Made by a program: the position numbers and the translations under genes. A DNA stretch of 64,000 nucleotides from Carcharhinus longimanus (taxonomy: Eukaryota): contig JASCQW010000081.1 of assembly GCA_030264375.1 (NCBI GenBank), positions 93,164,923 through 93,228,922 on the forward strand. Direction: 5' to 3'. Shown here one piece after another: positions 1 to 64,000 of this stretch. Position 1 is the first letter of the stretch; each line of letters opens with the position of its first letter. The notes under the pieces are model-generated. The model saw nothing but the letters and a program-made list of their open reading frames with translations. It was not told where the DNA came from and searched no databases.

Positions 1-1672
1 ATAGCAATTAAGTCTTAATGGGTATTTGAATCACAACACGAATGCTGTGAGTAACATAGTTTTCGTGGAAAATTGACTGACAGTAGTTGGCAGGAAATTG
101 GAGTAGTGATCACAATTTAACCGAATTGCAGACCAGTTTTGAAGGTCATATGTAATTAAAGTGCTGCAATTTGTTGAGATCTAAGTCTTAAACGATTTTC
201 TGCAAGGAAGGATTTTTTTTGTATTACGTCCTCAGGAATGGATTAGTAATATAGAAGGGCGAGGTAAAATGCACTTCTTCCGGAGTTGTCTTCCTGATCC
301 TATGGCAAATCGGCAGTGTTTCAAATTCCACCAGCAGCCATCAAGGCAAAAGATCCTGAAATTTAGCATCAATCCCAACGTGATATCATTACATATTCGT
401 TGATACAAATTTCATGCAGAGTTTCTGCCACGCCGGCTCCGTCAGTGTCCTCCCGCTCCTTCTAATGTTTGTGACGATATGTGTAGTGCACGTATGTTCG
501 TCCTGTAGTTTCGTATTTGCATGCTGATTGTCGAGACTGCAGTTTATTTTCATCACAACGCTCATCAGAAATAATTCCTGCTTTACCATGCGTACTGGTG
601 TTGCTGAAGTGTTCATATGTTAGCAGTTAATCTGTGTTACCGCATTATTACCATCAAATCAATGGGATTTAGATCAGGAGTTCCAGGCCTAAAGGTTAGC
701 AGAGCAAAACTGCAATAGAAGACTTCCACAGCAAATACGCGAAAGGCCCTTTTCAGTTAGTTTGCAAAAGAATCACGAAATTTAACCAGTAAGTAAGGAT
801 GAACATAAAGTAAAAAAAAAGACAATAATTGAGTGGCACGTGGGTTTCCATTGGAACCTAATTCGGCGACAGAATCAGCGGACAGAGTTGAAATTAAAGG
901 GCCGACTAAAATTACCTCTATCTTAGTCAAAAAAAAGAATGTTAAAGTAATATGGCGCCATTTAGGAATGAGTGCAAAGCCTATCTGGCAACGACAAGGC
1001 AATCTGTTCTTATTAATTATGCGAGAAAGTTTACATGGTGTAATTCTAAATAAAAGTTGAACTGATAACAAGAAATAACTCAAAATCAGTATGGATTTGA
1101 TAACAGGAAATTATGTGTGAATTGCTTCATTGAAATCCCTTTTGGTTGTTTAACAGTGATTTCACGTGGTATTCGGTTACTTTCCCCAGTTAAATCAGCA
1201 CGTTTCGATGTCATCTGAAATATGCCAATGCCTAAAGTTGATTCCGAAAGTGTGGGACCGTGTTTCATTTATGGATGTGTATTCGTGTCTCGCTTGACTC
1301 TACTGGAATCGACGAGTATGTAGCACGCCCACCGTCACCCTTCCAGAATTATCAGCAGAGAGCTGAAGGAGGGAGCCTACAGTGTAAACCGGCGTTGCTG
1401 AAACTGCACCTACATCTGTACTGGGATCGATTGTGTGTAGTTTATCTATCCTGCAATAAATCACCGCTGTGATTAGTCGCTGTCTCGATGTGAAACTTCG
1501 TCCTTCAGTAAAGAGTATTCAAGGACATGCGGAACATGTCTATAATGGGGTTTCAATAATGCAGCTGAAATTATGGCATTATTATAACATTCTCCGTTTA
1601 ATTATGGTATATTATATTTTTTCTCTACGTCATCAACCCTTATGCCTGACATGAATACATGGACATACGTAC

Positions 1673-1702
1673 CTATGAATTCTTCTTGCTGTGTGCCTGC
1701 GA
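1673..1702 (-). CDS. Candidate 30-nt phase-1 micro-exon, (I)AGTQQEEFI
   Basis: ttttcttacgttccag|tcgcaggcacacagcaagaagaattcatag|gtacgt; open in phase 1. Confidence 0.65.
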   Translation of the reverse strand, partial: SQAHSKKNS

Positions 1703-2005
1703 CTGGAACGTAAGAAAATCATGAGAAAAATAAAAACAGAACATGCAGAACATTTTTCCCCCGATCAATGTAACTATATGAAAAATGTAAGCAAAAAGAT
1801 GTTCCCTATAGCAATTAGTACACACGTCAGTCCAACAATAATGCCTTTAGAATAGTGAATATCACAATGTCAACAACATCTCCTTGGCAACCTGTTTGGT
1901 GCTTTTCCACGCAAGTTAACATTCCCATAATAGTAATTCATACATCGTATTCTTTGAAAATACGTTTCTTAAACCCACAATGAAACTGGAAAACCTGCGA
2001 CTTAC

Positions 2006-2032
2006 TTGTAACCTGTTCTTTGGATAGTTTTT
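2006..2032 (-). CDS. Candidate 27-nt phase-1 micro-exon, (E)KLSKEQVT
   Basis: ctgattttgtcttatatctacag|aaaaactatccaaagaacaggttacaa|gtaagt; consensus splice sites. Confidence 0.75.
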
Positions 2033-2511
2033 CTGTAGATATAAGACAAAATCAGAAGTTTGCCGAGAACAATGTGACAACAGAACATTAATCTGCACTG
2101 ACGAGTTTACCAATTTTTAGTGACACCCTTATTCACGATGTTTTCAGAATGAACATTGTGCATAAGGTTGGTTGCCAAGGAAAACAATACTACTTGGAAA
2201 GATTGCATAAATTGTCTTCATTCAAACTATCAAACACATTTCGTCTTAAAATATTGCCAGTAAGATTAGTGCAGCTCTGCGTATTGATGTTCATTAAAGC
2301 AGCAACATATTTTTTGTTCAGGCAGCAAACACCAAATTGACTGTTCGCGAATGTAATTTGCTAATGCAGATAAGTGAAGGTTTCCTAGGGTTAAGGAGTA
2401 TACTGCAGATAAATGTTAAAGGCGAACTAAGCAAGTTAATGGTGGAAAATCAAAAAATATCAAGATAAATTTCAGAAAAAAAGTATATATTTTTCAGTTA
2501 ACACATCTCAC

Positions 2512-2547
2512 CAGCGTCCGACAATTTTGTTTTCAGGCTCATAATTT
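2512..2547 (-). CDS. Candidate 36-nt phase-1 micro-exon, (E)IMSLKTKLSDA
   Basis: ctgactttgtttttaag|...gacgctg|gtgaga; paralog of 15124-15159 with synonymous codon changes. Confidence 0.8.
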
Positions 2548-2639
2548 CTTAAAAACAAAGTCAGTATGCACATCACATGTTAGAAACTGTGAAGGAGGTT
2601 TGCGTGTTCTGACATGAAAACAACAAAATAAAAGAAAAT

Positions 2640-2787
2640 GTTAGCAGGTCTGACAGCATTTGTGGAGAGTGAGGCTGCGTCAATATTTCATGATTCATAT
2701 TTTATAGGGCGTATCGGAAGTAGTTAAATAAGAACACAAGGTGTTAAATATATTTTTGTCTCAACAGATGCTACCAAACCTGCTAAC
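2640..2787. repeat. Imperfect inverted repeat, probable Penelope-type terminal repeat remnant
   Basis: Arms gttagcaggtctgacagcatttgtggaga (2640-2668) and tctcaacagatgctaccaaacctgctaac (2759-2787); resembles a common chondrichthyan repeat. Confidence 0.5.
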
Positions 2788-3409
2788 GTTTTACAATGCT
2801 TTCTGTTCTAAACAAAGAGAAAAGTTGTGCCACTGTTCAATGATGTTGACATACATTAATCTTGTAGTGGTCGTTATAAAACTTTCATGAAATTTTCATT
2901 CATTTGAAGAGTCCAAACTTCCACTTGGAAATAATAATTTTATTAATTTGTAGAAAAAAAAATCGGAATAAAACGTCACGCTGTTGTTTTTCAACATAAC
3001 ATTATCCTGAACGAAAATAAAATAGAGTTCATCAACTTTGCTGCTTACATTATTGTTCACTTATTCTAGAAAGCAAACATTTAACACCAACAAAATACGC
3101 ATATCATGGCTTGTTGCAAACCGATTTTGAATTTTGTGGCATAATCAATGCAACAGTTCAATTATGAATGCAAAAATTGAAATGTAGCATATACTTCACA
3201 TTTAAAGCAACTTAATAACCGTCCATGTACTAAATTTACTTTTCGATGTTTTGAGCAGGTGTAAAAGAACGTGTTTATGTTCCAGTCTCTGCACATGCAT
3301 AATATTGCACTGCACTATGCTTGCAGCTAAATTTATTTAACCTGAATTCCCGTTTATATTAATTAATTTGAAAAAAAAACTTCTGCACCTTTATTGGACA
3401 AAAATTACA

Positions 3410-4330
3410 CTATTGAACCTCTTAAAATTTATCAGATCATGACCAAAAATGTTGATGGACAACGAGAGAGATAGATAGTGGTAAGTTTGTGTGTTCGAAA
3501 AATAGAGTGATGACAATCTTTCACTGCGAGGGAGTATGTTTGCATGGTAAAAAGTGCATGAAGACTGGACAGAAATAGTTAGGTTAATTGAACGGAAACA
3601 TACCTGTCAAAATATGTTACAAGTCAGAGAATGCGAAATTGCCTATTTTCGGGAAGAATCGGCATACGCACAGCATCAAATAAGTGAGAAATTTCAGATC
3701 TCGAAAGGCAGAGTGACGTGCTTAACCCAATACATTAAATGCAATTACAGTGCCAGTAGAGCACGTATTTAGGAAAGCTTAAGCAATATTATCGGCTTTT
3801 TCTGAGTAGCACTGAAAATAGAAGTAGAGCGAATGAGCTTCAATTGTTCAGGTGGCCAGTGGGAACCATTTTGGATGACAACATATTGTGCATGGACACG
3901 TTATTTAATGAAGGATATAAAAACCGTGGAAGCAATTCACCGATGTCTTATCGTCTTATTAGGAAAGGAGGGACACGCTCGCCTTCAATCTGTCGGTGAC
4001 CATCATAAAATAAGTGAACTGACTGGGTATATAAGTTTCTGAGTCGTCTGGATAAGGTGCAGTTAAAACAGATTTTTCCATTTATGGGGTAATCTAGAAT
4101 TAAGATCCGTAGTTCGTCATTTAAAAAAAAACAGATGAATCGTTCGTTTCTTTCTCGCAAGTTGTCATGAGATTTGATTCAACTGTTCCTGAAAAGATGA
4201 TGCAAATAGACCTTTGAAAAAGATTACTCCTGGTAGAGTGAACAGAGCTGCGGTAAGCAAGGTGTGTTTAGATTATCGTTGTTACCCGATTTGAATACAG
4301 GACCGAATACAAGGCTTGAATACCGACTTC
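3410..4330 (+). mobile_element. Heavily decayed CR1 LINE 3' part
   Basis: Residual 'MLQVRECEIAYFRE' resembling CR1 'M.YNV.KCEV.HFG'; CR1-like downstream sequence. Confidence 0.55.
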
Positions 4331-4464
4331 AGGGTAGGATCAAAACAACTACGCCCGGATCAAACTGGAGGGTTTGCCGATCCTTCTGCTGCCGACCTTC
4401 CCGCTTCTTTATTGCAAGCTGTGAGCTTAGCTGATTGCAATAGACCCATGTGGAGATTACATAC

Positions 4465-4491
4465 CAGAATCTTTTTGCAATAATTGTCTCA
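4465..4491 (-). CDS. Candidate 27-nt phase-1 micro-exon, (V)RQLLQKDS
   Basis: ttttcccctttgattttcag|tgagacaattattgcaaaaagattctg|gtatgt; paralog of 17769-17795 (17/27 nt, Leu codons differ synonymously). Confidence 0.8.
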
Positions 4492-4639
4492 CTGAAAATC
4501 AAAGGGGAAAACAGTTTATTTGTTTCCACACGTTATCATGCATTTTATTTTACAAACTTTAATTGACACTGTAACATCAAACCAAGTAGAATAGATTAGT
4601 TGTACAGAGATGAGCTCACTCATTGCGGTCAAAGGCTGG

Positions 4640-4850
4640 ACGGCGACTCAATGGTTAGCATTGAAGGCTCTTGCGCTAGGGGCTCCAGCTTCAATTCAGG
4701 CCGTATGTGGAAATTATATATGCTGCCCGTGCCTGCCTGGGTTTCCAACGTACATGGATAAGATGTCCTGACAGAGAATCAATGCGAATACGATGGACTG
4801 AAGGGAGTAGTCCTATTCATCTGCAGAAGGTTCCTGCGCCCAGCAATACT
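4640..4850 (+). mobile_element. Decayed tRNA-derived SINE (HE1/V-SINE-like)
   Basis: Degenerate match to the intact SINE at 41651 (tggttagca...gggtttcc). Confidence 0.5.
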
Positions 4851-5383
4851 ACTTTCCTTTGAACTGAGCTGCTTGATGACAATTTCAGAGTTCTTAGTTC
4901 TGTTTGTACTCTTTACAGTGAACATCTCTTTCAGTCAACATGATGTGTGTTTCTTTGAAACAACTCCTGCAAAGAGCAATCACCTTTATGTTTCAATTCC
5001 ACAGCAATTGATATTTTTGAGGCATCATAAAAGAAAAATTGGCAATGAAACAGGATATCGTTTATCTCATTTGAATACCAAGAAAATTTCAAGAACACCA
5101 AGAAATACCAAGAAAAAGCTAGGACAAATCGTTCAGGGCCCTCAAACGTCGAATATTAGAACGCTGGGGAGAAGGGGTAAGTGAGATAAACGTTGAGGTG
5201 CCAGCGAGGGAAGACCACAGAAGAAAACAATTCTTTGTGAGTTTAGAAATAGGGTTCATTTTTATTTAGATAAACGTGAGACTTTAGACATTGATTTGCA
5301 TATATGAAAGGCAGAAATGTTTGATGTACTTCAAGGGTAATTTTAAAAAAAATCATAAATCCAGCCAATGGTCTACAGGTTGA

Positions 5384-5428
5384 CAGATAGGTAGCTAGAT
5401 AGGTAGATAGATAGATAGACAGACAGAT
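5384..5428. repeat. (AGAT/AGAC)n microsatellite
   Basis: Visible tetranucleotide run. Confidence 0.85.
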
Positions 5429-5784
5429 GCGCTGACCTGCTCGTACAGGCAAAAGAGATAGCGTGTAGTTATTGCCGATTTGTGTCTTCAATCAGTAAAG
5501 CAAAAAAAAATGTTCCTCTGCATCGCGTATTCTGCACTTTGGGAAAGAGAGCAACATTACAAATGGGTCGCTCATAACAATATTTATCCCTATAATATGA
5601 TGTAAATCATTTAATTCCTGAACGTTGGTTCATCTGGCAAAACCAGGAAACACAATTAAGATGGCTTGCAAAGATTCTTGATTGAAAAGCATGATGCTTC
5701 ATAACGAATAATCATCGTGGGACTGTTCAGGTTCCATTTAATGATTCATGTGGAAAGCAAACGCATTGCTCAGTCTGCGGCAAC

Positions 5785-5814
5785 CTGCAAAACGTTGATG
5801 CAACACTGCATTTG
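5785..5814 (-). CDS. Candidate 30-nt phase-1 micro-exon, (T)NAVLHQRFA
   Basis: aattgtatctttttcag|caaatgcagtgttgcatcaacgttttgcag|gttgcc; strong acceptor, weak donor. Confidence 0.45.
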
Positions 5815-6641
5815 CTGAAAAAGATACAATTTCATAATGCCTAGTTTGTGTACACAAAAAAGAAGATTGCTTGCTGAACATGCCTTGTCTCGAATGGTGG
5901 CCGTGGGAGCTGCAATATCGATAGAACTGACTGCCAAATTATCATCACAATTTTGTGCAGGAATGAAAATCCACTATTTGGAAATACCCACAAATGTCAA
6001 AACAACAATTCATATCTCAGGAATATGTCAAAATGGCTCATTCAGCGAGTGAATGCTGGGGGAAGGATTGCGGCAAATGGTGTCAGAGTGCAAGTCTTGA
6101 GCGATGACTGTTTCCCTGAGGATAACATTCAAAATAAGCAGATGAAAAAGAAATTGATTGTGATAAATGAAATTTGGATATATATGAAGAAAAGCATTAC
6201 AGATGTATAAAATAGAATGTGGAAAAATACAAGGAACTCCGCCTGAACGCATGGTATTTACAGGATGAATCATACAGATGCTGGGTAATTCCGAAATTAC
6301 AGGGATGACATATTAGGAAGTAAGTTGATACTGGTGTACTTTCTGAGTCTACATACCAAAAAAAAAGACACCGAATGTTTTTTGTTTAAAATGTGGTAAT
6401 AAAATTTTAAGTATATTCACGAGAGCGTTTTTGCGACTTAAATTTTACATCGTCATCAACATGCAGTCGAGGGGGCAAAAATATGAGATAGCCCTTCAGG
6501 TGGTGTGTTGTAATTTTTCTGGTCTTTTTAGGATACAATTGATAGAAAATATAAATATTAACTGGAGTGTTGTCAGCAGATTGTTCGATGTCAAAACTGA
6601 TGGAAAAGCTTTCTGAATAATTAGCATATTGCATTCGAAGA

Positions 6642-7625
6642 GGCTTAGTGAATTAAACGGAAGAGAAAATCAAGAGAAATCCTAATAGTCAAGCAAGATT
6701 TTTTTTAAAATCAAGAGTAGTGTCATATGAATACGGCCTCAAGAATAAACATGACTTGTTAACACTGGAGTGTTAGATCTGTGCACAGTCTGTGACGTGG
6801 CTTCACCCATTTACAAATACAATGAACTAAGATGGTTCAGCTCTGATTTGTGATTATGTTAAAACAACAATAAATACAGAGTTATGCATGCAAGAAATAT
6901 GTACCAAGTGTAATTTGATGAGCTACGGTAGCGTTTCCTGCTCACTCAGAGGTTAGGAAACTTGAAAGATCAACAGGAAATGACGAAAAATGCTATAAAG
7001 GAAAGTATGATAGGTTATGAGAGCAAGTTATTTCAAAATGCAGAAACAGTTAGTGAAAGTTTCTACATATGTAAAAATCGCAGCAGAGTAGCTATGGCAA
7101 ACATTTATCATTTAGGGGGTGATAATGGGTATCAATAACTGAAATTATGAAATGGTCGAGACATTGAACAGGTCGCTATTGTGTCGCTATTGTGACAAAA
7201 TGAATAGTATACTCCTCTCACAGAATTAACACTCAAGGAACGCAAGAAGATGAGCTTCCCTTTCATAATCAATTTTACCTGTGTGCGTACGTGAAATAGT
7301 ACCATCTGCCTATAGTAATTTTATTGCCGAATTTAAAATAGCCACCTGGGACTCTCTCTTTAAAATAACAAGTAACACTTTATTTTATCTAACAAACAGT
7401 GAACAGATTAAGTAAACGGCAAACAAACAGAATAAATCAGCATTTTATATTCGAAGAGATATTCGGCTTAGTGAATGAACTGGAAGAGAAAATCAAGAGA
7501 AAGCCTAATAGTCAAGCAAGATTTTTCTAAAATCAAGAGTAGTGTCATATGAATACGGCCTCAAGAATAAACATGACTTGTTAACACTGGAGTGTAAGAT
7601 CTGCACACAGTCTGTGACATGGCTT
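6642..7625 (+). repeat. About 160-bp direct repeat pair (6642-6803 and 7465-7625)
   Basis: Near-identical copies, both starting and ending in ggctt. Confidence 0.9.
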
Positions 7626-8320
7626 AAATAATAACAATTCTGACTTATTACCAATAATAAAATATAATTTTTAGTCACATTAAAAATGCAGTCAGATGTG
7701 TCGACTTCCTGGAATCGTTTTGCTTCTTTGATTTTGTTCTTGTGTCTTTTGAGAGGAAATAAGGCTTTCTCTTGAAACATGTATTGCGGCTGTCTCACTG
7801 GCAGGAAGTTATCTATTTACATCTCTCTAGCTGTGAGCTATGGCCTTAATTGGTGGAAGATGCAATGGCTGTTTTGTGACAGTTCGGAGCTGTGAGCTGA
7901 AGTGTTTAAACTCGCACTGACATACCAACATTCGTACAATAAGATTGGGTCACAGGTCATCAAAACATCAAAATCCAAATCCGATAGCCTGCTGATTTTC
8001 AAATGCCTATTTCAAATTATTTGGTTAAAATAAAAACATATTCTGGTTCAAATACCTGAAATCTGTTACCAATGTAACCCTAATGTCACCCGATGCCTTG
8101 TTTCAGTCTGAACTGGATTTTAGCACCTTTTTTTTATATATACAAACAAAACTCCTTTTCAGTCATCGCCTTTAAAACAAACAACTGTTTCACTCTTTTA
8201 CAACACTAACTTTGAAACATCTCCCCCTTTCCGTAAAGAAAATGAACCTTCATCATAAAAAAAATGCTTCATGCATTTTCTTCAGTTTAAATCGCGAAAT
8301 TGCATCCAGAATCATATCGA
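7191..8320 (-). mobile_element. 3' LTR (about 7191-8219), PPT and RNase H C-terminus of a Gypsy (Gmr1-like) LTR retrotransposon
   Basis: TG...CA termini; polypurine tract ggaaagggggaga abutting at 8220-8232; minus-strand DMILDAISR (cf. NVIADALSR) about 60-90 bp upstream. Confidence 0.6.
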
Positions 8321-8449
8321 TCCAGTGTCAGCTGTATTGGGAGGTGGAGGGGGATAACTATGTGAGGTTACAGGAGTAAGGCCTGGGGTGGTCAGTGCAG
8401 ACTTGTTGGACTGAATGGCCTCCTTCTACACAGTAGGATTTAATTGATT

Positions 8450-10075
8450 ATTTATATGATTAAAGGCAGACAAGTCCCCTGGCCCTGATGGAATGTATCA
8501 CAGGTTCCAAACAAAATGGTGGGGGAATTGTAAACGCATTTGTTGTAATTTACAAAACGTTGCTGCACTCTGGGCCATTCTTGCAGGTTGGAAAACAGCA
8601 AATGTAACACTATTGTTTACAAAGGGAGGTAGACACAAAACAGGAAAATATTAGTTGGGTAATTTAACATGTGTATTGTGGTAACTGCTTCAGTCTATGA
8701 TCAAGGACAAAATAGTGGGACTTCTGGGTGTGGGTTATCCCATTCGGATGACGCAAAGTGAGTTCATGACAGCCATGCCATTTTAAACTCGTTTACTCCA
8801 ATTATTTCAGGACATTCCCAGCAGAGCTTGATGTGGTATACCTGGATTCCCAGAAGATAGTCAACAAAGTTCTGCACAAAAGGCTGTTGCATATGATAAA
8901 GTTGTATAGCATAATGACTCATGCACTGGCATGGGTAGAGGATTGGTTAACTAATCAAAAAAGCAAAAATAGGGTAAATTGAATTTTTCCTGATTGGCAA
9001 TCAGTGACGAGTGTTGTGCCTCAGTTGTCAACATTGGAGCCGCAATTGCTTGCAATTGACCAAAATGTTTGTTGTTTCGGAGAAAGTGCAAGTGTGTCAA
9101 AGTTTGCAGATGACATTAAGATGAGTTACAAAACTAAATGTGCAGAGAACACTCAACGTCTGCAAACGGATACAGTTATTCGAAGGGAGTGTACGTGGGT
9201 CTGTCAGATTTGGCACACCTTTGGTAAATGTGAGATCATCCATTTTTGTAGGATCAACAGAACAATGACCCATTATTTAAATGCTAAATGTTGCAGCTTG
9301 CTGCTGTGCACAGGGTCCTGGCTATCTGTGTGCATAGGGTTCGCAAAACGTTGGTTTGCAGGTGCAACAGGTAATTTGGAAGGCAAGTGGAATTGTGTCC
9401 TTCATGGCTGGAGGGAAGGACTTTAAAACTGGGATGTCATATTGCAGCTATATAAGGTGCTGGTGAAGCCACACCTGGAGTACTGTGTACGGATTTGGTT
9501 TCCTTACTTAAGACATAGCATACTGGCACTGGATGGGGAGTGGTGGCTGGGGGGCAGGGGTGGGGGGACTTGGTGAAGGGGTGCACATGAGATTCACTAG
9601 GTTGATTCCGGATTTGAGTGGGTTGGCTTAAGAGGAGACATTGTTTCGACTGGGACTGTATTCCGTGGCATTCAGAAAATGAGTGGGGATTCTGTGGACA
9701 CATAATCATGAAGGGTATAGATAGATAGAAACAGGGTGATTATTGTCACTGTCAGTTAAACTGAAATCGAGACATTGCCTCAATATGAGGGGTGCAAAAT
9801 TTGCGACTAATTTGAAGAGGAACTCCTTCAACAAAAATGTTGTGATCTGTAGAATTCCCTGCCCAGTGAAGATGATGCAGCTACCCATTGATTTGTTTTA
9901 CTTTCAGGGAAAGATATATGTTTAAACAATAACGGGATTAAGGGATATGGTGAGTGGGCGGGTAAGAGGAGTTGAGTCCATGGAAATATCAGCCATGATC
10001 TTATTGAATGGCGGGACAGGCTCAAGGTGCCAAATGAAATCCTCTTGCTACTATTTTTATGTTATTATGTTCTGA
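8450..10075 (+). mobile_element. CR1 LINE ORF2 (RT) and 3' UTR, decayed
   Basis: DKSPGPDG, VTSVVPQ, KFADD, KCEIIHF, VKPHLEYCV motifs; CR1-type tail. Confidence 0.9.
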
Positions 10076-10100
10076 ATGAGCATTGCACGTCATTACTTAC

Positions 10101-10127
10101 TGGTCGATTGAAGCAGTTTTCTGCATT
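10101..10127 (-). CDS. Candidate 27-nt phase-1 micro-exon, (E)CRKLLQST
   Basis: tttcttattattttccattag|aatgcagaaaactgcttcaatcgacca|gtaagt; paralog of 19451-19480 (20/27 nt). Confidence 0.8.
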
Positions 10128-11499
10128 CTAATGGAAAATAATAAGAAACATTGCAGTAAATAACTAAAACCTCATAACGGATCAAACAATGAAATTACAA
10201 TGCACGAAAATCATTAAATGAAACATGACATGGGAGGGAAATGTTTAATGCATTGCAATACATTGCTATTTTTTGACAGTTACATATTTCAATATTTGCC
10301 TAATTTGTAAATTGATTTTTTTTTGGCGGGGGGGGGGGGGTGGGGGGCGTGCGTTGCAAGATGCCGATGTGTCTTTCGTATGGAAGCACATTATACCACG
10401 TAACCAACAGATAGTCTCCTGAGATCGGAAGATCCTCGACGTGCAACTTGTGTCAAATTGCGGAAACAGAATTGCCTGATTCTGTCCACGTATATTAGAA
10501 ATTTGAGGGTGTTGAAAAATGTGTGGAAGAGGGAGCAATTGACAATTGCCCGAATGCACACACAACAGTTCTACCGGCGAGGAAAAACGCGATGCTCATG
10601 ACAGTCCGATAAATGTTTTCCGCCAGGCTAAATAATTCAAATATCTCTCCCTCACCTGAGGAGGATCTGTAATGTTGTGGAAGGATCGAAGTTTAAGTAC
10701 ATGTTGTAGGCTGGAGGTACAGACCTGATGGTAGTGATATCAATTTATTTCCATCATTTGGCTCACTAGGAACTTCTTCCGTGATAAATGTTTGCAATTG
10801 GAGTAAAATGCTCTACACGTTGATGCATGGATGCTAAATTGTTGCCATCAAATCCACAGGAATACAAAACTTGAACTCGAGGCTTAGAGGCAATTCTGGC
10901 GCATGCGTGGTGCATTTTCAGAGAGGATTGATAATTTAACTTTGTTGAAACGAAATTATGTCTTTCAAGGTTATAATCAGACACTGTTTTCCATGTCAAT
11001 AATTGAATGATTAGTGGTTTGGCAAGAGGACATCATTTGGATAGAGAGTACACACATTACTATAATGAGAAAACAAGCAACAACAATCTCCTAAATTAAA
11101 GATGAAGACACACACGCACAAAATTAAAATATATCACATGGCAACATTTCGCATTTTCAACTCTTGGCAGGCAATCGACAACGAATCGTACAAAGACATG
11201 ACAATCTCTGGTGGTCAACGCTGTGGGTAACGCAGCCCTGTATAATTTTGAATCAATTCAACTGCTAATGAGCACTACGTTAAAGTGAGTTGAAATTTGG
11301 TGAAGAGACATCATAAGCGAATAACTTCCTTGAAATGTTCTTATTTTCAGAGCAGAAGCACGGTTCATCATTATATAGAAAGATAGAGCATATAAAATAG
11401 CAGCAAGAAAAGTAGCGTTCCCCGGCCAATTGCAGACAACCCATGGGAGGCTGCACCAAAAACCATTATGACACTGGCTAATTATGGAACTCTGCAACT

Positions 11500-13830
11500 T
11501 GCCCCCGCGTTCCCGCCCATATCCTTTGAAGTCTTTATACCTAATAGTAAAATCTAACTATTGATTGAAAACAAGCAAAGTCTTGGTCTCAAATGCGTTA
11601 GGGCAATCCATAGGCTTACCATTCCCTCCGTAAAGCATTTGTTCCTCCTCTCAACTGCAACCACCTTGCGTGTCTTTCTACCAAAGTGATTAAGCACTCG
11701 TTTTTTTTTTAACTGCAAACTACTACTTCTGCAACACATTTCCTCACTCGCACAAAGTATTCCAATCGCACTGAAAAATCTCTGCATCCTTCTGCCTATT
11801 TGCTCTCCTATTCAGCTTCGTGTCATCTGTAAACTTGGAGATACTACATTCAGTTTCCTCATCGAAAGCATTACAAAACAAAACATTTTACATTGCTGCA
11901 AGGCTGCCATTGATCACTGTGGCGTCCCACTATTTCCTGTCTGCATTTTTTAAAGTGCCGTTCCCCATGTAAATCCAAAAGCCCTAACCTCATGAAGTTT
12001 AATTTTCCACGCTAATTTCCAAAGTTCATTTTCTTTTTTAGAGATTCTTCTAAAATCCAAATGTATTATTTCCACACGTTGCTCCAAATCAACTCTACTC
12101 GTTAAGTGGTCGAAACATTCTCGTGGTTTCTCAAGCGTAATAATAACGCTTTCATAATTCCGTTCTAACTCTTTCCGATTGTCCCATCATTTTCCAAGAC
12201 TTCTGCTTTGAAATACTTCGTATTAGACTCCAGCATTTTCGCAACCAATCCCCACCAACCGACGCCAGGATCACTGGCCTATCATTTCCTTTTCCCGCTC
12301 TACCTGCGGTTTTAAACTATTGTTACAACAGCTGCTTTCAAATCCAAATGAACTTGCAGAACCGATATAACGTTTGGAAGATAAACACCAACGCATCCAA
12401 CTTCTTTTTCAGTGCCCAGTCCTTGTGGTCTCTGGGATATAGATTATCAGTTCGTGGGGATTTATTGCCCTACAATTCCATTAATTTCCCCAAGGCATCG
12501 TTCTTTTTTTACCTGAATGACTCTGATCTTCACTGCTTCCATTTTACTAAACCATGCATTCCCACATACTGGTACGTTGTTCTGTGCGCTCATGTTTGAT
12601 GACAAACGAATGCACGTATTAAGTTAGTTAGCCATTTCCTTGTTCCAACGTTGTCAGTTTATATGCTTCTGACTGATTTCTTCACTAATCTTTTCTTTTC
12701 ACTTATGTGTGGATATGTTTGCAGTCAGCTTTGATCTTTGATTCCGTGCAAGCATACTCTCATATGCAAATATGCACACACCCCCAACATACGCAACCCG
12801 CTCCACCCCCTCCTTCCACTCCCCGCATTCTTAAGCACTCTATTTGTCATTTTCTGCTGAATTCTAAACAGGTCTCCACTTTGGCTCTGGCCATGTTGCA
12901 CGTGTCTTCTCGAGGCTTATGTCTGATACTGTCCCTAATTTCCCTCGTAATACATTGTTTGTCAATTCTTCCCTTCCGATTTTTGAACCAATCAAGAAAC
13001 ACCATTTGTTGCAGTTTTTATCAAGCACTATTTGAATTCTTGCCATTTCCTGTCGAGCCCCATTCCTTGATGTAGCGTTCCCCGGCCAATTGCAGACAAC
13101 TCGGACCTCACAACACTGTTGTTTAGATTTCGGATCCCTGTCTCAGAATCAATTACATCGCCTTCCGTCTTGATGACGAATTCTATCATATTATGTTTGC
13201 TCATCTCCGACGGTTTTTACTCAACGAGAATGTCAATTGTGCCTACTTAATGTCCCAATGCACTGTCTCGAATGGTGTGCACTCTTATTGGTTCCTCAAT
13301 GCCGTGATTCAGAAAATTATCTCATGCACACTCTAAGAAACTGTCTCCGCAGGTATTGTGACGATCTTGATTATTCCAATCTATATTCAGATTGCAATTG
13401 CCCATAATTGCAAATGTTTCTTTGTCGCATCCATCTGCAGTTTTCTGTATAACGTCATTCTCAACATCATCATTACATTTTGGTTCTCGACAGATAAAAT
13501 CCGCTAAGCTCTTTGGTGCTTAGCTCAGCTCTACCAGCAAATTGCCTACCAATACTACTAATGCCTTCCCTACTGTTCCATTAATTTCCCCCCTTTTTTC
13601 CAGCAATGCAGCTCCACCATGTTTTCATATTTTTTCACCAGTGCTTCTTTAATACGGTAAACTCTTGAGTTTCCATTTCCCAGTCCGGGAATAGTCACCC
13701 TGTAGTCTTGTTCCCATGAACTTGATTGTGTCATAACCTTTTTTTTGTCAATTGTGGATGAAATAAATGTACAATATTGCGGATATTGTCTGTATGAAGA
13801 AGCAAAGTATCTTTAACCTTACCTGTCTCA
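11500..13830 (-). mobile_element. Decayed CR1 LINE ORF2 fragments
   Basis: 'FTEGMVSLWIAL' 3' motif, degenerate KFADD near 11830, endonuclease-like sequence toward 13100-13800. Confidence 0.7.
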
Positions 13831-13899
13831 TTCCTGTTTTTTTTTGTTACTTTTGAATCTAGTTAGCTCCTGGATCTTCATACGTCTGCCTATCATTTT

Positions 13900-14110
13900 T
13901 CTTACTCTTGTTTCTCGATTTGGCTCTCATCATTGCTGCCCCCATCCTTGCAGAGTTTGCCTTCCCACTGCCTGTAATTTTGAAGCCTCCACAACCATTC
14001 TCTACCTGAATCCCCTGAGCACATCCGTCCTTGCCCTTCAGTGGTGCAAGGCAAACTCTATGCAGACGTCCTACCTCTTCATATCCGCCCCAATCATCCA
14101 CAAATCTGAG
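13900..14110 (+). mobile_element. Penelope-like GIY-YIG endonuclease C-terminal remnant
   Basis: 'LPTACNF...TSVLAL' resembles Penelope 'LPVACHF...LSVLGL'. Confidence 0.45.
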
Positions 14111-14380
14111 GTCTTCCCCTTCTTCAGTATCCTTCCAGACACAGATTGAACTCGTTTGTGTGTGTTTTTGGGACATCTGAATTTCTAATCTTTATAAGTA
14201 ATTAAAGTGATACAAAGAAGTTTAATCAAGATGTCGAATATTTCGATGAACAAGATGAATATGATTTCATTATACACTAAGTTATAAATATGAAGCAATT
14301 ATATCTCTATATTCTAATATCGTCACTGCGCATTCCACGGCTGCCTACATTGAAACAAAAAGAAGAATGCAATTACGTAC

Positions 14381-14404
14381 CAATCAAGTGATTGAGTTGA
14401 CCAG
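14381..14404 (-). CDS. Candidate 24-nt phase-1 micro-exon, (A)GQLNHLI
   Basis: taatttctcgttacag|ctggtcaactcaatcacttgattg|gtacgt; same length and cassette position as 20543-20566. Confidence 0.6.
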
Positions 14405-15123
14405 CTGTAACGAGAAATTAATTTTAATAGTACATGGCAGATAAGGTGCATCTTACATGTAAGATGCGTGCGGCATTGATAGATAGAGATCAATTTAATA
14501 AATGATAATAGAGACGCTGTGTTGTAGCAAATAACAAATGTACCAATTCTGCAGGAGTGCCGTTTTAGAAAAGTGTATCTCACAAAGGTAAACCAAAGCA
14601 AACCATCCCACTCAGCTATTTGCCTCGCTACACAACTTTGAGCTAATTGGATCTCATAATACATATACTTTGCAAACTATTTCCCAAAGTTCACAGTGAA
14701 AATGTACAATTTGTACGTTAACTGACGATTTCCTGCTGGAATCTATAGAGGTAAGTTTCATTTGTCAAGAAACAAATCAGCACTCGTTAGCTACTCTTTG
14801 CATAGATTACTGTTTTCAAATATGTAAATGAGCGATTTATTTATATGTCAGCAATGTTTGCTGGAAGTTTCAGAAGTTTTCTAAAAAAAAATGTGATTTT
14901 GTTAACAAATAAAATGAATATGCCGAATATTTTTTGATAAAAAAATATGGCGCACATTCAAACAGAATGAAAAACCCATATTCCTGAACAGCTCCAAAAA
15001 CATCATCGGCACATGGAATGGTCATAAACATTGGGGCGAACTGAGAGAATGCAGCGGTGGAGAAAACACGAGATGTCAACAGAAATGTGTGACAAGCAAA
15101 TATGTCAAAATAGAGAATCTTAC

Positions 15124-15159
15124 CAGCTTCCTTCAACTTTGCCTGTAGGGTTACTATGT
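15124..15159 (-). CDS. Candidate 36-nt phase-1 micro-exon, (D/N)IVTLQAKLKEA
   Basis: gaatttgttttcaag|acatagtaaccctacaggcaaagttgaaggaagctg|gtaaga; paralog of 2512-2547. Confidence 0.8.
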
Positions 15160-15904
15160 CTTGAAAACAAATTCAATAGGCACGTTATAATGGGTGGTTG
15201 TATTCTCTTCGAAACAGCTAACTCATAATTCAACGAAAATTACAAGTCAGTGTTCGGTGGTTCTACGATACTGTAAATCATAACTTAATGGCTCTCCTAT
15301 TGAGAAATTGGGATTATCGCAAAGATCACTTCTCAATCTACCTTGACAGTTTCCACGTGCGTTTACATGACAATTATCCATAAGGCATAACGTCCCATGA
15401 CCATTGGGTTAGAATGGGATTCATCAGCTAACGTAAATGAAAAGGATAACTTTGTATGGTCCTGAGAGTTAGAGATCATGAGCGCACAGGAAATTTTAGA
15501 ATGGAAAATAAAATCTTCTCACTTAAATTCAACTAATTAATTACAGACCTAGGCCAGTGAGACACGAGAAACGTCAAACACCTTGAAGTCTTCGGCGGGA
15601 GTTTGTTAATCACTTTGATGCAACCAACCATAAATGCGACCAACAAACGTAGGAAATCAGATTTTCCCGAACTGACCACCAAACTCAACTCTTCCCCACA
15701 ATGATCGGACCTGGCCGGCGCTGGCCGTGATGCAACACCACCGAGACACATCCAACACGTCGCATCCTGTGCCCGAAGCAGGGCAAGACCCCGCCAGAAC
15801 AGGCCCGACATGACTGAGGTAACCTACTCCATGCTTCAAATGAGCCAAAACGACAACACCCACGACCGGAGCCAACATCAGCCTTACCCAACCGCCCTCC
15901 CCCC

Positions 15905-16004
15905 NNNNNNNNNNNNNNNNNNNNNNNNNNNNNNNNNNNNNNNNNNNNNNNNNNNNNNNNNNNNNNNNNNNNNNNNNNNNNNNNNNNNNNNNNNNNNNNN
16001 NNNN
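15905..16004. other. Assembly gap (100 N) with duplicated flanks
   Basis: The same about 48 bp (cacccacgaccggagcc...) lies on both sides. Confidence 0.95.
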
Positions 16005-16114
16005 CACCCACGACCGGAGCCAACATCAGCCTTACCCAACCGCCCTCCCCCCACCGCCCCCCCCCCCACCCCCCGCCTCCCTACCAACCCCGCTGCCGTC
16101 ATTACCCAATTCTG

Positions 16115-16460
16115 AACAAGAACATAACAACTAGAAGCGAGGGTAGGACATTTGGCATCTTGAGCATATTCCGCCATTCAATGACATCATGGCCGAATTA
16201 TCATGGACGGAGCTTCACTCACCCACCCGCTCACCACATCACCTAATTCCTTTATTGTTCAAAGATATCTTTATTTTTGCCTGAGAAACATTCAAAAAGG
16301 TTACCTCTACTGTTGAACTGGGCAGGGGATACCACAACCTACCTGCCTCTATCTGATCTAGCTCCTTCAAAATGTTACATTAATCCATAACATTCCCCCA
16401 TGCTTCTAAATTCCACTGTCAATAATCGCAATCTACGCAGCCCACTGATACCATTTAAGG
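16115..16460 (-). mobile_element. CR1 3' end
   Basis: Reverse complement of the CR1 3' UTR (aagaacataacaactagaagc...ccgccattcaat). Confidence 0.7.
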
Positions 16461-17447
16461 CTGACTGTACGTGCACCCTGTCCCAACATCTCATTCACTT
16501 AGCTTTGAGATTTGTCTTCTCCCGTTCAATAGTTCATTTAATGTTAGCTGCGTAATTGCTGATTGTGCAGTAAAATGACAGGTACCGCCTCTTTGCGTAT
16601 TTATGTGTTTCACTGAGGGAGATTCTGAAATATTTCACTACCTCAGTCTCACTCGCCAATTGTGACAAATTTTAGGCATACAGGATCTCAGAATTCCAAT
16701 CGGATGTCAGTCGCTAACTAATGACAATTTGCTGCTCATTGTCGCCCCAATGAAGTTACAAATCCGTAGGTCGTTGGCAAAAAAATGGACCATTCAACTG
16801 ATCGAGTCTGCTCTGCCATGAATGAAATCATGACTGATCTGAAATTCCACGACAACATGTTTCCAGTTTTTTCCAAAACCATGATTTTCCACTGATATAA
16901 AATCTGCATATCACATTTTTCACCACACATCTCATCCACCATAACCTTAAATGGTAAGTCATTCCATGATGCATGACCTTGCTACAAGAAACTCCTTCAT
17001 CCTGCCTTAAATGGCCGACTGTATACCCCGAGATTATGCCTTCCGACCCTCGGATAATGGGGAAACCAATGATCAGGACTCTTCCTGTCAAGCCTCCAAG
17101 GAACTATATGCATATCAAAAGAGTAATCTCTCATTCTTTTGAACTTCAATGTTAAAAGGTCCAAACTGCTAAGCCTGCTCTCAGAAGAAAATACCTCCAA
17201 TCTAGGCATCAACATAGGGAACCTTTTTTTGTACTGCCTTCAATACCACTATATGTATCTTTAGAGAAGCGGTCTAAAACATTTCACAATATCACGTAAT
17301 ATGTTCGATGTTGGTAGAAGTGAAAATTGTGTCTAGGCTGCACTGTATGCAATCTGTGCCTGACTATTAAGCTTTCCCAAAATGTGCGTTCTACAAAAAT
17401 ACGTGTTACAATCCCAGAAATATTGGCAACGCAAAGCACTTCATTAC

Positions 17448-17474
17448 TCAAAGAATGGAAAACCTTTGGAGTAC
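17448..17474 (-). CDS. Candidate 27-nt phase-1 micro-exon, (G)TPKVFHSL
   Basis: ctgcttccttttgatttag|gtactccaaaggttttccattctttga|gtaatg; no paralog seen. Confidence 0.4.
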   Translation of the reverse strand, partial: VLQRFSIL

Positions 17475-17768
17475 CTAAATCAAAAGGAAGCAGGATGGAC
17501 AAAGCACAATCTATCATTATACTACAATTTAATGTAGTAGTGACTCAACAAGGAACAACAAAAAACACATCATTGGAATAAGATTGTGGTCCCTCCAAAA
17601 TTCGGCAGATCATGGTGACATCAGTAAAATAAAAAAAAAGTCTGAGCGTATACCTGTATTCTGTCACTTTTAATGCACCCTTCCAGATGCCTGTTTAATA
17701 TGGCTAATATCCCTCCTTTCGTCAGCTGTGAGCTTTGCTGCGTATGTACACATTTGCAGATCACATAC

Positions 17769-17795
17769 CCGCATCTCTCAGGAGAAGGTGTCTCA
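17769..17795 (-). CDS. Candidate 27-nt phase-1 micro-exon, (M/V)RHLLLRDA
   Basis: ttatttgcttccctttcag|tgagacaccttctcctgagagatgcgg|gtatgt; paralog of 4465-4491, with some upstream intron similarity. Confidence 0.8.
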
Positions 17796-19450
17796 CTGAA
17801 AGGGAAGCAAATAACACACAGTGCCAATTTTGTTTCCGAACATTGACATGTTTAAGAATTTGACGGAATATCACTTAAAAACGCATATAGCCGTTTGCAT
17901 ATCGAATTATAAGGCAAAATTCAATTATTCCAAAAAAGAAGCTAATTTCTCCTGGTGAATATGACTATCTGCAATTCAATTTGTTTACAGTTCTACAAGG
18001 CAAACATTTCCATAGAAAGTTTATATCTTATCAAAATAACTACCATTCTGATCATGATTAGCTACGATTAATAATGCAAATGTTATCCAGGGTGAAATAT
18101 GTATACAATAGTAATATTCATGATTCTCGGTTACATGAACAACCGGACCATTCACTGTTGGTCGTGTTGAATTAATTTTTGACATCCTGCATTACGTATG
18201 ATTCTACTGAACTTTGCTTTGTATCATCTCGGATCCGAGTGTGGGGAAGACAATATGTATAATTGTGCACAACTAATTCGTCCAATCGGTCGTTCACTCA
18301 AAATTAATTGATGCGATCATTTTTCATGATCATCACTACAATTATCTGTACAGTTCACTTTTTGTCACATCTATTCATTAGAAAGACGCTGCAGATGTTT
18401 CTATTTGCAACCATGATCTAGTTCGAGCAGTCTTCTCTCATTGCATTCATTGATTTAAACAAAAACGGGTCCTTCGCTTTTGTTTTGGTTGCCAGTTGTT
18501 CCTCGCAGTCTTAAAGTGGTGACAAGCTTTATTTTCGTTTCCTTTAGTTTTTGATTACTGCACTGGTTCTTGAGCTAACTAACTCTCCTATTAATTATGT
18601 AGCTTGTGATCACGTCCATTGCATTTGGCACCGGCGCCATAATTATTTTGCCTATTGCACTTTTCACTTAAGTTGTATTTAGGCGCGCGTCAACTTGAGT
18701 GGCGACAGCCATATGGCGGTGCATGTGCAAAGAAGTGAGGGTGAAATTTGTCAGTGTATATTCCATGCATAATTTAGCGTTGGCCATTTATTGACCATTT
18801 CAGTGAAGTTACCGTCCAATATCAACTGGTGGACCGAGAAAGCGCTTTAACTTCGTGTCCACGGGATCTCGAAGATATTCCGCCCCACTGATCCCCTCCT
18901 TCCCCCAATTTTGCTTCTATCCTACCATCTTATCCCAGTCCCTCGGGCCACATTTTTTTCCCAAGCTGAGATTGCCACATTGCAGCGACCACAGAAATGT
19001 TGGTAAATTAGATTGGCACACCATTGTCTCAGGTGGGCCGTCCCATCGAAGAAAGGGTGGAAGTAGTCTGGAGGAATTTCTGCCTCCATTTACTTAACAT
19101 TCGAAGGAGCACCAATTAGCTGATTTGCAGCAAACAGAGGTTGTTTTTTTTTTCCCGTCAACCATTCAAACGATGGTGTAGGCGTCCCGCCAAAATCACT
19201 GACCCATTTAAACAACATTATCTAAAATAACCATTAATTCGATTGACTTGATATCTGAACCTGCGCTTTGCGATAACTTTTTTTTAATTATTCCAATTTA
19301 TTTCAAACTTTGGTTGATGACTGATATTTATCGAATAGTGCAGATCACGATTCAATTAGAAGTGCATAATTTTTCTTTGCAAACTGTGCCAATACTCTCA
19401 ATCTTTAAATGGAAACATGAGACAATATATGACTCTCTGATGGGACTTAC

Positions 19451-19480
19451 TTGTTCTTTGGAGAAGTGTTCTGCATTCAT
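19451..19480 (-). CDS. Candidate 30-nt phase-1 micro-exon, (N)ECRTLLQRT
   Basis: tttacaacatttttag|atgaatgcagaacacttctccaaagaacaa|gtaagt; paralog of 10101-10127. Confidence 0.8.
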
Positions 19481-20542
19481 CTAAAAATGTTGTAAATGCA
19501 TAAAGAAAAATAAGAACACAAAATTAATTGTAAAACAATGCCATTCTGGACATCTGATGCCTGTCTTTGTCATGTCATTTAATTTAATTGTGTTCCGTCT
19601 TTTCATCGCCGTTTGTGAGCTTTGTAGTAGTAGAGTAGTAGCAATTTTCCGGAGATCCATATGATAGGCAATGTCAAATGTTCTTCCCTAGTTACATATC
19701 TTTTAAATGCATAATAAAGTAAAATCCAGTCAAAAGTAAACATTTTGAAATAGCATTTTTTCCCAAAATTGATGGTGCAACTCTATTGGCACTTAATCGG
19801 TATTTATTTCCTATTTTACGAAAAAATAAAACAGTTTAATTCGGAGTATCAACAACTTTGAGGTAATACGTTCAAGTATTTGATTCCAGAAATGACAGTC
19901 ACTAATGCAATCAAAAATCATCCCTCCACACGTTAAGTGGATGTGATATCGTTTAATCCCGCCACAAATCTTTCATTTGACAAACATTAGGAAGAGTCAA
20001 AGTATAATTTAGTTCCTCTTTAAATCAGCTCACATATTTCCAATTATAAAAAAAGATGAGCAGGTGATTTAATGAAGCCGACAATTGGCACGTTGTATCT
20101 TTGATGGACTATTTGTTAATTTACGGCTGAACATTTTTTTGAATGCTTTAGCCTTTTTGCTTTCAGCGAATTTAGAAAATATGAAATATTCCTACGCTCT
20201 TACCTCAAAGGAGGCTGCCGGTTTGAAAAGGTTTTTCGAACGTATCAAAAAGCGGTGCATGTGTTTTATGTGAGACAGACGGGATTCCCAGCATAAGCAT
20301 CCAAATCAGCAGGAATATAATGGGTATTACAAACGCAGGCTGTACATAATTCAGTTTATAGAAACATTTCTCGAAACGTTGGCACTGTTTCGCCTGCTTA
20401 TGCCCGGGTTGTATGATCGTCCTGACATATTTCCAGCGAAAGCACTCCACCTGCGCTATTTTTAGAGCAGTATGGCTTAGTATACGTTACTCAGGCAACT
20501 TATCCCATAATGCAGAGCACAAAAATTAAAATGTATGCTTAC

Positions 20543-20566
20543 TCAGGGTTGCTACAGATTCAGTTA
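20543..20566 (-). CDS. Candidate 24-nt phase-1 micro-exon, (V)TESVATL
   Basis: tttttgtttctgtttgttttag|taactgaatctgtagcaaccctga|gtaagc; only phase 1 is open. Confidence 0.7.
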
Positions 20567-21660
20567 CTAAAACAAACAGAAACAAAAACCTCATTGCATA
20601 TTTTCTAGCAGTTCATCAACGTTAAGATTACAAAATATAATCGCAGACATTTTAAACCAAATACATTAATTATGGTTATTTTTGTAAATTTTGCACAAAT
20701 CGCATTAATGTTTTTGCAATATCACATCTTCTTCTACGCATTGCCGACTGAACTTGCGCATTAACCTTAAGAAAATATTGAACACGGACTCCCAAGTCTA
20801 TTTGTGTTTCTGATTTCCTAAGTTTTTCCCCATTTTAAAAATAGTTTATGCCTCCATTCCTCTTTCCAAACGACAAAGCCTCATACTTTTCCACATTGGG
20901 TAAAGAATTGGCAGATGAAATACATTCTCTTAACCCTGATACATCAGGGATCTAAAGTTCCTGTATAACAACAACGTACCTAGGGCTTTGATCTGCCAGT
21001 AACTTCTTTGAAATAAAGTAAGAATATTATCATAGATGGTGCCACGGAATGCAAAGCATGAGGAATGGTTGATACTGGAATAATAGTCGACCTACAAAAT
21101 AAGGGGGGACTCTATGCGTGAAGCAACAGGAGTAGTGGTAAGGGGTCTCTTCGGTAGTTCTCCACGTCTTCATCCATGTGTTGCTCAACAAATTCCATGC
21201 AACGCTGGATTGCACGTTTTGGGAAGAGTATTTCCAAAGTGGCCGAGGAGGCAAAGAATTGGCTCATAACTTAAATAAATTAACCAAATTAGAATTTCAA
21301 GAGTCGTTGTCTTGAAATCTATCGGGCCTTTTATCGCAACCAACATAAGGCACTTTGGAACAAAACAATGCAGTATGCATCAAGGACCACTGCACCGACA
21401 AGTTTAAATAATTAAGTGTTGATGCAACTTGTGTATAGAATATTGTGTGCCTAAAAGAACGCACACCAACGTCCACTTTTAGACCAGAAAGGACCAAAAC
21501 AATGATCAGTAGGGATGAACAACATTCCCTCTCCCAGCATGCCCACCACATGCCCCTCCACCAACACCCTAGTCCCTCCACTCCCCTCACCACTGCCCCC
21601 ATAGACCAGCCAGTTAAAGAAATGTAAGGATCTTCACATAAGAATCAGTACATCATTTAC

Positions 21661-21690
21661 CTTCCAGCAGCTCCATGTGTTTTTTTTGTT
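21661..21690 (-). CDS. Candidate 30-nt phase-1 micro-exon, (E)QKKHMELLE
   Basis: tgcag|aacaaaaaaaacacatggagctgctggaag|gtaaat; good donor, poor pyrimidine tract, helical peptide. Confidence 0.5.
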
Positions 21691-22936
21691 CTGCACTACC
21701 GGCTCGACGATGAAGCGGCAAATGAATATTTCAACCATTCACAATATTTTACATGACGAAAATGGATTGATGAGCAACAATTCCCCATAAGTTGAATGGT
21801 TCTTTTTCTATTTACACATTTTGCCAACGTAAAATTCAGGAACCATATGGAGGGACAAAATCATCGACAAAACGGCGCTGGGGATGGTTGATGAGATGTA
21901 CCAACATCATGTCTTGTTCGTGGGAATTCTGATGCTGATATTTCAGTTCACTCGGCTCTGTGTTGTACTCCACACCAGAAGAGTCGCATAGTGGGCAGAG
22001 GCAGGGATGCTAATGAAGTGCTGCCTGATAACTGGACCCAATCAGGCTCCTTTAAGAGAATCTTAAACAACTGAACATCACTTGGGTTATGCAAAATGCC
22101 ATTGAGTTTGTGACAGTTTTTTTTCCCCCCTGCTATATATGCCAGGGGCTGCAGGAACAAATTCTAGACCTAAGCTTAAGACACATTTGCTTGGTATCTC
22201 TACAAATTTTCCATTCAAGTTTTCTCGTAGATTGATCTACGCACACATCTGTCGTAAGCATGGAAGCAACTTTGATATTCTTTGTATGCAAACATAGGTA
22301 TTCAATGGGCAAGGGTTCCTCCTGTGAACTCAGACGTTACAAATTGTGTATTTCTTCCACGAATTGTGCTGAACAATTCATTCAGGATTTTATCATGTAA
22401 AATATAATTGCGCTCGCATGTAGTATATAGGAAAATTATTGGAATTTCAAATATAATTCAACCTTCAAAGTTTTGTTTCTGATTCTCAACACCATTTTCA
22501 CACAAGGCGGGGTTTCAATCAGTTATTACTATTATGATTTTAATCCAGCAAATGTAACAAAGATTTGAAAATCCGTAATATTGTCTAAGCCTTAACCAGT
22601 AGGATTTTTTTGCACTGGGTGTTTTATTGGTTGATTGAAACTCTCACTCAAATACTAATGTTTTCTTTAATTTACCATTATGAAGAGAAAATAAATGGAA
22701 AACACGTGAAATGTATAGGCAACTTCCGCTGGCGGCACGGCATTCATGACTGGGGGAAACGTTCCCGCCTGCGCTGCGAGGATCATTGTGAATAACTTCG
22801 AAAGTGGAATTGTACCGGATAAACTTACTCTTTCGAATTCATAATGATTTTTGAATTCCATTACTGACCTCTTACATCAAAGCTTGTAGTTACAACATTC
22901 CGATGTTTCCACAGTGATAAAGCGAAGCATATATAC

Positions 22937-22963
22937 CACTCTCGGTACTGTTGAGAGAATAGC
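22937..22963 (-). CDS. Candidate 27-nt phase-1 micro-exon, xYSLNSTES
   Basis: ttttgtctctgctttcaactgacag|gctattctctcaacagtaccgagagtg|gtatat. Confidence 0.5.
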
Positions 22964-23829
22964 CTGTCAGTTGAAAGCAGAGACAAAACACAATGGTCCA
23001 GGGCAAAGCTAAAACAAACCTTCCAGTGGTTTGCTCGTTATTTCTAGACAACTAAATGTGAACAGGAGGGGCGTTTTGCAGTTGTCCTTATGTTTATTTT
23101 TTAGATAGCATCCACCCCATGAGATGTTCATCAATAATCGAAATTAACGTCGAGGTGGCCATCCAATAAAATATCAGTTTTGACAACGTTTGATTCGATC
23201 CAAACTCAATGTTGCGCCTTCTGAGGCAACACGCCATTACGCGGTCGTGCAGTGAAAAAAAAATACATATTCACCGGAATGAAGTAAGAACAGATAATAT
23301 TGAAATCTGACAAGTGCCCCATTTGATATGGACGGCTTGTGACGTTTAAATGTTGTGTGACTGATGACGGCTTAAACCTGCTCTACTTAAGAAGCGGTGT
23401 ATTGGAAGCGAATTGAGGAAAACTTAGCCGATAGCATATTATGAGAAAGAAACAACCAGTGCAAGTTTAATTATCTGCAAATTTGTAGCATGGTAAGAAT
23501 TCGTTTCAGTTTGGAAGTTTTTTTTGGGATGTTTTTTTATTTAATGTTTACGTTTTCAGAGAATGGACTTGTCCTACTCCAGTTGTACGTGCTGCAGGGT
23601 TTCTTGGTTACTGGTGGATAAGGACCGGCAAATATATATTACTTTAATAATGCACGTTCTTCAGTGTGTACTTGTAGTTAGTAAAAGCTAACTTCCATCT
23701 TAAGAAGGACCAGAAATAAATGCTCCCGAGTAATTTATGATAGCTGATAATACATATTTTTCAAAGAGTACAATTTATAAGGGTAAGCAATGGCAGGACA
23801 AAAATCGTGCTTTATATGGCAAGGTATGA

Positions 23830-26500
23830 ATAGTTCCAATGCCGGGGAGATCATATTTGCAGGGAGTGTCTCGAGCTTCATCATCTGGAACTCTGATTTT
23901 GAGAGTTGCTGCGGTGACTGGGGACACTAAAAAGCATCCAAAAGGCAGAGTATATTATGGATACTAGGCATAGCGAGGTGGTCACGTCGTAGGCTAACAT
24001 ACATAGGTACGAAGGGAATGACTGACCAGTTGGAGGAGCAAAATTACACGGCAGACAATACAGGATTCTTATGTGGCTATTTCCCAGCGAAGCACGTTTA
24101 CCACTCCTGATACTATAGAGGAGAATGGCCTGTTAGTGGGAAACAAAAACAACTCTTTTTTTTGCAGCATGGTTGGCTTGTTTGCACAAGAGCGAAATTA
24201 AAAGCGCTGTGATGCAGTGGTTGCAGTGAATCAAGTTTTAGGCGCCCATATGACCTTTCTGTGGCCACAAAAAGAAGGAGACATTAGGGTCTTATATTGC
24301 CGACGGTAGTGATCCCTGCATTACTACCACGTGCGAGTTAAATACAAATGGATGTTCATATTGGATTAATATGCGATTAAAGGGATTGTGCGAGTGGGAA
24401 GATTTCAGATTTATTGGTCATAGCGAGCTGTTTGGGATGTACCCTGAAACAATACAAAATTAAACCTTTACACGTGGGCAGAATCTGAACTGACGTCACG
24501 GGCATTTTTTTTCCCGAAAGAATTGGGGGTTGTTTAAACTCAAATAGCACGCGTATGACAAACTATACGATCAGCCACAGGATGGAAAAATCAAAAACAA
24601 GAAACTATTTGGGTAAAATAAAAAAAAAGATCGGCAGTAAGCAAGGTCCTGATAAAGTACAGCGACAACAAAAAAAAAATCCTGCGTGTGACGAGTCAAG
24701 TTAGGAAAAAAACAGAAGTCTATGAATTAATATGTGGAGAGTCGCAATACCTCGCAGAAGTAATGACACAAATGAACAAGAAGAGTTCGGGTATAGTGGA
24801 GATTCCAAACCTCCTTGTCTGGTTAACAGGAATAGTAAATCCTTATGTAGCTGTAGTCAACATTTTGGAAAGGCAAACTAAATTGAACCAAAAAGAAACA
24901 ATTGAGCTGCATTGCTGGTTAAAGGAAAAAAAATAAGACAATAGTGAGGGACGGTATTTGCTTCGAAGATTTGAAATGTGTGTGGGCTGAGCTGAGTAGG
25001 GCAACGGCCAAACAAAAAACATTGCTTTATGTTATACTGAAATTTACTGATGATTTTCTGAATGAAAGTAAACGAGGGATTTGTGAAACGTGTGATCAAG
25101 AGGTATTTGTGATTCGGCTGAACTTCAATCTGCATATGGATTGGGCCAATCGATTTAGTGGCAAATGGGAAGGAATATCTGGCGCGCATACAGTTTTTTT
25201 TGGAATACGGCGTTAATAAACCAACTAGAGAAAAGGTATCCCAGAATGGGCGTTGCGTAAATGAGAGAGAGAAAAACAAATAATGCTTTTTCATCTAGTT
25301 ACACGACAACATTGCAGATATGTGAGCAACATTTGATATAATTATTCATCAAGATGGGGGCTAATGGACATAATCCTGAAAGCAGAGTCATGAATCTTAA
25401 AATGGGGAATTATGATGGTTAGAAGCGCAAGGTAGCTCCGATAAATCGGGAAACGGTTCTTTACAAGGTTATTGTAGAAAGGCCAAAGCAAACATACAGT
25501 GAATGGGTGAACTGCAACGATTGTGTTTTCCACTTTGAGACTCAAAAATAAAATTAGGCCAAACATAGGTTACATGATCAATAATAGACATCACTAGATG
25601 CAAGGAAGCGGCATAAAACATGGCCAGATAGATAAACAGTATTAGGGATGGGAACATTTTGCTATACTGCAACAGAAAACCAAGCGTTTGAACTAGAAGT
25701 AGGAGTTCGGAATGACAGTACGTTTCCTGCGAACATAAAAAAAAACTTTTCCAGTTATATGAACAGAAACACAAAATTGGTGAATTCAAATATAAATCCA
25801 TTGCATTCGGAAAGATTGCAACTTATCCCAGGAGACATAGAATCGTTGTTCAACTAAACGCACATGTTTCGCTGTCTTTGCAAAGGAAGACATAAGTGAC
25901 ATACCAGCAATGCTGAGGCACATAGGGTTCAGTGAGAGGGATGTGTTGAATGAAATTAGAATTAGTAGAGGAAAGGTGTTGGATAAATGCATGGGATTAA
26001 ATGCAGGTAACTTTCCATCGCCTGATATTTCACATCCAGGAGTACTTACTGAAGTGCTTCTAGAATTAATCGATGCATTCTTGGTAAATTTAGAAGATTC
26101 TATAAATTTTGAATTAGATCCTGTAGAATAACATGCAGGTGGGATAATAGTCTAACGTTATGGGGAATGCATCGAAAAATAGGGAACTGCAGTCAATTAA
26201 TCCGAAGGTTGAGGTAGAGAAGTTACGAGAGACCGTTATCAATGATCTAATAGCAGAATACTTTGAAAGATAAAGTAAATTCGAAAAGTCGTCATGAGTT
26301 TCGGGAAAGAAAATGATCTTGATAAATTTAGATTAATTTTGCGAAGGTGTAACTGATAAGGTTATTGAATGTGAGCAAATTAATGCTTTTATTTAATTTG
26401 AACGTTAAAAAATACTTTTGACAACGTAAAAAAAGAGAGTAGCGTGCGAAAGTAAAGCACATGAGATTGGTTGCATTCTCTCAAGATGAATAGGGAACTG
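23830..26500 (+). mobile_element. Decayed CR1 LINE (ORF1 remnant and ORF2 EN/RT)
   Basis: 'FNLHMDWAN', 'KVLDKCMGLNAGNFPSPDISHPGVLTEV' (cf. KSPGPDGLHPRVLKEV). Confidence 0.8.
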
Positions 26501-26511
26501 TTTAGCAGAAA

Positions 26512-26857
26512 AAAGAACAGTACAGCACAGGAAACAGACCCTTCGGCCCTCCAAGCCTGCGCTGCTCGTTGGTCCAACTAGACCATTCGTTTCTATCTCC
26601 CCATCCCCAGTCTGCTCATGCGACTATCCAGGTAAGTCTTAAACAATGCCAGCATGTCCGCCTCAACCACTCTACTTGGCAGTGCATTCCACGCCCCCAC
26701 CACTCTCTTTTTAAAATCGTCCCTCTGATATCTGAGTTAAACCTCGCCAATCTCAACTTGAGCCCGTGACCCCTCGTGATCGTCACTTACGAACTGGGGA
26801 AAAGCTTCCCACTATTCCACCTATCTACACCCTTCATAATTTAGTACAACTCTATTA
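26512..26857 (-). mobile_element. Younger CR1 3' end, truncated by a gap
   Basis: aaagaacagtacagcacaggaaacagacccttcggccc... reverse-complement CR1 tail. Confidence 0.85.
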
Positions 26858-26957
26858 NNNNNNNNNNNNNNNNNNNNNNNNNNNNNNNNNNNNNNNNNNN
26901 NNNNNNNNNNNNNNNNNNNNNNNNNNNNNNNNNNNNNNNNNNNNNNNNNNNNNNNNN
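26858..26957. other. Assembly gap (100 N)
   Basis: N run. Confidence 0.99.
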
Positions 26958-27450
26958 AATAACATTCGCACCAAACAATTGCCAGACAATGGCCATGTAC
27001 AAAATTCGAGAATCTATGCATCTGCCCTTGAAATACAATGGCAAAATCATTGCTGGATCTCGCAGTATGAGGGGCCTGGTGGTTATCAGAGAACAGAGAC
27101 TGTACTGCACGAGTCATACAAATGTTCTGGCCATGACAACAAGCTAGGGGCTTGATGTCCTGCGGCCAATAACTTAGTTCGTGATTCCCAGAATTCTGCA
27201 CAGCATCCGCATTATTAAACTCGGGAGCTTGATGGAATAAATGAATAAATAAGTAATAAAATAAATTCTCCGAACATGAGAATGGATACATCTCCAAAAT
27301 ACATTGGGTAACCCACTACATCCTGGACAAAACAGCCCTTTTGGGTGCTATTCCTTCAACACGCATTCAATCCCTCCATCACTGAATAGCGAAGTAAATG
27401 TCACCATATTCAACATACAAAGAATCTCAGGAACGTCCCTTACGCATCAC
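26958..27450 (+). mobile_element. LINE RT 3' remnant (second CR1-like family)
   Basis: Similar to 33380-33800 (FAP..CQ.M motif region). Confidence 0.55.
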
Positions 27451-27682
27451 CTTCCAAACCGGCGAAATAAAGATGGACAAGAGTGGCAGGTGTCTGAAAA
27501 CATCAACATATGGTAGTTATCGTTTAAGTCATTCAGTATTCTGACTTGGAATGCAGTTCTGTTCTATCACACTGGCTGTGTCAATGTTTCGCAACTTTTC
27601 CATGCAGCTCCCTGTGCCGAGACATCATGGGCCGTTGTGGTTCAAGAAGGCAGCTCAGCGCTATGTCTTCAACGTCACTTAC

Positions 27683-27703
27683 GGATGAGCAATATTTTCC
27701 GGC
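27683..27703 (-). CDS. Candidate 21-nt (or 42-nt, to 27724) phase-1 micro-exon, xRKILLI
   Basis: Donor gtaagt; two in-frame acceptors, both open in phase 1. Confidence 0.35.
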
Positions 27704-28049
27704 CTGTTCGCAAAAATCTTATTCCTGAAATTAACGTTAAATAGGCGTTCCTAACAATCGGCTATCCACAATTGCACACATTTTATTAATGCAATGTTCC
27801 AATCGTCAGTAGGTTGTTCCACTTTAAATTGCCTAGGCCAGTTTCACAAAAAAATCAATTGACAGGCTGTCATAAATCTCTTAAAAGGAAAAAAAAAAGG
27901 CAGCTGGCATGCATACTAAAGTTGCCAAATGTGACTGGAATGCCCATGCCAATGGAAAGTGTTTCCATTACGCCATTCTTAAAAATTAGCCAGGAAATAG
28001 GGGCAATTACCAGAGTTTTATGCCGTTTATCGAGGGAGCTGTGATGATT

Positions 28050-29800
28050 TGTGTATCGTCCATAACTGTAAGGTTTCATGTCCAAATGCATCAAGACCTG
28101 GAAGATGTGGAAGCTTGGCTCCTTTCCTTGTGTTGATGCATTTCGACTGACCTGCTTCACTACATGAGGATTTGCGAACGGTACTTTTTTTTTAAACTCT
28201 AAAACCGCAAGATTCTCGTTGCCTCCACTGCCTGGAAGTTCGCCTCGTGGGACGAAGCTCTTTATTCTACTCAAAATTTAACTAATTACGCCAAGCTGGC
28301 ACTGAACATCTACAACTCCAATGAACCCAATCAGCGGAATCGTGCATCCGAACTGCAAATAAATGGATCATTGGCCTTCTCGAGTTGAGGTTTTGTTATT
28401 CCAGAAGTTTTATTTATATAATCTCTTGAATGTATTTCTTTTGAAGTTGCTGTCAGCTGCTCAGTGCACAATATGCTTCCAGCAAGAGGTGACCACATTG
28501 GAAGAGGACCCACAGAAGACGCTTCGATTATTGTTTCTGTGGAAGACATACGAGTCCGCAGGCTACTGTATAGTCCCAATGTGAGTGAGGACCATTCTTG
28601 GAGATAGTAAGCTCTGAGTGGCTGTGATTATGAGAAATGCCAGCGACGCAGCCAAAATAGACTAAATTGATTGCAAGGGCAACGCCACCTTACAGATAAT
28701 GATGTATGAGTCAGCCCTTTCATCCTGTAGTCAAATTACGCTGCAAAAGAAAAGCCATCTAGCTGCGGGAATTACTGTTACGTGGGGAATAAACCTAGCG
28801 ACGATTCCATCCCAGGCACAGGACAAAAATGAAGAATGCTGATCAGAATTTTATAATGATCTAAGTAGCTTCTCCAGACGTAAGTCGCAGACTAGCAGCA
28901 CTTATGGAGCTAAATGGGAATCTGCACTCCTTCCAGTTGCCTGTACTGGCAGGCTTCCGAACCCCGCTGGCGACGTTTAGTCTTCAGCACGCTGTTTATG
29001 CCTGCTAACATTTTATTGGCCAAAGAGTATGAAATAAAAGTCTGGTTCCCATGACGGTTGGAGAACGATTAGGTATAAACTTCAGATTTGGACGATTACT
29101 TTTGAATACCTCGTTGAAAACTCAGCCGCATATTCTGTGGGGAGGCAATGACGCTATACATAGCGCATGCCAATACGTCGACCATAACACTGAAGTAGAC
29201 AGTTAACTGTCTCAGATTTCGCTGTATCTCAGCCACGCATTTAAAGCTAAGAGGGCCAGCCCAGACGCTTTAACCGGATCATCTGTTGTTAGTAAGAATG
29301 GTGCATCTTTGTGTCATTCCTCCAATCACAAACAAGTGATATGCACACACCTCTTCCGTTTTTGTCCGAAATCGTCCAAATATCTTAAAGTCTTGGTTGC
29401 TCTTTTAATAGCACGGTCTCTTATCGGAGAGTAGTTCGAACAATGGCAAGATTGGCGTTTTGACACTATTAGAAATGCAACGCCGGCAATCAATCAGATT
29501 CGCAAGTTGTGTGTTGGGCTGGACCTACTACGCCTGACAGTCAAAAGATCTGTCTTAGGGAAGTGCACCCACAGCCATTTTCTCTTGAGCGTGCCATCTC
29601 TGAATCTCGACCGGATTTCTGCTCCTGGCTCTTCCACTGCATGTTAGCTCGGCGACTGATGATCTGCTGGCCATTCCGTTAAATCGATGGTGCATCCGTC
29701 TGCCCAGGTGGATGTGATAATTCAAAAGCATCATCTGGAAAAACTGAACAGCACACAATCTTAGTGCATAGCCTATCATTTAATTGTTAATCAGCTAGGG
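28050..29800 (+). mobile_element. Very decayed DIRS-like (tyrosine-recombinase) retrotransposon remnant
   Basis: Ordered degenerate motifs EDAS (about 28515), TDN (about 28692), IPG..NAD (about 28810-28845), W.LH, IA...RRP, as in DIRS RNase H and downstream region. Confidence 0.4.
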
Positions 29801-30652
29801 GGAAAAAGCTGGCAATTGTCACATTGCTATTCATAGAAGCTTCAGACTTGGACAATTGCTGCTAAACATCCTAACATTACAATATATCCTGCGTCCTATA
29901 AATTTAAATCGACTTGGCAATAGACAGCTTTCAATACTAGCATTGTACTGAGCCAGGAGCGAAAGGAAAGATTACCCCGCTTTTGATATTTGATTTAAAG
30001 GAGTGATTTTTGAGGGTCGAAAATGCTCAACAGATCAGATACTTTGGCAGGATTTTGGGAGAAAGTCTCTGATTTCCTCCAATTCCGATGTCAGACGTAA
30101 AGCATCATTAAATGTGGATCATTGTGTTTAAGCATTGAACAAAATAACGTGATCCTTTAATAATCAATTAAATATGATCGCAATTCGAATGCATGGCGTG
30201 TACGTTTGCACAATAGTGACATTATTTTCGATTTTTTCCCAAAACCAACTGAATCCATAGGTTAGGTTAAAAAAAAAAGTTAGAACATCATTCATTCTAA
30301 CGACTGCCGCACAATTATTTGTTCTGAGACGAAAAAAAAATAAATACAGGGAATAATTAAACTGAAAAAAGCGGATTGTCAACGTAAAATGTTGTTTATT
30401 TGTTTCCTTCTGTATCCTCTTATTTTTGTAATTGACAATGTTAATTATCAAACTCTTATCGGAGAGTAAATCGAAAGTATCGGGCGGGTGTTATAGAATT
30501 ACAAGTTTGCCCCCGTTGGTTCAGCTGGTACAGGAAATGTACTTATGTCATAGACGAACATGCAAACAAACATGAACACATGCACACAGTTACAACTGCG
30601 CATGCACATACTTACATCTTGTCGCCCATTAGGATTGTGTTTTCTCACTTAC

Positions 30653-30670
30653 CGCTTGACGTTGACTCTC
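30653..30670 (-). CDS. Candidate 18-nt micro-exon, xESTSS
   Basis: atcgctgcag|gagagtcaacgtcaagcg|gtaagt. Confidence 0.4.
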
Positions 30671-31809
30671 CTGCAGCGATATAATTAATTCGTTAATTAT
30701 TTGGTATCAGAGGACATTTGGAACATTCGCTTAGTGGTAATTCATATGTATGTATGCATGTGTGTTTTTCGCTTGCCGGTATCTCAGACATTGACTTCAT
30801 ACACGCAAATTTCCTACAATACAGAACAGCCTACCTGCACTTACTGAGATCTGAAAGACTGTTTCAAGCCACTGCAGGGTTCACAGGCACTGACAATCGC
30901 TCAGCCACTACATTTAATAAGTATGTTTTTGATGATTATTATAGCAAATACTGTAAATGATCTGGAATTACACGGCGGGAAAATGGCCAAAAGTTGAATA
31001 TTCACCAATGCATACCTCAGTTTAGATTTTTGAATGTTAAATGATCCCTCCTGAAATTTAGGATCACGGCCTTCATCAACATTCATTGAATGTTAATTCC
31101 AAAAATAAGGACGACATTGAATTTGGGTAGATTCATGACCTTTCCACATGAGCAATTTATTATTCAGTGAGTGTTCTAATTCTTTGAAATATTGTTATGT
31201 ATTTGTTCTTTATTTTGCGTTATATAAAACTCACTACCATCAATATTTTGATTTAACAGCATGTTCAATATTTCCTTGAACGGATGTTGGATCTTTTTCT
31301 CTCGAAATGGAAGGAATGACAGATGTGCTTGTACCTGAAAACAAATTTAACAATGCACGTTCATTGTTTGCTCTGCAATGGTCAAAGGCGGTTTTATGGC
31401 AATGTCGCTTCATCATTGATTAAGACCCACAAGCTATGATCACAGTTTAAATCCCAGCAAAGTGCATGTTTGAATTTAAATGCAACCAGTAAAAGTGTTC
31501 GTTACTGTTTGAACAATGACGACCAAGGACGACTGGGTCAATGTGCTGTTTAATGGAAGCAAATTGTCTCCTTGTCGTCATTTCAACTATTTGTGACGAT
31601 AGAGTAATTGGAATGTATACAACTCTGAATCCGCCTCTAAAATTGTTCAGCAAGCCTATCAGTTGAAACGAGCCCCTAAGGAACGTAACAAAAAGGTAGT
31701 GAATTGAATATTGTGTATGGGAAAATGCATTTAAATTGTATATTGCTGACATGCAATCTTCTTCTTTCGAAAATTTGCACACTTTTGCTAAAATGCGAGA
31801 GTTGGCCCA

Positions 31810-32770
31810 TGTGAGGGAACATGCGCCAGAAGGAATTCAAGCCGGACAAATGCGAGGGGGTGCATTTTGAATGATTAAATTTAGGTCTGAAATATACCGT
31901 AAATGGCAGAACCTACAGAAGGATCTAGGGTTGCACGTCCCCAGTTCCGTGAAAGTGGCAACACAGCTTGCAAGGTGATAATATGAAGGCATATGACATT
32001 CAAAGAATAATAGAAACCCTACGAAGCAGAAGAAGGCCATTTGGCCCATCGAGTCTGCACCGACCACAATCCCTGCCCCCATATCCCTATTTACCCGCTA
32101 ATCTCTCTAGTCTACGCACCTCAGGACTCTAAATGACATTTTTTAGCGTGGCCAATCAAGCTACTCCGCACATCTTTGAACCGTTTCCTTCGTCAGCGAG
32201 GGCATTGAGTTAAGGAATTTGGAAATCATGTTACAGCTATATAAAAGTTTAGCCAGCCCGCATTTTATTGCATTGCATGCAATTCCGGTCATCAAACAAC
32301 CAGAATGACGTGGATACTTTGGATAGGCTGATCTCAAGATGTCGACAATGAGGAAAGATTGATTCAGCAAGGATTGCATTCGGTCTAAAGGCGGAGGCAG
32401 GGGAAACCTGATAGAGATTCACAAACTTAAGGGAGACATAAGCATGTTGGATTGTCGAATGCCTTTTCTGGGGTGGAAGTGTCAATTACAAGGGGGCAAA
32501 CCTTCAACCTGAGAGGGGAAAATTTACCAGAGATGTACGGGGGATGTTCTTCACGCAAAGAGTGGTGCGTGCCCTGAAAGCGCTGCCAGGAGTTTGTGGA
32601 ATCAGGAACATTGCTAACATTTAACAAGGGTCTGAATGGGTGCATGCACAGCGAAGAAATGGCTTGATAGAAGCAGGGTAAGGGCAGACGACCTTTTTCA
32701 TTATTGGCAGAGGTTTAGACGGCTGAAGGGTCTGCTTTTGTTCTGTGCTCTTCATTATTCTTCGTTCATT
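31810..32770 (+). mobile_element. CR1 3' fragment interrupted by an inverted SINE/CR1 tail (about 32010-32180)
   Basis: DLGLHV, MLQLYKSL, FTQRVV motifs; inverted tail tagaaaccctacgaagcagaagaaggccatttggcccatcgag. Confidence 0.85.
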
Positions 32771-33239
32771 GTTTTTTGGTTCAAATCTGTAGCAGCTTTC
32801 ATAAAATAGGCAAGGAATCCTTGATAAATAGACATGATTATTAAGAAGTGAGTCACAGAGCGCCTGAAGTATTTCCTCCTGTTTCATAACTGCGCGCATA
32901 TTTTGGGGTGTCTTTGCGTTAGTGCAGACTTTGTTTACTTTATTCATCTTTCCTTTTCCATAGTCCTAGAAAATCAGTTTGCAATTACATATTTCGTAAT
33001 GATTTGCTGACGCCTTCAGCGTTTTGAAATGTATCTAAGTACTTAAATATATATCCTGCAACGCATACTCTATAATCTTCGTTATACCGAATTCTGCAAG
33101 ACCATATTGAAGTTCTATTCCTTTATGGTAATTCATAAGGCCTACTCAATACCCTGAAAATGTTATTGCTTGTTCCTGACGCTCAGCCAGAGGAAATGAC
33201 GACCTTAAATAAAATCTCTCCGAAGATATCAGGATGTTA

Positions 33240-34150
33240 GCTTCACAAAATAATTCAGACGATATCAGAATTGGGGATATTCATCGATGATTGCAATGTA
33301 CAGAACCATTTCCAACTCCTCAGGTACTGAAGCAGTCCATGTTCAAATGTAACAAAGTTAAGACAATATCCAACTTGGACTGACAAGTGGCAACCATCAT
33401 AGACGCCACAGAGATACCAGGCAATGATCAGCACAAATGTGGGGCACACTAATCTTTTACCCCTAATATTCTGTGGTGCAACCATCACTGGACCCCCCAC
33501 TGCCAATGACATTGGGGCTAGCATTGAACAGAAACTCAACTAGGCACGCCACGTAAGCACAGTGCCTACAAGACGTATTAAGATTATAGGAGAACTGCGG
33601 CATGTAGCTCACCATCGACACCCAATGTCTGTCCAACATCTAAAGGGCACTAGTCAGGAATGTGCTTGAATAGTCCGAGGATGCCTGGATGCATGCAACT
33701 ACAATAACACTCAATGAGGTTGGCACAATACAGCACAACAGAGCAGGCTTGACTGGTACTTTTTCGGAAAAAAAATCCTCCCTTCCCCACCTATGATAAA
33801 TGGCCACAGCGTGTACTACCTACAAGATGCAGTTCAGAAACTCAACGAAGTAAAAAAACAAATCCTTCAACAAAAACTCCAAGCCCCAGAACAAATATAT
33901 CTAGAATGATAGGGGCACAGGTACAATGCAACACGACGAACTGATATCCCCCCTAGAAGTCACTCACCATCCTTACTTGAAATGTATCCTCTTCCTTCAC
34001 CAGACCTAAATCCCGGAATTCGCTTCCTAACGGAATTGTGGTTCAACCCACAACACGTGGACTGTACCGATTCAAAAGAGCAGCTCACAACTGCTGACTC
34101 AAATGCATCAAATGAAAAGTCAATTTGGCCAACCAACTACGCCTATGCTG
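33240..34150 (+). mobile_element. LINE RT and 3' end (CR1-like, second family)
   Basis: FIDDC (FADD-like), 'DNIQLGLTSG/WTDKWQ' motifs. Confidence 0.7.
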
Positions 34151-34189
34151 CAGATTAAATTAAAGGATAATAATATTTCAGCTGAAATT

Positions 34190-35800
34190 CAGTAAATACT
34201 GGCTCAATGGACACAATCATGAATTCGCATAAAACACTGGGTGAACCCTTGCTGTGCAATTACTCTGACAATTCTATATTTTCGTCAATGAAAAGAACCG
34301 AACTGCACATAATATTCCAGTTATCACCTTAGAAAGTAGCTGAATCCTGCCATTAAATATTTTTACGCCTGTATTGAAATTCCTTGCGAATAATACATAC
34401 ATGCAATTTGCCTCCCCTCCTCCGCCTCCCCCACCGCCTTCCACCAACTTATTTGCACGTGTACATGCGTTTGTTCATTGACGTGTTTCCAAGAACACCT
34501 ATGTCACTATGCAGGACAATGGATATTGAGTCATCACCGTTTAAAAATAAATTTGCCATGATCTCCTTCTGATGTTGATCACGGTGATCTTTATTAACGT
34601 TATCTTGCTCCTGGAATGCATTTCCCCACTCTCTCAAATTGCCTGTATGACCTTGTAACATCATAACATCTTCATTGAACTCAAATTTCCACTATCCTCT
34701 CTTCAATTACGTTGCAGAATCACATTTGTCTCCATCATCCAAGGCAGTGTTGTTCATTGTGAATGTATACGTTCCAATCACTGATCCTCCTGAGAACACT
34801 TTGTTTATCGTCGGTTAGTCAGAGCAAACTCACCGTATTTTCTACTATTTCCTCTTTGTCTACGTAGCAATGTTCAATCCATACATTAATTTCCCGAAAT
34901 GCATACATTTTTGCACATGGACAGTTTATAAATACATTTTATCAAAGTCTTTGCGTCAATCCAAGTACACCACATACACCGCTTGATGCGTATCTATTAA
35001 TCAAGCAACAACCAAACAAAACAAAAACCCGTAGGTATGTCAAACAAGATATGCAATTAATAATTATAAGCTTAAATTTGAATAATTCTATTTATATTTA
35101 CGAATGACATTGCTACAACGTCGTCGAAAAAAAACACCCCACACTTTGTCTAGTAACTTTTTAGACAGGCCTATTTTTACCTTTATTTCATCCTAAGTCC
35201 CTTCTGAAATTTGCAAAATTTCATTTACAACCCGCTAATAAGCATGGACGATGGCCAAAACCCAAAGAGTTTCGTAGATGACTACCCGTCATATAGCTCC
35301 TTGAGCAACTCCATCTTTAACATCCGATGTGGATTTTTCGGCGTTCAGTCCGTTAGAGCCCTGGGACTTCAGGTTTTTCTTCCCTATGGTCCATCCAAAA
35401 CTATTTTTTCTTAGAAATGCGCATTCCTTCTGTTCAATAGACGCTTAGTAATATCGCATTTACGGGATTTCATTTTCGTTTCCCTCCCTTATTGCGAAGT
35501 GTGCTGCAAAGTCTTCATTTGTCTCTCATAAATTTCCCCGTTTTGCACTTCAATTTGAATTATTCAATCGTTCTGTTGAATGTTCTTATAAGATATTTTA
35601 CAGTCCTCTTTGCCGTTATAAAGTCAGATAAGATTATAGCATGGAAACCGGCCCTTCGGCCCAACTTGTGTATGTCGTCCAGTTTTATCACTAAGCGAGT
35701 TCCAATTGTCCGCACTTGATCTATATCGTTCAATATCCGTCTTGTACGGGCAACTGTGTAAATGCTTTCCTAAGCGTCTTGAAAGTTTACTCATATTTTT
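34190..35800 (-). mobile_element. Decayed CR1 fragments
   Basis: Reverse-complement CR1 motifs (tccaagtacaccacat = VVYLD; tail at about 35630-35780). Confidence 0.55.
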
Positions 35801-38409
35801 CCCTTTCTTCTTAATAAATGCACTTGCTTCTCTCTTATTGAATTCTAAATAGCTCCTAAATTAAGATCCGTTGTATTTTTATTCATAATGTCACATTACT
35901 ATACATCGTTGGTGCTTCGATTAGGTTTTTCGCAACTACAATACTTCGTTTTTACCAATGTTTGTCTTTATACATAAGGAATGCAACGACGAAAAATATT
36001 TGGATGGTGAAAACCCTGTTCACATTCACGACTTAGCGAAGATGAACATAAGATAGAGTAACGTTTTTAAGACGAGCTTTTTTTAGAACGGCATTTTCAT
36101 GCATTCATACACTGAAATGACGGACAGCAGAAAATCGCCACGAACTTCGTATGCAATTTTTTTTGTGCGTTGTTATCACCTCCGAAATATAAGAAGAATG
36201 CCGTATATGAATGTTTGAAAGTTCATCCAGTTCTTCAAGCATAACTGGTTACGTTCTTCAGCAGAATGAGATGAAAACGGTAAATACTGGAAATACTCAG
36301 TCCTTCAGATAGAACCTTTTTTGTTGCTCTTTGTTCTGAATACATTAACTCTGATTTGTATACCAATTTTTAATCTGGCGAGTATATCCTGCAGATTACA
36401 TTGTTGAATTTAATTTTAAAGTCTAGTATCATGATATGTTATTTGTTCAAACATTAGCTAAAGGTCTTTAAGATTTACATTCTGAACGTAGGATTCATGC
36501 ATTTGGTTCATATCGTCCTATGACGTGAAGCGTGTGATAGTGAGGTGATATATATTACAAGTCTGATAATGGTACTTCATATTTTGAATGCCGAGAAGCA
36601 AAATCCCCTGATGTCTGAACGCGAGGTGATTTTGATATAAATGTCTTCAAGCACGACTGTCAGAGAAGGCCTGATGTTTGTGAATCAGTTATTCATATAA
36701 ATGCCACATTGACATAATTGACAGGCGTTACCATTTTGCATTCACCTGCACCCACATCGACATCTAAAATGATGCCATACTTGTTCCGGGATTAAATTTA
36801 AAATTGTCTACATCAAAATGAGCGTGAAGCTTTTCAACGAATTGTGTCCTGATACTAACATCGGGAGTAGGAGTGGAAGTAGGCCATTTTGGAGACAGTA
36901 ACGTTTTTCCTAATTTCTGCCTGAAAAGGTAAATCCTAATATTAAAATATTCGGTTGTTCGGGATCCAGAAGACGTTTCATCCTTTCAAATTATAACTTA
37001 CCAATACCTGTCAGGCATATTTAGTTAGGCCAACTAACTGACTCTGCTCTATTTAATACCAGTGGGGATCCCAGCCTGTCTGCTTGATCCACATCAAACT
37101 ACTAGTTTATTCCAGGTAGCATCCTGGCTTGCCTTTAACGCGCGCTTGCAATCTGCACTAAATAAGCCATAAAAAATGTACAAGATATTCAAATGCCATC
37201 TCATAATTGCCCTGTGTTGCCCCCTTCACACAATTACAGTGTTTTAATAATACACAAGAATGACTTTTATCGAAATGCCCGTAATATCATTCTTTAAACT
37301 CCCGTCCTTCAAGAAGACAGGAATGGAACTTTATACTCTCCAGTCTGATGGAACATTTGCGTACATTTGTAATGTTAAAAAAAAACAATCACTGGAGTGC
37401 TGTCTCCTTCAACTGTTTAGCGACATTACACTTAATCCCACCTAGACCGAATACTTGTCAACCAGCAGCTCGTCAGTTTTCTCAGCGCGCTGAGTTTCAT
37501 TTCAACATTTTGCACTCGCCTAACCGCCTCCTGCTTCTTTAAAATAGCTTAATCGTGGTGTGCACGCTATCGTGAAGAGAGGAACATTTGCTTTTATTTC
37601 ACCCTTCATTTCCTGTTCATCTGCTTTTTATTCTCATTCTGCGGAGTCCCAAGACTGACATTACCAAAATTGTGTGGTTTAATTTCGTGAAAGCTGCGGC
37701 TTTCCATTTTGCATCATTGTCAAATAATGATTTATGTTCGAAACATTGAAATGCCTGGTCATTTTGTTTTCCTTGTAGAATGGAAACATTTTGAGCCAAA
37801 GTGATAGATACACACCTCTCTGTCCGTCTAACACTGTCCTATCATTGATGAATGCCCACTCAACTTCAACTCGTTGATCCTAAAATTAGTGGCAGTGCAA
37901 CACAGAAGGAAATCCTGGCTGACAATTATTCAGTCCAGATGCAATTGCGCGATATATTGTTGAAGGAGGTCTTAAGGGGCCCTCCTCTTATTGGCGTTAA
38001 TCCTTTTTCGTGTCAAATGCTCATTGTGAAATAATTTCTTGGAACCCTAATAGTTCCCTTCGTACACGCAACGTTCCTACTCATCTGTATTGATTGCGAT
38101 AGTGAACAGTTTTGCAAGCCACTGGACGTACAGATAATGGATTGGGCACCACACTTATTAAGTTTATTTTCTTCAGTGTCTGTCTTCTACAACTATACAA
38201 GTGATCCGACATTACATGTTGAAATAAAAAAGCAAGAGTTGAAAATGCACCAATGCACCTCTGTAAACGTTATTGCACGTTAAATGATTCCTCCTGAAAT
38301 ATTGCGCAAATGTATTTAATGAATACTAATTCCAAAATTATGGACAGTATGTAACTTTTCAAAAATGATGTGCCTTCACGTGTGGATAATTTGCAAACCA
38401 GGTGGTGCA

Positions 38410-39005
38410 GTGATTCATGGAATCATGGACCTGCCTCAGCACTGAAAAAAAAAGTTTTGTCCTGTTTGATGTATTCTGCAAAACTCACTACAACTTCTCA
38501 TCACAAAACCAAAATAATGTCGGAGTTTTGACCGGTGTGCAAGTAAAGTTCTACAGGATCTCGCCTGGACTCGATGGTGTTCTCGATCAGCGGAGGTTGA
38601 ATAAACTAGTTTTTTTTTCCACTGCAAAAACGGAGCCTTAGGGGAAACCTAATGAGAGGCATGCCAAGTGGGTAGTCAGATGTCATATCCGAGAGCGAAA
38701 GTGACAAAGGTGGCAGAGATTCAAGGTAAGAAGGGCAAAGTTTAAGGGAGGTGTAACGTGAAAGTTCTGCACGCAGAGAATGATGGGTGTCGGTAACGCG
38801 CTACCAGAGGAGGTGCTGGAAGCAGGCACACTAGCAACATTTAAGAGGCACCTGGATGACTAAATGAATAGGGATAGAATAGAGTGATATGGGCAGACTA
38901 AGGCCAAATAGTTGTTTTTTTACTTTAGTTAGGGCACCATCTTCGGCACAAGCTTGGAGGGCAGCAAGACCTCATGTGCTGCAGGTTTCTTCATTCTTCG
39001 TTCTT
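38410..39005 (+). mobile_element. CR1 3' fragment
   Basis: 'RLNKLVFFS', TQRMMGV..ALPEEVLEAGTLATFKRHLD; CR1 tail. Confidence 0.85.
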
Positions 39006-39049
39006 TGAATTATCATTGAATCAACAGCTGGCCTTTTCCAATACTCAAT

Positions 39050-39860
39050 GAATCATATCTTACAAACTATGTTACAGACTCCATTGTCACTGGCGTTTGC
39101 GGCTGGTGGAACGCGTTGGAGATGAAAATGTTCATTCCTGAGATCAATCTTGGGAATCATCAACAATGGCTCTGGTCGCCAGGACGTTTCATGGCTTGCG
39201 GCCAAGGATTGGCAGGCAAGCCTCTCTGCTGACAAACCAGTTTTCTTCTATATTAGCACGGATTGGGGAACAAAAGGCACTGCTCGTGTTCATGGCTCAG
39301 CAATAATATGTGTTTTCTCTGTGGAACTTTATTCACAAATAGTGGCTTGTTCGCATATTTGCTGAACACAAGACCAACAGAATGTAATTTGGAATTAAGT
39401 TGGGGCTGTCCGTTCGTTGGTGCTATTGCAGGCACGGAGGCAATCTTTGCAATTATTACATTTCAATAATCAAATCCGCAAGACAATGTAGACAATAGCT
39501 ATTAATTGCAAAATCGTCAACTCCGTAATCTTCAATTCCTTCATCAATGCTAATCTGGCCACTCGGATGGCTGAATTTGGAACGCTCGCACTTGTTAATC
39601 AGTACAATGCTCTCCTCCACAGAAATGAATGCAGCCCTTTTCCATTTGCAGTAATCTCTAGATAATAGCTTGGTTGCGACGATTAGCAGTAACTAAACTT
39701 TTCAGCACAAAATATCTGAACAATTACACTTTGCAACGAAATGGAGTCATACCTCCGTGGTTTTGCATGAAATTAGCATTTGCAAGGCTGGCTTTCCATC
39801 TGCCATTATCAGCTGAATGGAAATTTTCCATTAAGTTGGCTGGTACAGCAATATGAACAT
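39050..39860 (-). mobile_element. Decayed LINE endonuclease-region remnant
   Basis: Weak GDFNVHH.EW-like motif near 39560-39590. Confidence 0.35.
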
Positions 39861-39899
39861 TATGGCTATAATTGCAGATCAGGGCAGAAGGCCTGAAAA

Positions 39900-40236
39900 C
39901 CATGAGATATAGCAGAAGAATTACACCTTTCCGTCAATTAAGTCTGCTGTGCCATTCAATCGTGGTTGATATGATCCTCATCTCCATTCTCTCCGTAACC
40001 CTTGATCCGATTATTGCTCAAGAACAATTCTATCTCCGTCGAAAAGACGCTAAATTAGCTTGTCTCCACACAGCCATTTGTGACACTGAGTTCCACATAT
40101 TCACCGCCCTTTGGCTGAAGAATTTCCTCCTCATCTCAGTTTTGAAGGAGCGCCCCTTAATTGTGAGGCTGTGCCGCCGAGTTTTTGTCTCTCCCACTAG
40201 TGGAAACATCCTTTCCAAGTCCACTCTGTCTAGCCC
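39900..40236 (-). mobile_element. CR1 ORF2 C-terminus and 3' UTR
   Basis: ORF 40030-40224 DLERMFPLVGETKTRRHSLTIKGRSFKTEMRRKFFSQRAVNMWNS. Confidence 0.95.
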
Positions 40237-40336
40237 NNNNNNNNNNNNNNNNNNNNNNNNNNNNNNNNNNNNNNNNNNNNNNNNNNNNNNNNNNNNNNNN
40301 NNNNNNNNNNNNNNNNNNNNNNNNNNNNNNNNNNNN
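40237..40336. other. Assembly gap (100 N)
   Basis: N run. Confidence 0.99.
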
Positions 40337-40413
40337 ACCCGAGCCGGGAATCGAACCCAGGACCCTGGGGCTGTGAAGCAGCAGTGCTAACCCACTGTGC
40401 CACCGTGCCGCCC
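40337..40413 (-). mobile_element. SINE tRNA-like head
   Basis: ggggcggcacggtggcacagtgggttagcactgctgcttcacagc...gggttcgattccc (A and B boxes). Confidence 0.9.
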
Positions 40414-40879
40414 CACTTCTAATCAGTCTCTTGATCTCCTTTGTTAACCAGCACGACATTTCTTCCCTTCAGTCAACTCCTGGAAGTCAGTGGCATGTCC
40501 AATCAGATAGCTCAAGACATGGACACGGACCTCATTGTGTCTCAATCACATTAATTTTTTTGCCTGTGATTTATTTTGAAGGAAGAGCTTTAATGTGTAA
40601 TCCTTGATTTGTATGTTTTCATTGCATTTCTTTATGAGGAATTCATTGTGGTCTACACTGAGAAACAGTTTGGTTAATCCCTGCATTATCCTTCTGTTTA
40701 ATTGTATGTGGAAATTGCAACTAGCTGCAAGGCTGACAAACTAGCCCTGGGTGATTACTGAATAACTCCAATCTTTTCTCAGACCAACAGTGCCGACATG
40801 TTTTGGAGTCTTATAAGATCCTAAGGATGTGTAGGTTTGTTGGATTAGCCATGGTAAATGCGCAGGGTTATGGGGATAG

Positions 40880-41050
40880 TGTTGCACCTGCATGTGTGTG
40901 CCTGCACATGTGTGCCTGCATGTGTGTCTCCGTGTGTGTGCCTGCATGTGTGTCTCCGTGTGTGTGCATGCACACGGTCTGTGTGTGTGTGTGCCTGCAT
41001 ATGTGACCCTGCACGTGTGTGTTTGTGCATGTGTGTCTGCGTGTGTGTAT
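40880..41050. repeat. Compound (TG)n/TGCA microsatellite following a SINE fragment
   Basis: Visible repeat; explains the VC/HT-rich ORFs. Confidence 0.95.
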
Positions 41051-41650
41051 GTATCTAATGGGGTTCGCAATTTACCTATTTTTCTTTAAGCAGCCTCAAT
41101 AAGCTTATATTGTTCTTTGACTTCAACTCAAAAATCTGTCTGATTAATTCTTCATAATCAAAAGGTGCACATAGGGATTGCAGCAATACTGGTAAATCAC
41201 TAAATTCACACAGAAAAAGCATCATCAAGTTTACCTGCATTTCAGCCTCATTCTGTCCATAGCTGCCCCTGTCACACACTGACTCGAGTGCCTGAGGACC
41301 CCTCAAGGTAGCTGGATTCACCTGAAGATGAGCAGCAGTCCCTGTTTCTTGGTATTCTGACTTCATGCTGATTTTAAGTTCTGTCAGACTTGAATCTTCA
41401 ATAACAAACTGTGTTGACATTTAAAGTGGAGGAAGAAAGCCTGGGGAACTAAAGGTGCAGGTTAGGGTTAGATAATCGAAAGCTTCGTTGAAAGGTTGAG
41501 TTTCAGAAGACTTTTAATGTCCAAGAGGGGACTGACTGAGGTGGGTGAATTCTCAGCCGTAAGCGCTGGAACAATCAAATGTGCAGAAAGTTAAAGCCAC
41601 AAGATTAGGGAGCATGGGCTTGAAATATAACAAGTGTGTGTGTGGGGGGA

Positions 41651-41972
41651 GGTGCGGTACAGTGGCACAGTGGTTAGCACTGCTGCCTCACAGCGCCAGG
41701 GACTCGGGTTCGATTCCCTGCTTGGGTCACGGTCTGTGCAGAGTTTGCATGTTCTCCCCATGTCTGCATGGGTTTTCCTCCGGGTGCTCCGGTTTCCTAC
41801 CACGGTCCAAACATGTGCAGGTCAGGTGGATTGGCCATGCTAAATTGTCCCTAGTGTTTGGGGGGATTAGCAGAGTGGGGTTACAGGAATAGGGCCTCGG
41901 TGGGATGGTGGTTGGTACAGGCGCGATGGGCCAAATGGCCTCCTTCCATACAGTTGGGTTTCTATGGTTCTT
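41651..41972 (+). mobile_element. Full-length HE1/V-SINE-type SINE
   Basis: tRNA-like head with A/B boxes, central gagtttgcatgttctcccc...ccgggtgctccggtttcc core, CR1-derived tail. Confidence 0.92.
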
Positions 41973-41984
41973 TCAATCCATAAA

Positions 41985-42290
41985 AGGAGATGAATGGATA
42001 GGTAATCAAAGTGAGGTGCTGAGGCCGAGAGAGGAGGGAATTCTAGATCTTTAAGCTTAGCTGAAGGATCAGCTGCCAATGCTGGAAGAATGAAAGAGAT
42101 GTTCAGGAGGCCAGAGTTAGAGGAACGTAGATATTTTAGAGCTTACGGAGATAGGCCACAGAGAAGTTTGGAAACAGTGTCAGGTACCTCAGAGCCGGAA
42201 GGCAATGTCGATCAGGATGTTGGGTGATTGAGCTCAGTTAGGGTATGGACAGCAGATTTGGACAAACTCAAGTTAACGCAGGTGTGAAGC
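41985..42290 (-). mobile_element. L2-like LINE 3' remnant
   Basis: ggagggaattctaga...gctgaagg...ccaatg pattern typical of reverse-complement L2 3' ends. Confidence 0.45.
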
Positions 42291-42515
42291 TGGTCAAAAG
42301 CTGGAGGAGATTACGGGCAGTAAGGGCGTGGAATGCCCTGCCTGCAGCAGTTGTGGACTCGCCAACTTTAAGGGCGTTCAAATGGTCAGTGGATAGGCAT
42401 ATGGATAATATTGGAATAATTTAGGCTAGAGGGTCATTAGATTGGTTCCACTGGCCGGCGCAACATCGAGGGCCGAAGGGCCTGTGCTGCGCTGTACTGT
42501 TCTATGTTCTATGTA
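42290..42515 (+). mobile_element. CR1 3' end
   Basis: WNALPAAVVDSPTLRAFKW; tail ctgttctatgttctatg. Confidence 0.9.
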
Positions 42516-42519
42516 TGTT

Positions 42520-45500
42520 GCCGGTAAGAAGGAAAACTATTGTGACATATTCCGGATGGCTACATCTGCAGGAAATACATCCAATGGCAGTTCTTCACAG
42601 ACAATGTGGTTTGGATGGAGCAACATTTGGATGCACTTAGGAGCACGCAGTTGGCGGAGAGCATCATAGATATTACAGTGATATGGTCACTCCCAAACTG
42701 CAGGCAGATAGATGGGTCGCCGACCGAAAGACCAGACAGTAATTGCAAGAATCCCCCGTGGCTTTCCCTTTCTCTAACAGGTATACTACTTTGGATATTG
42801 TTGGGAGATGGCTTATCAGGGGAAAGCAGCAGCAGCCAGTAAACTGGCACCACTGCTGGCCCCGTTGTTTTGCAGAGTGGGTCAAAGGTTAGAATAGCAA
42901 TATTCATCAGGGACTCCGCAGTCAAGGGCACAGTTCAGCACTTCTGTGGTCGTGAAAGAGATTGTAGAATGTTGTATTGCATCGTTGGTGCCAGTGTCCG
43001 GGATGCCAATGAACGGCGGCAGGACATCCTGAAGGGAGCGTGTGATAAAGCAAAGGTCACGATACATGTTGTTACCAATGACATAGGTAGAAAGAGGGAG
43101 GAAGTCTTTTACCAAAAATTCAAGGAGTTAGGCCAAACAATAAAGAGCAAGACCTCTCACGTTGCAGTCTCAGGATTACTCTCAGTGTCACGAGCTAGTG
43201 AGTACAGGATTGGCAGAATAACACAGACACAGGTGTGACTTAAGATTTGGTGCAGGAGGGAGAGTATTAGATTCCTGGACCACTGGGACAGGTTTTGAGG
43301 TAGTTGGGACTTGTAGAAGCGGGATGGTCTACATCTGAACGAGAGTGAGGCGAACATTCATGTTGGTGAGTTCGCTAGTGTTGCTGGGAAGAGTTTTAAA
43401 TAGTTCAGTAGGTGGGGAGGAACCAAAATATTCGTAGAACATAATATAACGATATAGTATAATAAAATAACATAACACAATATAACAGGATCATAATCAT
43501 ATCAAAAGGAATACAGTGGTAGTGCATTTCAAGGGAGTAAGGGCATCTAAATTAATGCCAGTAATATTTGATATAAAATGGATTATTTAAGGCCGGGAAA
43601 TGACACGTGTATTTATAATATAATGACCATCACAGAGACGTGATTGAGTGGCAGGAGGATTGGCAGCTCAATGTCCCGAGATGTAGAATCTTTAGGGGAG
43701 ACAGAGGAAGGGTAAAAGAGGAAGATACATTGTATTATTAGTCAAGGAGGCAGTTACTGTTGTAAGGAATTATGATATTTTGGAGGGAACATCAAATAAA
43801 GCTTTGTGGGTAGATGTAAGGAATAAAACAAAACGAAGCTACGTTGCTGATTGTTTATTCTAGTTCCAAGATAGTCAGCGGGAAAATGAAGAACAAGTAT
43901 CTGCACAATTCGCAGAGGGATATAAAACTAATTGGACGGTAATTATATTAAGTAGCGACCGCAGCATTGTTCAATTCAAATTTGTGATGGGCAATGAAAT
44001 TGACAAGTTGCAGAAAAAAAAACGTTTTGGATTGGGAAGAATAGATTGTAACAAAATTGTGCAGCGTCTCGCCAAGGCAAACTGGAACGTATTACTTGCA
44101 GTGATGTATTCAAAGAAGAACTGGGGAGGAGGCAGGCGTAGAGTTGTCCCCCTAGGGTAACAGGAATTTGTAGCAAACACAGAGAACCTTGGATGACCAG
44201 AGACACTCGGGATACAATGAGGTATGGAGGTCAGTCAGCAGTGGAGTGACCCAGGGATCTGTTGTGGGACCCTTGCTGTTTGTAATTTTCATAAATGACC
44301 TGGATGAGGAAGTGGAGGGATGGATTGGCAAGTTTGCTGACGACACAAAGGCTGGTGCTGTTGTAGGTAGTTTGGAGTGATGTCAGTGGTTGCAGCGTGA
44401 CATAGATAGGATGCAACGCTGGACGGAAATGTGGCAGATGGACGTCAACCCGGATAAATGTGTAGTGATCCATTTTGGCAGGTCAAATGGGATGAAGGAG
44501 TATAATATCAAGGGTAAGAATCTTAGCAGTGTAGAGGATCAGAAAGAACTTGGGGTCCGGGTACATAGGGCTCTTAAATCGGCCTCGCAGGTCGAGGATG
44601 AGGTAGACGAAGGCGTATGGTGTACTGGCCTTCATCAATCGAGGGATCGAGTTTAGGAGTCGGGAGTAATGGTGCAGCTTTGTAAGACCCTCGTCAAATA
44701 TCTCTTGGAATGCTGTGCTCAGTTCTGGTCGCCTCATTACAGGAAGGATGTGGAAGCTATTGAAAGGGTGCAGAGGAGATTTACAAGGATGTTGGCGGTA
44801 TTCGGTGGCATGTGTTATGAGGATAAGTTGAGTGATCTCGGTCTTTACTGCTTAGAAAGACGAAGAATGAGAGGTGACTTGATAGAAGTGTATAAGATAT
44901 TGAGAGGTATAGATCGAATGGATTCTCAGAGGCTTTTTTTTCCAAGGGCTGGAATGGTTGCTACGAGCGGACACAGGTTTAACGTGCTGGGGAGTAGCTA
45001 CAGAAGAGATGTCAGGGTAGGTTTTTCACTTAGAGGGTGGTGGGTGAGTTGAATCGGCTGCTGGCAGTAAAGGTGGAGGCAAATTCGTTAGGGACTTTTA
45101 AGAGGCTTCTGGAGATTACATGGAACTTAATAGAACTGAGGGTTATAGGTAAGCCTAGTAGGTATGGCTATCATCTGCGTAATTTGTGGGCCGAAGGGCC
45201 TGTTTGTGCTGTAGTTTTTTCAATGTTCTATGTTCCAATGAGTAGGAAAAGAGAAGCGTTCAACAATTATAAGGGGATAAGACTGCGAAGAAATTAGTGG
45301 AGTACAGAAAATGCAGGATGGAGCTTAAGAAATCATTGAAGAATGCAAACAAGGGATATTAGAAATTTCAGGCTGGTATAAGTCGAGAAAATACACAGGT
45401 ATTGTATAAGTGCATCAGTAGGAACAGGATAGCCGGGGAAAGAGTCGGCTCATTAGGGGTCAAGGGGCAGTTTGTGGGTGGAGGCAGAGGACATTGGTCC

Positions 45501-47190
45501 AGTGCTATATGAATGTTAAATATCTGTCTTCACCGATGAAAATGAGGAGATACTCGGCGAGAGAGACTGTGGGGCTGTCGAAAATATATGTCATATGAAA
45601 TGACAAGGTGCCGGAGGTGTCTACAGATTTAAAAGTGGACACATTTGGAGTTTTAGATGAATTATGGCGCAGGTTGTTGTGGGATGCAAGGGAGGAAATT
45701 GCAAGAGTGTTAGTGCAATTTTATAATTCCTCTTTGGTCATTGGGGAGGCACCAGAGTATTGGAAAACAACTAACATGTTCCCTCTATTTGATAAAGCTT
45801 GTAGAGGCAAGTCGGGGAACGACAGACCAGTGAATCTCACATCTATGGTGGGGAAACTACTGGAAACGCTTCTGAAGAAGAAAAACTCTCTCCATTTCGA
45901 GAGGCAATATTTGACCAGGGATAGTCATCATGATTTTGTCAGAGGAAGGTCATGCCGAACAAATTTGTTTTTTTTAACGCGCAACTAAATGTGTGGATGA
46001 GGTTACTGCGGTTCATGTAGTTTACATGGATTTCAGCGAAGCCTTTGACAAAGTCCCACATGGCAGACTTATAAAGAAGGCTAATGCACATGGGATACAG
46101 GGTGATATGACAAGGTGGATACATAATTGGCTTAGTGGTTGGTGTCAGAGTGTCGTGACAGACGGCTTCTTTAGTGCCTGTATGCCAGTGACCAGTGATG
46201 TACCAGACGACTGTGCTCTGTCATCTATTTCTTGTCATTTTTTTATAAACGACACAGATGAGTATGCGGAGGGGGATCAGAAATGACACAATGTTGAGCC
46301 GGATGGTTAACGGTGAGGTTGAGTGTCTTGGGCGAAAGAAAGATAGAGACGAGCTGTTCAGATGGATGGACAAGTGGCGGATGCTCACCCTGAAAAGTGT
46401 GCGGTGAGGCTATTTGGAAGGAGTAATTCAATAAGATAGTATTATATGAAAGGTCTGACACTGGGATGTTCTGAAGAAGAAACGGACCGTGACATATTTG
46501 TCCCTAGATCTCTGAAGAGGGAAAAATAGTTAAAGAGTGTGGTGAAAAAGACACACTTTCCTTCATCAACTGGGGGATAGATTACAAAAACAGATAGGTA
46601 ATGTTGGAGTTGTATGCAACTTTTCCGAAGCCACAACTGGAGTACTGTGTGCAGTTCTGGTCGCCATATTATAGGAACGACGTGAACACACTTGGAGAGA
46701 AGGAGAGAAGATTGATCAGGATTCTATCTGCGGTGGGACATTTAAGTTTTGAAGAGAGGTTAATTCGGCTTGGGTTGTTCTCGTTGGAGCAAAAAATATG
46801 GTGAGACGAATTGATTAAGGTCTTCAAGGTTATGAGGGGCATGGACAGGGTGGCTAGGGAACAACTGATCCCCTTCGTTTAAGGGTGAGTTAAGATGGGG
46901 CACAAGTTAAAAGTGAGGGACGGGAGGTTCCGGGGGGATATGAGGAAAGACCTTTTACTCAGTGGACGATGAAGGTCTAGAAAACATTGCCTGGGAGGGA
47001 GGTGGAAGCGGGATTCCTCAGATCCTATAATAAAAAGACCTGGATGAGTCCTTGTCACGCCATAACATTCAACGCTACCGGCCAAATGGTGATGAGTGGG
47101 ATTATGTGTGTCGGTCAGCGGATTTCACGTATCGGCGTGGGGCCAAAAAGCCTCTTCTGTACTGTAGTAATCTGCGATTCTGTGATTAGT
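42520..47190 (+). mobile_element. Near-full-length decayed CR1 LINE (ORF1 SGNH esterase plus ORF2), interrupted by a nested CR1
   Basis: ORF1 RDS..KG, HVVTNDIG, DGLHLN; ORF2 RPVNLTSMVGKLLE, VVYMDFSEAFDKVPH, LEYCVQFWSP. Confidence 0.95.
44222..45235 (+). mobile_element. Younger 5'-truncated CR1 nested in the older CR1
   Basis: SGVTQGSVVGP, KFADDTK, own 3' tail; flanked by caatgag at 44215-44221 and 45236-45242. Confidence 0.9.
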
Positions 47191-47881
47191 TTCCATCATG
47201 CGGTGCAGACAACGGGAAGTGGTGCGTTGTGAGTTAAGGGCATTGATTGTTGCAGAAATGAAGTCCTGTGCTCCAAATCCAGACAAGCCCACTGCCAAAG
47301 TGCAGGTTAACTCCCCTGGTGCTTTTTTTTTCAAAACTACTCAGATTGTATTTTTCGACCGTCCTTTGATTGTCGGATCAGTATATATTACTCAATAGCC
47401 ACGCTATCGAAACTGAACACGTACAAGGATGGTTTAATGATCTGTTGCTGGGCAAACTAGGTTATAATATTTCCTCTGCCCAACATGTAAAGTTAAGCAA
47501 ATCACGTGATCTGATGGACAACGGTCAACTGATCTAATAATGTCCACTTAATTGACCACTAAAAGATAAATTGGACCACCAGTGTAAATTTGTGTGAAGG
47601 TTAATGAACGCTGAACACTCCATGTTGCTATTCTGGGGAATGGCTCCACTCAGCTATACTGAGTTTTATTTTCCATGAAAGAAGGGTTCCTTTGAAAATA
47701 AAGGAAGCATTTCTGAAAACTTCCACCTCTTCCCTTCTTGAGTTATCTTATCTTCAGCGTGTTATATATTGACATAGAGGCATGCTGTTCTGCTTTCAAG
47801 ATAAATCGCTGCCATTAAAAGGTCGATAAAACAGACCGCAAAACGTTCCTTCTTGTACAGGGAGAAATAAAATATTCTTAC

Positions 47882-47908
47882 CCGAAGTAGCTGCAAGTCT
47901 CTTCGCAT
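47882..47908 (-). CDS. Candidate 27-nt phase-1 micro-exon, (D)AKRLAATS
   Basis: ttattgtgtttactttcag|atgcgaagagacttgcagctacttcgg|gtaaga. Confidence 0.7.
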
Positions 47909-50204
47909 CTGAAAGTAAACACAATAATCCGAATTTAACTTCAGTGGAGGTGGTGCATATTTGAAATATTACAAAACGCACTATCGGAAGTTTACCGTAA
48001 ATTCTTATGGAACTCATCGAATAAATAACGTGGAAACTAAACGAGTCACTGTTTTTTTTAGGGAATGTAACAGAACTGAAATACCCAGCTGTGGAGGCAC
48101 ACGGCTAGTTAATGAGCAGGTGCGTTACTTGCCCAGACTTGATCGGCTTGATGAGGTGGAATGTCAATGTTTCGGGCTCCCAGAATGAGGAGCCAAAATG
48201 GGGATCAACAATACAAGGTTCCCTGTTGAAGCTTCTGGTGCCTGAACAGCTACGAGGGTTTTTATCCTGATTGAATCAAGGAGCAGTGATTGCTTCAGCA
48301 TTATTAGAATTTGATCCAGAAATATAACCTTGTTCTGTCTTTTGTTTTTGGAGATGATGTGTTCAAGATAATAGTAAAATTTGTTACTTCTGCTGGGTGT
48401 TTCAAGCAATGGGCAGATTACATTTGAAATGATAAATTATTCAATTATTTATTTTGTCCCATTCGAAGAACTTTCACATCTCCGTAAAAAGTTGCAAAAC
48501 ATTATTAATCTCTTGTTCGAATCCCCCAAAGCACCAAAGAATATCTTTGTGGTTGTTGGATGTGAATTATATCAAACTGAGACATGCAAGTTGGGTTTCT
48601 TCAGTTTCTGGAATGGATAAACACATTTTTAGGTGCTTCATTAATTACTTCTATTTTCCATGGTTATGTCAAACGGATCATTTGAATTTGCTGAAAACCG
48701 ATGCTAATACTTAGGGAGCGAGGTTATTTGCGTCCTTTTGCAGCCGTCTCTGAAGAATATTTAGGGTTGAAAACTGAAGAACACATGAGGTGCAAGCAAT
48801 GACCATCCAAAACATTCAGGAATATAACCGTCTCCATTGGATACCTCAATATATCCCCAACGACAAATCATCTACTATCACTATTGTGTGAGTTCTAATT
48901 ACTAAAATGTTAACACGAATGAAAATCTGAAACTATGTATTCCGCGAAGAGACACCGACCTTCTGACCCAGCAACGCCTACCATCTACCTACTTTGTCCA
49001 TCTCAAGAGTATGCGTGAGGGACACTGTTAATCTTCCCTGCATGGGCTCTGCTCCAGAAGCATTCAAGACATTGAAGATCATCCCCAAAAGGAAAGAAAA
49101 CAACTTCTGTCACATACGCAGCCGCCTTTACCATTCTCTCCTTCCACCAGCAGTTTCAAGACGTTGTACAATGTTGACCCCAGCACCTTAGCAAGGCTCA
49201 GTTGATAGCGCCTTCAAAACACGTGACCAGTAACATAAAGATGGACAAAGACAGCAGATGCTGGTTTAAGCCTTTGCCACAATTTACCCTTTGAAATTAA
49301 TATTTTAACACACGAACTTTAAGGATAATCAAAAATAAATAGAGGTTGTGTGAGAGAGAGAGAGATGGAGAGAGCAAGCGATCAAGAGATAGATGGGCAT
49401 GACATGGGTTGAACAGATCCCACGTCACGTCAGAACCCCCCCCCCACCTCCTCAAGTACCCCCCCCCAAAAAAAATGCACACGCAGAACACAAACAACCC
49501 CACTATACATCTCACCAAACTCAGTCGTTGTTTTCACAGCCTCCATCGAGAAAATAAAAATAACGATTCTGAGAAACAGCCACGAAAATTACACCGGTAA
49601 AGCCTTTTCAACAATAATATCTGAGGTGTATTTATTAACGCGAACATCAGAAAAGTAAACATTACTGCAGCATGCACATCGCACAACTGCCGACCTCCGC
49701 AGATTGTGCACAGATTTCTGCTGACTACAAGAGAGAAGGAGAGGTGGGGGAGTGTTTTGAGGACAGGGAGAGGTATGGAATTCATGGTTTGAAAAGGTCC
49801 CTCTGTACACCGAATAATCGAAAAGCCAGCAGATTGCTGCTTTCGTGCTATATTGTTGCATTGAATAACAGGAACTTAAGACCTTACCGCGAAGCCAACC
49901 TAAACAGTCTTAACGGATGAATACGTTTTTTTTTAAATGCTGAAAATAAACTGCTCAGGTTGAAAAGATAAAATACTAGGTTTCATTTTTAAACCGTAAG
50001 CAGTCTTATAAATTACTTTCCGCGTTTGCTGCGGACTGGGATACAGTTTCTGAGTTTCCTATAAATCTTTTCACTTTAGCTAGTCTTGCGTTTTTTTTCA
50101 TGTTTGGCTCTGCATTTGTAACATTTGAAAAAAACAACAAACGGTGGCATTTGGAAAGTGACGATCGGAGCGCATGCCACCATAAGCCCCTTGCAGAATC
50201 ATAC

Positions 50205-50222
50205 CTTCAGTATCAAATAATG
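50205..50222 (-). CDS. Candidate 18-nt phase-1 micro-exon, xLFDTE
   Basis: ttctaacttcttgtcag|cattatttgatactgaag|gtatga; ctaac branch-point motif. Confidence 0.6.
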
Positions 50223-53200
50223 CTGACAAGAAGTTAGAACTGTCTACCTGCTCCACATGACTAACTATCGATCCCGAGTTAGCAGTAACAATTCAAACAA
50301 AGTAACACTTGTGTCTCAAATTTCAAAATCAAATTGAGGGCAGCAAACTTCTGCAGATGACCACGTTTTTTTGAAAAAAATGTTTCATTGATATTATCTA
50401 CGGGGTATTAATCCTTCAGGATATCAGGTAAATAAACTTTATTGCAGTATTAATATCTCAAAGCAAATAACCCTCACAAACTCGCTGCCAACAACATGCC
50501 CCTGAAAAGGCCAATGGCCTTGGCAGCTTCACAATAATGTGCATAAACGTATAACGAGACGTAGCTAGAGGGAGGTACTGTCAGATTCGTCGCCCATCTA
50601 CGACCAGCTGAATTGACAACGTATGTGCTTACTACTAATCATCTTTTAAATAAAACCTTGAAATACAGCAACATATATGAAATTCATGGAAGCCAGAGAG
50701 GGACAGAACGATAAAGAGAGAAATAATAGAAGACAGAAACAAGAGATGAATAACAGAAGCAAGGGACCCTGTGGTTCGTCTTTTGGTCAATATCAAATCA
50801 CAATACTTAGCCCAAGAAACACTTGCAGGCTAATAGAAAAATTTGGTAATTGCCTCCCTTTGATGGAGGCAAGGCAAACATGATTATGCCGAATGACCTT
50901 CGGTGTTGTAAGACACAACATATACTAACGTTATGGTTTAATTGTAAGGTTATAGGCCAATGGAACAATAAGTCGTGAAATCTGGTGTATATTCATAATA
51001 ATCATTATGAATTGCCATTTTAGAGAGTCATTATCAGTTTACATCTACTTTGTATTCCAAAATATAGGCCAACAGTCCACTTGCAAAGCAAAGATTTGAA
51101 AACAAATGTTTTGTTTTAATTGGAAATTTCAAATGCAGTTATAATAATAGTGTTGTCCAGTATTTTGATCAGCAAAAAAAAGTACACTGAAGGGGCCAGA
51201 TTTCCATGCAATTATATGACCTCTAACGTGCTAAACATATACCGTCCTCTGCACAATTTCATTGGAATACACTGCACTAATCTATTGCTGAGGGCAAGAA
51301 CGTTCAGCGCTAACGAAACTGCCATCGGTCCTGTATCATGTTTACTCCCAGGTCATGCCGGCCGCCAGGTAACTCACAGTAGAGGAAATCAAATATGCAT
51401 TTAGTGGCGTCACAAGCAGCATACTCCGGTGTACCTACCAGTGTCAGTTGATTGTTAAAAATGAACACAGAAGATTTCATCTGGAAGCTATAACTTTAAT
51501 TTTAGAGTCCTCTTGGGTGTTTCAAAATAATTTCAATGGTGTGTGCAATGCGGTGTTTCATACTGTCAGCGCAATTTTCCAAAAGAATCTTAGCCAAAAT
51601 AATCATCAGGGTGGCTCGAGCATTCCTGCCGCACCCCACCCCAACAGCCAACACACATAAACACCATTGCATGTTCACGACTCTTACACGTATCTGCACA
51701 CCCAACATGTGTTTCCCTTCTTATCGCTGTGGAAATCAGCACCAACTAGTTCGGGACGTGATGAAAACACGCGTCCTCTCCTGCTGGGTGTCGGGAAATA
51801 TTTTCCAATGCTCCTACAGAAATTAATTCGGAGGACGTGTTTAGCTCCGACAAGACTGATATCAATATGAAACATTAAAGACTGAACGAACTTGGTGTGC
51901 CTGAATTGCCTGCAGAAATCTAATTTTTAAAATGCTTTAAAAAGCTATGCAATCAAACAGTGTTGAATTCTGCTTAAATTTGTTTTATCATTATGCTGGG
52001 ATTTCTTGTAGCCAAGTGAGCCTGTAAGTTGTGAAAGTATACGATTTGTCAGATGTAATGGCTTGTCCTGGGAAAGGAGAAGTCCTTTACAGCCGGGTGA
52101 ATCCGCTTTTCTTTATCTGGGAATTGAATTAAAACAATAACCTCAGGAGCCTCGATGTGGAGTGTTCTGGAAAGAGTAATATCACTACTCTGGATATGTT
52201 TGATCGGAATAATCGAACGATGCAATTGGAGTTTCTCATAAGTTAAGTAGCTGGTCGCCAAATAACTTTTGCTGTTTAACTCTGCTGACACAAGAACCTT
52301 GTAGAGAAATGCAGTGTGAAGAACCTGGGGCCCGAGCTCACACAGAGAAATTTGAAAGAAAGAAAAGACAAAGGACTGATTTCATGCGTCAGGTAAACCC
52401 AATGTCCGGTTCTAATTGCAAGCACAAAACGACCTTATGTCATTTTAAGTAGGTGTAATTGTTATTCTCGATTGGACTCTTAAAACGTGCTGTTGAACAA
52501 AACCTGGTGTTTACTCTGAGCGAATAAAAGCAGTGTAGCGGGTTCTCGCTTAAACAGGAGCTCTGACAACCATACAGTTGAGTGTAAAGGGGGATTATAT
52601 AAATATTCTTAGGTTGTATTGGTGGATTTTTTCACGTTCTTGGTACATCGGGCGGAGGAGGAGTAGGAACCAAATTTCACCATGAAACGAGTTCCTGGGC
52701 TAAGTTGCCTGTCCTCCAACCGCACCCCCCCCCCACCCCCACCCCCTTAATGTAACCTAGGAGTAATGGGGAAAAAAGCAAAGTGTTCGAAATGTGAAGA
52801 AATATTTAGACATTGTCTCCTTAAAGATAATGGTGACTTTGGTGGAATGTTGTATCATTTGTAGAGATGAGAATTGTGGCTAATTCCAAATGCACAACAT
52901 GCAAATAATTAACAGTTAATATTTTAAATGTGGCTTGAGAATAAAACAAGTATTTCAATGCATATTAATTATGTATCTAAGAAATGAATTTCTAACTTGA
53001 GAGTAAAATGATGGATGTATTCATGAATGATATCAGCACAAAACAGGCGAAAATCCTGCAACAATGAAAATAGCCCATTTATATCCAGTCTGGGGAAAAA
53101 TGCCAAAAGGTAAAGACACCTTCATTTGATATAAGAGCCGTTTTAGAAGTGTTAGATAAATGCTGAAACATTAAAAAGCCATTTTTGGAAGCCAACTCCC

Positions 53201-53559
53201 ACAAAACTGACAGGCAAATAAAAAAAAAACAAAATTTGAAGCTGTCAAACTATAATTGATTAAAGGACATGTCATTGTTAGATTTACAGATCAATGCATT
53301 AATGACGTTGCTTTTAAATACGTGCAGGTCTGTATAATCTGATAACAGAAGTTACAATAATACTGCTTTTTGGTATGAAACCTGAGATCTTTTGAGAATG
53401 CCACATAGCTGATTTGCAATGTCGGTGAAATCAGAGACCATGTTTTTGTCCAACATAAATTGATTTTGCATTATGTGTTTGTTTGTCTGAGTATTTTTAA
53501 TTTGTAGTGATTTTGATTCTAACATTTCAATGGTTTAATAAAAAAAGGTTTAACTGAAG

Positions 53560-54960
53560 AATTTTATTGAACCAAATTAGTTGTCATTTGCCTTTATGAA
53601 ATGAAGAACAAAGTAAAAGTCAATCAGATGGCCTAGTAGAATTTCCCACAACAATTAGAGAAAGGTAGGTCAAAAATGTTGGCACGAAAGATGTCATTCC
53701 TAAGGAAAGTGAGCAGAAAACTTGAATTACATCGATTGCGAATTGTTTGTGGCCCTTACAGGGAAAATAAAGGGAAATTACTTTTTTAAATCATGAAATA
53801 GAGACTGTTACTTAAAAAATAGAGCTGCTACAAGTATCAATGAAGATGATAGAGAATGAGCTACAGTATGTTTTAGATTTGGAAGTGAAACAAGGGCGGG
53901 AGGATGTAAAAATTGAAAAAGATAGGATGGAGAAAAAGATGGAGGGGCTTATGTTAAATTGGCTGTTCAGGAATAAGGAAATCAAGTTATATGCTATGCG
54001 TTTCCAATTCAGTAAGAAGACGTTTATCATGAAAAAAAAACTGCGAGCTTTTAATGAAAAGGATAAGGCAGAAAAAGTTAAGCATTAACAGAAGATTGTA
54101 CAAATCAGCAGGGAGCATTTAAGTTTTTAGACAAAAGTCAGTGATAAAAAACAAGCTTCCACAGCTGGCCATTGTATGTCCCAGCGGGAAATTGAAAAGC
54201 TGAATCCGGGGACCAATCTCATAAAGAGAAACAAAATCTGGAAGAACAAAGGACTATGACAGCAATACAGTGGGCAATGTTTAATTGCAAGTGGGATTCA
54301 ACTTTTAGTTTAGTGAAGGATCAGCGAGCTATGATTTGGTTTAAGCACTGCATAGATTGCCGGACGCGGCATAGAAAAATCAAGTTTCCATGACATAAAA
54401 TATTCACTTGGCCTCATTAGAAATAGTACGTACACAAACGATTGCCATACTACCCAGAAGGCTGTGGAGGAATGTGGAGGGTACAAAAACGGTGTACCAG
54501 GACATTGCCTTTATTGGATGATTTTTGCTGTGAAGATAGATTTGTCAAACTTCGTTTGTTTTCATTTTAACTTCGGAGGCTCAAGGTTGACCTTATTGAA
54601 GTTAACACAAATCACCAGAGGCATGGTTCAAATCGAAAGTGAGAGTATGTTTCCATTTCAAAAATGTCCATTACTGGGGAGCATATGTTTAATGTAAAAT
54701 AGTGGGTGGGGTTTTAACGGAGATGTGAGGGGCATTGTGTTATACAGAGAGTGTCAAACGCCTGGACAGTGCAGTCAGAGGAGGTAGAAAAAATCCAATG
54801 CAACAGCAACCTTTAAGACGCACCTTGGCTGGTGTAGGATTAGACAGGGTGCTGGTCGTAGTGAGTTGAAAATGTGTTTCGCTTAGAAATGTATGGTGCG
54901 TCGGCGCAGGCTGTGTGGATCGAAGGGCCGTTTCTTGTGCTGTAATGTTCCTTGTAAACA
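53560..54960 (+). mobile_element. Decayed CR1 ORF2 fragments and 3' tail
   Basis: CR1-like motifs (ESMFP, TESVKRLDS, gaagggcc tail). Confidence 0.65.
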
Positions 54961-55329
54961 AATTGACGGACTGAAATCGCGGTTGCGTGATGATTACATT
55001 GGATAATGAAAAAAAAACGGGAAACATAATAAAAGACGGAGGGTGGAGGGTGCGAGAGTTGGGGCGGCAATTTGAAACGGAGATCAGGAAATTGTCACAG
55101 AAAGAGGGAGCGTGAGACAGGTATTTCGATTAAATGCAATTTTGAACTTCATAATGTTGAACAGACTGATGTGTATGCCTCATTAAACTAAACTTGCATC
55201 ACTCTGCCCAGGAATACTTTTAATTCTGTGTATTTTTGTTTACAAAATCTTTCATTGCTGTATTTTAAATAGTGCAAGCAGTTTAGGCAATACGCTCCCA
55301 AAGCGGCCCAGAATTCCAATTTTAAATTT

Positions 55330-55810
55330 ATTCAATCATTGGTTCTGAAGAATAATCCAGGATCATAAGATCGGATTCTAAGAAGGTGATGCCAGTCAGG
55401 ATGTATACAAGAAGACGCTAACAGGGCAAGACCCAAATCAAACACGAGAGCGCATAGTTTCTATCCTGAATGAGACCACTAAGTAACTTCGATTCATTCG
55501 CCGCAGACTCCGGCAAACACATGAAACCTCCCTCGATTCTTATTGTAATTTCGGTTCTTGGAATATAAGTATCTGTAAATCCACGACAAGTCATGCAACT
55601 TCGTGCCGTGGATCGCTATTGCAATATTTTCACAGTTACTTGTTTGAAATTATGGACCAGCAAGATCAACAGTTCCGTGGGGAAAAAAAATCACACAAGT
55701 GTACGAATAAAGGGTTGCAACACTTGAAGTAACTCGCTCTCACCTTCTGAAGGGCAATTGGAAATAGGAACTGAAGGTTGGCCAACAGAACAACATCATG
55801 TATGTTGAAA
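55330..55810 (+). mobile_element. Decayed LINE 3' remnant (family of 33240-34150)
   Basis: Similarity to 33560-34150 (agtcagga..., gctctcaccttctgaagggcaatt). Confidence 0.5.
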
Positions 55811-55857
55811 TAAAGTAAAAACAAAATCTTCATTTCTCGAAGTGATCGGTGTCTTAC

Positions 55858-55884
55858 TTATTCTGTCTTGTTGCAGAAACGTTT
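55858..55884 (-). CDS. Candidate 27-nt phase-1 micro-exon, (E)TFLQQDRI
   Basis: gtgttgcag|aaacgtttctgcaacaagacagaataa|gtaaga. Confidence 0.6.
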   Translation of the reverse strand, partial: KRFCNKTE

Positions 55885-56011
55885 CTGCAACACCCTTGCG
55901 AGGTGTAGAATATCAGTCAGCTTAAAAGGCACAAAAACGAATGCTTTGAATAGAGGAGAAAACGCCTCTGCATCGGCTGCAATGTTATACGTTCATTTTT
56001 TTCCATGTTAC

Positions 56012-56035
56012 CTGCTAATTCCTTTATCAACTTTG
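56012..56035 (-). CDS. Candidate 24-nt phase-1 micro-exon, xKLIKELA
   Basis: ttttctttctgttgctcgtttctaacag|caaagttgataaaggaattagcag|gtaaca. Confidence 0.75.
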
Positions 56036-57224
56036 CTGTTAGAAACGAGCAACAGAAAGAAAATATGAGTCGAATAATATAAAAAGGTACATTTCCAAAA
56101 TAGCTTTGATCCAGAGTGTTTTATCGAACCTTAGTAACGTTCAGTTGGCGTTCTGATTCGTACCCTCGATAATTCCAGAATAGGAATTGCATCATTGTAT
56201 GTTTATACTGGCTTAATTTTAAGAACGAAATGCAAACTTATGCAGTACTCAGTTATTACATACGATCATTAACGTACACATGAATTAAATACTTTTGGAC
56301 ATAACTTTATCCACATCATGCATGAATATTGGTCAGCATTGATGTCGTACATAATTCACACCGATGGGAAGATCATGAAATTCACATTGAATATACGCGG
56401 CTTGCGGTTTAGCTATCGAGTACATTGTTGCATGGAGTTTTGCAACTTATAAATAGATAAATCTTAATATTGTGTTTCTCAGCCATGAAACACTTACATT
56501 TTTCAATCCCAAAACGTGGCCGTAACTTTGTATGCTAGGGAGTTTCAAGTGCTCATCTCGATGTTTCTGAAATTTTAATTTGGTTTCGTACTCTATCACG
56601 ATTTCTGGCAATGAGTGGAAGAAACTCAATATGTTCCAACTGATTTTTTTGTCTCAAATGCTCATTAAGTGTCCTGACCTGTGCCTAAATATGTGCCTCT
56701 CTGTCATTGATCTCTGTTTCTTCCTGTTTATGTGCTTCAAACTTCTGTACACTTTAATCAGGATTAATAATAACAACAGAACTCTGTAACGGTTTAGACT
56801 GATAATCAAAACGGAGAAACAAACCAGTAACCACCAGTGAAGGTTAACGTTTTCCGCTTTAGTTTAGGTTTTTCCTCGCTGCCTTATTGGCTGGTCCGCG
56901 TAGATAGACACTGGGGAGACTAATATCGAAAAGGAATCAACAAAGAGAACAGATTTTTTCCATCGCCAAAACGAACGGCCAACTGCTTCGAAACCGTGAA
57001 CTGGATTGAAGATAAAGACAAAATATTTTGTGTGTTTGAATCTGAAAAACTCACAGAAAATGCCCTCCACCCTGTGAAATTTCCGCCTGGCACTTGTGGA
57101 TGCCAAAACAGCTAAGTGGCTGAAAAAGAGACACACAAAACATTTTGAATTTGAGTGTATTCTGAACGTTTACGTCACGGCGCGCTCCACTGCATTATCA
57201 TGTTTACTTTCTTGTTTTAAATGG

Positions 57225-58314
57225 CATGGTATCTGTAGTTTTCAGCTACTTTTGATCGGTTTAACCCGGTGTCCTTATTTACAAGATGGACAAAGGACAA
57301 ACACAAGTAAAGTTTTTGTTTTAAATTACAATGGCACTATTAACCCTTAAATTACCCACACGGAACAAGAGGACACTCCAGATTCAAGTATATGACCTCA
57401 AAAATGGTTTGGTTAAACTGCAGGCCCGGTTCTCAGAGTGCCTCAGGTCCAGCGTCACGAAGATGAGTCTCGATGGCAGTGTATTACTTCCTTCCTTTCA
57501 TTCTTCTCTGGTCAGTCTTTCGGATGGTCAAGGTCACCTCCCTCNNNNNNNNNNNNNNNNNNNNNNNNNNNNNNNNNNNNNNNNNNNNNNNNNNNNNNNN
57601 NNNNNNNNNNNNNNNNNNNNNNNNNNNNNNNNNNNNNNNNNNNNGAAGATGAGTCTCGATGGCAGTGTATTACTTCCTTCCTTTCATTCTTCTCGGGTCA
57701 GTCTTTCGGATGGTCAAGGTCACCTCCCTCTTCAATTCTTCGCTGCTGGGGTGTCTGAGATGCTTACTTCTATCTCCCCCACTCTGCAACTTATCAGAAA
57801 CTTCTCTGGCTTCCGACCAATGAACTATCAGGAGGGGGTCCCAATATCCAGTGGGTTTCTTGATGTATGCTGGGTGATGCCTCCCAGGTGTCCGCCTTGG
57901 TGGCATTGCTTGCATGCGAGTGTTGTCAGATAGGATAACTGCATAAACCTTAGGTAACAGAAAGTCTGGCCCAATCTCAGTTTCTAAGAATAGGCTGAAG
58001 CAAATCAATTGAGTGTGATGATTTCTTGCTGGGTTTTAGTAGAATGCAATGATCCTTCATGGGTCAGGACAGACATGTTCCTGTGTCTTTGTACATATGA
58101 CTTTCATCAAGTCTGGCCTGTCCCAGGTTGGCGCATTTTGATTTTAATGTGCCCAATTCTTTAATTTAGAAGATCCAATTTATTCAGCCTTAAGACTAGG
58201 CCTTGATATGTTACCACACACCCTCTTCTTGATCCAGTGTGTATCAGTGAACTGGATCACACAGTCCTAACAAAACCATTTCAACGAGCAAGAACCCTGA
58301 AATTGGGGTTGACA
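57225..58314 (-). repeat. 3' LTR (inner boundary uncertain; contains gap 57545-57644)
   Basis: Homologous to 63725-64000. Confidence 0.7.
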
Positions 58315-58358
58315 ATATCATCCCTAACCAACCACAGTAACACCAAATTTAAATGATG

Positions 58359-60532
58359 CTAAATAATAAAAGAAGGAATAAATGAACAGCATATCAATAG
58401 TGTATATACAAAAAAAATGAAGAGTACAAAATGGCAAGTGACTGTGCATATATAATATAGACGGAGGAATCTCACCTTTCTTGACTGAAGAGCCTTTCCC
58501 GATATTGGATCGCCCTTGCTGAGTGCAAGTGTTGCGGAAATTTCCTCTTCCATCGGCTGAATTTAAATGTGAGAATGGTTGGGAACACTGCCATAAGTAG
58601 GATTCCTATTACAGCCAGGTGTGACAGAATGCGAACCCATGGCTAGATTTGGACATTTGGACCTCAATCCCAGAGGTCCTCCCACTATACAGTAATCCTA
58701 ATTTCACTAATGTTCCTCTTAAATTTCCCCTGTTTGTTGCACAACTTTGACAAGGTTGTTGTGTGCTGTGATCAATATATGCGAATGTGTTGATGTTTTT
58801 TGAATAGAAGTGTAACACCGTTATTTCATTTTCTTTTTCAATATTTTCCCCCAAGCTTTGCCTCTGTTACTTGCTAGCATTTATTAGTGTTTTTTGAATT
58901 CTGTGTATGTCTAACATCTCAATTAATTCTACTTTCGCGAGAATATGTGGTTTAATATAAAAGGTAGTGCTGTGGACGTCATGTATGGCTGCCCAATACA
59001 GGCGACGTTGTAATACAATATTCTCCCTCCCACCGTAAGCTAGCCGGGTAGCATCCCTTCCGAAATTTCGAATTTACCTTTCTACAATTCAGAGCAATGG
59101 CTGTTCTGAATCCACACAGGACATGCTCGGAATCCTACACCGACATGGACACACGACAATTTTGTCAGTGTGTTCACACTTCGCCAGACTGGTGCCTGTA
59201 AGCTTCCCTCCTTTCTCAACTGCATACGGTAGAGTTCGCTGGTGTCCCACCCACATCTCTCTTATAATTATTCCGATATTTTTGGCTTCAAAAAAATCTC
59301 AAACCAACCTTATTTTTTGATGTTACTGGGATCCTCAACACCATTCCTAATGCTGTCCCCGGGATTCCTCTGGAATCATCGTCAGACCAGACCTTCGTCA
59401 GTTGCCCTAATTGGCAGTTATTGACCTTGGGGTCTCTTTTTCCTCGGTGTAGGTGTTCAAACTGTTCATCACTGATTCAGGATGGAACTTTTCCCCTGCT
59501 AACTTAATTGTGGTTCTGTCTTGGCTGCTCAACCATCCGTTGCCCAGAAATGCTACACAGGTTTTGGTTGTGTTGGTGGCATCATCTTCCATCCTCCCTC
59601 GGAGGATCTGATTACTAGTTTGGGCATGTCCTTCAAGTAGAGTAACCATAAGGCTACTGGCCGTGTTCTCAGCCAAATCTTCCTCCGCATCTAGCCACAT
59701 GTTTTCATCTCAGCTGTCCAAGATCTGTTAACTTGTTGGTTTCGGAGCCTGAGCTTATTATCCAAATCAGCCAGATCCAGTGTATTAATGGTGGATACTC
59801 CGGTTCCATATGCAGTTGCCAGAACATTCAGAATATCCCTCCTGTTGCACCTCTTTGACCTGGGTGTATCTTCCCCCTCGTGTGTCTCAGTCTTTTTGCT
59901 TAGTAGCCTCTGGTTCAAATGGAGATACAATTTCCTAAGTGGGTAGAGACACCAATCCGGATACACTATTTGGCTAAATCTACCACAACTGCTATCAATT
60001 TGTCATGCGTGCTCTTGAACATTATCTTCCCTGCATCTTTTAGTATCAATCCATTTTGGGGATCTGGGTTGGTTTTAGGACAAGTGAGGAGGGATGTGCT
60101 GACTGTTGGTCTAAATCCATTCTTAATTTCATAGTATATATTTTTTTTTATTCAGAAAAAAGCCTTATCAAATCACTTCCTTCTTAATTCCAACCCTTTT
60201 TCCGGGCCATAGGCTAGACAGACTAGATTCATGCACCCATGGTTAGCGTATGCCCCCCAATCATTAATGAGGGTCGTCCTTTAGTTGCAGTAATCAACGC
60301 TACCATTATGTTTACTACGCAGTATTCTCTGATTGTTACACTCTTAGTTGATACTCTTATCCCATAGGATGCCATCCTCATATTTGTCTACATCTGGTGG
60401 AGTGAACCAGATATATCCGTAGAATCGTAGGCTGATCTTCTGGTCTTCAGGTGGTGTGGCGCATGTGGTTTGGTTCCACTGTGTCCATTCAAGGACGAAC
60501 ATTCCCAGATCGGTAAGAAGTATCTATTTCAT
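58359..60532 (-). pseudogene. env: env-like class I (F-type) fusion glycoprotein pseudogene
   Basis: Signal-like MK*ILLTDLGMFVL; QNGLILKDAGKIMF; furin-like RSKR..RR then DILNVLATAYGTGVSTINTLDLADLDNKL; Cys-containing middle; C-terminal hydrophobic FVLFIFFVYTLLICC; stops and frameshifts. Confidence 0.7.
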
Positions 60533-61040
60533 TCTGATCGACATCAAGGTAGCACCTGTTAATTCTTATTAACATCAAAATCACTTTTACTTTTCTCGAC
60601 TAGAATGCAGTTTGACTCCCCTCTTTAAAAATAACAAAGAAATAAGGAAATAGATGATGAAGGCCCAATAACGCCAAATGAAGGGATAGTTAGCAATCAG
60701 TGTTTAATCGGGTTGAATCTGGAAATGAACTTGCAAATGGCGTTTAACAGGGCGTTTATGGTATCACAGGATTGTGGCGCAAAAAAAAACATCGTTATGG
60801 TTGCCTCAAAGAAAAAAAAAATGATGGCAACGGTGTGCAACAATTGTTTTAACCAGCGAAAAAACGTGTCAATTGGTACAAAAAATGGGTTTGTGGCATG
60901 CGTCCTTGTTGTTGGAGGACTATGACACAAAATGACCACAGATTCTTCACTCTCAACAAAACTGAGGTGTGTCATGCGCGTGGATAAATCTATTTACAAT
61001 TTGGACTGTGATATCCTGATCCCCCCTCAGTGGAGGGAAG

Positions 61041-63329
61041 CTACGTGGGCGAACATTGACTACTGGGCACCCACTGCATTACCACCTCCAGTAGAGAGCG
61101 CCGGGTCAATCTGTTCTGGAACTCCTGGTACCAGGGGCGCCATAGTGGGTAAAGTTTTCTGGTGCCCCGGAGCACTTTTGGTCGATGTTCCCTTAGATGA
61201 GACCTTCCCTCTGAAGCCCAGTGAATTGAAACAGGAACTGGGTAGACTGGAATCCATTCCGGAGGCAAAGGGTGGAGCTTTGGGGCCTGGGGTACAGGGT
61301 GTAGGTTGTACTGGCTTACCGGGCCAGTCCTTCGATGGGCATGAGTCGGGGTCCATCGTCGCGGAACCGTTGAAACAGTAGTGCTGGTAGTTGTGTGGTG
61401 TCCTGCAGCCCATGGCAAATTGATTGGATTGCCTGCAGTTATAACACTGCGTTTGATGGTGTGGGCGACGGGGCTCGGCTTTGTGTCTGGTTCTGTGCCG
61501 GGGTTTGGGCCTATGCCCTGTGCGGCGTTGTGGTTCCCTCTGTCTGTGATCAACTAGACTCTCTGGGTGTTTGAAGTTTGCTGGCCCCCTGAAGTTTGGT
61601 GGTATCGTACAATATCCGGCAAAATGGTTCCGTTGCCCGCAATTATAATACTGTGCTTTTGGGCATGGATATCTGTTTTGTTTTGTCTTGTTCCCTGAAC
61701 CTGGGGTTGGGAATATTTGGGGTCTACGCGGGGCTGCAATTCTCTGTATCAATGACTGGCAGCTGTATAAGGGAGTTGGTGTCCTGAGTTTCACGGTTCC
61801 CTGTTTCCACAGCACCCTTTGTTCGGCCATACTGGGGTCAGGTCTGGATTGGGTTCATCTTTCCGTGTTTTTTGGATTTGGGAGTGTCCGTTTGTTCGAC
61901 GTCCCTTTCCCACACGCGACTCATTTCTCACTTGGCCCAGCTTCCGGTATGTGTATGATCATCGGGGTCAAATTCTCACAGACTGTCCAACTCCCCTCGA
62001 TGGTGTGTGCTATCAGGTTTCAGATCCATGTGGACAGATGGCTTGTGTTTGATTGAACTCGATTTAATTGAAATAAAATTGCAACAAATTGTTTTAATAG
62101 AGGGCTAGCTTAGGCCGTCAGGTGTTCCTCTCTCTTGCGTTGTCAGCTGTTCAAGCCTTTTACCGGATCATCCCTACTGTAGCCTATGACGTGCAGGTCA
62201 GCTGCCTTCCTTTCTGGTAGGGTTCCCCTACGCACGTTCTGGGTTCGGGTAGGGCGAACCGGATAGCAGGGCTTAAATCTGACAGAATAATTTTAACCTC
62301 TTCTGCCTCGTCTAGGGCGTTTAAAACACGATATTGGGTGATCTGGTCAAAGAGAGCTTTTGGATCCCCAGAGGGTTCGAATATTCCAATTACTTTAACT
62401 ATGTCAGTGAGTTGGGTCATGGTGCATGACGTGACATAAGTCACGTCGTGGTTCTGTCGTTCCTGTCGTTGGATTCATCGGTTTGGGTACCGATTAGAGA
62501 CTGTCGTTACCGGAATGAGAATCGGACTAGGGATGGGATCTTCTGGGATAGCAGTAGGACTGGTGGCGGGAACTATTGGGACGAGAATTGAACTAGGGGC
62601 TGAAATTGAGTTTTGTAGGATAGGGCCGGATTACGTAGTGCCGTTGGTTCCATGACCGGGACGGGTGTGTGGTCCACATTCGGCAGTGTTGCTAACTGCT
62701 GCATAATGGAAGACATCCTCTTCTAATTTTTACCACTCTGTCCCTGGATCACTGTCCCCGGTTTCAGTGATGTATGCCCACATTACAACACTTTTTACGG
62801 CGAGTTATCATTTTAAATCTTCAATCTCGTGCAGGCATTTGGAGTAGTCTTTTGCGCGGTGAGTATTTTCTTTTTTCTGCATGGTGCAAAACTTTTACTG
62901 CAGCCTGCAGTTCACTGCAGTTACGTTTAACTTCCTATGTCTGTTGCAAGCAGCCCCTTTCTCGTTGAGAGCACGCTGTGCCTTTTGGTAGGCTTTATAA
63001 CATTGAGCTTAGGACTGGCTCATGTTTATCACATTAATCTGGTTCCTTTCCTCTCATGTGCCTACTTCCGCTTCCAATTTTTGTATACGAATGGTAACAC
63101 TCATTAGGTCCTTTATTTAGGTTACGTGGGCGTCTCTGTCCCAATTAACCCGGATAATCTCCATCTCTCTACCACGGAATTGTTCTGAGACACCTAGCGA
63201 TCAAAATCGCCTTCCAAAGCTTGGGAGCACCTTTACCTATATGGGGTAAACTTCCATATGGGCATGACACCAATAATACTCTTCCTCGGATCCCAGAACA
63301 AACTCCGGGGCTTCACCCGCAGCATCCAT
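61041..63329 (-). pseudogene. gag: gag pseudogene
   Basis: Capsid-like IGIFEPSGDPKALFDQITQYRVLNALDEAEEVKII; degenerate CCHC knuckles YYNCGQRNHFAGYC and CYNCRQSNQFAMGC; Pro-rich linkers. Confidence 0.8.
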
Positions 63330-63704
63330 TGGGCCACTTACGATTCAAATATATACAGAGGACATCTTCCAATTCTGCATGACTGACCACACATATATCC
63401 TTTAGGGCTCGTCACGTGGGTATTGGTAAGGGATCGGGGTGTGGTTCCAAATTTAACTAAATTCCCTCCCGTAGGTTTTAACCAAACTCCCTTGAGCATT
63501 GTACTTCTAGCTATACTGTTTGTCCAACTCCTATGACACGCACGTGCTTATGGCCCAATTTACTGTTCAAATCGGTATTAGCCCTTCATTACCTTAAGAA
63601 TGGCCGTCACATGGGACAACCTGCCCCTTAATTCAGGCTTAGAGAGAATGTTCGAGGATATTGGGTTGAAGGTTCGACCTCGGAGCAACGCATCACTTAT
63701 CAAA

Positions 63705-63722
63705 GGACAGTGTCGGGTGCCA
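63705..63722 (-). promoter_or_regulatory. Primer-binding site (TGGCACCCGACA...)
   Basis: TGG starts 2 nt after the LTR end ...ACAACA; resembles tRNA-Lys/Arg-type PBS, exact tRNA not assignable. Confidence 0.65.
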
Positions 63723-63724
63723 AA

Positions 63725-64000
63725 TGTTGTACCTTTAATACTCATACACTTTCGACTAGTTTAATTAAATGTTTACCTCGATTTCCTTATTTACAAGATG
63801 CACAAAGGACAAACGCAAATAATAGCTCAATAAGTTTATGAAAAAAAAACACGATTAATCCTTAAATTACTCATATAAATCAAGACAATACCCGGAAATC
63901 AAATATACTACCCGCAAATATGGTTTAGTTATCTGCAGGCCCGATTCCATGAGAACCTCTGGTCCGTCTCATGAAGGTGAGTCTCGATGGCAGTTTCTTG
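63725..64000 (-). repeat. 5' LTR (3' portion; continues beyond the window)
   Basis: Ends in CA on the minus strand next to the PBS; homologous to about 57225-57480. Confidence 0.8.

What the first reader, a model, noticed from the sequence alone, without database searches (positions are those of the whole stretch)
1673..56035. Hidden minus-strand gene built from a long array of symmetric phase-1 micro-exons
Seen: about 20 segments of 18, 21, 24, 27, 30 or 36 nt, each bounded by a pyrimidine tract+AG and a GT donor, all on the minus strand, all in non-TE gaps between retroelements, all open in phase 1. Joining 21690 to 1673 gives EQKKHMELLE-VTESVATL-NECRTLLQRT-MRHLLLRDA-GTPKVFHSL-NIVTLQAKLKEA-AGQLNHLI-ECRKLLQST-TNAVLHQRFA-VRQLLQKDS-EIMSLKTKLSDA-EKLSKEQVT-IAGTQQEEFI, which looks amphipathic and coiled-coil-like. 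Known: runs of tiny symmetric exons encode the tails of chicken BG and butyrophilin proteins and occur in TSBP1, triadin and schistosome micro-exon genes. Inference: an unannotated shark gene or cluster whose exons can be skipped in any combination without frameshift, giving length-variable coiled coils. I do not recognise the protein and saw no Ig or B30.2 exon here. Unpaired exons could be chance AG..GT hits.
Basis: partly seen in the sequence, partly recalled or inferred. Interest (0 to 1): 0.88.

Follow-up and report, generated by a model that had tools for sequence, protein, structure and literature searches.

The report
Megabase shark micro-exon coiled-coil–B30.2 array
The window is a small slice of a 2.2-million-base stretch beside the immune MHC genes in which hundreds of tiny 27- and 36-base exons spell out coiled-coil segments and the array ends in a B30.2 domain exon, likely making length-variable rod proteins of a shark and ray gene family that automated annotation has captured only in fragments.

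Summary
Largely confirmed, and much larger than the window. Seven window segments tile a catshark RefSeq model (XP_038671246.1) in order. With eight more just downstream, 12 of 14 junctions are flush and 84 of 132 residues identical.

The same minus-strand, phase-1, mostly 27/36-nt exons run about 2.2 Mb (contig 94.21–91.99 Mb; roughly 350–470 exons extrapolated). They end flush on an intact B30.2 exon, with a broken B30.2 copy inside. The array lies between MHC class I/II exons and a NOTCH gene. A second cluster of six related B30.2 exons has arrays pointing at them.

No Ig, RING or B-box exon was found, and the B30.2 forms its own clade. So this is not a butyrophilin, BG or TRIM, though its rod resembles their heptad-exon tails. 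Skipping keeps the frame but usually shifts the heptad register.

Expression in this species is untested, as is whether the window block reaches a B30.2 in one transcript. The scan noted this family before in two other genomes; my paper searches found no description of it.

The parts
17769..17795 (-). 27-nt phase-1 micro-exon
   Evidence: tiles P0039 residues 1-9; paralogue of 4465-4491
15124..15159 (-). 36-nt micro-exon
   Evidence: P0039 residues 10-21, 8 of 11 identical, flush; paralogue of 2512-2547
14381..14404 (-). 24-nt micro-exon
   Evidence: P0039 residues 22-29, flush on both sides but only 2 of 7 identical
10101..10127 (-). 27-nt micro-exon
   Evidence: P0039 residues 30-38, 6 of 8; paralogue 437 bases before the window start
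4465..4491 (-). 27-nt micro-exon
   Evidence: P0039 residues 39-47, 7 of 8
2512..2547 (-). 36-nt micro-exon
   Evidence: P0039 residues 48-59
1673..1702 (-). 30-nt micro-exon with an alternative acceptor 6 nt inside
   Evidence: P0039 residues 67-76, flush with the next exon just outside the window
19451..19480 (-). 30-nt micro-exon
   Evidence: chains to P0001, flush with 17769; similar to 10101 (D19)
2006..2032 (-). probable 27-nt micro-exon
   Evidence: splice scores 12.9/7.2; lies where P0039 has 7 unaligned residues
21661..21690 (-). probable 30-nt micro-exon
   Evidence: scores 3.0/11.1, coding score 7.5; no orthologue match
47882..47908 (-). probable 27-nt micro-exon
   Evidence: scores 11.2/7.0; no orthologue match
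56012..56035 (-). probable 24-nt micro-exon
   Evidence: scores 9.8/10.5; best P0001 match at residue 133, like the exon at 89028
20543..20566 (-). uncertain 24-nt candidate
   Evidence: good acceptor, weak donor
30653..30670 (-). uncertain 18-nt candidate
   Evidence: scores 5.3/7.2; no orthologue match
33613..33639 (-). uncertain 27-nt candidate
   Evidence: scores 4.6/11.1; 4 of 8 identical to a P0001 linker but not flush
50205..50222 (-). uncertain 18-nt candidate
   Evidence: scores 3.5/9.0
22937..22963 (-). 27-nt AG..GT piece whose copy at 24102-24129 is 28 nt long; one may be a decayed exon copy
   Evidence: donor score -3.8; catshark model flush across it
   Evidence: donor score 1.1; catshark model flush across it
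1..64000 (-). The whole window lies inside the array, which continues beyond both ends. Outside parts on G000:C81, minus strand: eight further exons of the P0039 chain within 50 kb before the window start; a tandem 27-nt exon run 66-173 kb before it; a broken B30.2 copy at 92,429,728-92,430,223; the intact terminal B30.2 exon at 91,991,293-91,991,804; the array's far end near 94.21 Mb; an upstream paralogue's B30.2 exon at 94,266,543-94,267,063.

Best explanation
The window segments are conserved, in-frame micro-exons from the middle of a 2.2-Mb tandemly duplicated array that ends on a B30.2 exon, and they are likely spliced into long cytoplasmic coiled-coil rods predicted to dimerise and hold a B30.2 binding head at an adjustable distance.

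Shown: exon boundaries tile catshark models; one phase and one strand over the array; heptad periodicity, with a 36-nt plus a 27-nt exon making three heptads; the last micro-exon is flush with an intact B30.2 exon; block-scale duplications, one carrying a now broken B30.2; location on the MHC contig; a separate B30.2 clade with a second cluster built the same way.

Inferred: expression in this species; that transcripts holding the window block reach a B30.2; dimer formation; that skipping sets rod length and, when single exons are skipped, inserts register breaks that would act as hinges; and a scaffold role in innate sensing or in cytoskeleton and membrane traffic, by analogy with butyrophilin and BG tails.
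For:: 15 exons, 12 of 14 junctions flush, score 380.7 vs shuffled 56±9 (max 72.7 of 20) and plus strand 21. P0001 maps on 59 exons, 47 of 58 flush, score 1202 vs 272±8 (3 shuffles), ending flush at the B30.2 exon; 123 minus vs 11 plus calls in 610 kb not used for training; 0 vs 5 outside the array; hydrophobic residues at positions 2, 5, 9 of 36-nt exons (0.83, 0.88, 0.78); period 3.5 in P0001 (4690 vs shuffled 1754±190); paralogous exons differ least at codon position 2 (0.30/0.20/0.36); long helices plus a C-terminal beta sandwich (mean pLDDT 64.6); 22 of 44 genome-wide hits of a 36-nt exon pattern fall in two clusters (control 13); all 14 on C119 lie upstream of a family B30.2 exon on its strand; in-frame isoform differences; family clade, SH-aLRT 100.
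Against: No RNA evidence was obtained for this species. The catshark model for the window block (P0039, 213 aa) has no B30.2, and neither do P0002 or the ray models P0003/P0004/P0159. The nearest downstream B30.2 is broken and 735 kb away; the intact one is 1.17 Mb away. Decayed exon copies exist in the tandem array. RNA support of the RefSeq models could not be seen. No ligand, partner or tissue is known, so the function is analogy only.
Confidence: 0.55

Rival explanations
1. The window block belongs to a separate rod-only gene in a BG-like tandem cluster. It makes a coiled-coil protein without B30.2, which would work like the chicken zipper protein or pair with B30.2-bearing paralogues.
For: Catshark annotation has the window block and the terminal block as separate models. 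Three species have models ending without B30.2. The broken B30.2 at 92.43 Mb shows that whole gene ends were duplicated. No B30.2 in the contiguous 1.064 Mb.
Against: No start or terminal exon was identified. Exon density and phase are continuous. On C119, pattern hits lie up to 750 kb upstream of family B30.2 exons. Automated models often break at micro-exons (own knowledge). 10% of the 1.064 Mb is N and about a quarter of the array was not fetched.
Confidence: 0.27
2. The array is the cytoplasmic tail of a membrane butyrophilin or BG-type receptor whose Ig and transmembrane exons were missed.
For: Butyrophilin IgC exons exist elsewhere on the same contig. Best solved-structure hit of the B30.2 is BTN3A1, E 2e-14. 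BG tails are built from small symmetric exons (PMC4046983).
Against: No V-set hit in the stretches scanned (best E 0.011, a 32-residue partial match), while the same HMM finds Ig in control proteins. 0 of 24 IgC matches lie in 91.99-94.43 Mb. Orthologous models have no Ig by Pfam. TRIM21 scores nearly as well as BTN3A1. The B30.2 is its own clade.
Confidence: 0.08
3. The window block is a decaying duplicate (pseudogene) of the terminal gene.
For: A broken B30.2 copy; decayed copies in the tandem array (10 of 37); a 27/28-nt pair in the window; an LTR element at 57-65 kb.
Against: One-to-one order and frame are kept with a catshark model at 64% identity. 61 of 62 strong 27/36-nt exons are open. 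Second codon positions change least.
Confidence: 0.08
4. The segments are chance AG..GT hits.
For: The generic splice score alone does not separate the strands within the window. Two of the 13 joined pieces look like chance.
Confidence: 0.02

Closest known systems
Chicken BG genes and the zipper protein (PMC4046983, passages read; PMC8813856, passages read)
   Same: MHC-linked, tandem, same-orientation cluster; long coiled coil written in many small exons; copy-number and length variation.
   Different: BG has IgV plus a transmembrane segment and 13-36 exons of 21 (sometimes 24) nt. Here the exons are mostly 27 and 36 nt, number in the hundreds over 2.2 Mb, no Ig exon was found, and the array ends in B30.2.
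Butyrophilins (BTN/BTNL; PMC12841164, passages read)
   Same: Heptad region followed by a terminal B30.2 exon; on the MHC chromosome in sharks.
   Different: No IgV or IgC found. The rod is 770 aa in P0001 rather than a few heptads. The B30.2 has no Pfam PRY match and forms a separate long-branch clade.
Enterophilin-1 (architecture recalled: soluble long leucine zipper plus B30.2; only its SNX1 interaction was seen in print, PMC13749957)
   Same: Predicted protein layout: cytoplasmic rod plus B30.2, without Ig or RING.
   Different: Mammalian; no sequence was available to compare, so common descent is untested.
TRIM-B30.2 proteins (RefSeq names 'zinc-binding protein A33-like' and 'TRIM39-like' are given to the orthologues)
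   Same: Coiled coil plus B30.2; many SPRY exons surround the array on C81.
   Different: No RING, B-box or TRIM_CC match in the models and no RING/B-box hit in the DNA searched. The names reflect the B30.2 only.
Human TSBP1/C6orf10 (micro-exon structure and position between NOTCH4 and class II are recalled; one search gave only listings)
   Same: Micro-exon gene at a similar place: here the array lies between class I/II exons (84.5-88.9 Mb) and a NOTCH exon (95.9 Mb).
   Different: No sequence similarity was tested, and the NOTCH paralogue was not identified. A lead only.
Teleost long coiled-coil PRY/SPRY proteins (e.g. Lates 'interaptin')
   Same: Very long coiled coil plus B30.2.
   Different: Their B30.2 forms a different clade; P0007 begins with a hydrophobic, signal-like stretch; exon structure not examined.

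Membership tests
Butyrophilin (BTN/BTNL) | Extracellular IgV exon | tested here: not met
   Own V-set HMM: no significant hit in the 1.064 Mb, the sampled loci and the 235-kb and 265-kb stretches; control positive. 100 kb fetched last (L212-L223), unfetched gaps and N runs were not scanned.
Butyrophilin (BTN/BTNL) | IgC (C2-set_3) exon | tested here: not met
   0 of 24 genome matches lie in 91.99-94.43 Mb; 8 lie elsewhere on C81; all 57 candidates scored.
Butyrophilin (BTN/BTNL) | Transmembrane segment | tested here: inconclusive
   None seen by eye in the orthologous models; the hydrophobic-stretch scan of 264 kb gave only unspecific hits; the models may be 5'-incomplete.
Butyrophilin (BTN/BTNL) | Heptad exons followed by a terminal B30.2 exon | tested here: met
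   Met for the array's terminal block; not shown for transcripts of the window block.
Butyrophilin (BTN/BTNL) | B30.2 groups with butyrophilin B30.2 | tested here: inconclusive
   Own clade with support 100; BTN and TRIM rows are intermixed and the sister group is unresolved; quick trees only.
Chicken BG | Tail exons of 21 (or 24) nt, one heptad each | tested here: not met
   82 of 179 calls are 27 nt, 41 are 36 nt, 8 are 21 nt; 2 of 48 mapped exons are a multiple of 7 aa.
Chicken BG | Single IgV plus transmembrane, no B30.2 | tested here: not met
   No IgV found; B30.2 present.
Chicken BG | Tandem same-strand cluster linked to the MHC | tested here: met
   12 of 22 class I matches and the one class II alpha match are on C81 at 84.5-88.9 Mb.
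TRIM | RING and B-box | tested here: not met
   tblastn with a RING-B-box protein hit only the B30.2 exon in 1.56 Mb; Pfam finds none in the orthologous models.
Enterophilin | Soluble long heptad rod plus B30.2, homologous to mammalian enterophilin | not testable with these tools
   The layout matches what I recall; no enterophilin sequence was returned and the original paper was not found in the library.
TSBP1/C6orf10 | Sequence or exon-level homology | not tested
   Only a positional resemblance against a recalled human gene order.

The most novel reading that the evidence does not exclude
The 1.8-2.2 Mb from 94.21 Mb to the B30.2 exon is one transcription unit with roughly 350-470 micro-exons. 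It would rival or exceed titin's 363 exons (PMC3575840) and encode a rod of about 4,000 residues whose length and hinge pattern are set by combinatorial exon skipping: an MHC-encoded, splice-diversified B30.2 sensor family of sharks and rays, possibly an old sister of butyrophilin, BG and TSBP1 tails.
Probability: 0.22. Interest if true: 0.9.

Novelty: new variant of a known kind. Interest (0 to 1): 0.7.

Why it matters
Shark MHC reconstructions are used to infer the ancestral vertebrate MHC, yet 2 Mb between the class I/II block and NOTCH holds a gene array that automated annotation breaks into misnamed pieces. The main text of a 2023 reconstruction does not mention TRIM, BTN, B30.2 or coiled-coil genes (supplements not read).

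The array shows heptad-exon tails reaching an extreme by a different arithmetic (9+12 residues instead of 7). It gives a direct test of how symmetric micro-exons expand and how skipping tunes a rod, and it may bear on where BG, butyrophilin and TSBP1 tails came from. If it is a single unit, it would be among the most exon-rich vertebrate genes.

Tried and rejected
Generic splice-site scoring within the window alone did not separate the strands.

The look-up of sequencing runs: no RNA holder listed. The one holder, X1, covers introns evenly and shows no joint at exon ends, so it says nothing about expression.

Rfam on 100 kb downstream, to explain the tandem repeats as RNA genes: 0 matches; they proved to be exon duplications.

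The repeats at -59k, -49k and -28k, and at 57-65 kb, were considered as Ig or B30.2 exons and rejected as dispersed or LTR repeats. The strong candidate 16085-16111 lies beside a dispersed repeat and is not counted. The 35-nt pair 31016/38259 has a stop in phase 1 and sits in an old local duplication.

Per-exon matching to P0001 against shuffles timed out before the plus-strand control finished (20 of 179 minus peptides beat all 40 shuffles); it was replaced by chained alignment.

A search for longer proteins containing the window block found only P0001 and P0002 (weak evidence, limit 2000 aa). A class II beta search rang nowhere (uninformative). The NOTCH search gave no hit on C119, so no paralogon claim is made. 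The dimer prediction gave no verdict. The careful tree did not finish; quick trees were used. The Atlas search gave only generic SPRY clusters.

Paper searches with no description of this family in their listings.
Full report
Observation. The window is G000:C81:93,164,923-93,228,922 in a 2.68-Gb genome. Internal paralogy was the first real signal: 4465/17769, 2512/15124 and 10101/19451 are similar across the exon and its splice sites.

On 1.064 Mb of contiguous neighbours (10% N) the generic scan gives 151 minus vs 81 plus candidates, 99 vs 23 of 3n length, 42 vs 2 of 27 nt and 20 vs 0 of 36 nt. 61 of 62 strong 27/36-nt minus candidates are open in phase 1, against 24 and 37 in the other phases. 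A model trained on 69 exons outside the window gives 14 vs 6 calls in the held-out window.

Cross-species proof. The B30.2 exon at the end of the array retrieved catshark XP_038671249.1 (P0001, 945 aa, 63% identical). A library-wide search with it found catshark XP_038671246.1 (P0039, 213 aa). Chaining AG..GT candidates onto P0039 places 15 exons from 17769 to -49911 in order, 12 of 14 junctions flush, 84 of 132 residues identical, score 380.7 against 56±9 for 20 shuffles and 21 for the plus strand. Seven of these lie in the window, and 19451-19480 chains to P0001.

I count 8 supported, 4 probable and about 5 uncertain exons in the window. Related models exist in a second catshark and a ray, and the B30.2 exon in basking, epaulette and whale sharks. 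I could not see the RNA support behind these RefSeq models. That such models rarely contain micro-exons without RNA evidence is my own knowledge.

Extent. Sampled and contiguous stretches show the array from about 94.21 Mb to 91.997 Mb. P0001 maps on 59 exons, 47 of 58 flush, score 1202 vs 272±8 (3 shuffles), and the last micro-exon is flush with the intact B30.2 exon at 91,991,293-91,991,804. In 1.57 Mb of non-N array sequence there are 285 minus vs 35 plus calls. This includes the training region; in the 610 kb held out it is 123 vs 11, and outside the array 0 vs 5. Sensitivity on mapped exons is 37 of 49, giving about 350 net and about 470 corrected exons over 2.2 Mb (an extrapolation).

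The array is made of repeated blocks that each resemble parts of P0001, plus a 110-kb tandem run of one 27-nt exon with some decayed copies (37 listed: 28 with AG..GT, 1 of them with a stop, 9 without). A frameshifted B30.2 copy lies at 92.43 Mb; the genome-wide protein search had missed it, so other broken copies could hide in unfetched parts. No further family copy was found in the 1.84 Mb searched locally. A shorter paralogous gene, about 15 exons plus B30.2, sits upstream at 94.34-94.27 Mb and matches catshark and ray models.

Context and family. C81 carries 12 of 22 MHC class I matches (84.5-88.9 Mb), the one class II alpha match (85.06 Mb), a NOTCH exon at 95.9 Mb, many SPRY exons and butyrophilin IgC exons, none of them within 91.99-94.43 Mb. 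No V-set exon (control) and no RING or B-box was found.

The B30.2 matches Pfam SPRY but not PRY. It forms one clade (SH-aLRT 100) apart from the BTN, TRIM and teleost long-rod rows; its sister is unresolved. Unlabelled rows and near-duplicate isoforms were left out, and only quick trees were obtained. Six more members lie on C119 at 6.3-11.3 Mb. A genome-wide pattern for the 36-nt exon gave 44 hits (reversed control 13): 8 in the C81 array, all minus, and 14 on C119, all 14 upstream of a family B30.2 exon on its own strand, up to 750 kb away; the other 22 are mostly scattered background. The pattern was drawn from the C81 exons, so only the C119 hits are independent.

How it likely works. 36-nt exons carry hydrophobic residues at positions 2, 5 and 9, and 27-nt exons at position 4. 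P0001 peaks at period 3.5, and 8 of 10 flush neighbours after a 12-aa exon are 9 aa, so 36+27 makes three heptads. AlphaFold models P0001 as long helices broken by short linkers plus a beta sandwich (pLDDT 64.6, pTM 0.28).

All exons are phase 1, and no skip among nine window exons creates a stop (0 of 36). RefSeq isoforms differ by in-frame blocks of 6, 8, 8, 9, 9, 11, 12 and 23 residues. Only 2 of 48 exons are a multiple of seven residues, so single skips would shift the register and make hinges, while paired skips shorten the rod cleanly (inference). I commit, at 0.55, to a cytoplasmic dimeric rod that positions a B30.2 ligand-binding head. This rests on analogy with butyrophilin tails and the BG-derived zipper protein that regulates actin-myosin (PMC4046983 and PMC8813856, passages read). 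Dimerisation, tissue and ligand are untested.

The main open point is the transcription unit. The catshark model of the window block, a second catshark model and the ray models end without B30.2, which supports a rod-only gene in a cluster (0.27). Continuous density and the C119 layout keep a single giant unit possible (0.22 as the novel case).

Comparison and novelty. It works like a BG, butyrophilin or enterophilin tail but fails the defining tests for BTN, BG and TRIM. The enterophilin layout and the TSBP1 exon structure and position are recalled, not tested. Papers seen: passages of PMC4046983, PMC8813856, PMC12841164, PMC13749957 and PMC3575840; term searches and passages of PMC10751288, with 0 occurrences of TRIM, BTN, butyrophilin, B30.2 or coiled in the main text. 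Nine searches (listings only) showed no description of this family. Supplements were not read and might list these loci; most subscription papers are not held.

Two earlier scan reports on other genomes describe the same kind of gene. I saw them after my own analysis; they are unchecked notes and not counted as evidence. Not in the few lines of them that I saw: the 2.2-Mb extent, the MHC position, the broken internal B30.2, the second cluster and the register argument. Verdict: real, a new variant of a known kind, interest 0.7.

Noticed in passing
window 57259-64000 (runs past the window end to about 64893): LTR-type element on the minus strand: two similar terminal repeats about 6.5 kb apart, with a gag-like zinc-knuckle frame at 61063-61854. 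Observed only.
   Followed up: no
G000:C119:6.33-11.29 Mb (L224-L229): Second cluster of six family-type B30.2 exons on both strands, with 36-nt exon hits pointing at them. V-set and IgC hits lie at 1.2-3.6 Mb of the same contig.
   Followed up: partly
66-173 kb before the window start (G000:C81 about 92.99-93.10 Mb): Tandem array of one 27-nt exon with 1-2 kb introns, about 65-70% alike; many copies have two AG acceptors 3 nt apart, allowing 27 or 30 nt; Met-rich; some copies decayed.
   Followed up: partly
G000:C81:92,429,728-92,430,223 (L146): Broken B30.2 exon copy inside the array, missed by the genome-wide searches but found locally.
   Followed up: yes
window 22937-22963 and 24102-24129: Paralogous AG..GT pieces of 27 and 28 nt on the minus strand; possibly an exon and a decayed copy.
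   Followed up: partly
window about 30900-31250 and 38100-38500: Old local duplication, about 74% alike, holding a 35-nt AG..GT pair that is not open in phase 1; unexplained.
   Followed up: partly
window 6615-6803 and 7430-7625; 57459-57544 and 57645-57730; 15857-15904 and 16005-16052: Young local duplicates; the last two flank 100-N gaps and may be assembly overlaps.
   Followed up: no
G000:C81:95,907,039-95,907,200: Divergent NOTCH exon 1.6 Mb beyond the array; with class I/II on the other side, this recalls the human position of TSBP1 and BTNL2 (recalled; paralogue not identified).
   Followed up: no
G000:C1235:2885-2930: A coding-looking 36-nt exon hit on an unplaced contig, perhaps a missing piece of one of the arrays.
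   Followed up: no
P0006, P0007, P0037, P0042, P0047 and others: Proteins of 1000-2600 aa with long coiled coil plus PRY/SPRY form their own clade (12 rows); the two named ones are from a teleost; a possible parallel invention.
   Followed up: partly

Follow-up and report, generated by a model that had tools for sequence, protein, structure and literature searches.

Are the very short exon-like segments that recur on the minus strand of a 64,000-nt stretch of Carcharhinus longimanus DNA (hereafter the window) parts of a protein-coding gene and, if so, of what kind of protein? The sequence-only reading had described three exon pairs recurring in the same order, each set preceded by a 24-nt exon. 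All 6 exons of the three pairs were found at the positions claimed, on the minus strand and bordered by AG/GT sites (Table 1), and both 36-nt exons do use an AAG acceptor. The first pair, although correctly placed, is not of equal length, 30 nt against 27, owing to a one-codon shift of the acceptor; in the shorter of these two exons, the first residue of the peptide spans the splice junction. The repetition itself is real, but the number of copies had been set too low: the window's gene holds at least three cassettes, not two, the third (B3) having a CAG acceptor, unlike B1 and B2. A search for further copies yielded 12 whole or partial cassettes across the minus-strand array.

Table 1. Cassette exons, probable linkers and other candidate exons in the window and just beyond it.
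Feature	Window coordinates	Strand	Remarks
Cassette copy B1, exon 1	19451..19480	minus	30 nt, phase 1-1; acceptor one codon upstream relative to other copies
Cassette copy B1, exon 2	17769..17795	minus	27 nt
Cassette copy B1, exon 3	15124..15159	minus	36 nt, AAG acceptor
Cassette copy B2, exon 1	10101..10127	minus	27 nt
Cassette copy B2, exon 2	4465..4491	minus	27 nt
Cassette copy B2, exon 3	2512..2547	minus	36 nt, AAG acceptor
Cassette copy B3	-411, -15290, -16906		same gene, just beyond the window
Probable 24-nt linker exon before B1	20543..20566	minus	strong acceptor, weak donor; no homologue
Probable 24-nt linker exon between B1 and B2	14381..14404	minus	last base completes Glu codon of next exon
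27-nt exon after B2	2006..2032	minus	one synonymous change in a related species
30-nt exon leading into B3	1673..1702	minus	or 24 nt, with inner acceptor at 1696; resembles acidic pre-cassette stretch of catshark and ray
24-nt coiled-coil exon, same gene	56012..56035	minus	counterpart in paralogue D and catshark proteins
Candidate 27-nt exon	47882..47908	minus	good splice sites, without clear homologue
Candidate 18-nt exon, uncertain	50205..50222	minus	
Candidate 18-nt exon, uncertain	30653..30670	minus	weak acceptor

Over 90 aligned nucleotides, the exons of B1 and B2 are 67% identical. In phase 1, 15 of their 29 differences fall at third positions, and the excess of synonymous changes that had been noticed there is significant (pS 0.64, pN 0.27, pN/pS 0.42, Fisher p=0.004, 27 codons with 0 stops). 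The same pairs give 8 stops and a pN/pS of 1.21 when read in phase 0, and a pN/pS of 2.76 in phase 2; phase 1 is the sole stop-free, synonymous-enriched frame. The ratio is 0.53 for the three cassette copies of the window's gene, compared in pairs that are not independent; two neighbouring paralogues, genes C and D, give 0.50 (p=2.5e-5) over their 18 colinear pairs of exons. As for the introns, which had been described as largely diverged, the identity of the cassette flanks is 0.47-0.57, at the level of shuffled sequence (0.49-0.51, sd 0.03) or slightly higher, compared to 0.63-0.74 for the exons. Paired introns contain high-copy sequence and do not align past the exon edges, the sole remnant being an 81-nt match at 73% around the pair in which both exons have 27 nt. 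Two outcomes had been named beforehand as arguing against an ancient cassette duplication with constraint on the protein, namely flanks as similar as the exons and no synonymous excess in phase 1; both were looked for, and neither was observed. The inference is supported by the frame-specific pN/pS, and by spliced homologues in sharks and rays.

Database proteins of two catshark species and one electric ray contain the cassette in spliced form, with the same frame and the same junction residues, and 16-19 of 29-30 residues are identical to the window's two copies. It is from these spliced relatives that we infer how the exons would be joined in Carcharhinus longimanus. Gene D aligns exon by exon with XP_038671249.1 (S. 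canicula), which has four cassettes and a SPRY domain 63% identical to that of gene D; 82 minus-strand exon candidates, against 4 on the plus strand, were counted for gene D in 270 kb. Earlier exons of gene D resemble XP_038671248.1 (S. canicula), as matched by eye. The first exons of the window's gene match XP_038673008.1 (S. canicula), which begins with the peptide of the ATG exon described below. XP_072329362.1 (S. torazame) and the ray models are without SPRY. Narcine golgin-/trichohyalin-like isoforms (e.g. XP_069775420.1) belong to the family as well, and what distinguishes the ray isoforms is the presence or absence of single in-frame blocks, 8, 8, 11, 12 and 23 residues long. These RefSeq models look like pieces of longer genes, and their automatic names (A33-like, CENP-E-like, golgin-like) misdescribe the family, of which no description was found among the papers listed in searches of open-access full text. 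A tree of 29 residues separates two cassette subtypes, each found in shark and ray (fork 90/96, below the strict support mark), which suggests that the repetition is older than the shark/ray split.

Exons so short, lying among repeats, might be suspected of being chance matches or transposon remnants. Enrichment of candidates is however specific to strand and length (18 candidates of 27 nt on the minus strand in 264 kb, 0 on the plus strand), and a degenerate pattern describing the first cassette exon occurs at 4 places in the 2.68-Gb genome, all on the minus strand of the array, with 0 for the control. The spliced homologues in three species refute this explanation, to which we give practically no credit.

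The 24-nt exons said to precede each set fared less well. They could be placed (Table 1), but they do not form a duplicated pair, and their status as exons is less sure, since they are identical at 4 of 24 nt and match shark and ray proteins at random level: 70% of 150 random peptides score as well for the exon before B1, and 38% for the one between B1 and B2. They are unrelated to each other and probably encode linkers. Candidates at 55770-55744, 46409-46389 and 21690-21661 were dropped from the exon list as doubtful.

The window's gene (gene B) covers ~520 kb with 80-100 exons, and is part of an array of phase-1 micro-exons that extends over ~2.35 Mb of the minus strand, of which ~0.65 Mb was sampled only or left out of the exon scan. 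At least 5 tandem paralogous genes (U, A, B, C and D) compose the array. Adjacent exons form 63 pairs of 27/36 nt and 40 of 27/27 nt. In three genes (B, C and D), a conserved ATG start exon measures exactly 118 nt from ATG to phase-1 donor. No conserved extra exon adjoining it was found in B, C or D, nor a conserved hydrophobic exon after it. The 57-residue start exon gave no match in a word search, in the ESM Atlas or in Pfam, and no RNA record was listed for its region, which speaks neither for nor against expression. Another candidate for an N-terminal exon, of 221 nt and located at window coordinate 521,588, was rejected, as it has no Pfam match and looks like a decayed LINE.

At the other end, terminal SPRY/B30.2 exons are intact and divergent in genes U and D, and broken by stops and frameshifts in gene C. 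SPRY (PF00622) scores 46.6 bits for gene U, 39.3 for the gene D exon and 33.8 for the catshark model P0001 (cut-off 26.3); Pfam PRY gave no match. In a midpoint-rooted tree of 25 rows, the SPRY domains form a family clade (100/99) separate from three BTN-type rows; six more members of the clade lie on another contig, and TRIM-type SPRY exons are numerous on the same chromosome. For the window's gene, no SPRY exon was recovered by genome search, tblastn, HMM or blastn, in an interval where 12,470 of 55,701 bases are N; none was found after gene A either, where the interval holds 13,569 N. No counterpart of gene D's final four micro-exons was found after the window's gene or gene A, no terminal exon is conserved among A, B and C, and the read-through tail past the last exon of gene B is without paralogue. 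Either the SPRY exon of the window's gene would be hidden in the assembly gap, or the gene would encode a headless rod pairing with its paralogues.

The window's gene, for which no SPRY exon was found, might also be a decaying paralogue, in which the synonymous excess is old and no useful protein is made now. The broken SPRY exon of neighbouring gene C points in that direction, as does a near-neutral block of ~40 single-exon repeats in the window's gene (pN/pS 0.84, p=0.22), in which several donors are dead and one exon, its splice sites intact, carries an in-frame stop. We nevertheless consider decay unlikely: none of the three cassette copies has lost its open frame or its GT/AG sites, 81-101 stop-free exon candidates are spread over the 520 kb against 9 on the plus strand at the looser threshold, and a catshark model exists for the N-terminus. 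A weak argument comes from the DNA of relatives, ~5% diverged over 1500-21000 (1,359 differences): in one of them, a single change, synonymous, and no indel were seen across 57 nt belonging to two exons, ~3 changes being expected (40 of the 44 differences listed).

Alternatively, the whole cluster may be transcribed as a single unit with a choice of several start exons, genes without their own SPRY exon splicing into downstream segments. All segments share one strand and phase 1, each ATG exon can also be read as a frame-preserving 132-nt exon without stops, and genes A and B have no visible terminal domain. Against this, the duplication that relates C to D took in the whole gene and also sequence upstream of its ATG exon; a separate SPRY exon is present in each of U, C and D; the ATG exon is where database models begin; and exon-poor intervals of 48-58 kb lie between the units. 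We hold this possibility to be quite improbable. The same low credit is given to a single modular unit occupying the 2.35-Mb locus, with alternative starts and a chain of some 400 frame-preserving micro-exons, among which splicing would select exons and a SPRY head. Were it true, one locus would produce molecular rulers of widely differing length, in a coiled-coil design resembling that of clustered protocadherins.

Four database proteins show a hydrophobic period of 3.40-3.52, i.e. a heptad periodicity, and a fold model gave long helices at low confidence (pLDDT 52.7, pTM 0.23), the SPRY part being not folded. No transmembrane segment was detected in six proteins (highest 19-residue hydropathy 0.54-1.28). 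A Pfam scan of P0001, P0043, P0049, P0054 and P0055, which are probably fragments and do not include the starts of genes U and A, detected SPRY only, with no Ig, RING or B-box. The idea of a stalk of a type II lectin or Ig receptor was dropped, as no transmembrane, lectin or Ig exon was found. The exons could still encode the cytoplasmic tails of genuine membrane receptors of butyrophilin/BG type, if Ig and transmembrane exons had escaped detection: the design is the same, phase-1 heptad micro-exons and then B30.2, and among solved structures the SPRY exon comes closest to BTN3A1/3A3 and TRIM21, with BTN3A1 as first PDB match (E 2e-14). This is very unlikely, given that no conserved extra exon was found beside the ATG exon in B, C or D, that the catshark models are hydrophilic throughout, two N-terminal ones starting at the ATG exon and running directly into coil, and that the family's SPRY domains do not group with those of butyrophilins.

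We conclude, with a probability of about 75%, that the cassette is a protein-coding module under purifying selection, likely the start of a coiled-coil helix, in a micro-exon gene likely encoding a long soluble rod, and that complete elasmobranch members of the family end in SPRY/B30.2. All exons are in phase 1 and have lengths divisible by three, so that the frame is kept when exons or blocks are duplicated, skipped or lost; a 27+36-nt pair encodes 21 residues, or three heptads, so that the helical register is kept too. An early step would have been the repetition of the cassette 3-4 times at the DNA level, followed by tandem duplication of whole genes, after which introns would have diverged while selection held the exons. 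The divergent 24-30-nt exons between cassette copies likely are flexible hinges. As to action, we see roughly even odds that the proteins form cytoplasmic coiled-coil dimers, length-variable spacers bearing a SPRY ligand-binding head, by analogy with a butyrophilin tail deprived of its membrane part.

A gene family fills more than 2 Mb of an elasmobranch chromosome, yet databases hold fragments of it under misleading names. It offers an unusually clear example of a protein built by micro-exon birth, death and skipping with both frame and heptad register preserved; the changes occur at three scales, from the single exon through the three-exon cassette to the entire gene. Its SPRY domains, as a clade of their own apart from TRIMs and butyrophilins, may bind something else. 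The exon map makes tests of expression, isoforms and ligands straightforward.

Among the closest known systems are the chicken BG genes and the soluble 'zipper protein' (PMC5938342, PMC4046983). As described there, BG exons measure 21 nt (sometimes 18 or 24), number 13-36 per gene, and accompany signal peptide, Ig-V and transmembrane exons, with a 3'UTR exon at the end. The shark/ray family shares with butyrophilins and BG a heptad coiled coil made from small phase-1 exons, but its exons are mostly of 27 and 36 nt, at least 80 per gene over 400-500 kb, no Ig or transmembrane part was found in it, and complete members end in SPRY. In butyrophilins, heptad repeats are followed by a B30.2 domain, according to PMC4046983; BTN1A1 and BTN3A differ from the family by their few heptads and their Ig and transmembrane domains, and its SPRY is a separate clade. 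TRIM proteins and the RING-less teleost 'zinc-binding protein A33' also combine coiled coil and SPRY, with 27-38% domain identity to the family, which differs from TRIMs by the separate SPRY clade and by the lack of RING or B-box in the five models scanned. Guinea-pig enterophilins, mammalian and much shorter, are soluble and combine an extended leucine zipper with a B30.2 domain; by this architecture they may be the nearest functional analogue. An enterophilin-1/SNX1 interaction is mentioned in PMC13749957. Overall, the family would work in the manner of the heptad-exon tail found in butyrophilin/BG proteins, but looks soluble and giant.

All six paired cassette exons of the window (19451/10101, 17769/4465 and 15124/2512) lie on the minus strand, with AG and GT sites present. 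The sequence-only reading had attributed to them a signature of purifying selection, and this was borne out: over 27 aligned codons, the phase-1 frame was free of stops and gave a ratio of 0.42 (pN 0.27, pS 0.64; Fisher p=0.004); phase 0 had 8 stops and a ratio of 1.21, and phase 2 a ratio of 2.76. The introns, as had been proposed, are more diverged than the exons, with an identity of 0.47-0.57 in the 120-nt flanks (0.49-0.51 after shuffling) against 0.63-0.74 in the exons. Whole paired introns aligned with scores of 27 (27.9 shuffled) and 36 (24.8 shuffled). One intron remnant was found by self-BLAST, an 81-nt match around the 27-nt pair, which is a trace of duplication at the DNA level. An intron also contains a local direct duplication of 197 nt with 89% identity.

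Two details of the proposed cassette fared less well. The first exons do form a homologous pair, but their lengths are unequal, 30 versus 27 nt. The 24-nt exons said to precede each set are not a duplicated pair, being identical at 4 of 24 nt and matching homologues no better than chance. The duplication itself extends further: another copy lies in the same gene at -411, -15290 and -16906 (negative coordinates lie beyond the window start), and 12 copies, a count that includes partial ones, some without all three exons recovered, were found on the scaffold in the tandem paralogous genes U (1), A (3), B, the window's gene (3), C (1) and D (4). We conclude that the cassette is real, old and under selection, and that it belongs to a large, poorly annotated elasmobranch gene family.

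The catshark (S. canicula) protein XP_038671249.1 has the cassette four times, and its SPRY domain is 63% identical to that of gene D. Compared with shark and ray cassettes, the window's copies are identical at 16-19 of 29-30 residues, including those at the junctions, and these spliced homologues confirm the cassette splice. In a tree of 29 columns the cassettes fall into two subtypes (fork 90/96, below the strict mark), each present in both shark and ray, which suggests that the repetition is older than the shark-ray split. Nine ray isoform models, presumably resting on transcript data, are distinguished by alternative ends and by blocks of 8, 8, 11, 12 and 23 residues that keep the frame. 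Comparison with a related species is a weak check: among the differences listed, which leave out 4 of 44, a single synonymous change falls in the 57 nt of exon sequence.

The window occupies positions 93,164,923-93,228,922 of contig C81. Around it, 1.89 Mb of DNA was analysed, continuous over 92.685-93.729 Mb, nearly continuous over 91.88-92.485 and 94.20-94.39 Mb, and in 10-kb samples at most in between. Phase-1 micro-exons, mostly of 27 and 36 nt, run along the minus strand from ~94.34 to 92.00 Mb; 27-nt candidates in 264 kb numbered 18 on the minus strand and 0 on the plus strand. A degenerate pattern of cassette exon 1 had 4 matches in the genome, every one inside the array (control, 0). 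Next to the array on its upstream side lie an exon with a weak Pfam hit to a ZIP transporter and a gene with RRM and zinc-knuckle domains, which we take to be RBM4.

A longer start exon was found at 93.338, 92.765 and 92.400 Mb, each copy measuring 118 nt from ATG to phase-1 donor. Its profile matched 3 of 1.84 billion representative proteins, each of them from catshark and each at residues 1-39. One tyrosine of the conserved peptide is invariant and sits in a YxN context, which would make it a possible SH2 docking site. SPRY exons are intact at 94.267 and 91.991 Mb and broken at 92.430 Mb, in gene C, whose early micro-exons yet give a pN/pS of 0.50 against gene D. Start and SPRY exons together indicate at least five units, U, A, B, C and D, of which A is possibly more than one gene. 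Gene D corresponds exon by exon to XP_038671249.1 and, as judged by eye, to XP_038671248.1; these consecutive accessions are probably halves of one gene. XP_038673008.1 matches the first exons of gene B, which spans ~520 kb with 81-101 exon candidates depending on the threshold; the plus strand gave 9 candidates under the looser threshold. Downstream of B and of A, the search turned up no SPRY exon and no exon corresponding to the final four micro-exons of gene D, in intervals where 12,470 and 13,569 bases are N; models of two other species also end without SPRY.

Features in the array, around it and on contig C119 (C81 and C119 are contigs; L-numbers are analysed segments with internal coordinates)
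Feature	Location	Strand	Remark
Start exon	L032:9142-9258	-	conserved N-terminal peptide
Start exon	L063:1501-1617	-	conserved N-terminal peptide
Start exon	L064:1456-1572	-	conserved N-terminal peptide
Gene C SPRY exon	G000:C81:92,429,743-92,430,153	-	stops, frameshifts
Repeat block, gene B	window -62,000 to -173,000 (L008-L011, L022-L029)		
WD40-like fragment	L004:3745-4119 (window about -26,250 to -25,880)	-	isolated
Importin-alpha-type fragment	L006:5951-6403	-	isolated
91-residue open frame	L003:8087-8359	-	AT-rich intron
Direct duplication	window 6615-6803 and 7430-7625		
SPRY exons	C119 6.3-11.3 Mb (L170-L175)		six

Gene B also holds a block in which one 27/30-nt exon, together with its intron, is repeated in tandem ~40 times. 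This block is younger, its introns still aligning at ~62-73%, and near neutral (pN/pS 0.84, p=0.22, for 14 pairs from 29 intact among 43 matches listed). Many copies have tandem (NAGNAG-type) acceptors, some have GC or dead donors and one a stop; the block is a micro-exon nursery or graveyard. Other introns hold a WD40-like coding fragment (weak PDB hits to WD40 proteins), which to us resembles WDR76, an importin-alpha-type fragment that matches Pfam Arm_3 (E 6e-10) and is probably an insertion of part of a gene, and an open frame with a weak, sub-threshold Pfam hit to PPPI_inhib (E 0.007).

Symmetric phase-1 exons can be duplicated or skipped with the reading frame intact, and a 27-nt and a 36-nt exon together add three heptads. 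Among adjacent pairs 27/36 is the commonest (63), with 40 of 27/27, and the hydrophobic period is 3.40-3.52. A model of the catshark protein, of low confidence (pLDDT 52.7), puts three cassettes at or near the start of a helix preceded by a loop and the fourth 16 residues into its helix, a predicted placement that fits the divergent exons between copies acting as hinges. Ig, RING, B-box and membrane segments were looked for and not found, and the simplest reading is a predicted soluble rod of coiled-coil segments that carries a SPRY head.

In a SPRY tree (25 rows, midpoint root), the domains of U and D group with that of the catshark protein and with six C119 exons in a single clade (100/99) separate from TRIMs and butyrophilins. 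The C119 exons, with at most 1.5 kb of upstream DNA covered, are possibly a second cluster of the family. Dozens more SPRY exons flank the C81 cluster on both sides (85.9-102 Mb), and the three placed in the tree all group with TRIM/BTN-type domains.

Enterophilin we take to be an analogue of this family. An interaction of enterophilin-1 with SNX1 is mentioned in PMC13749957. According to PMC5938342 and PMC4046983, the coiled-coil tails of chicken BG proteins come from 21-nt exons, of which a gene has 13-36; a BG tail in soluble form acts on actin-myosin, and butyrophilins combine a few heptads with B30.2. Butyrophilins are reported in cartilaginous fishes (PMC12841164), in a text whose accessible portion mentions nothing like the micro-exon SPRY family, and no published description of it was found among the results listed for open-access full text. 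The family is a new form of the heptad-exon plus B30.2 design.
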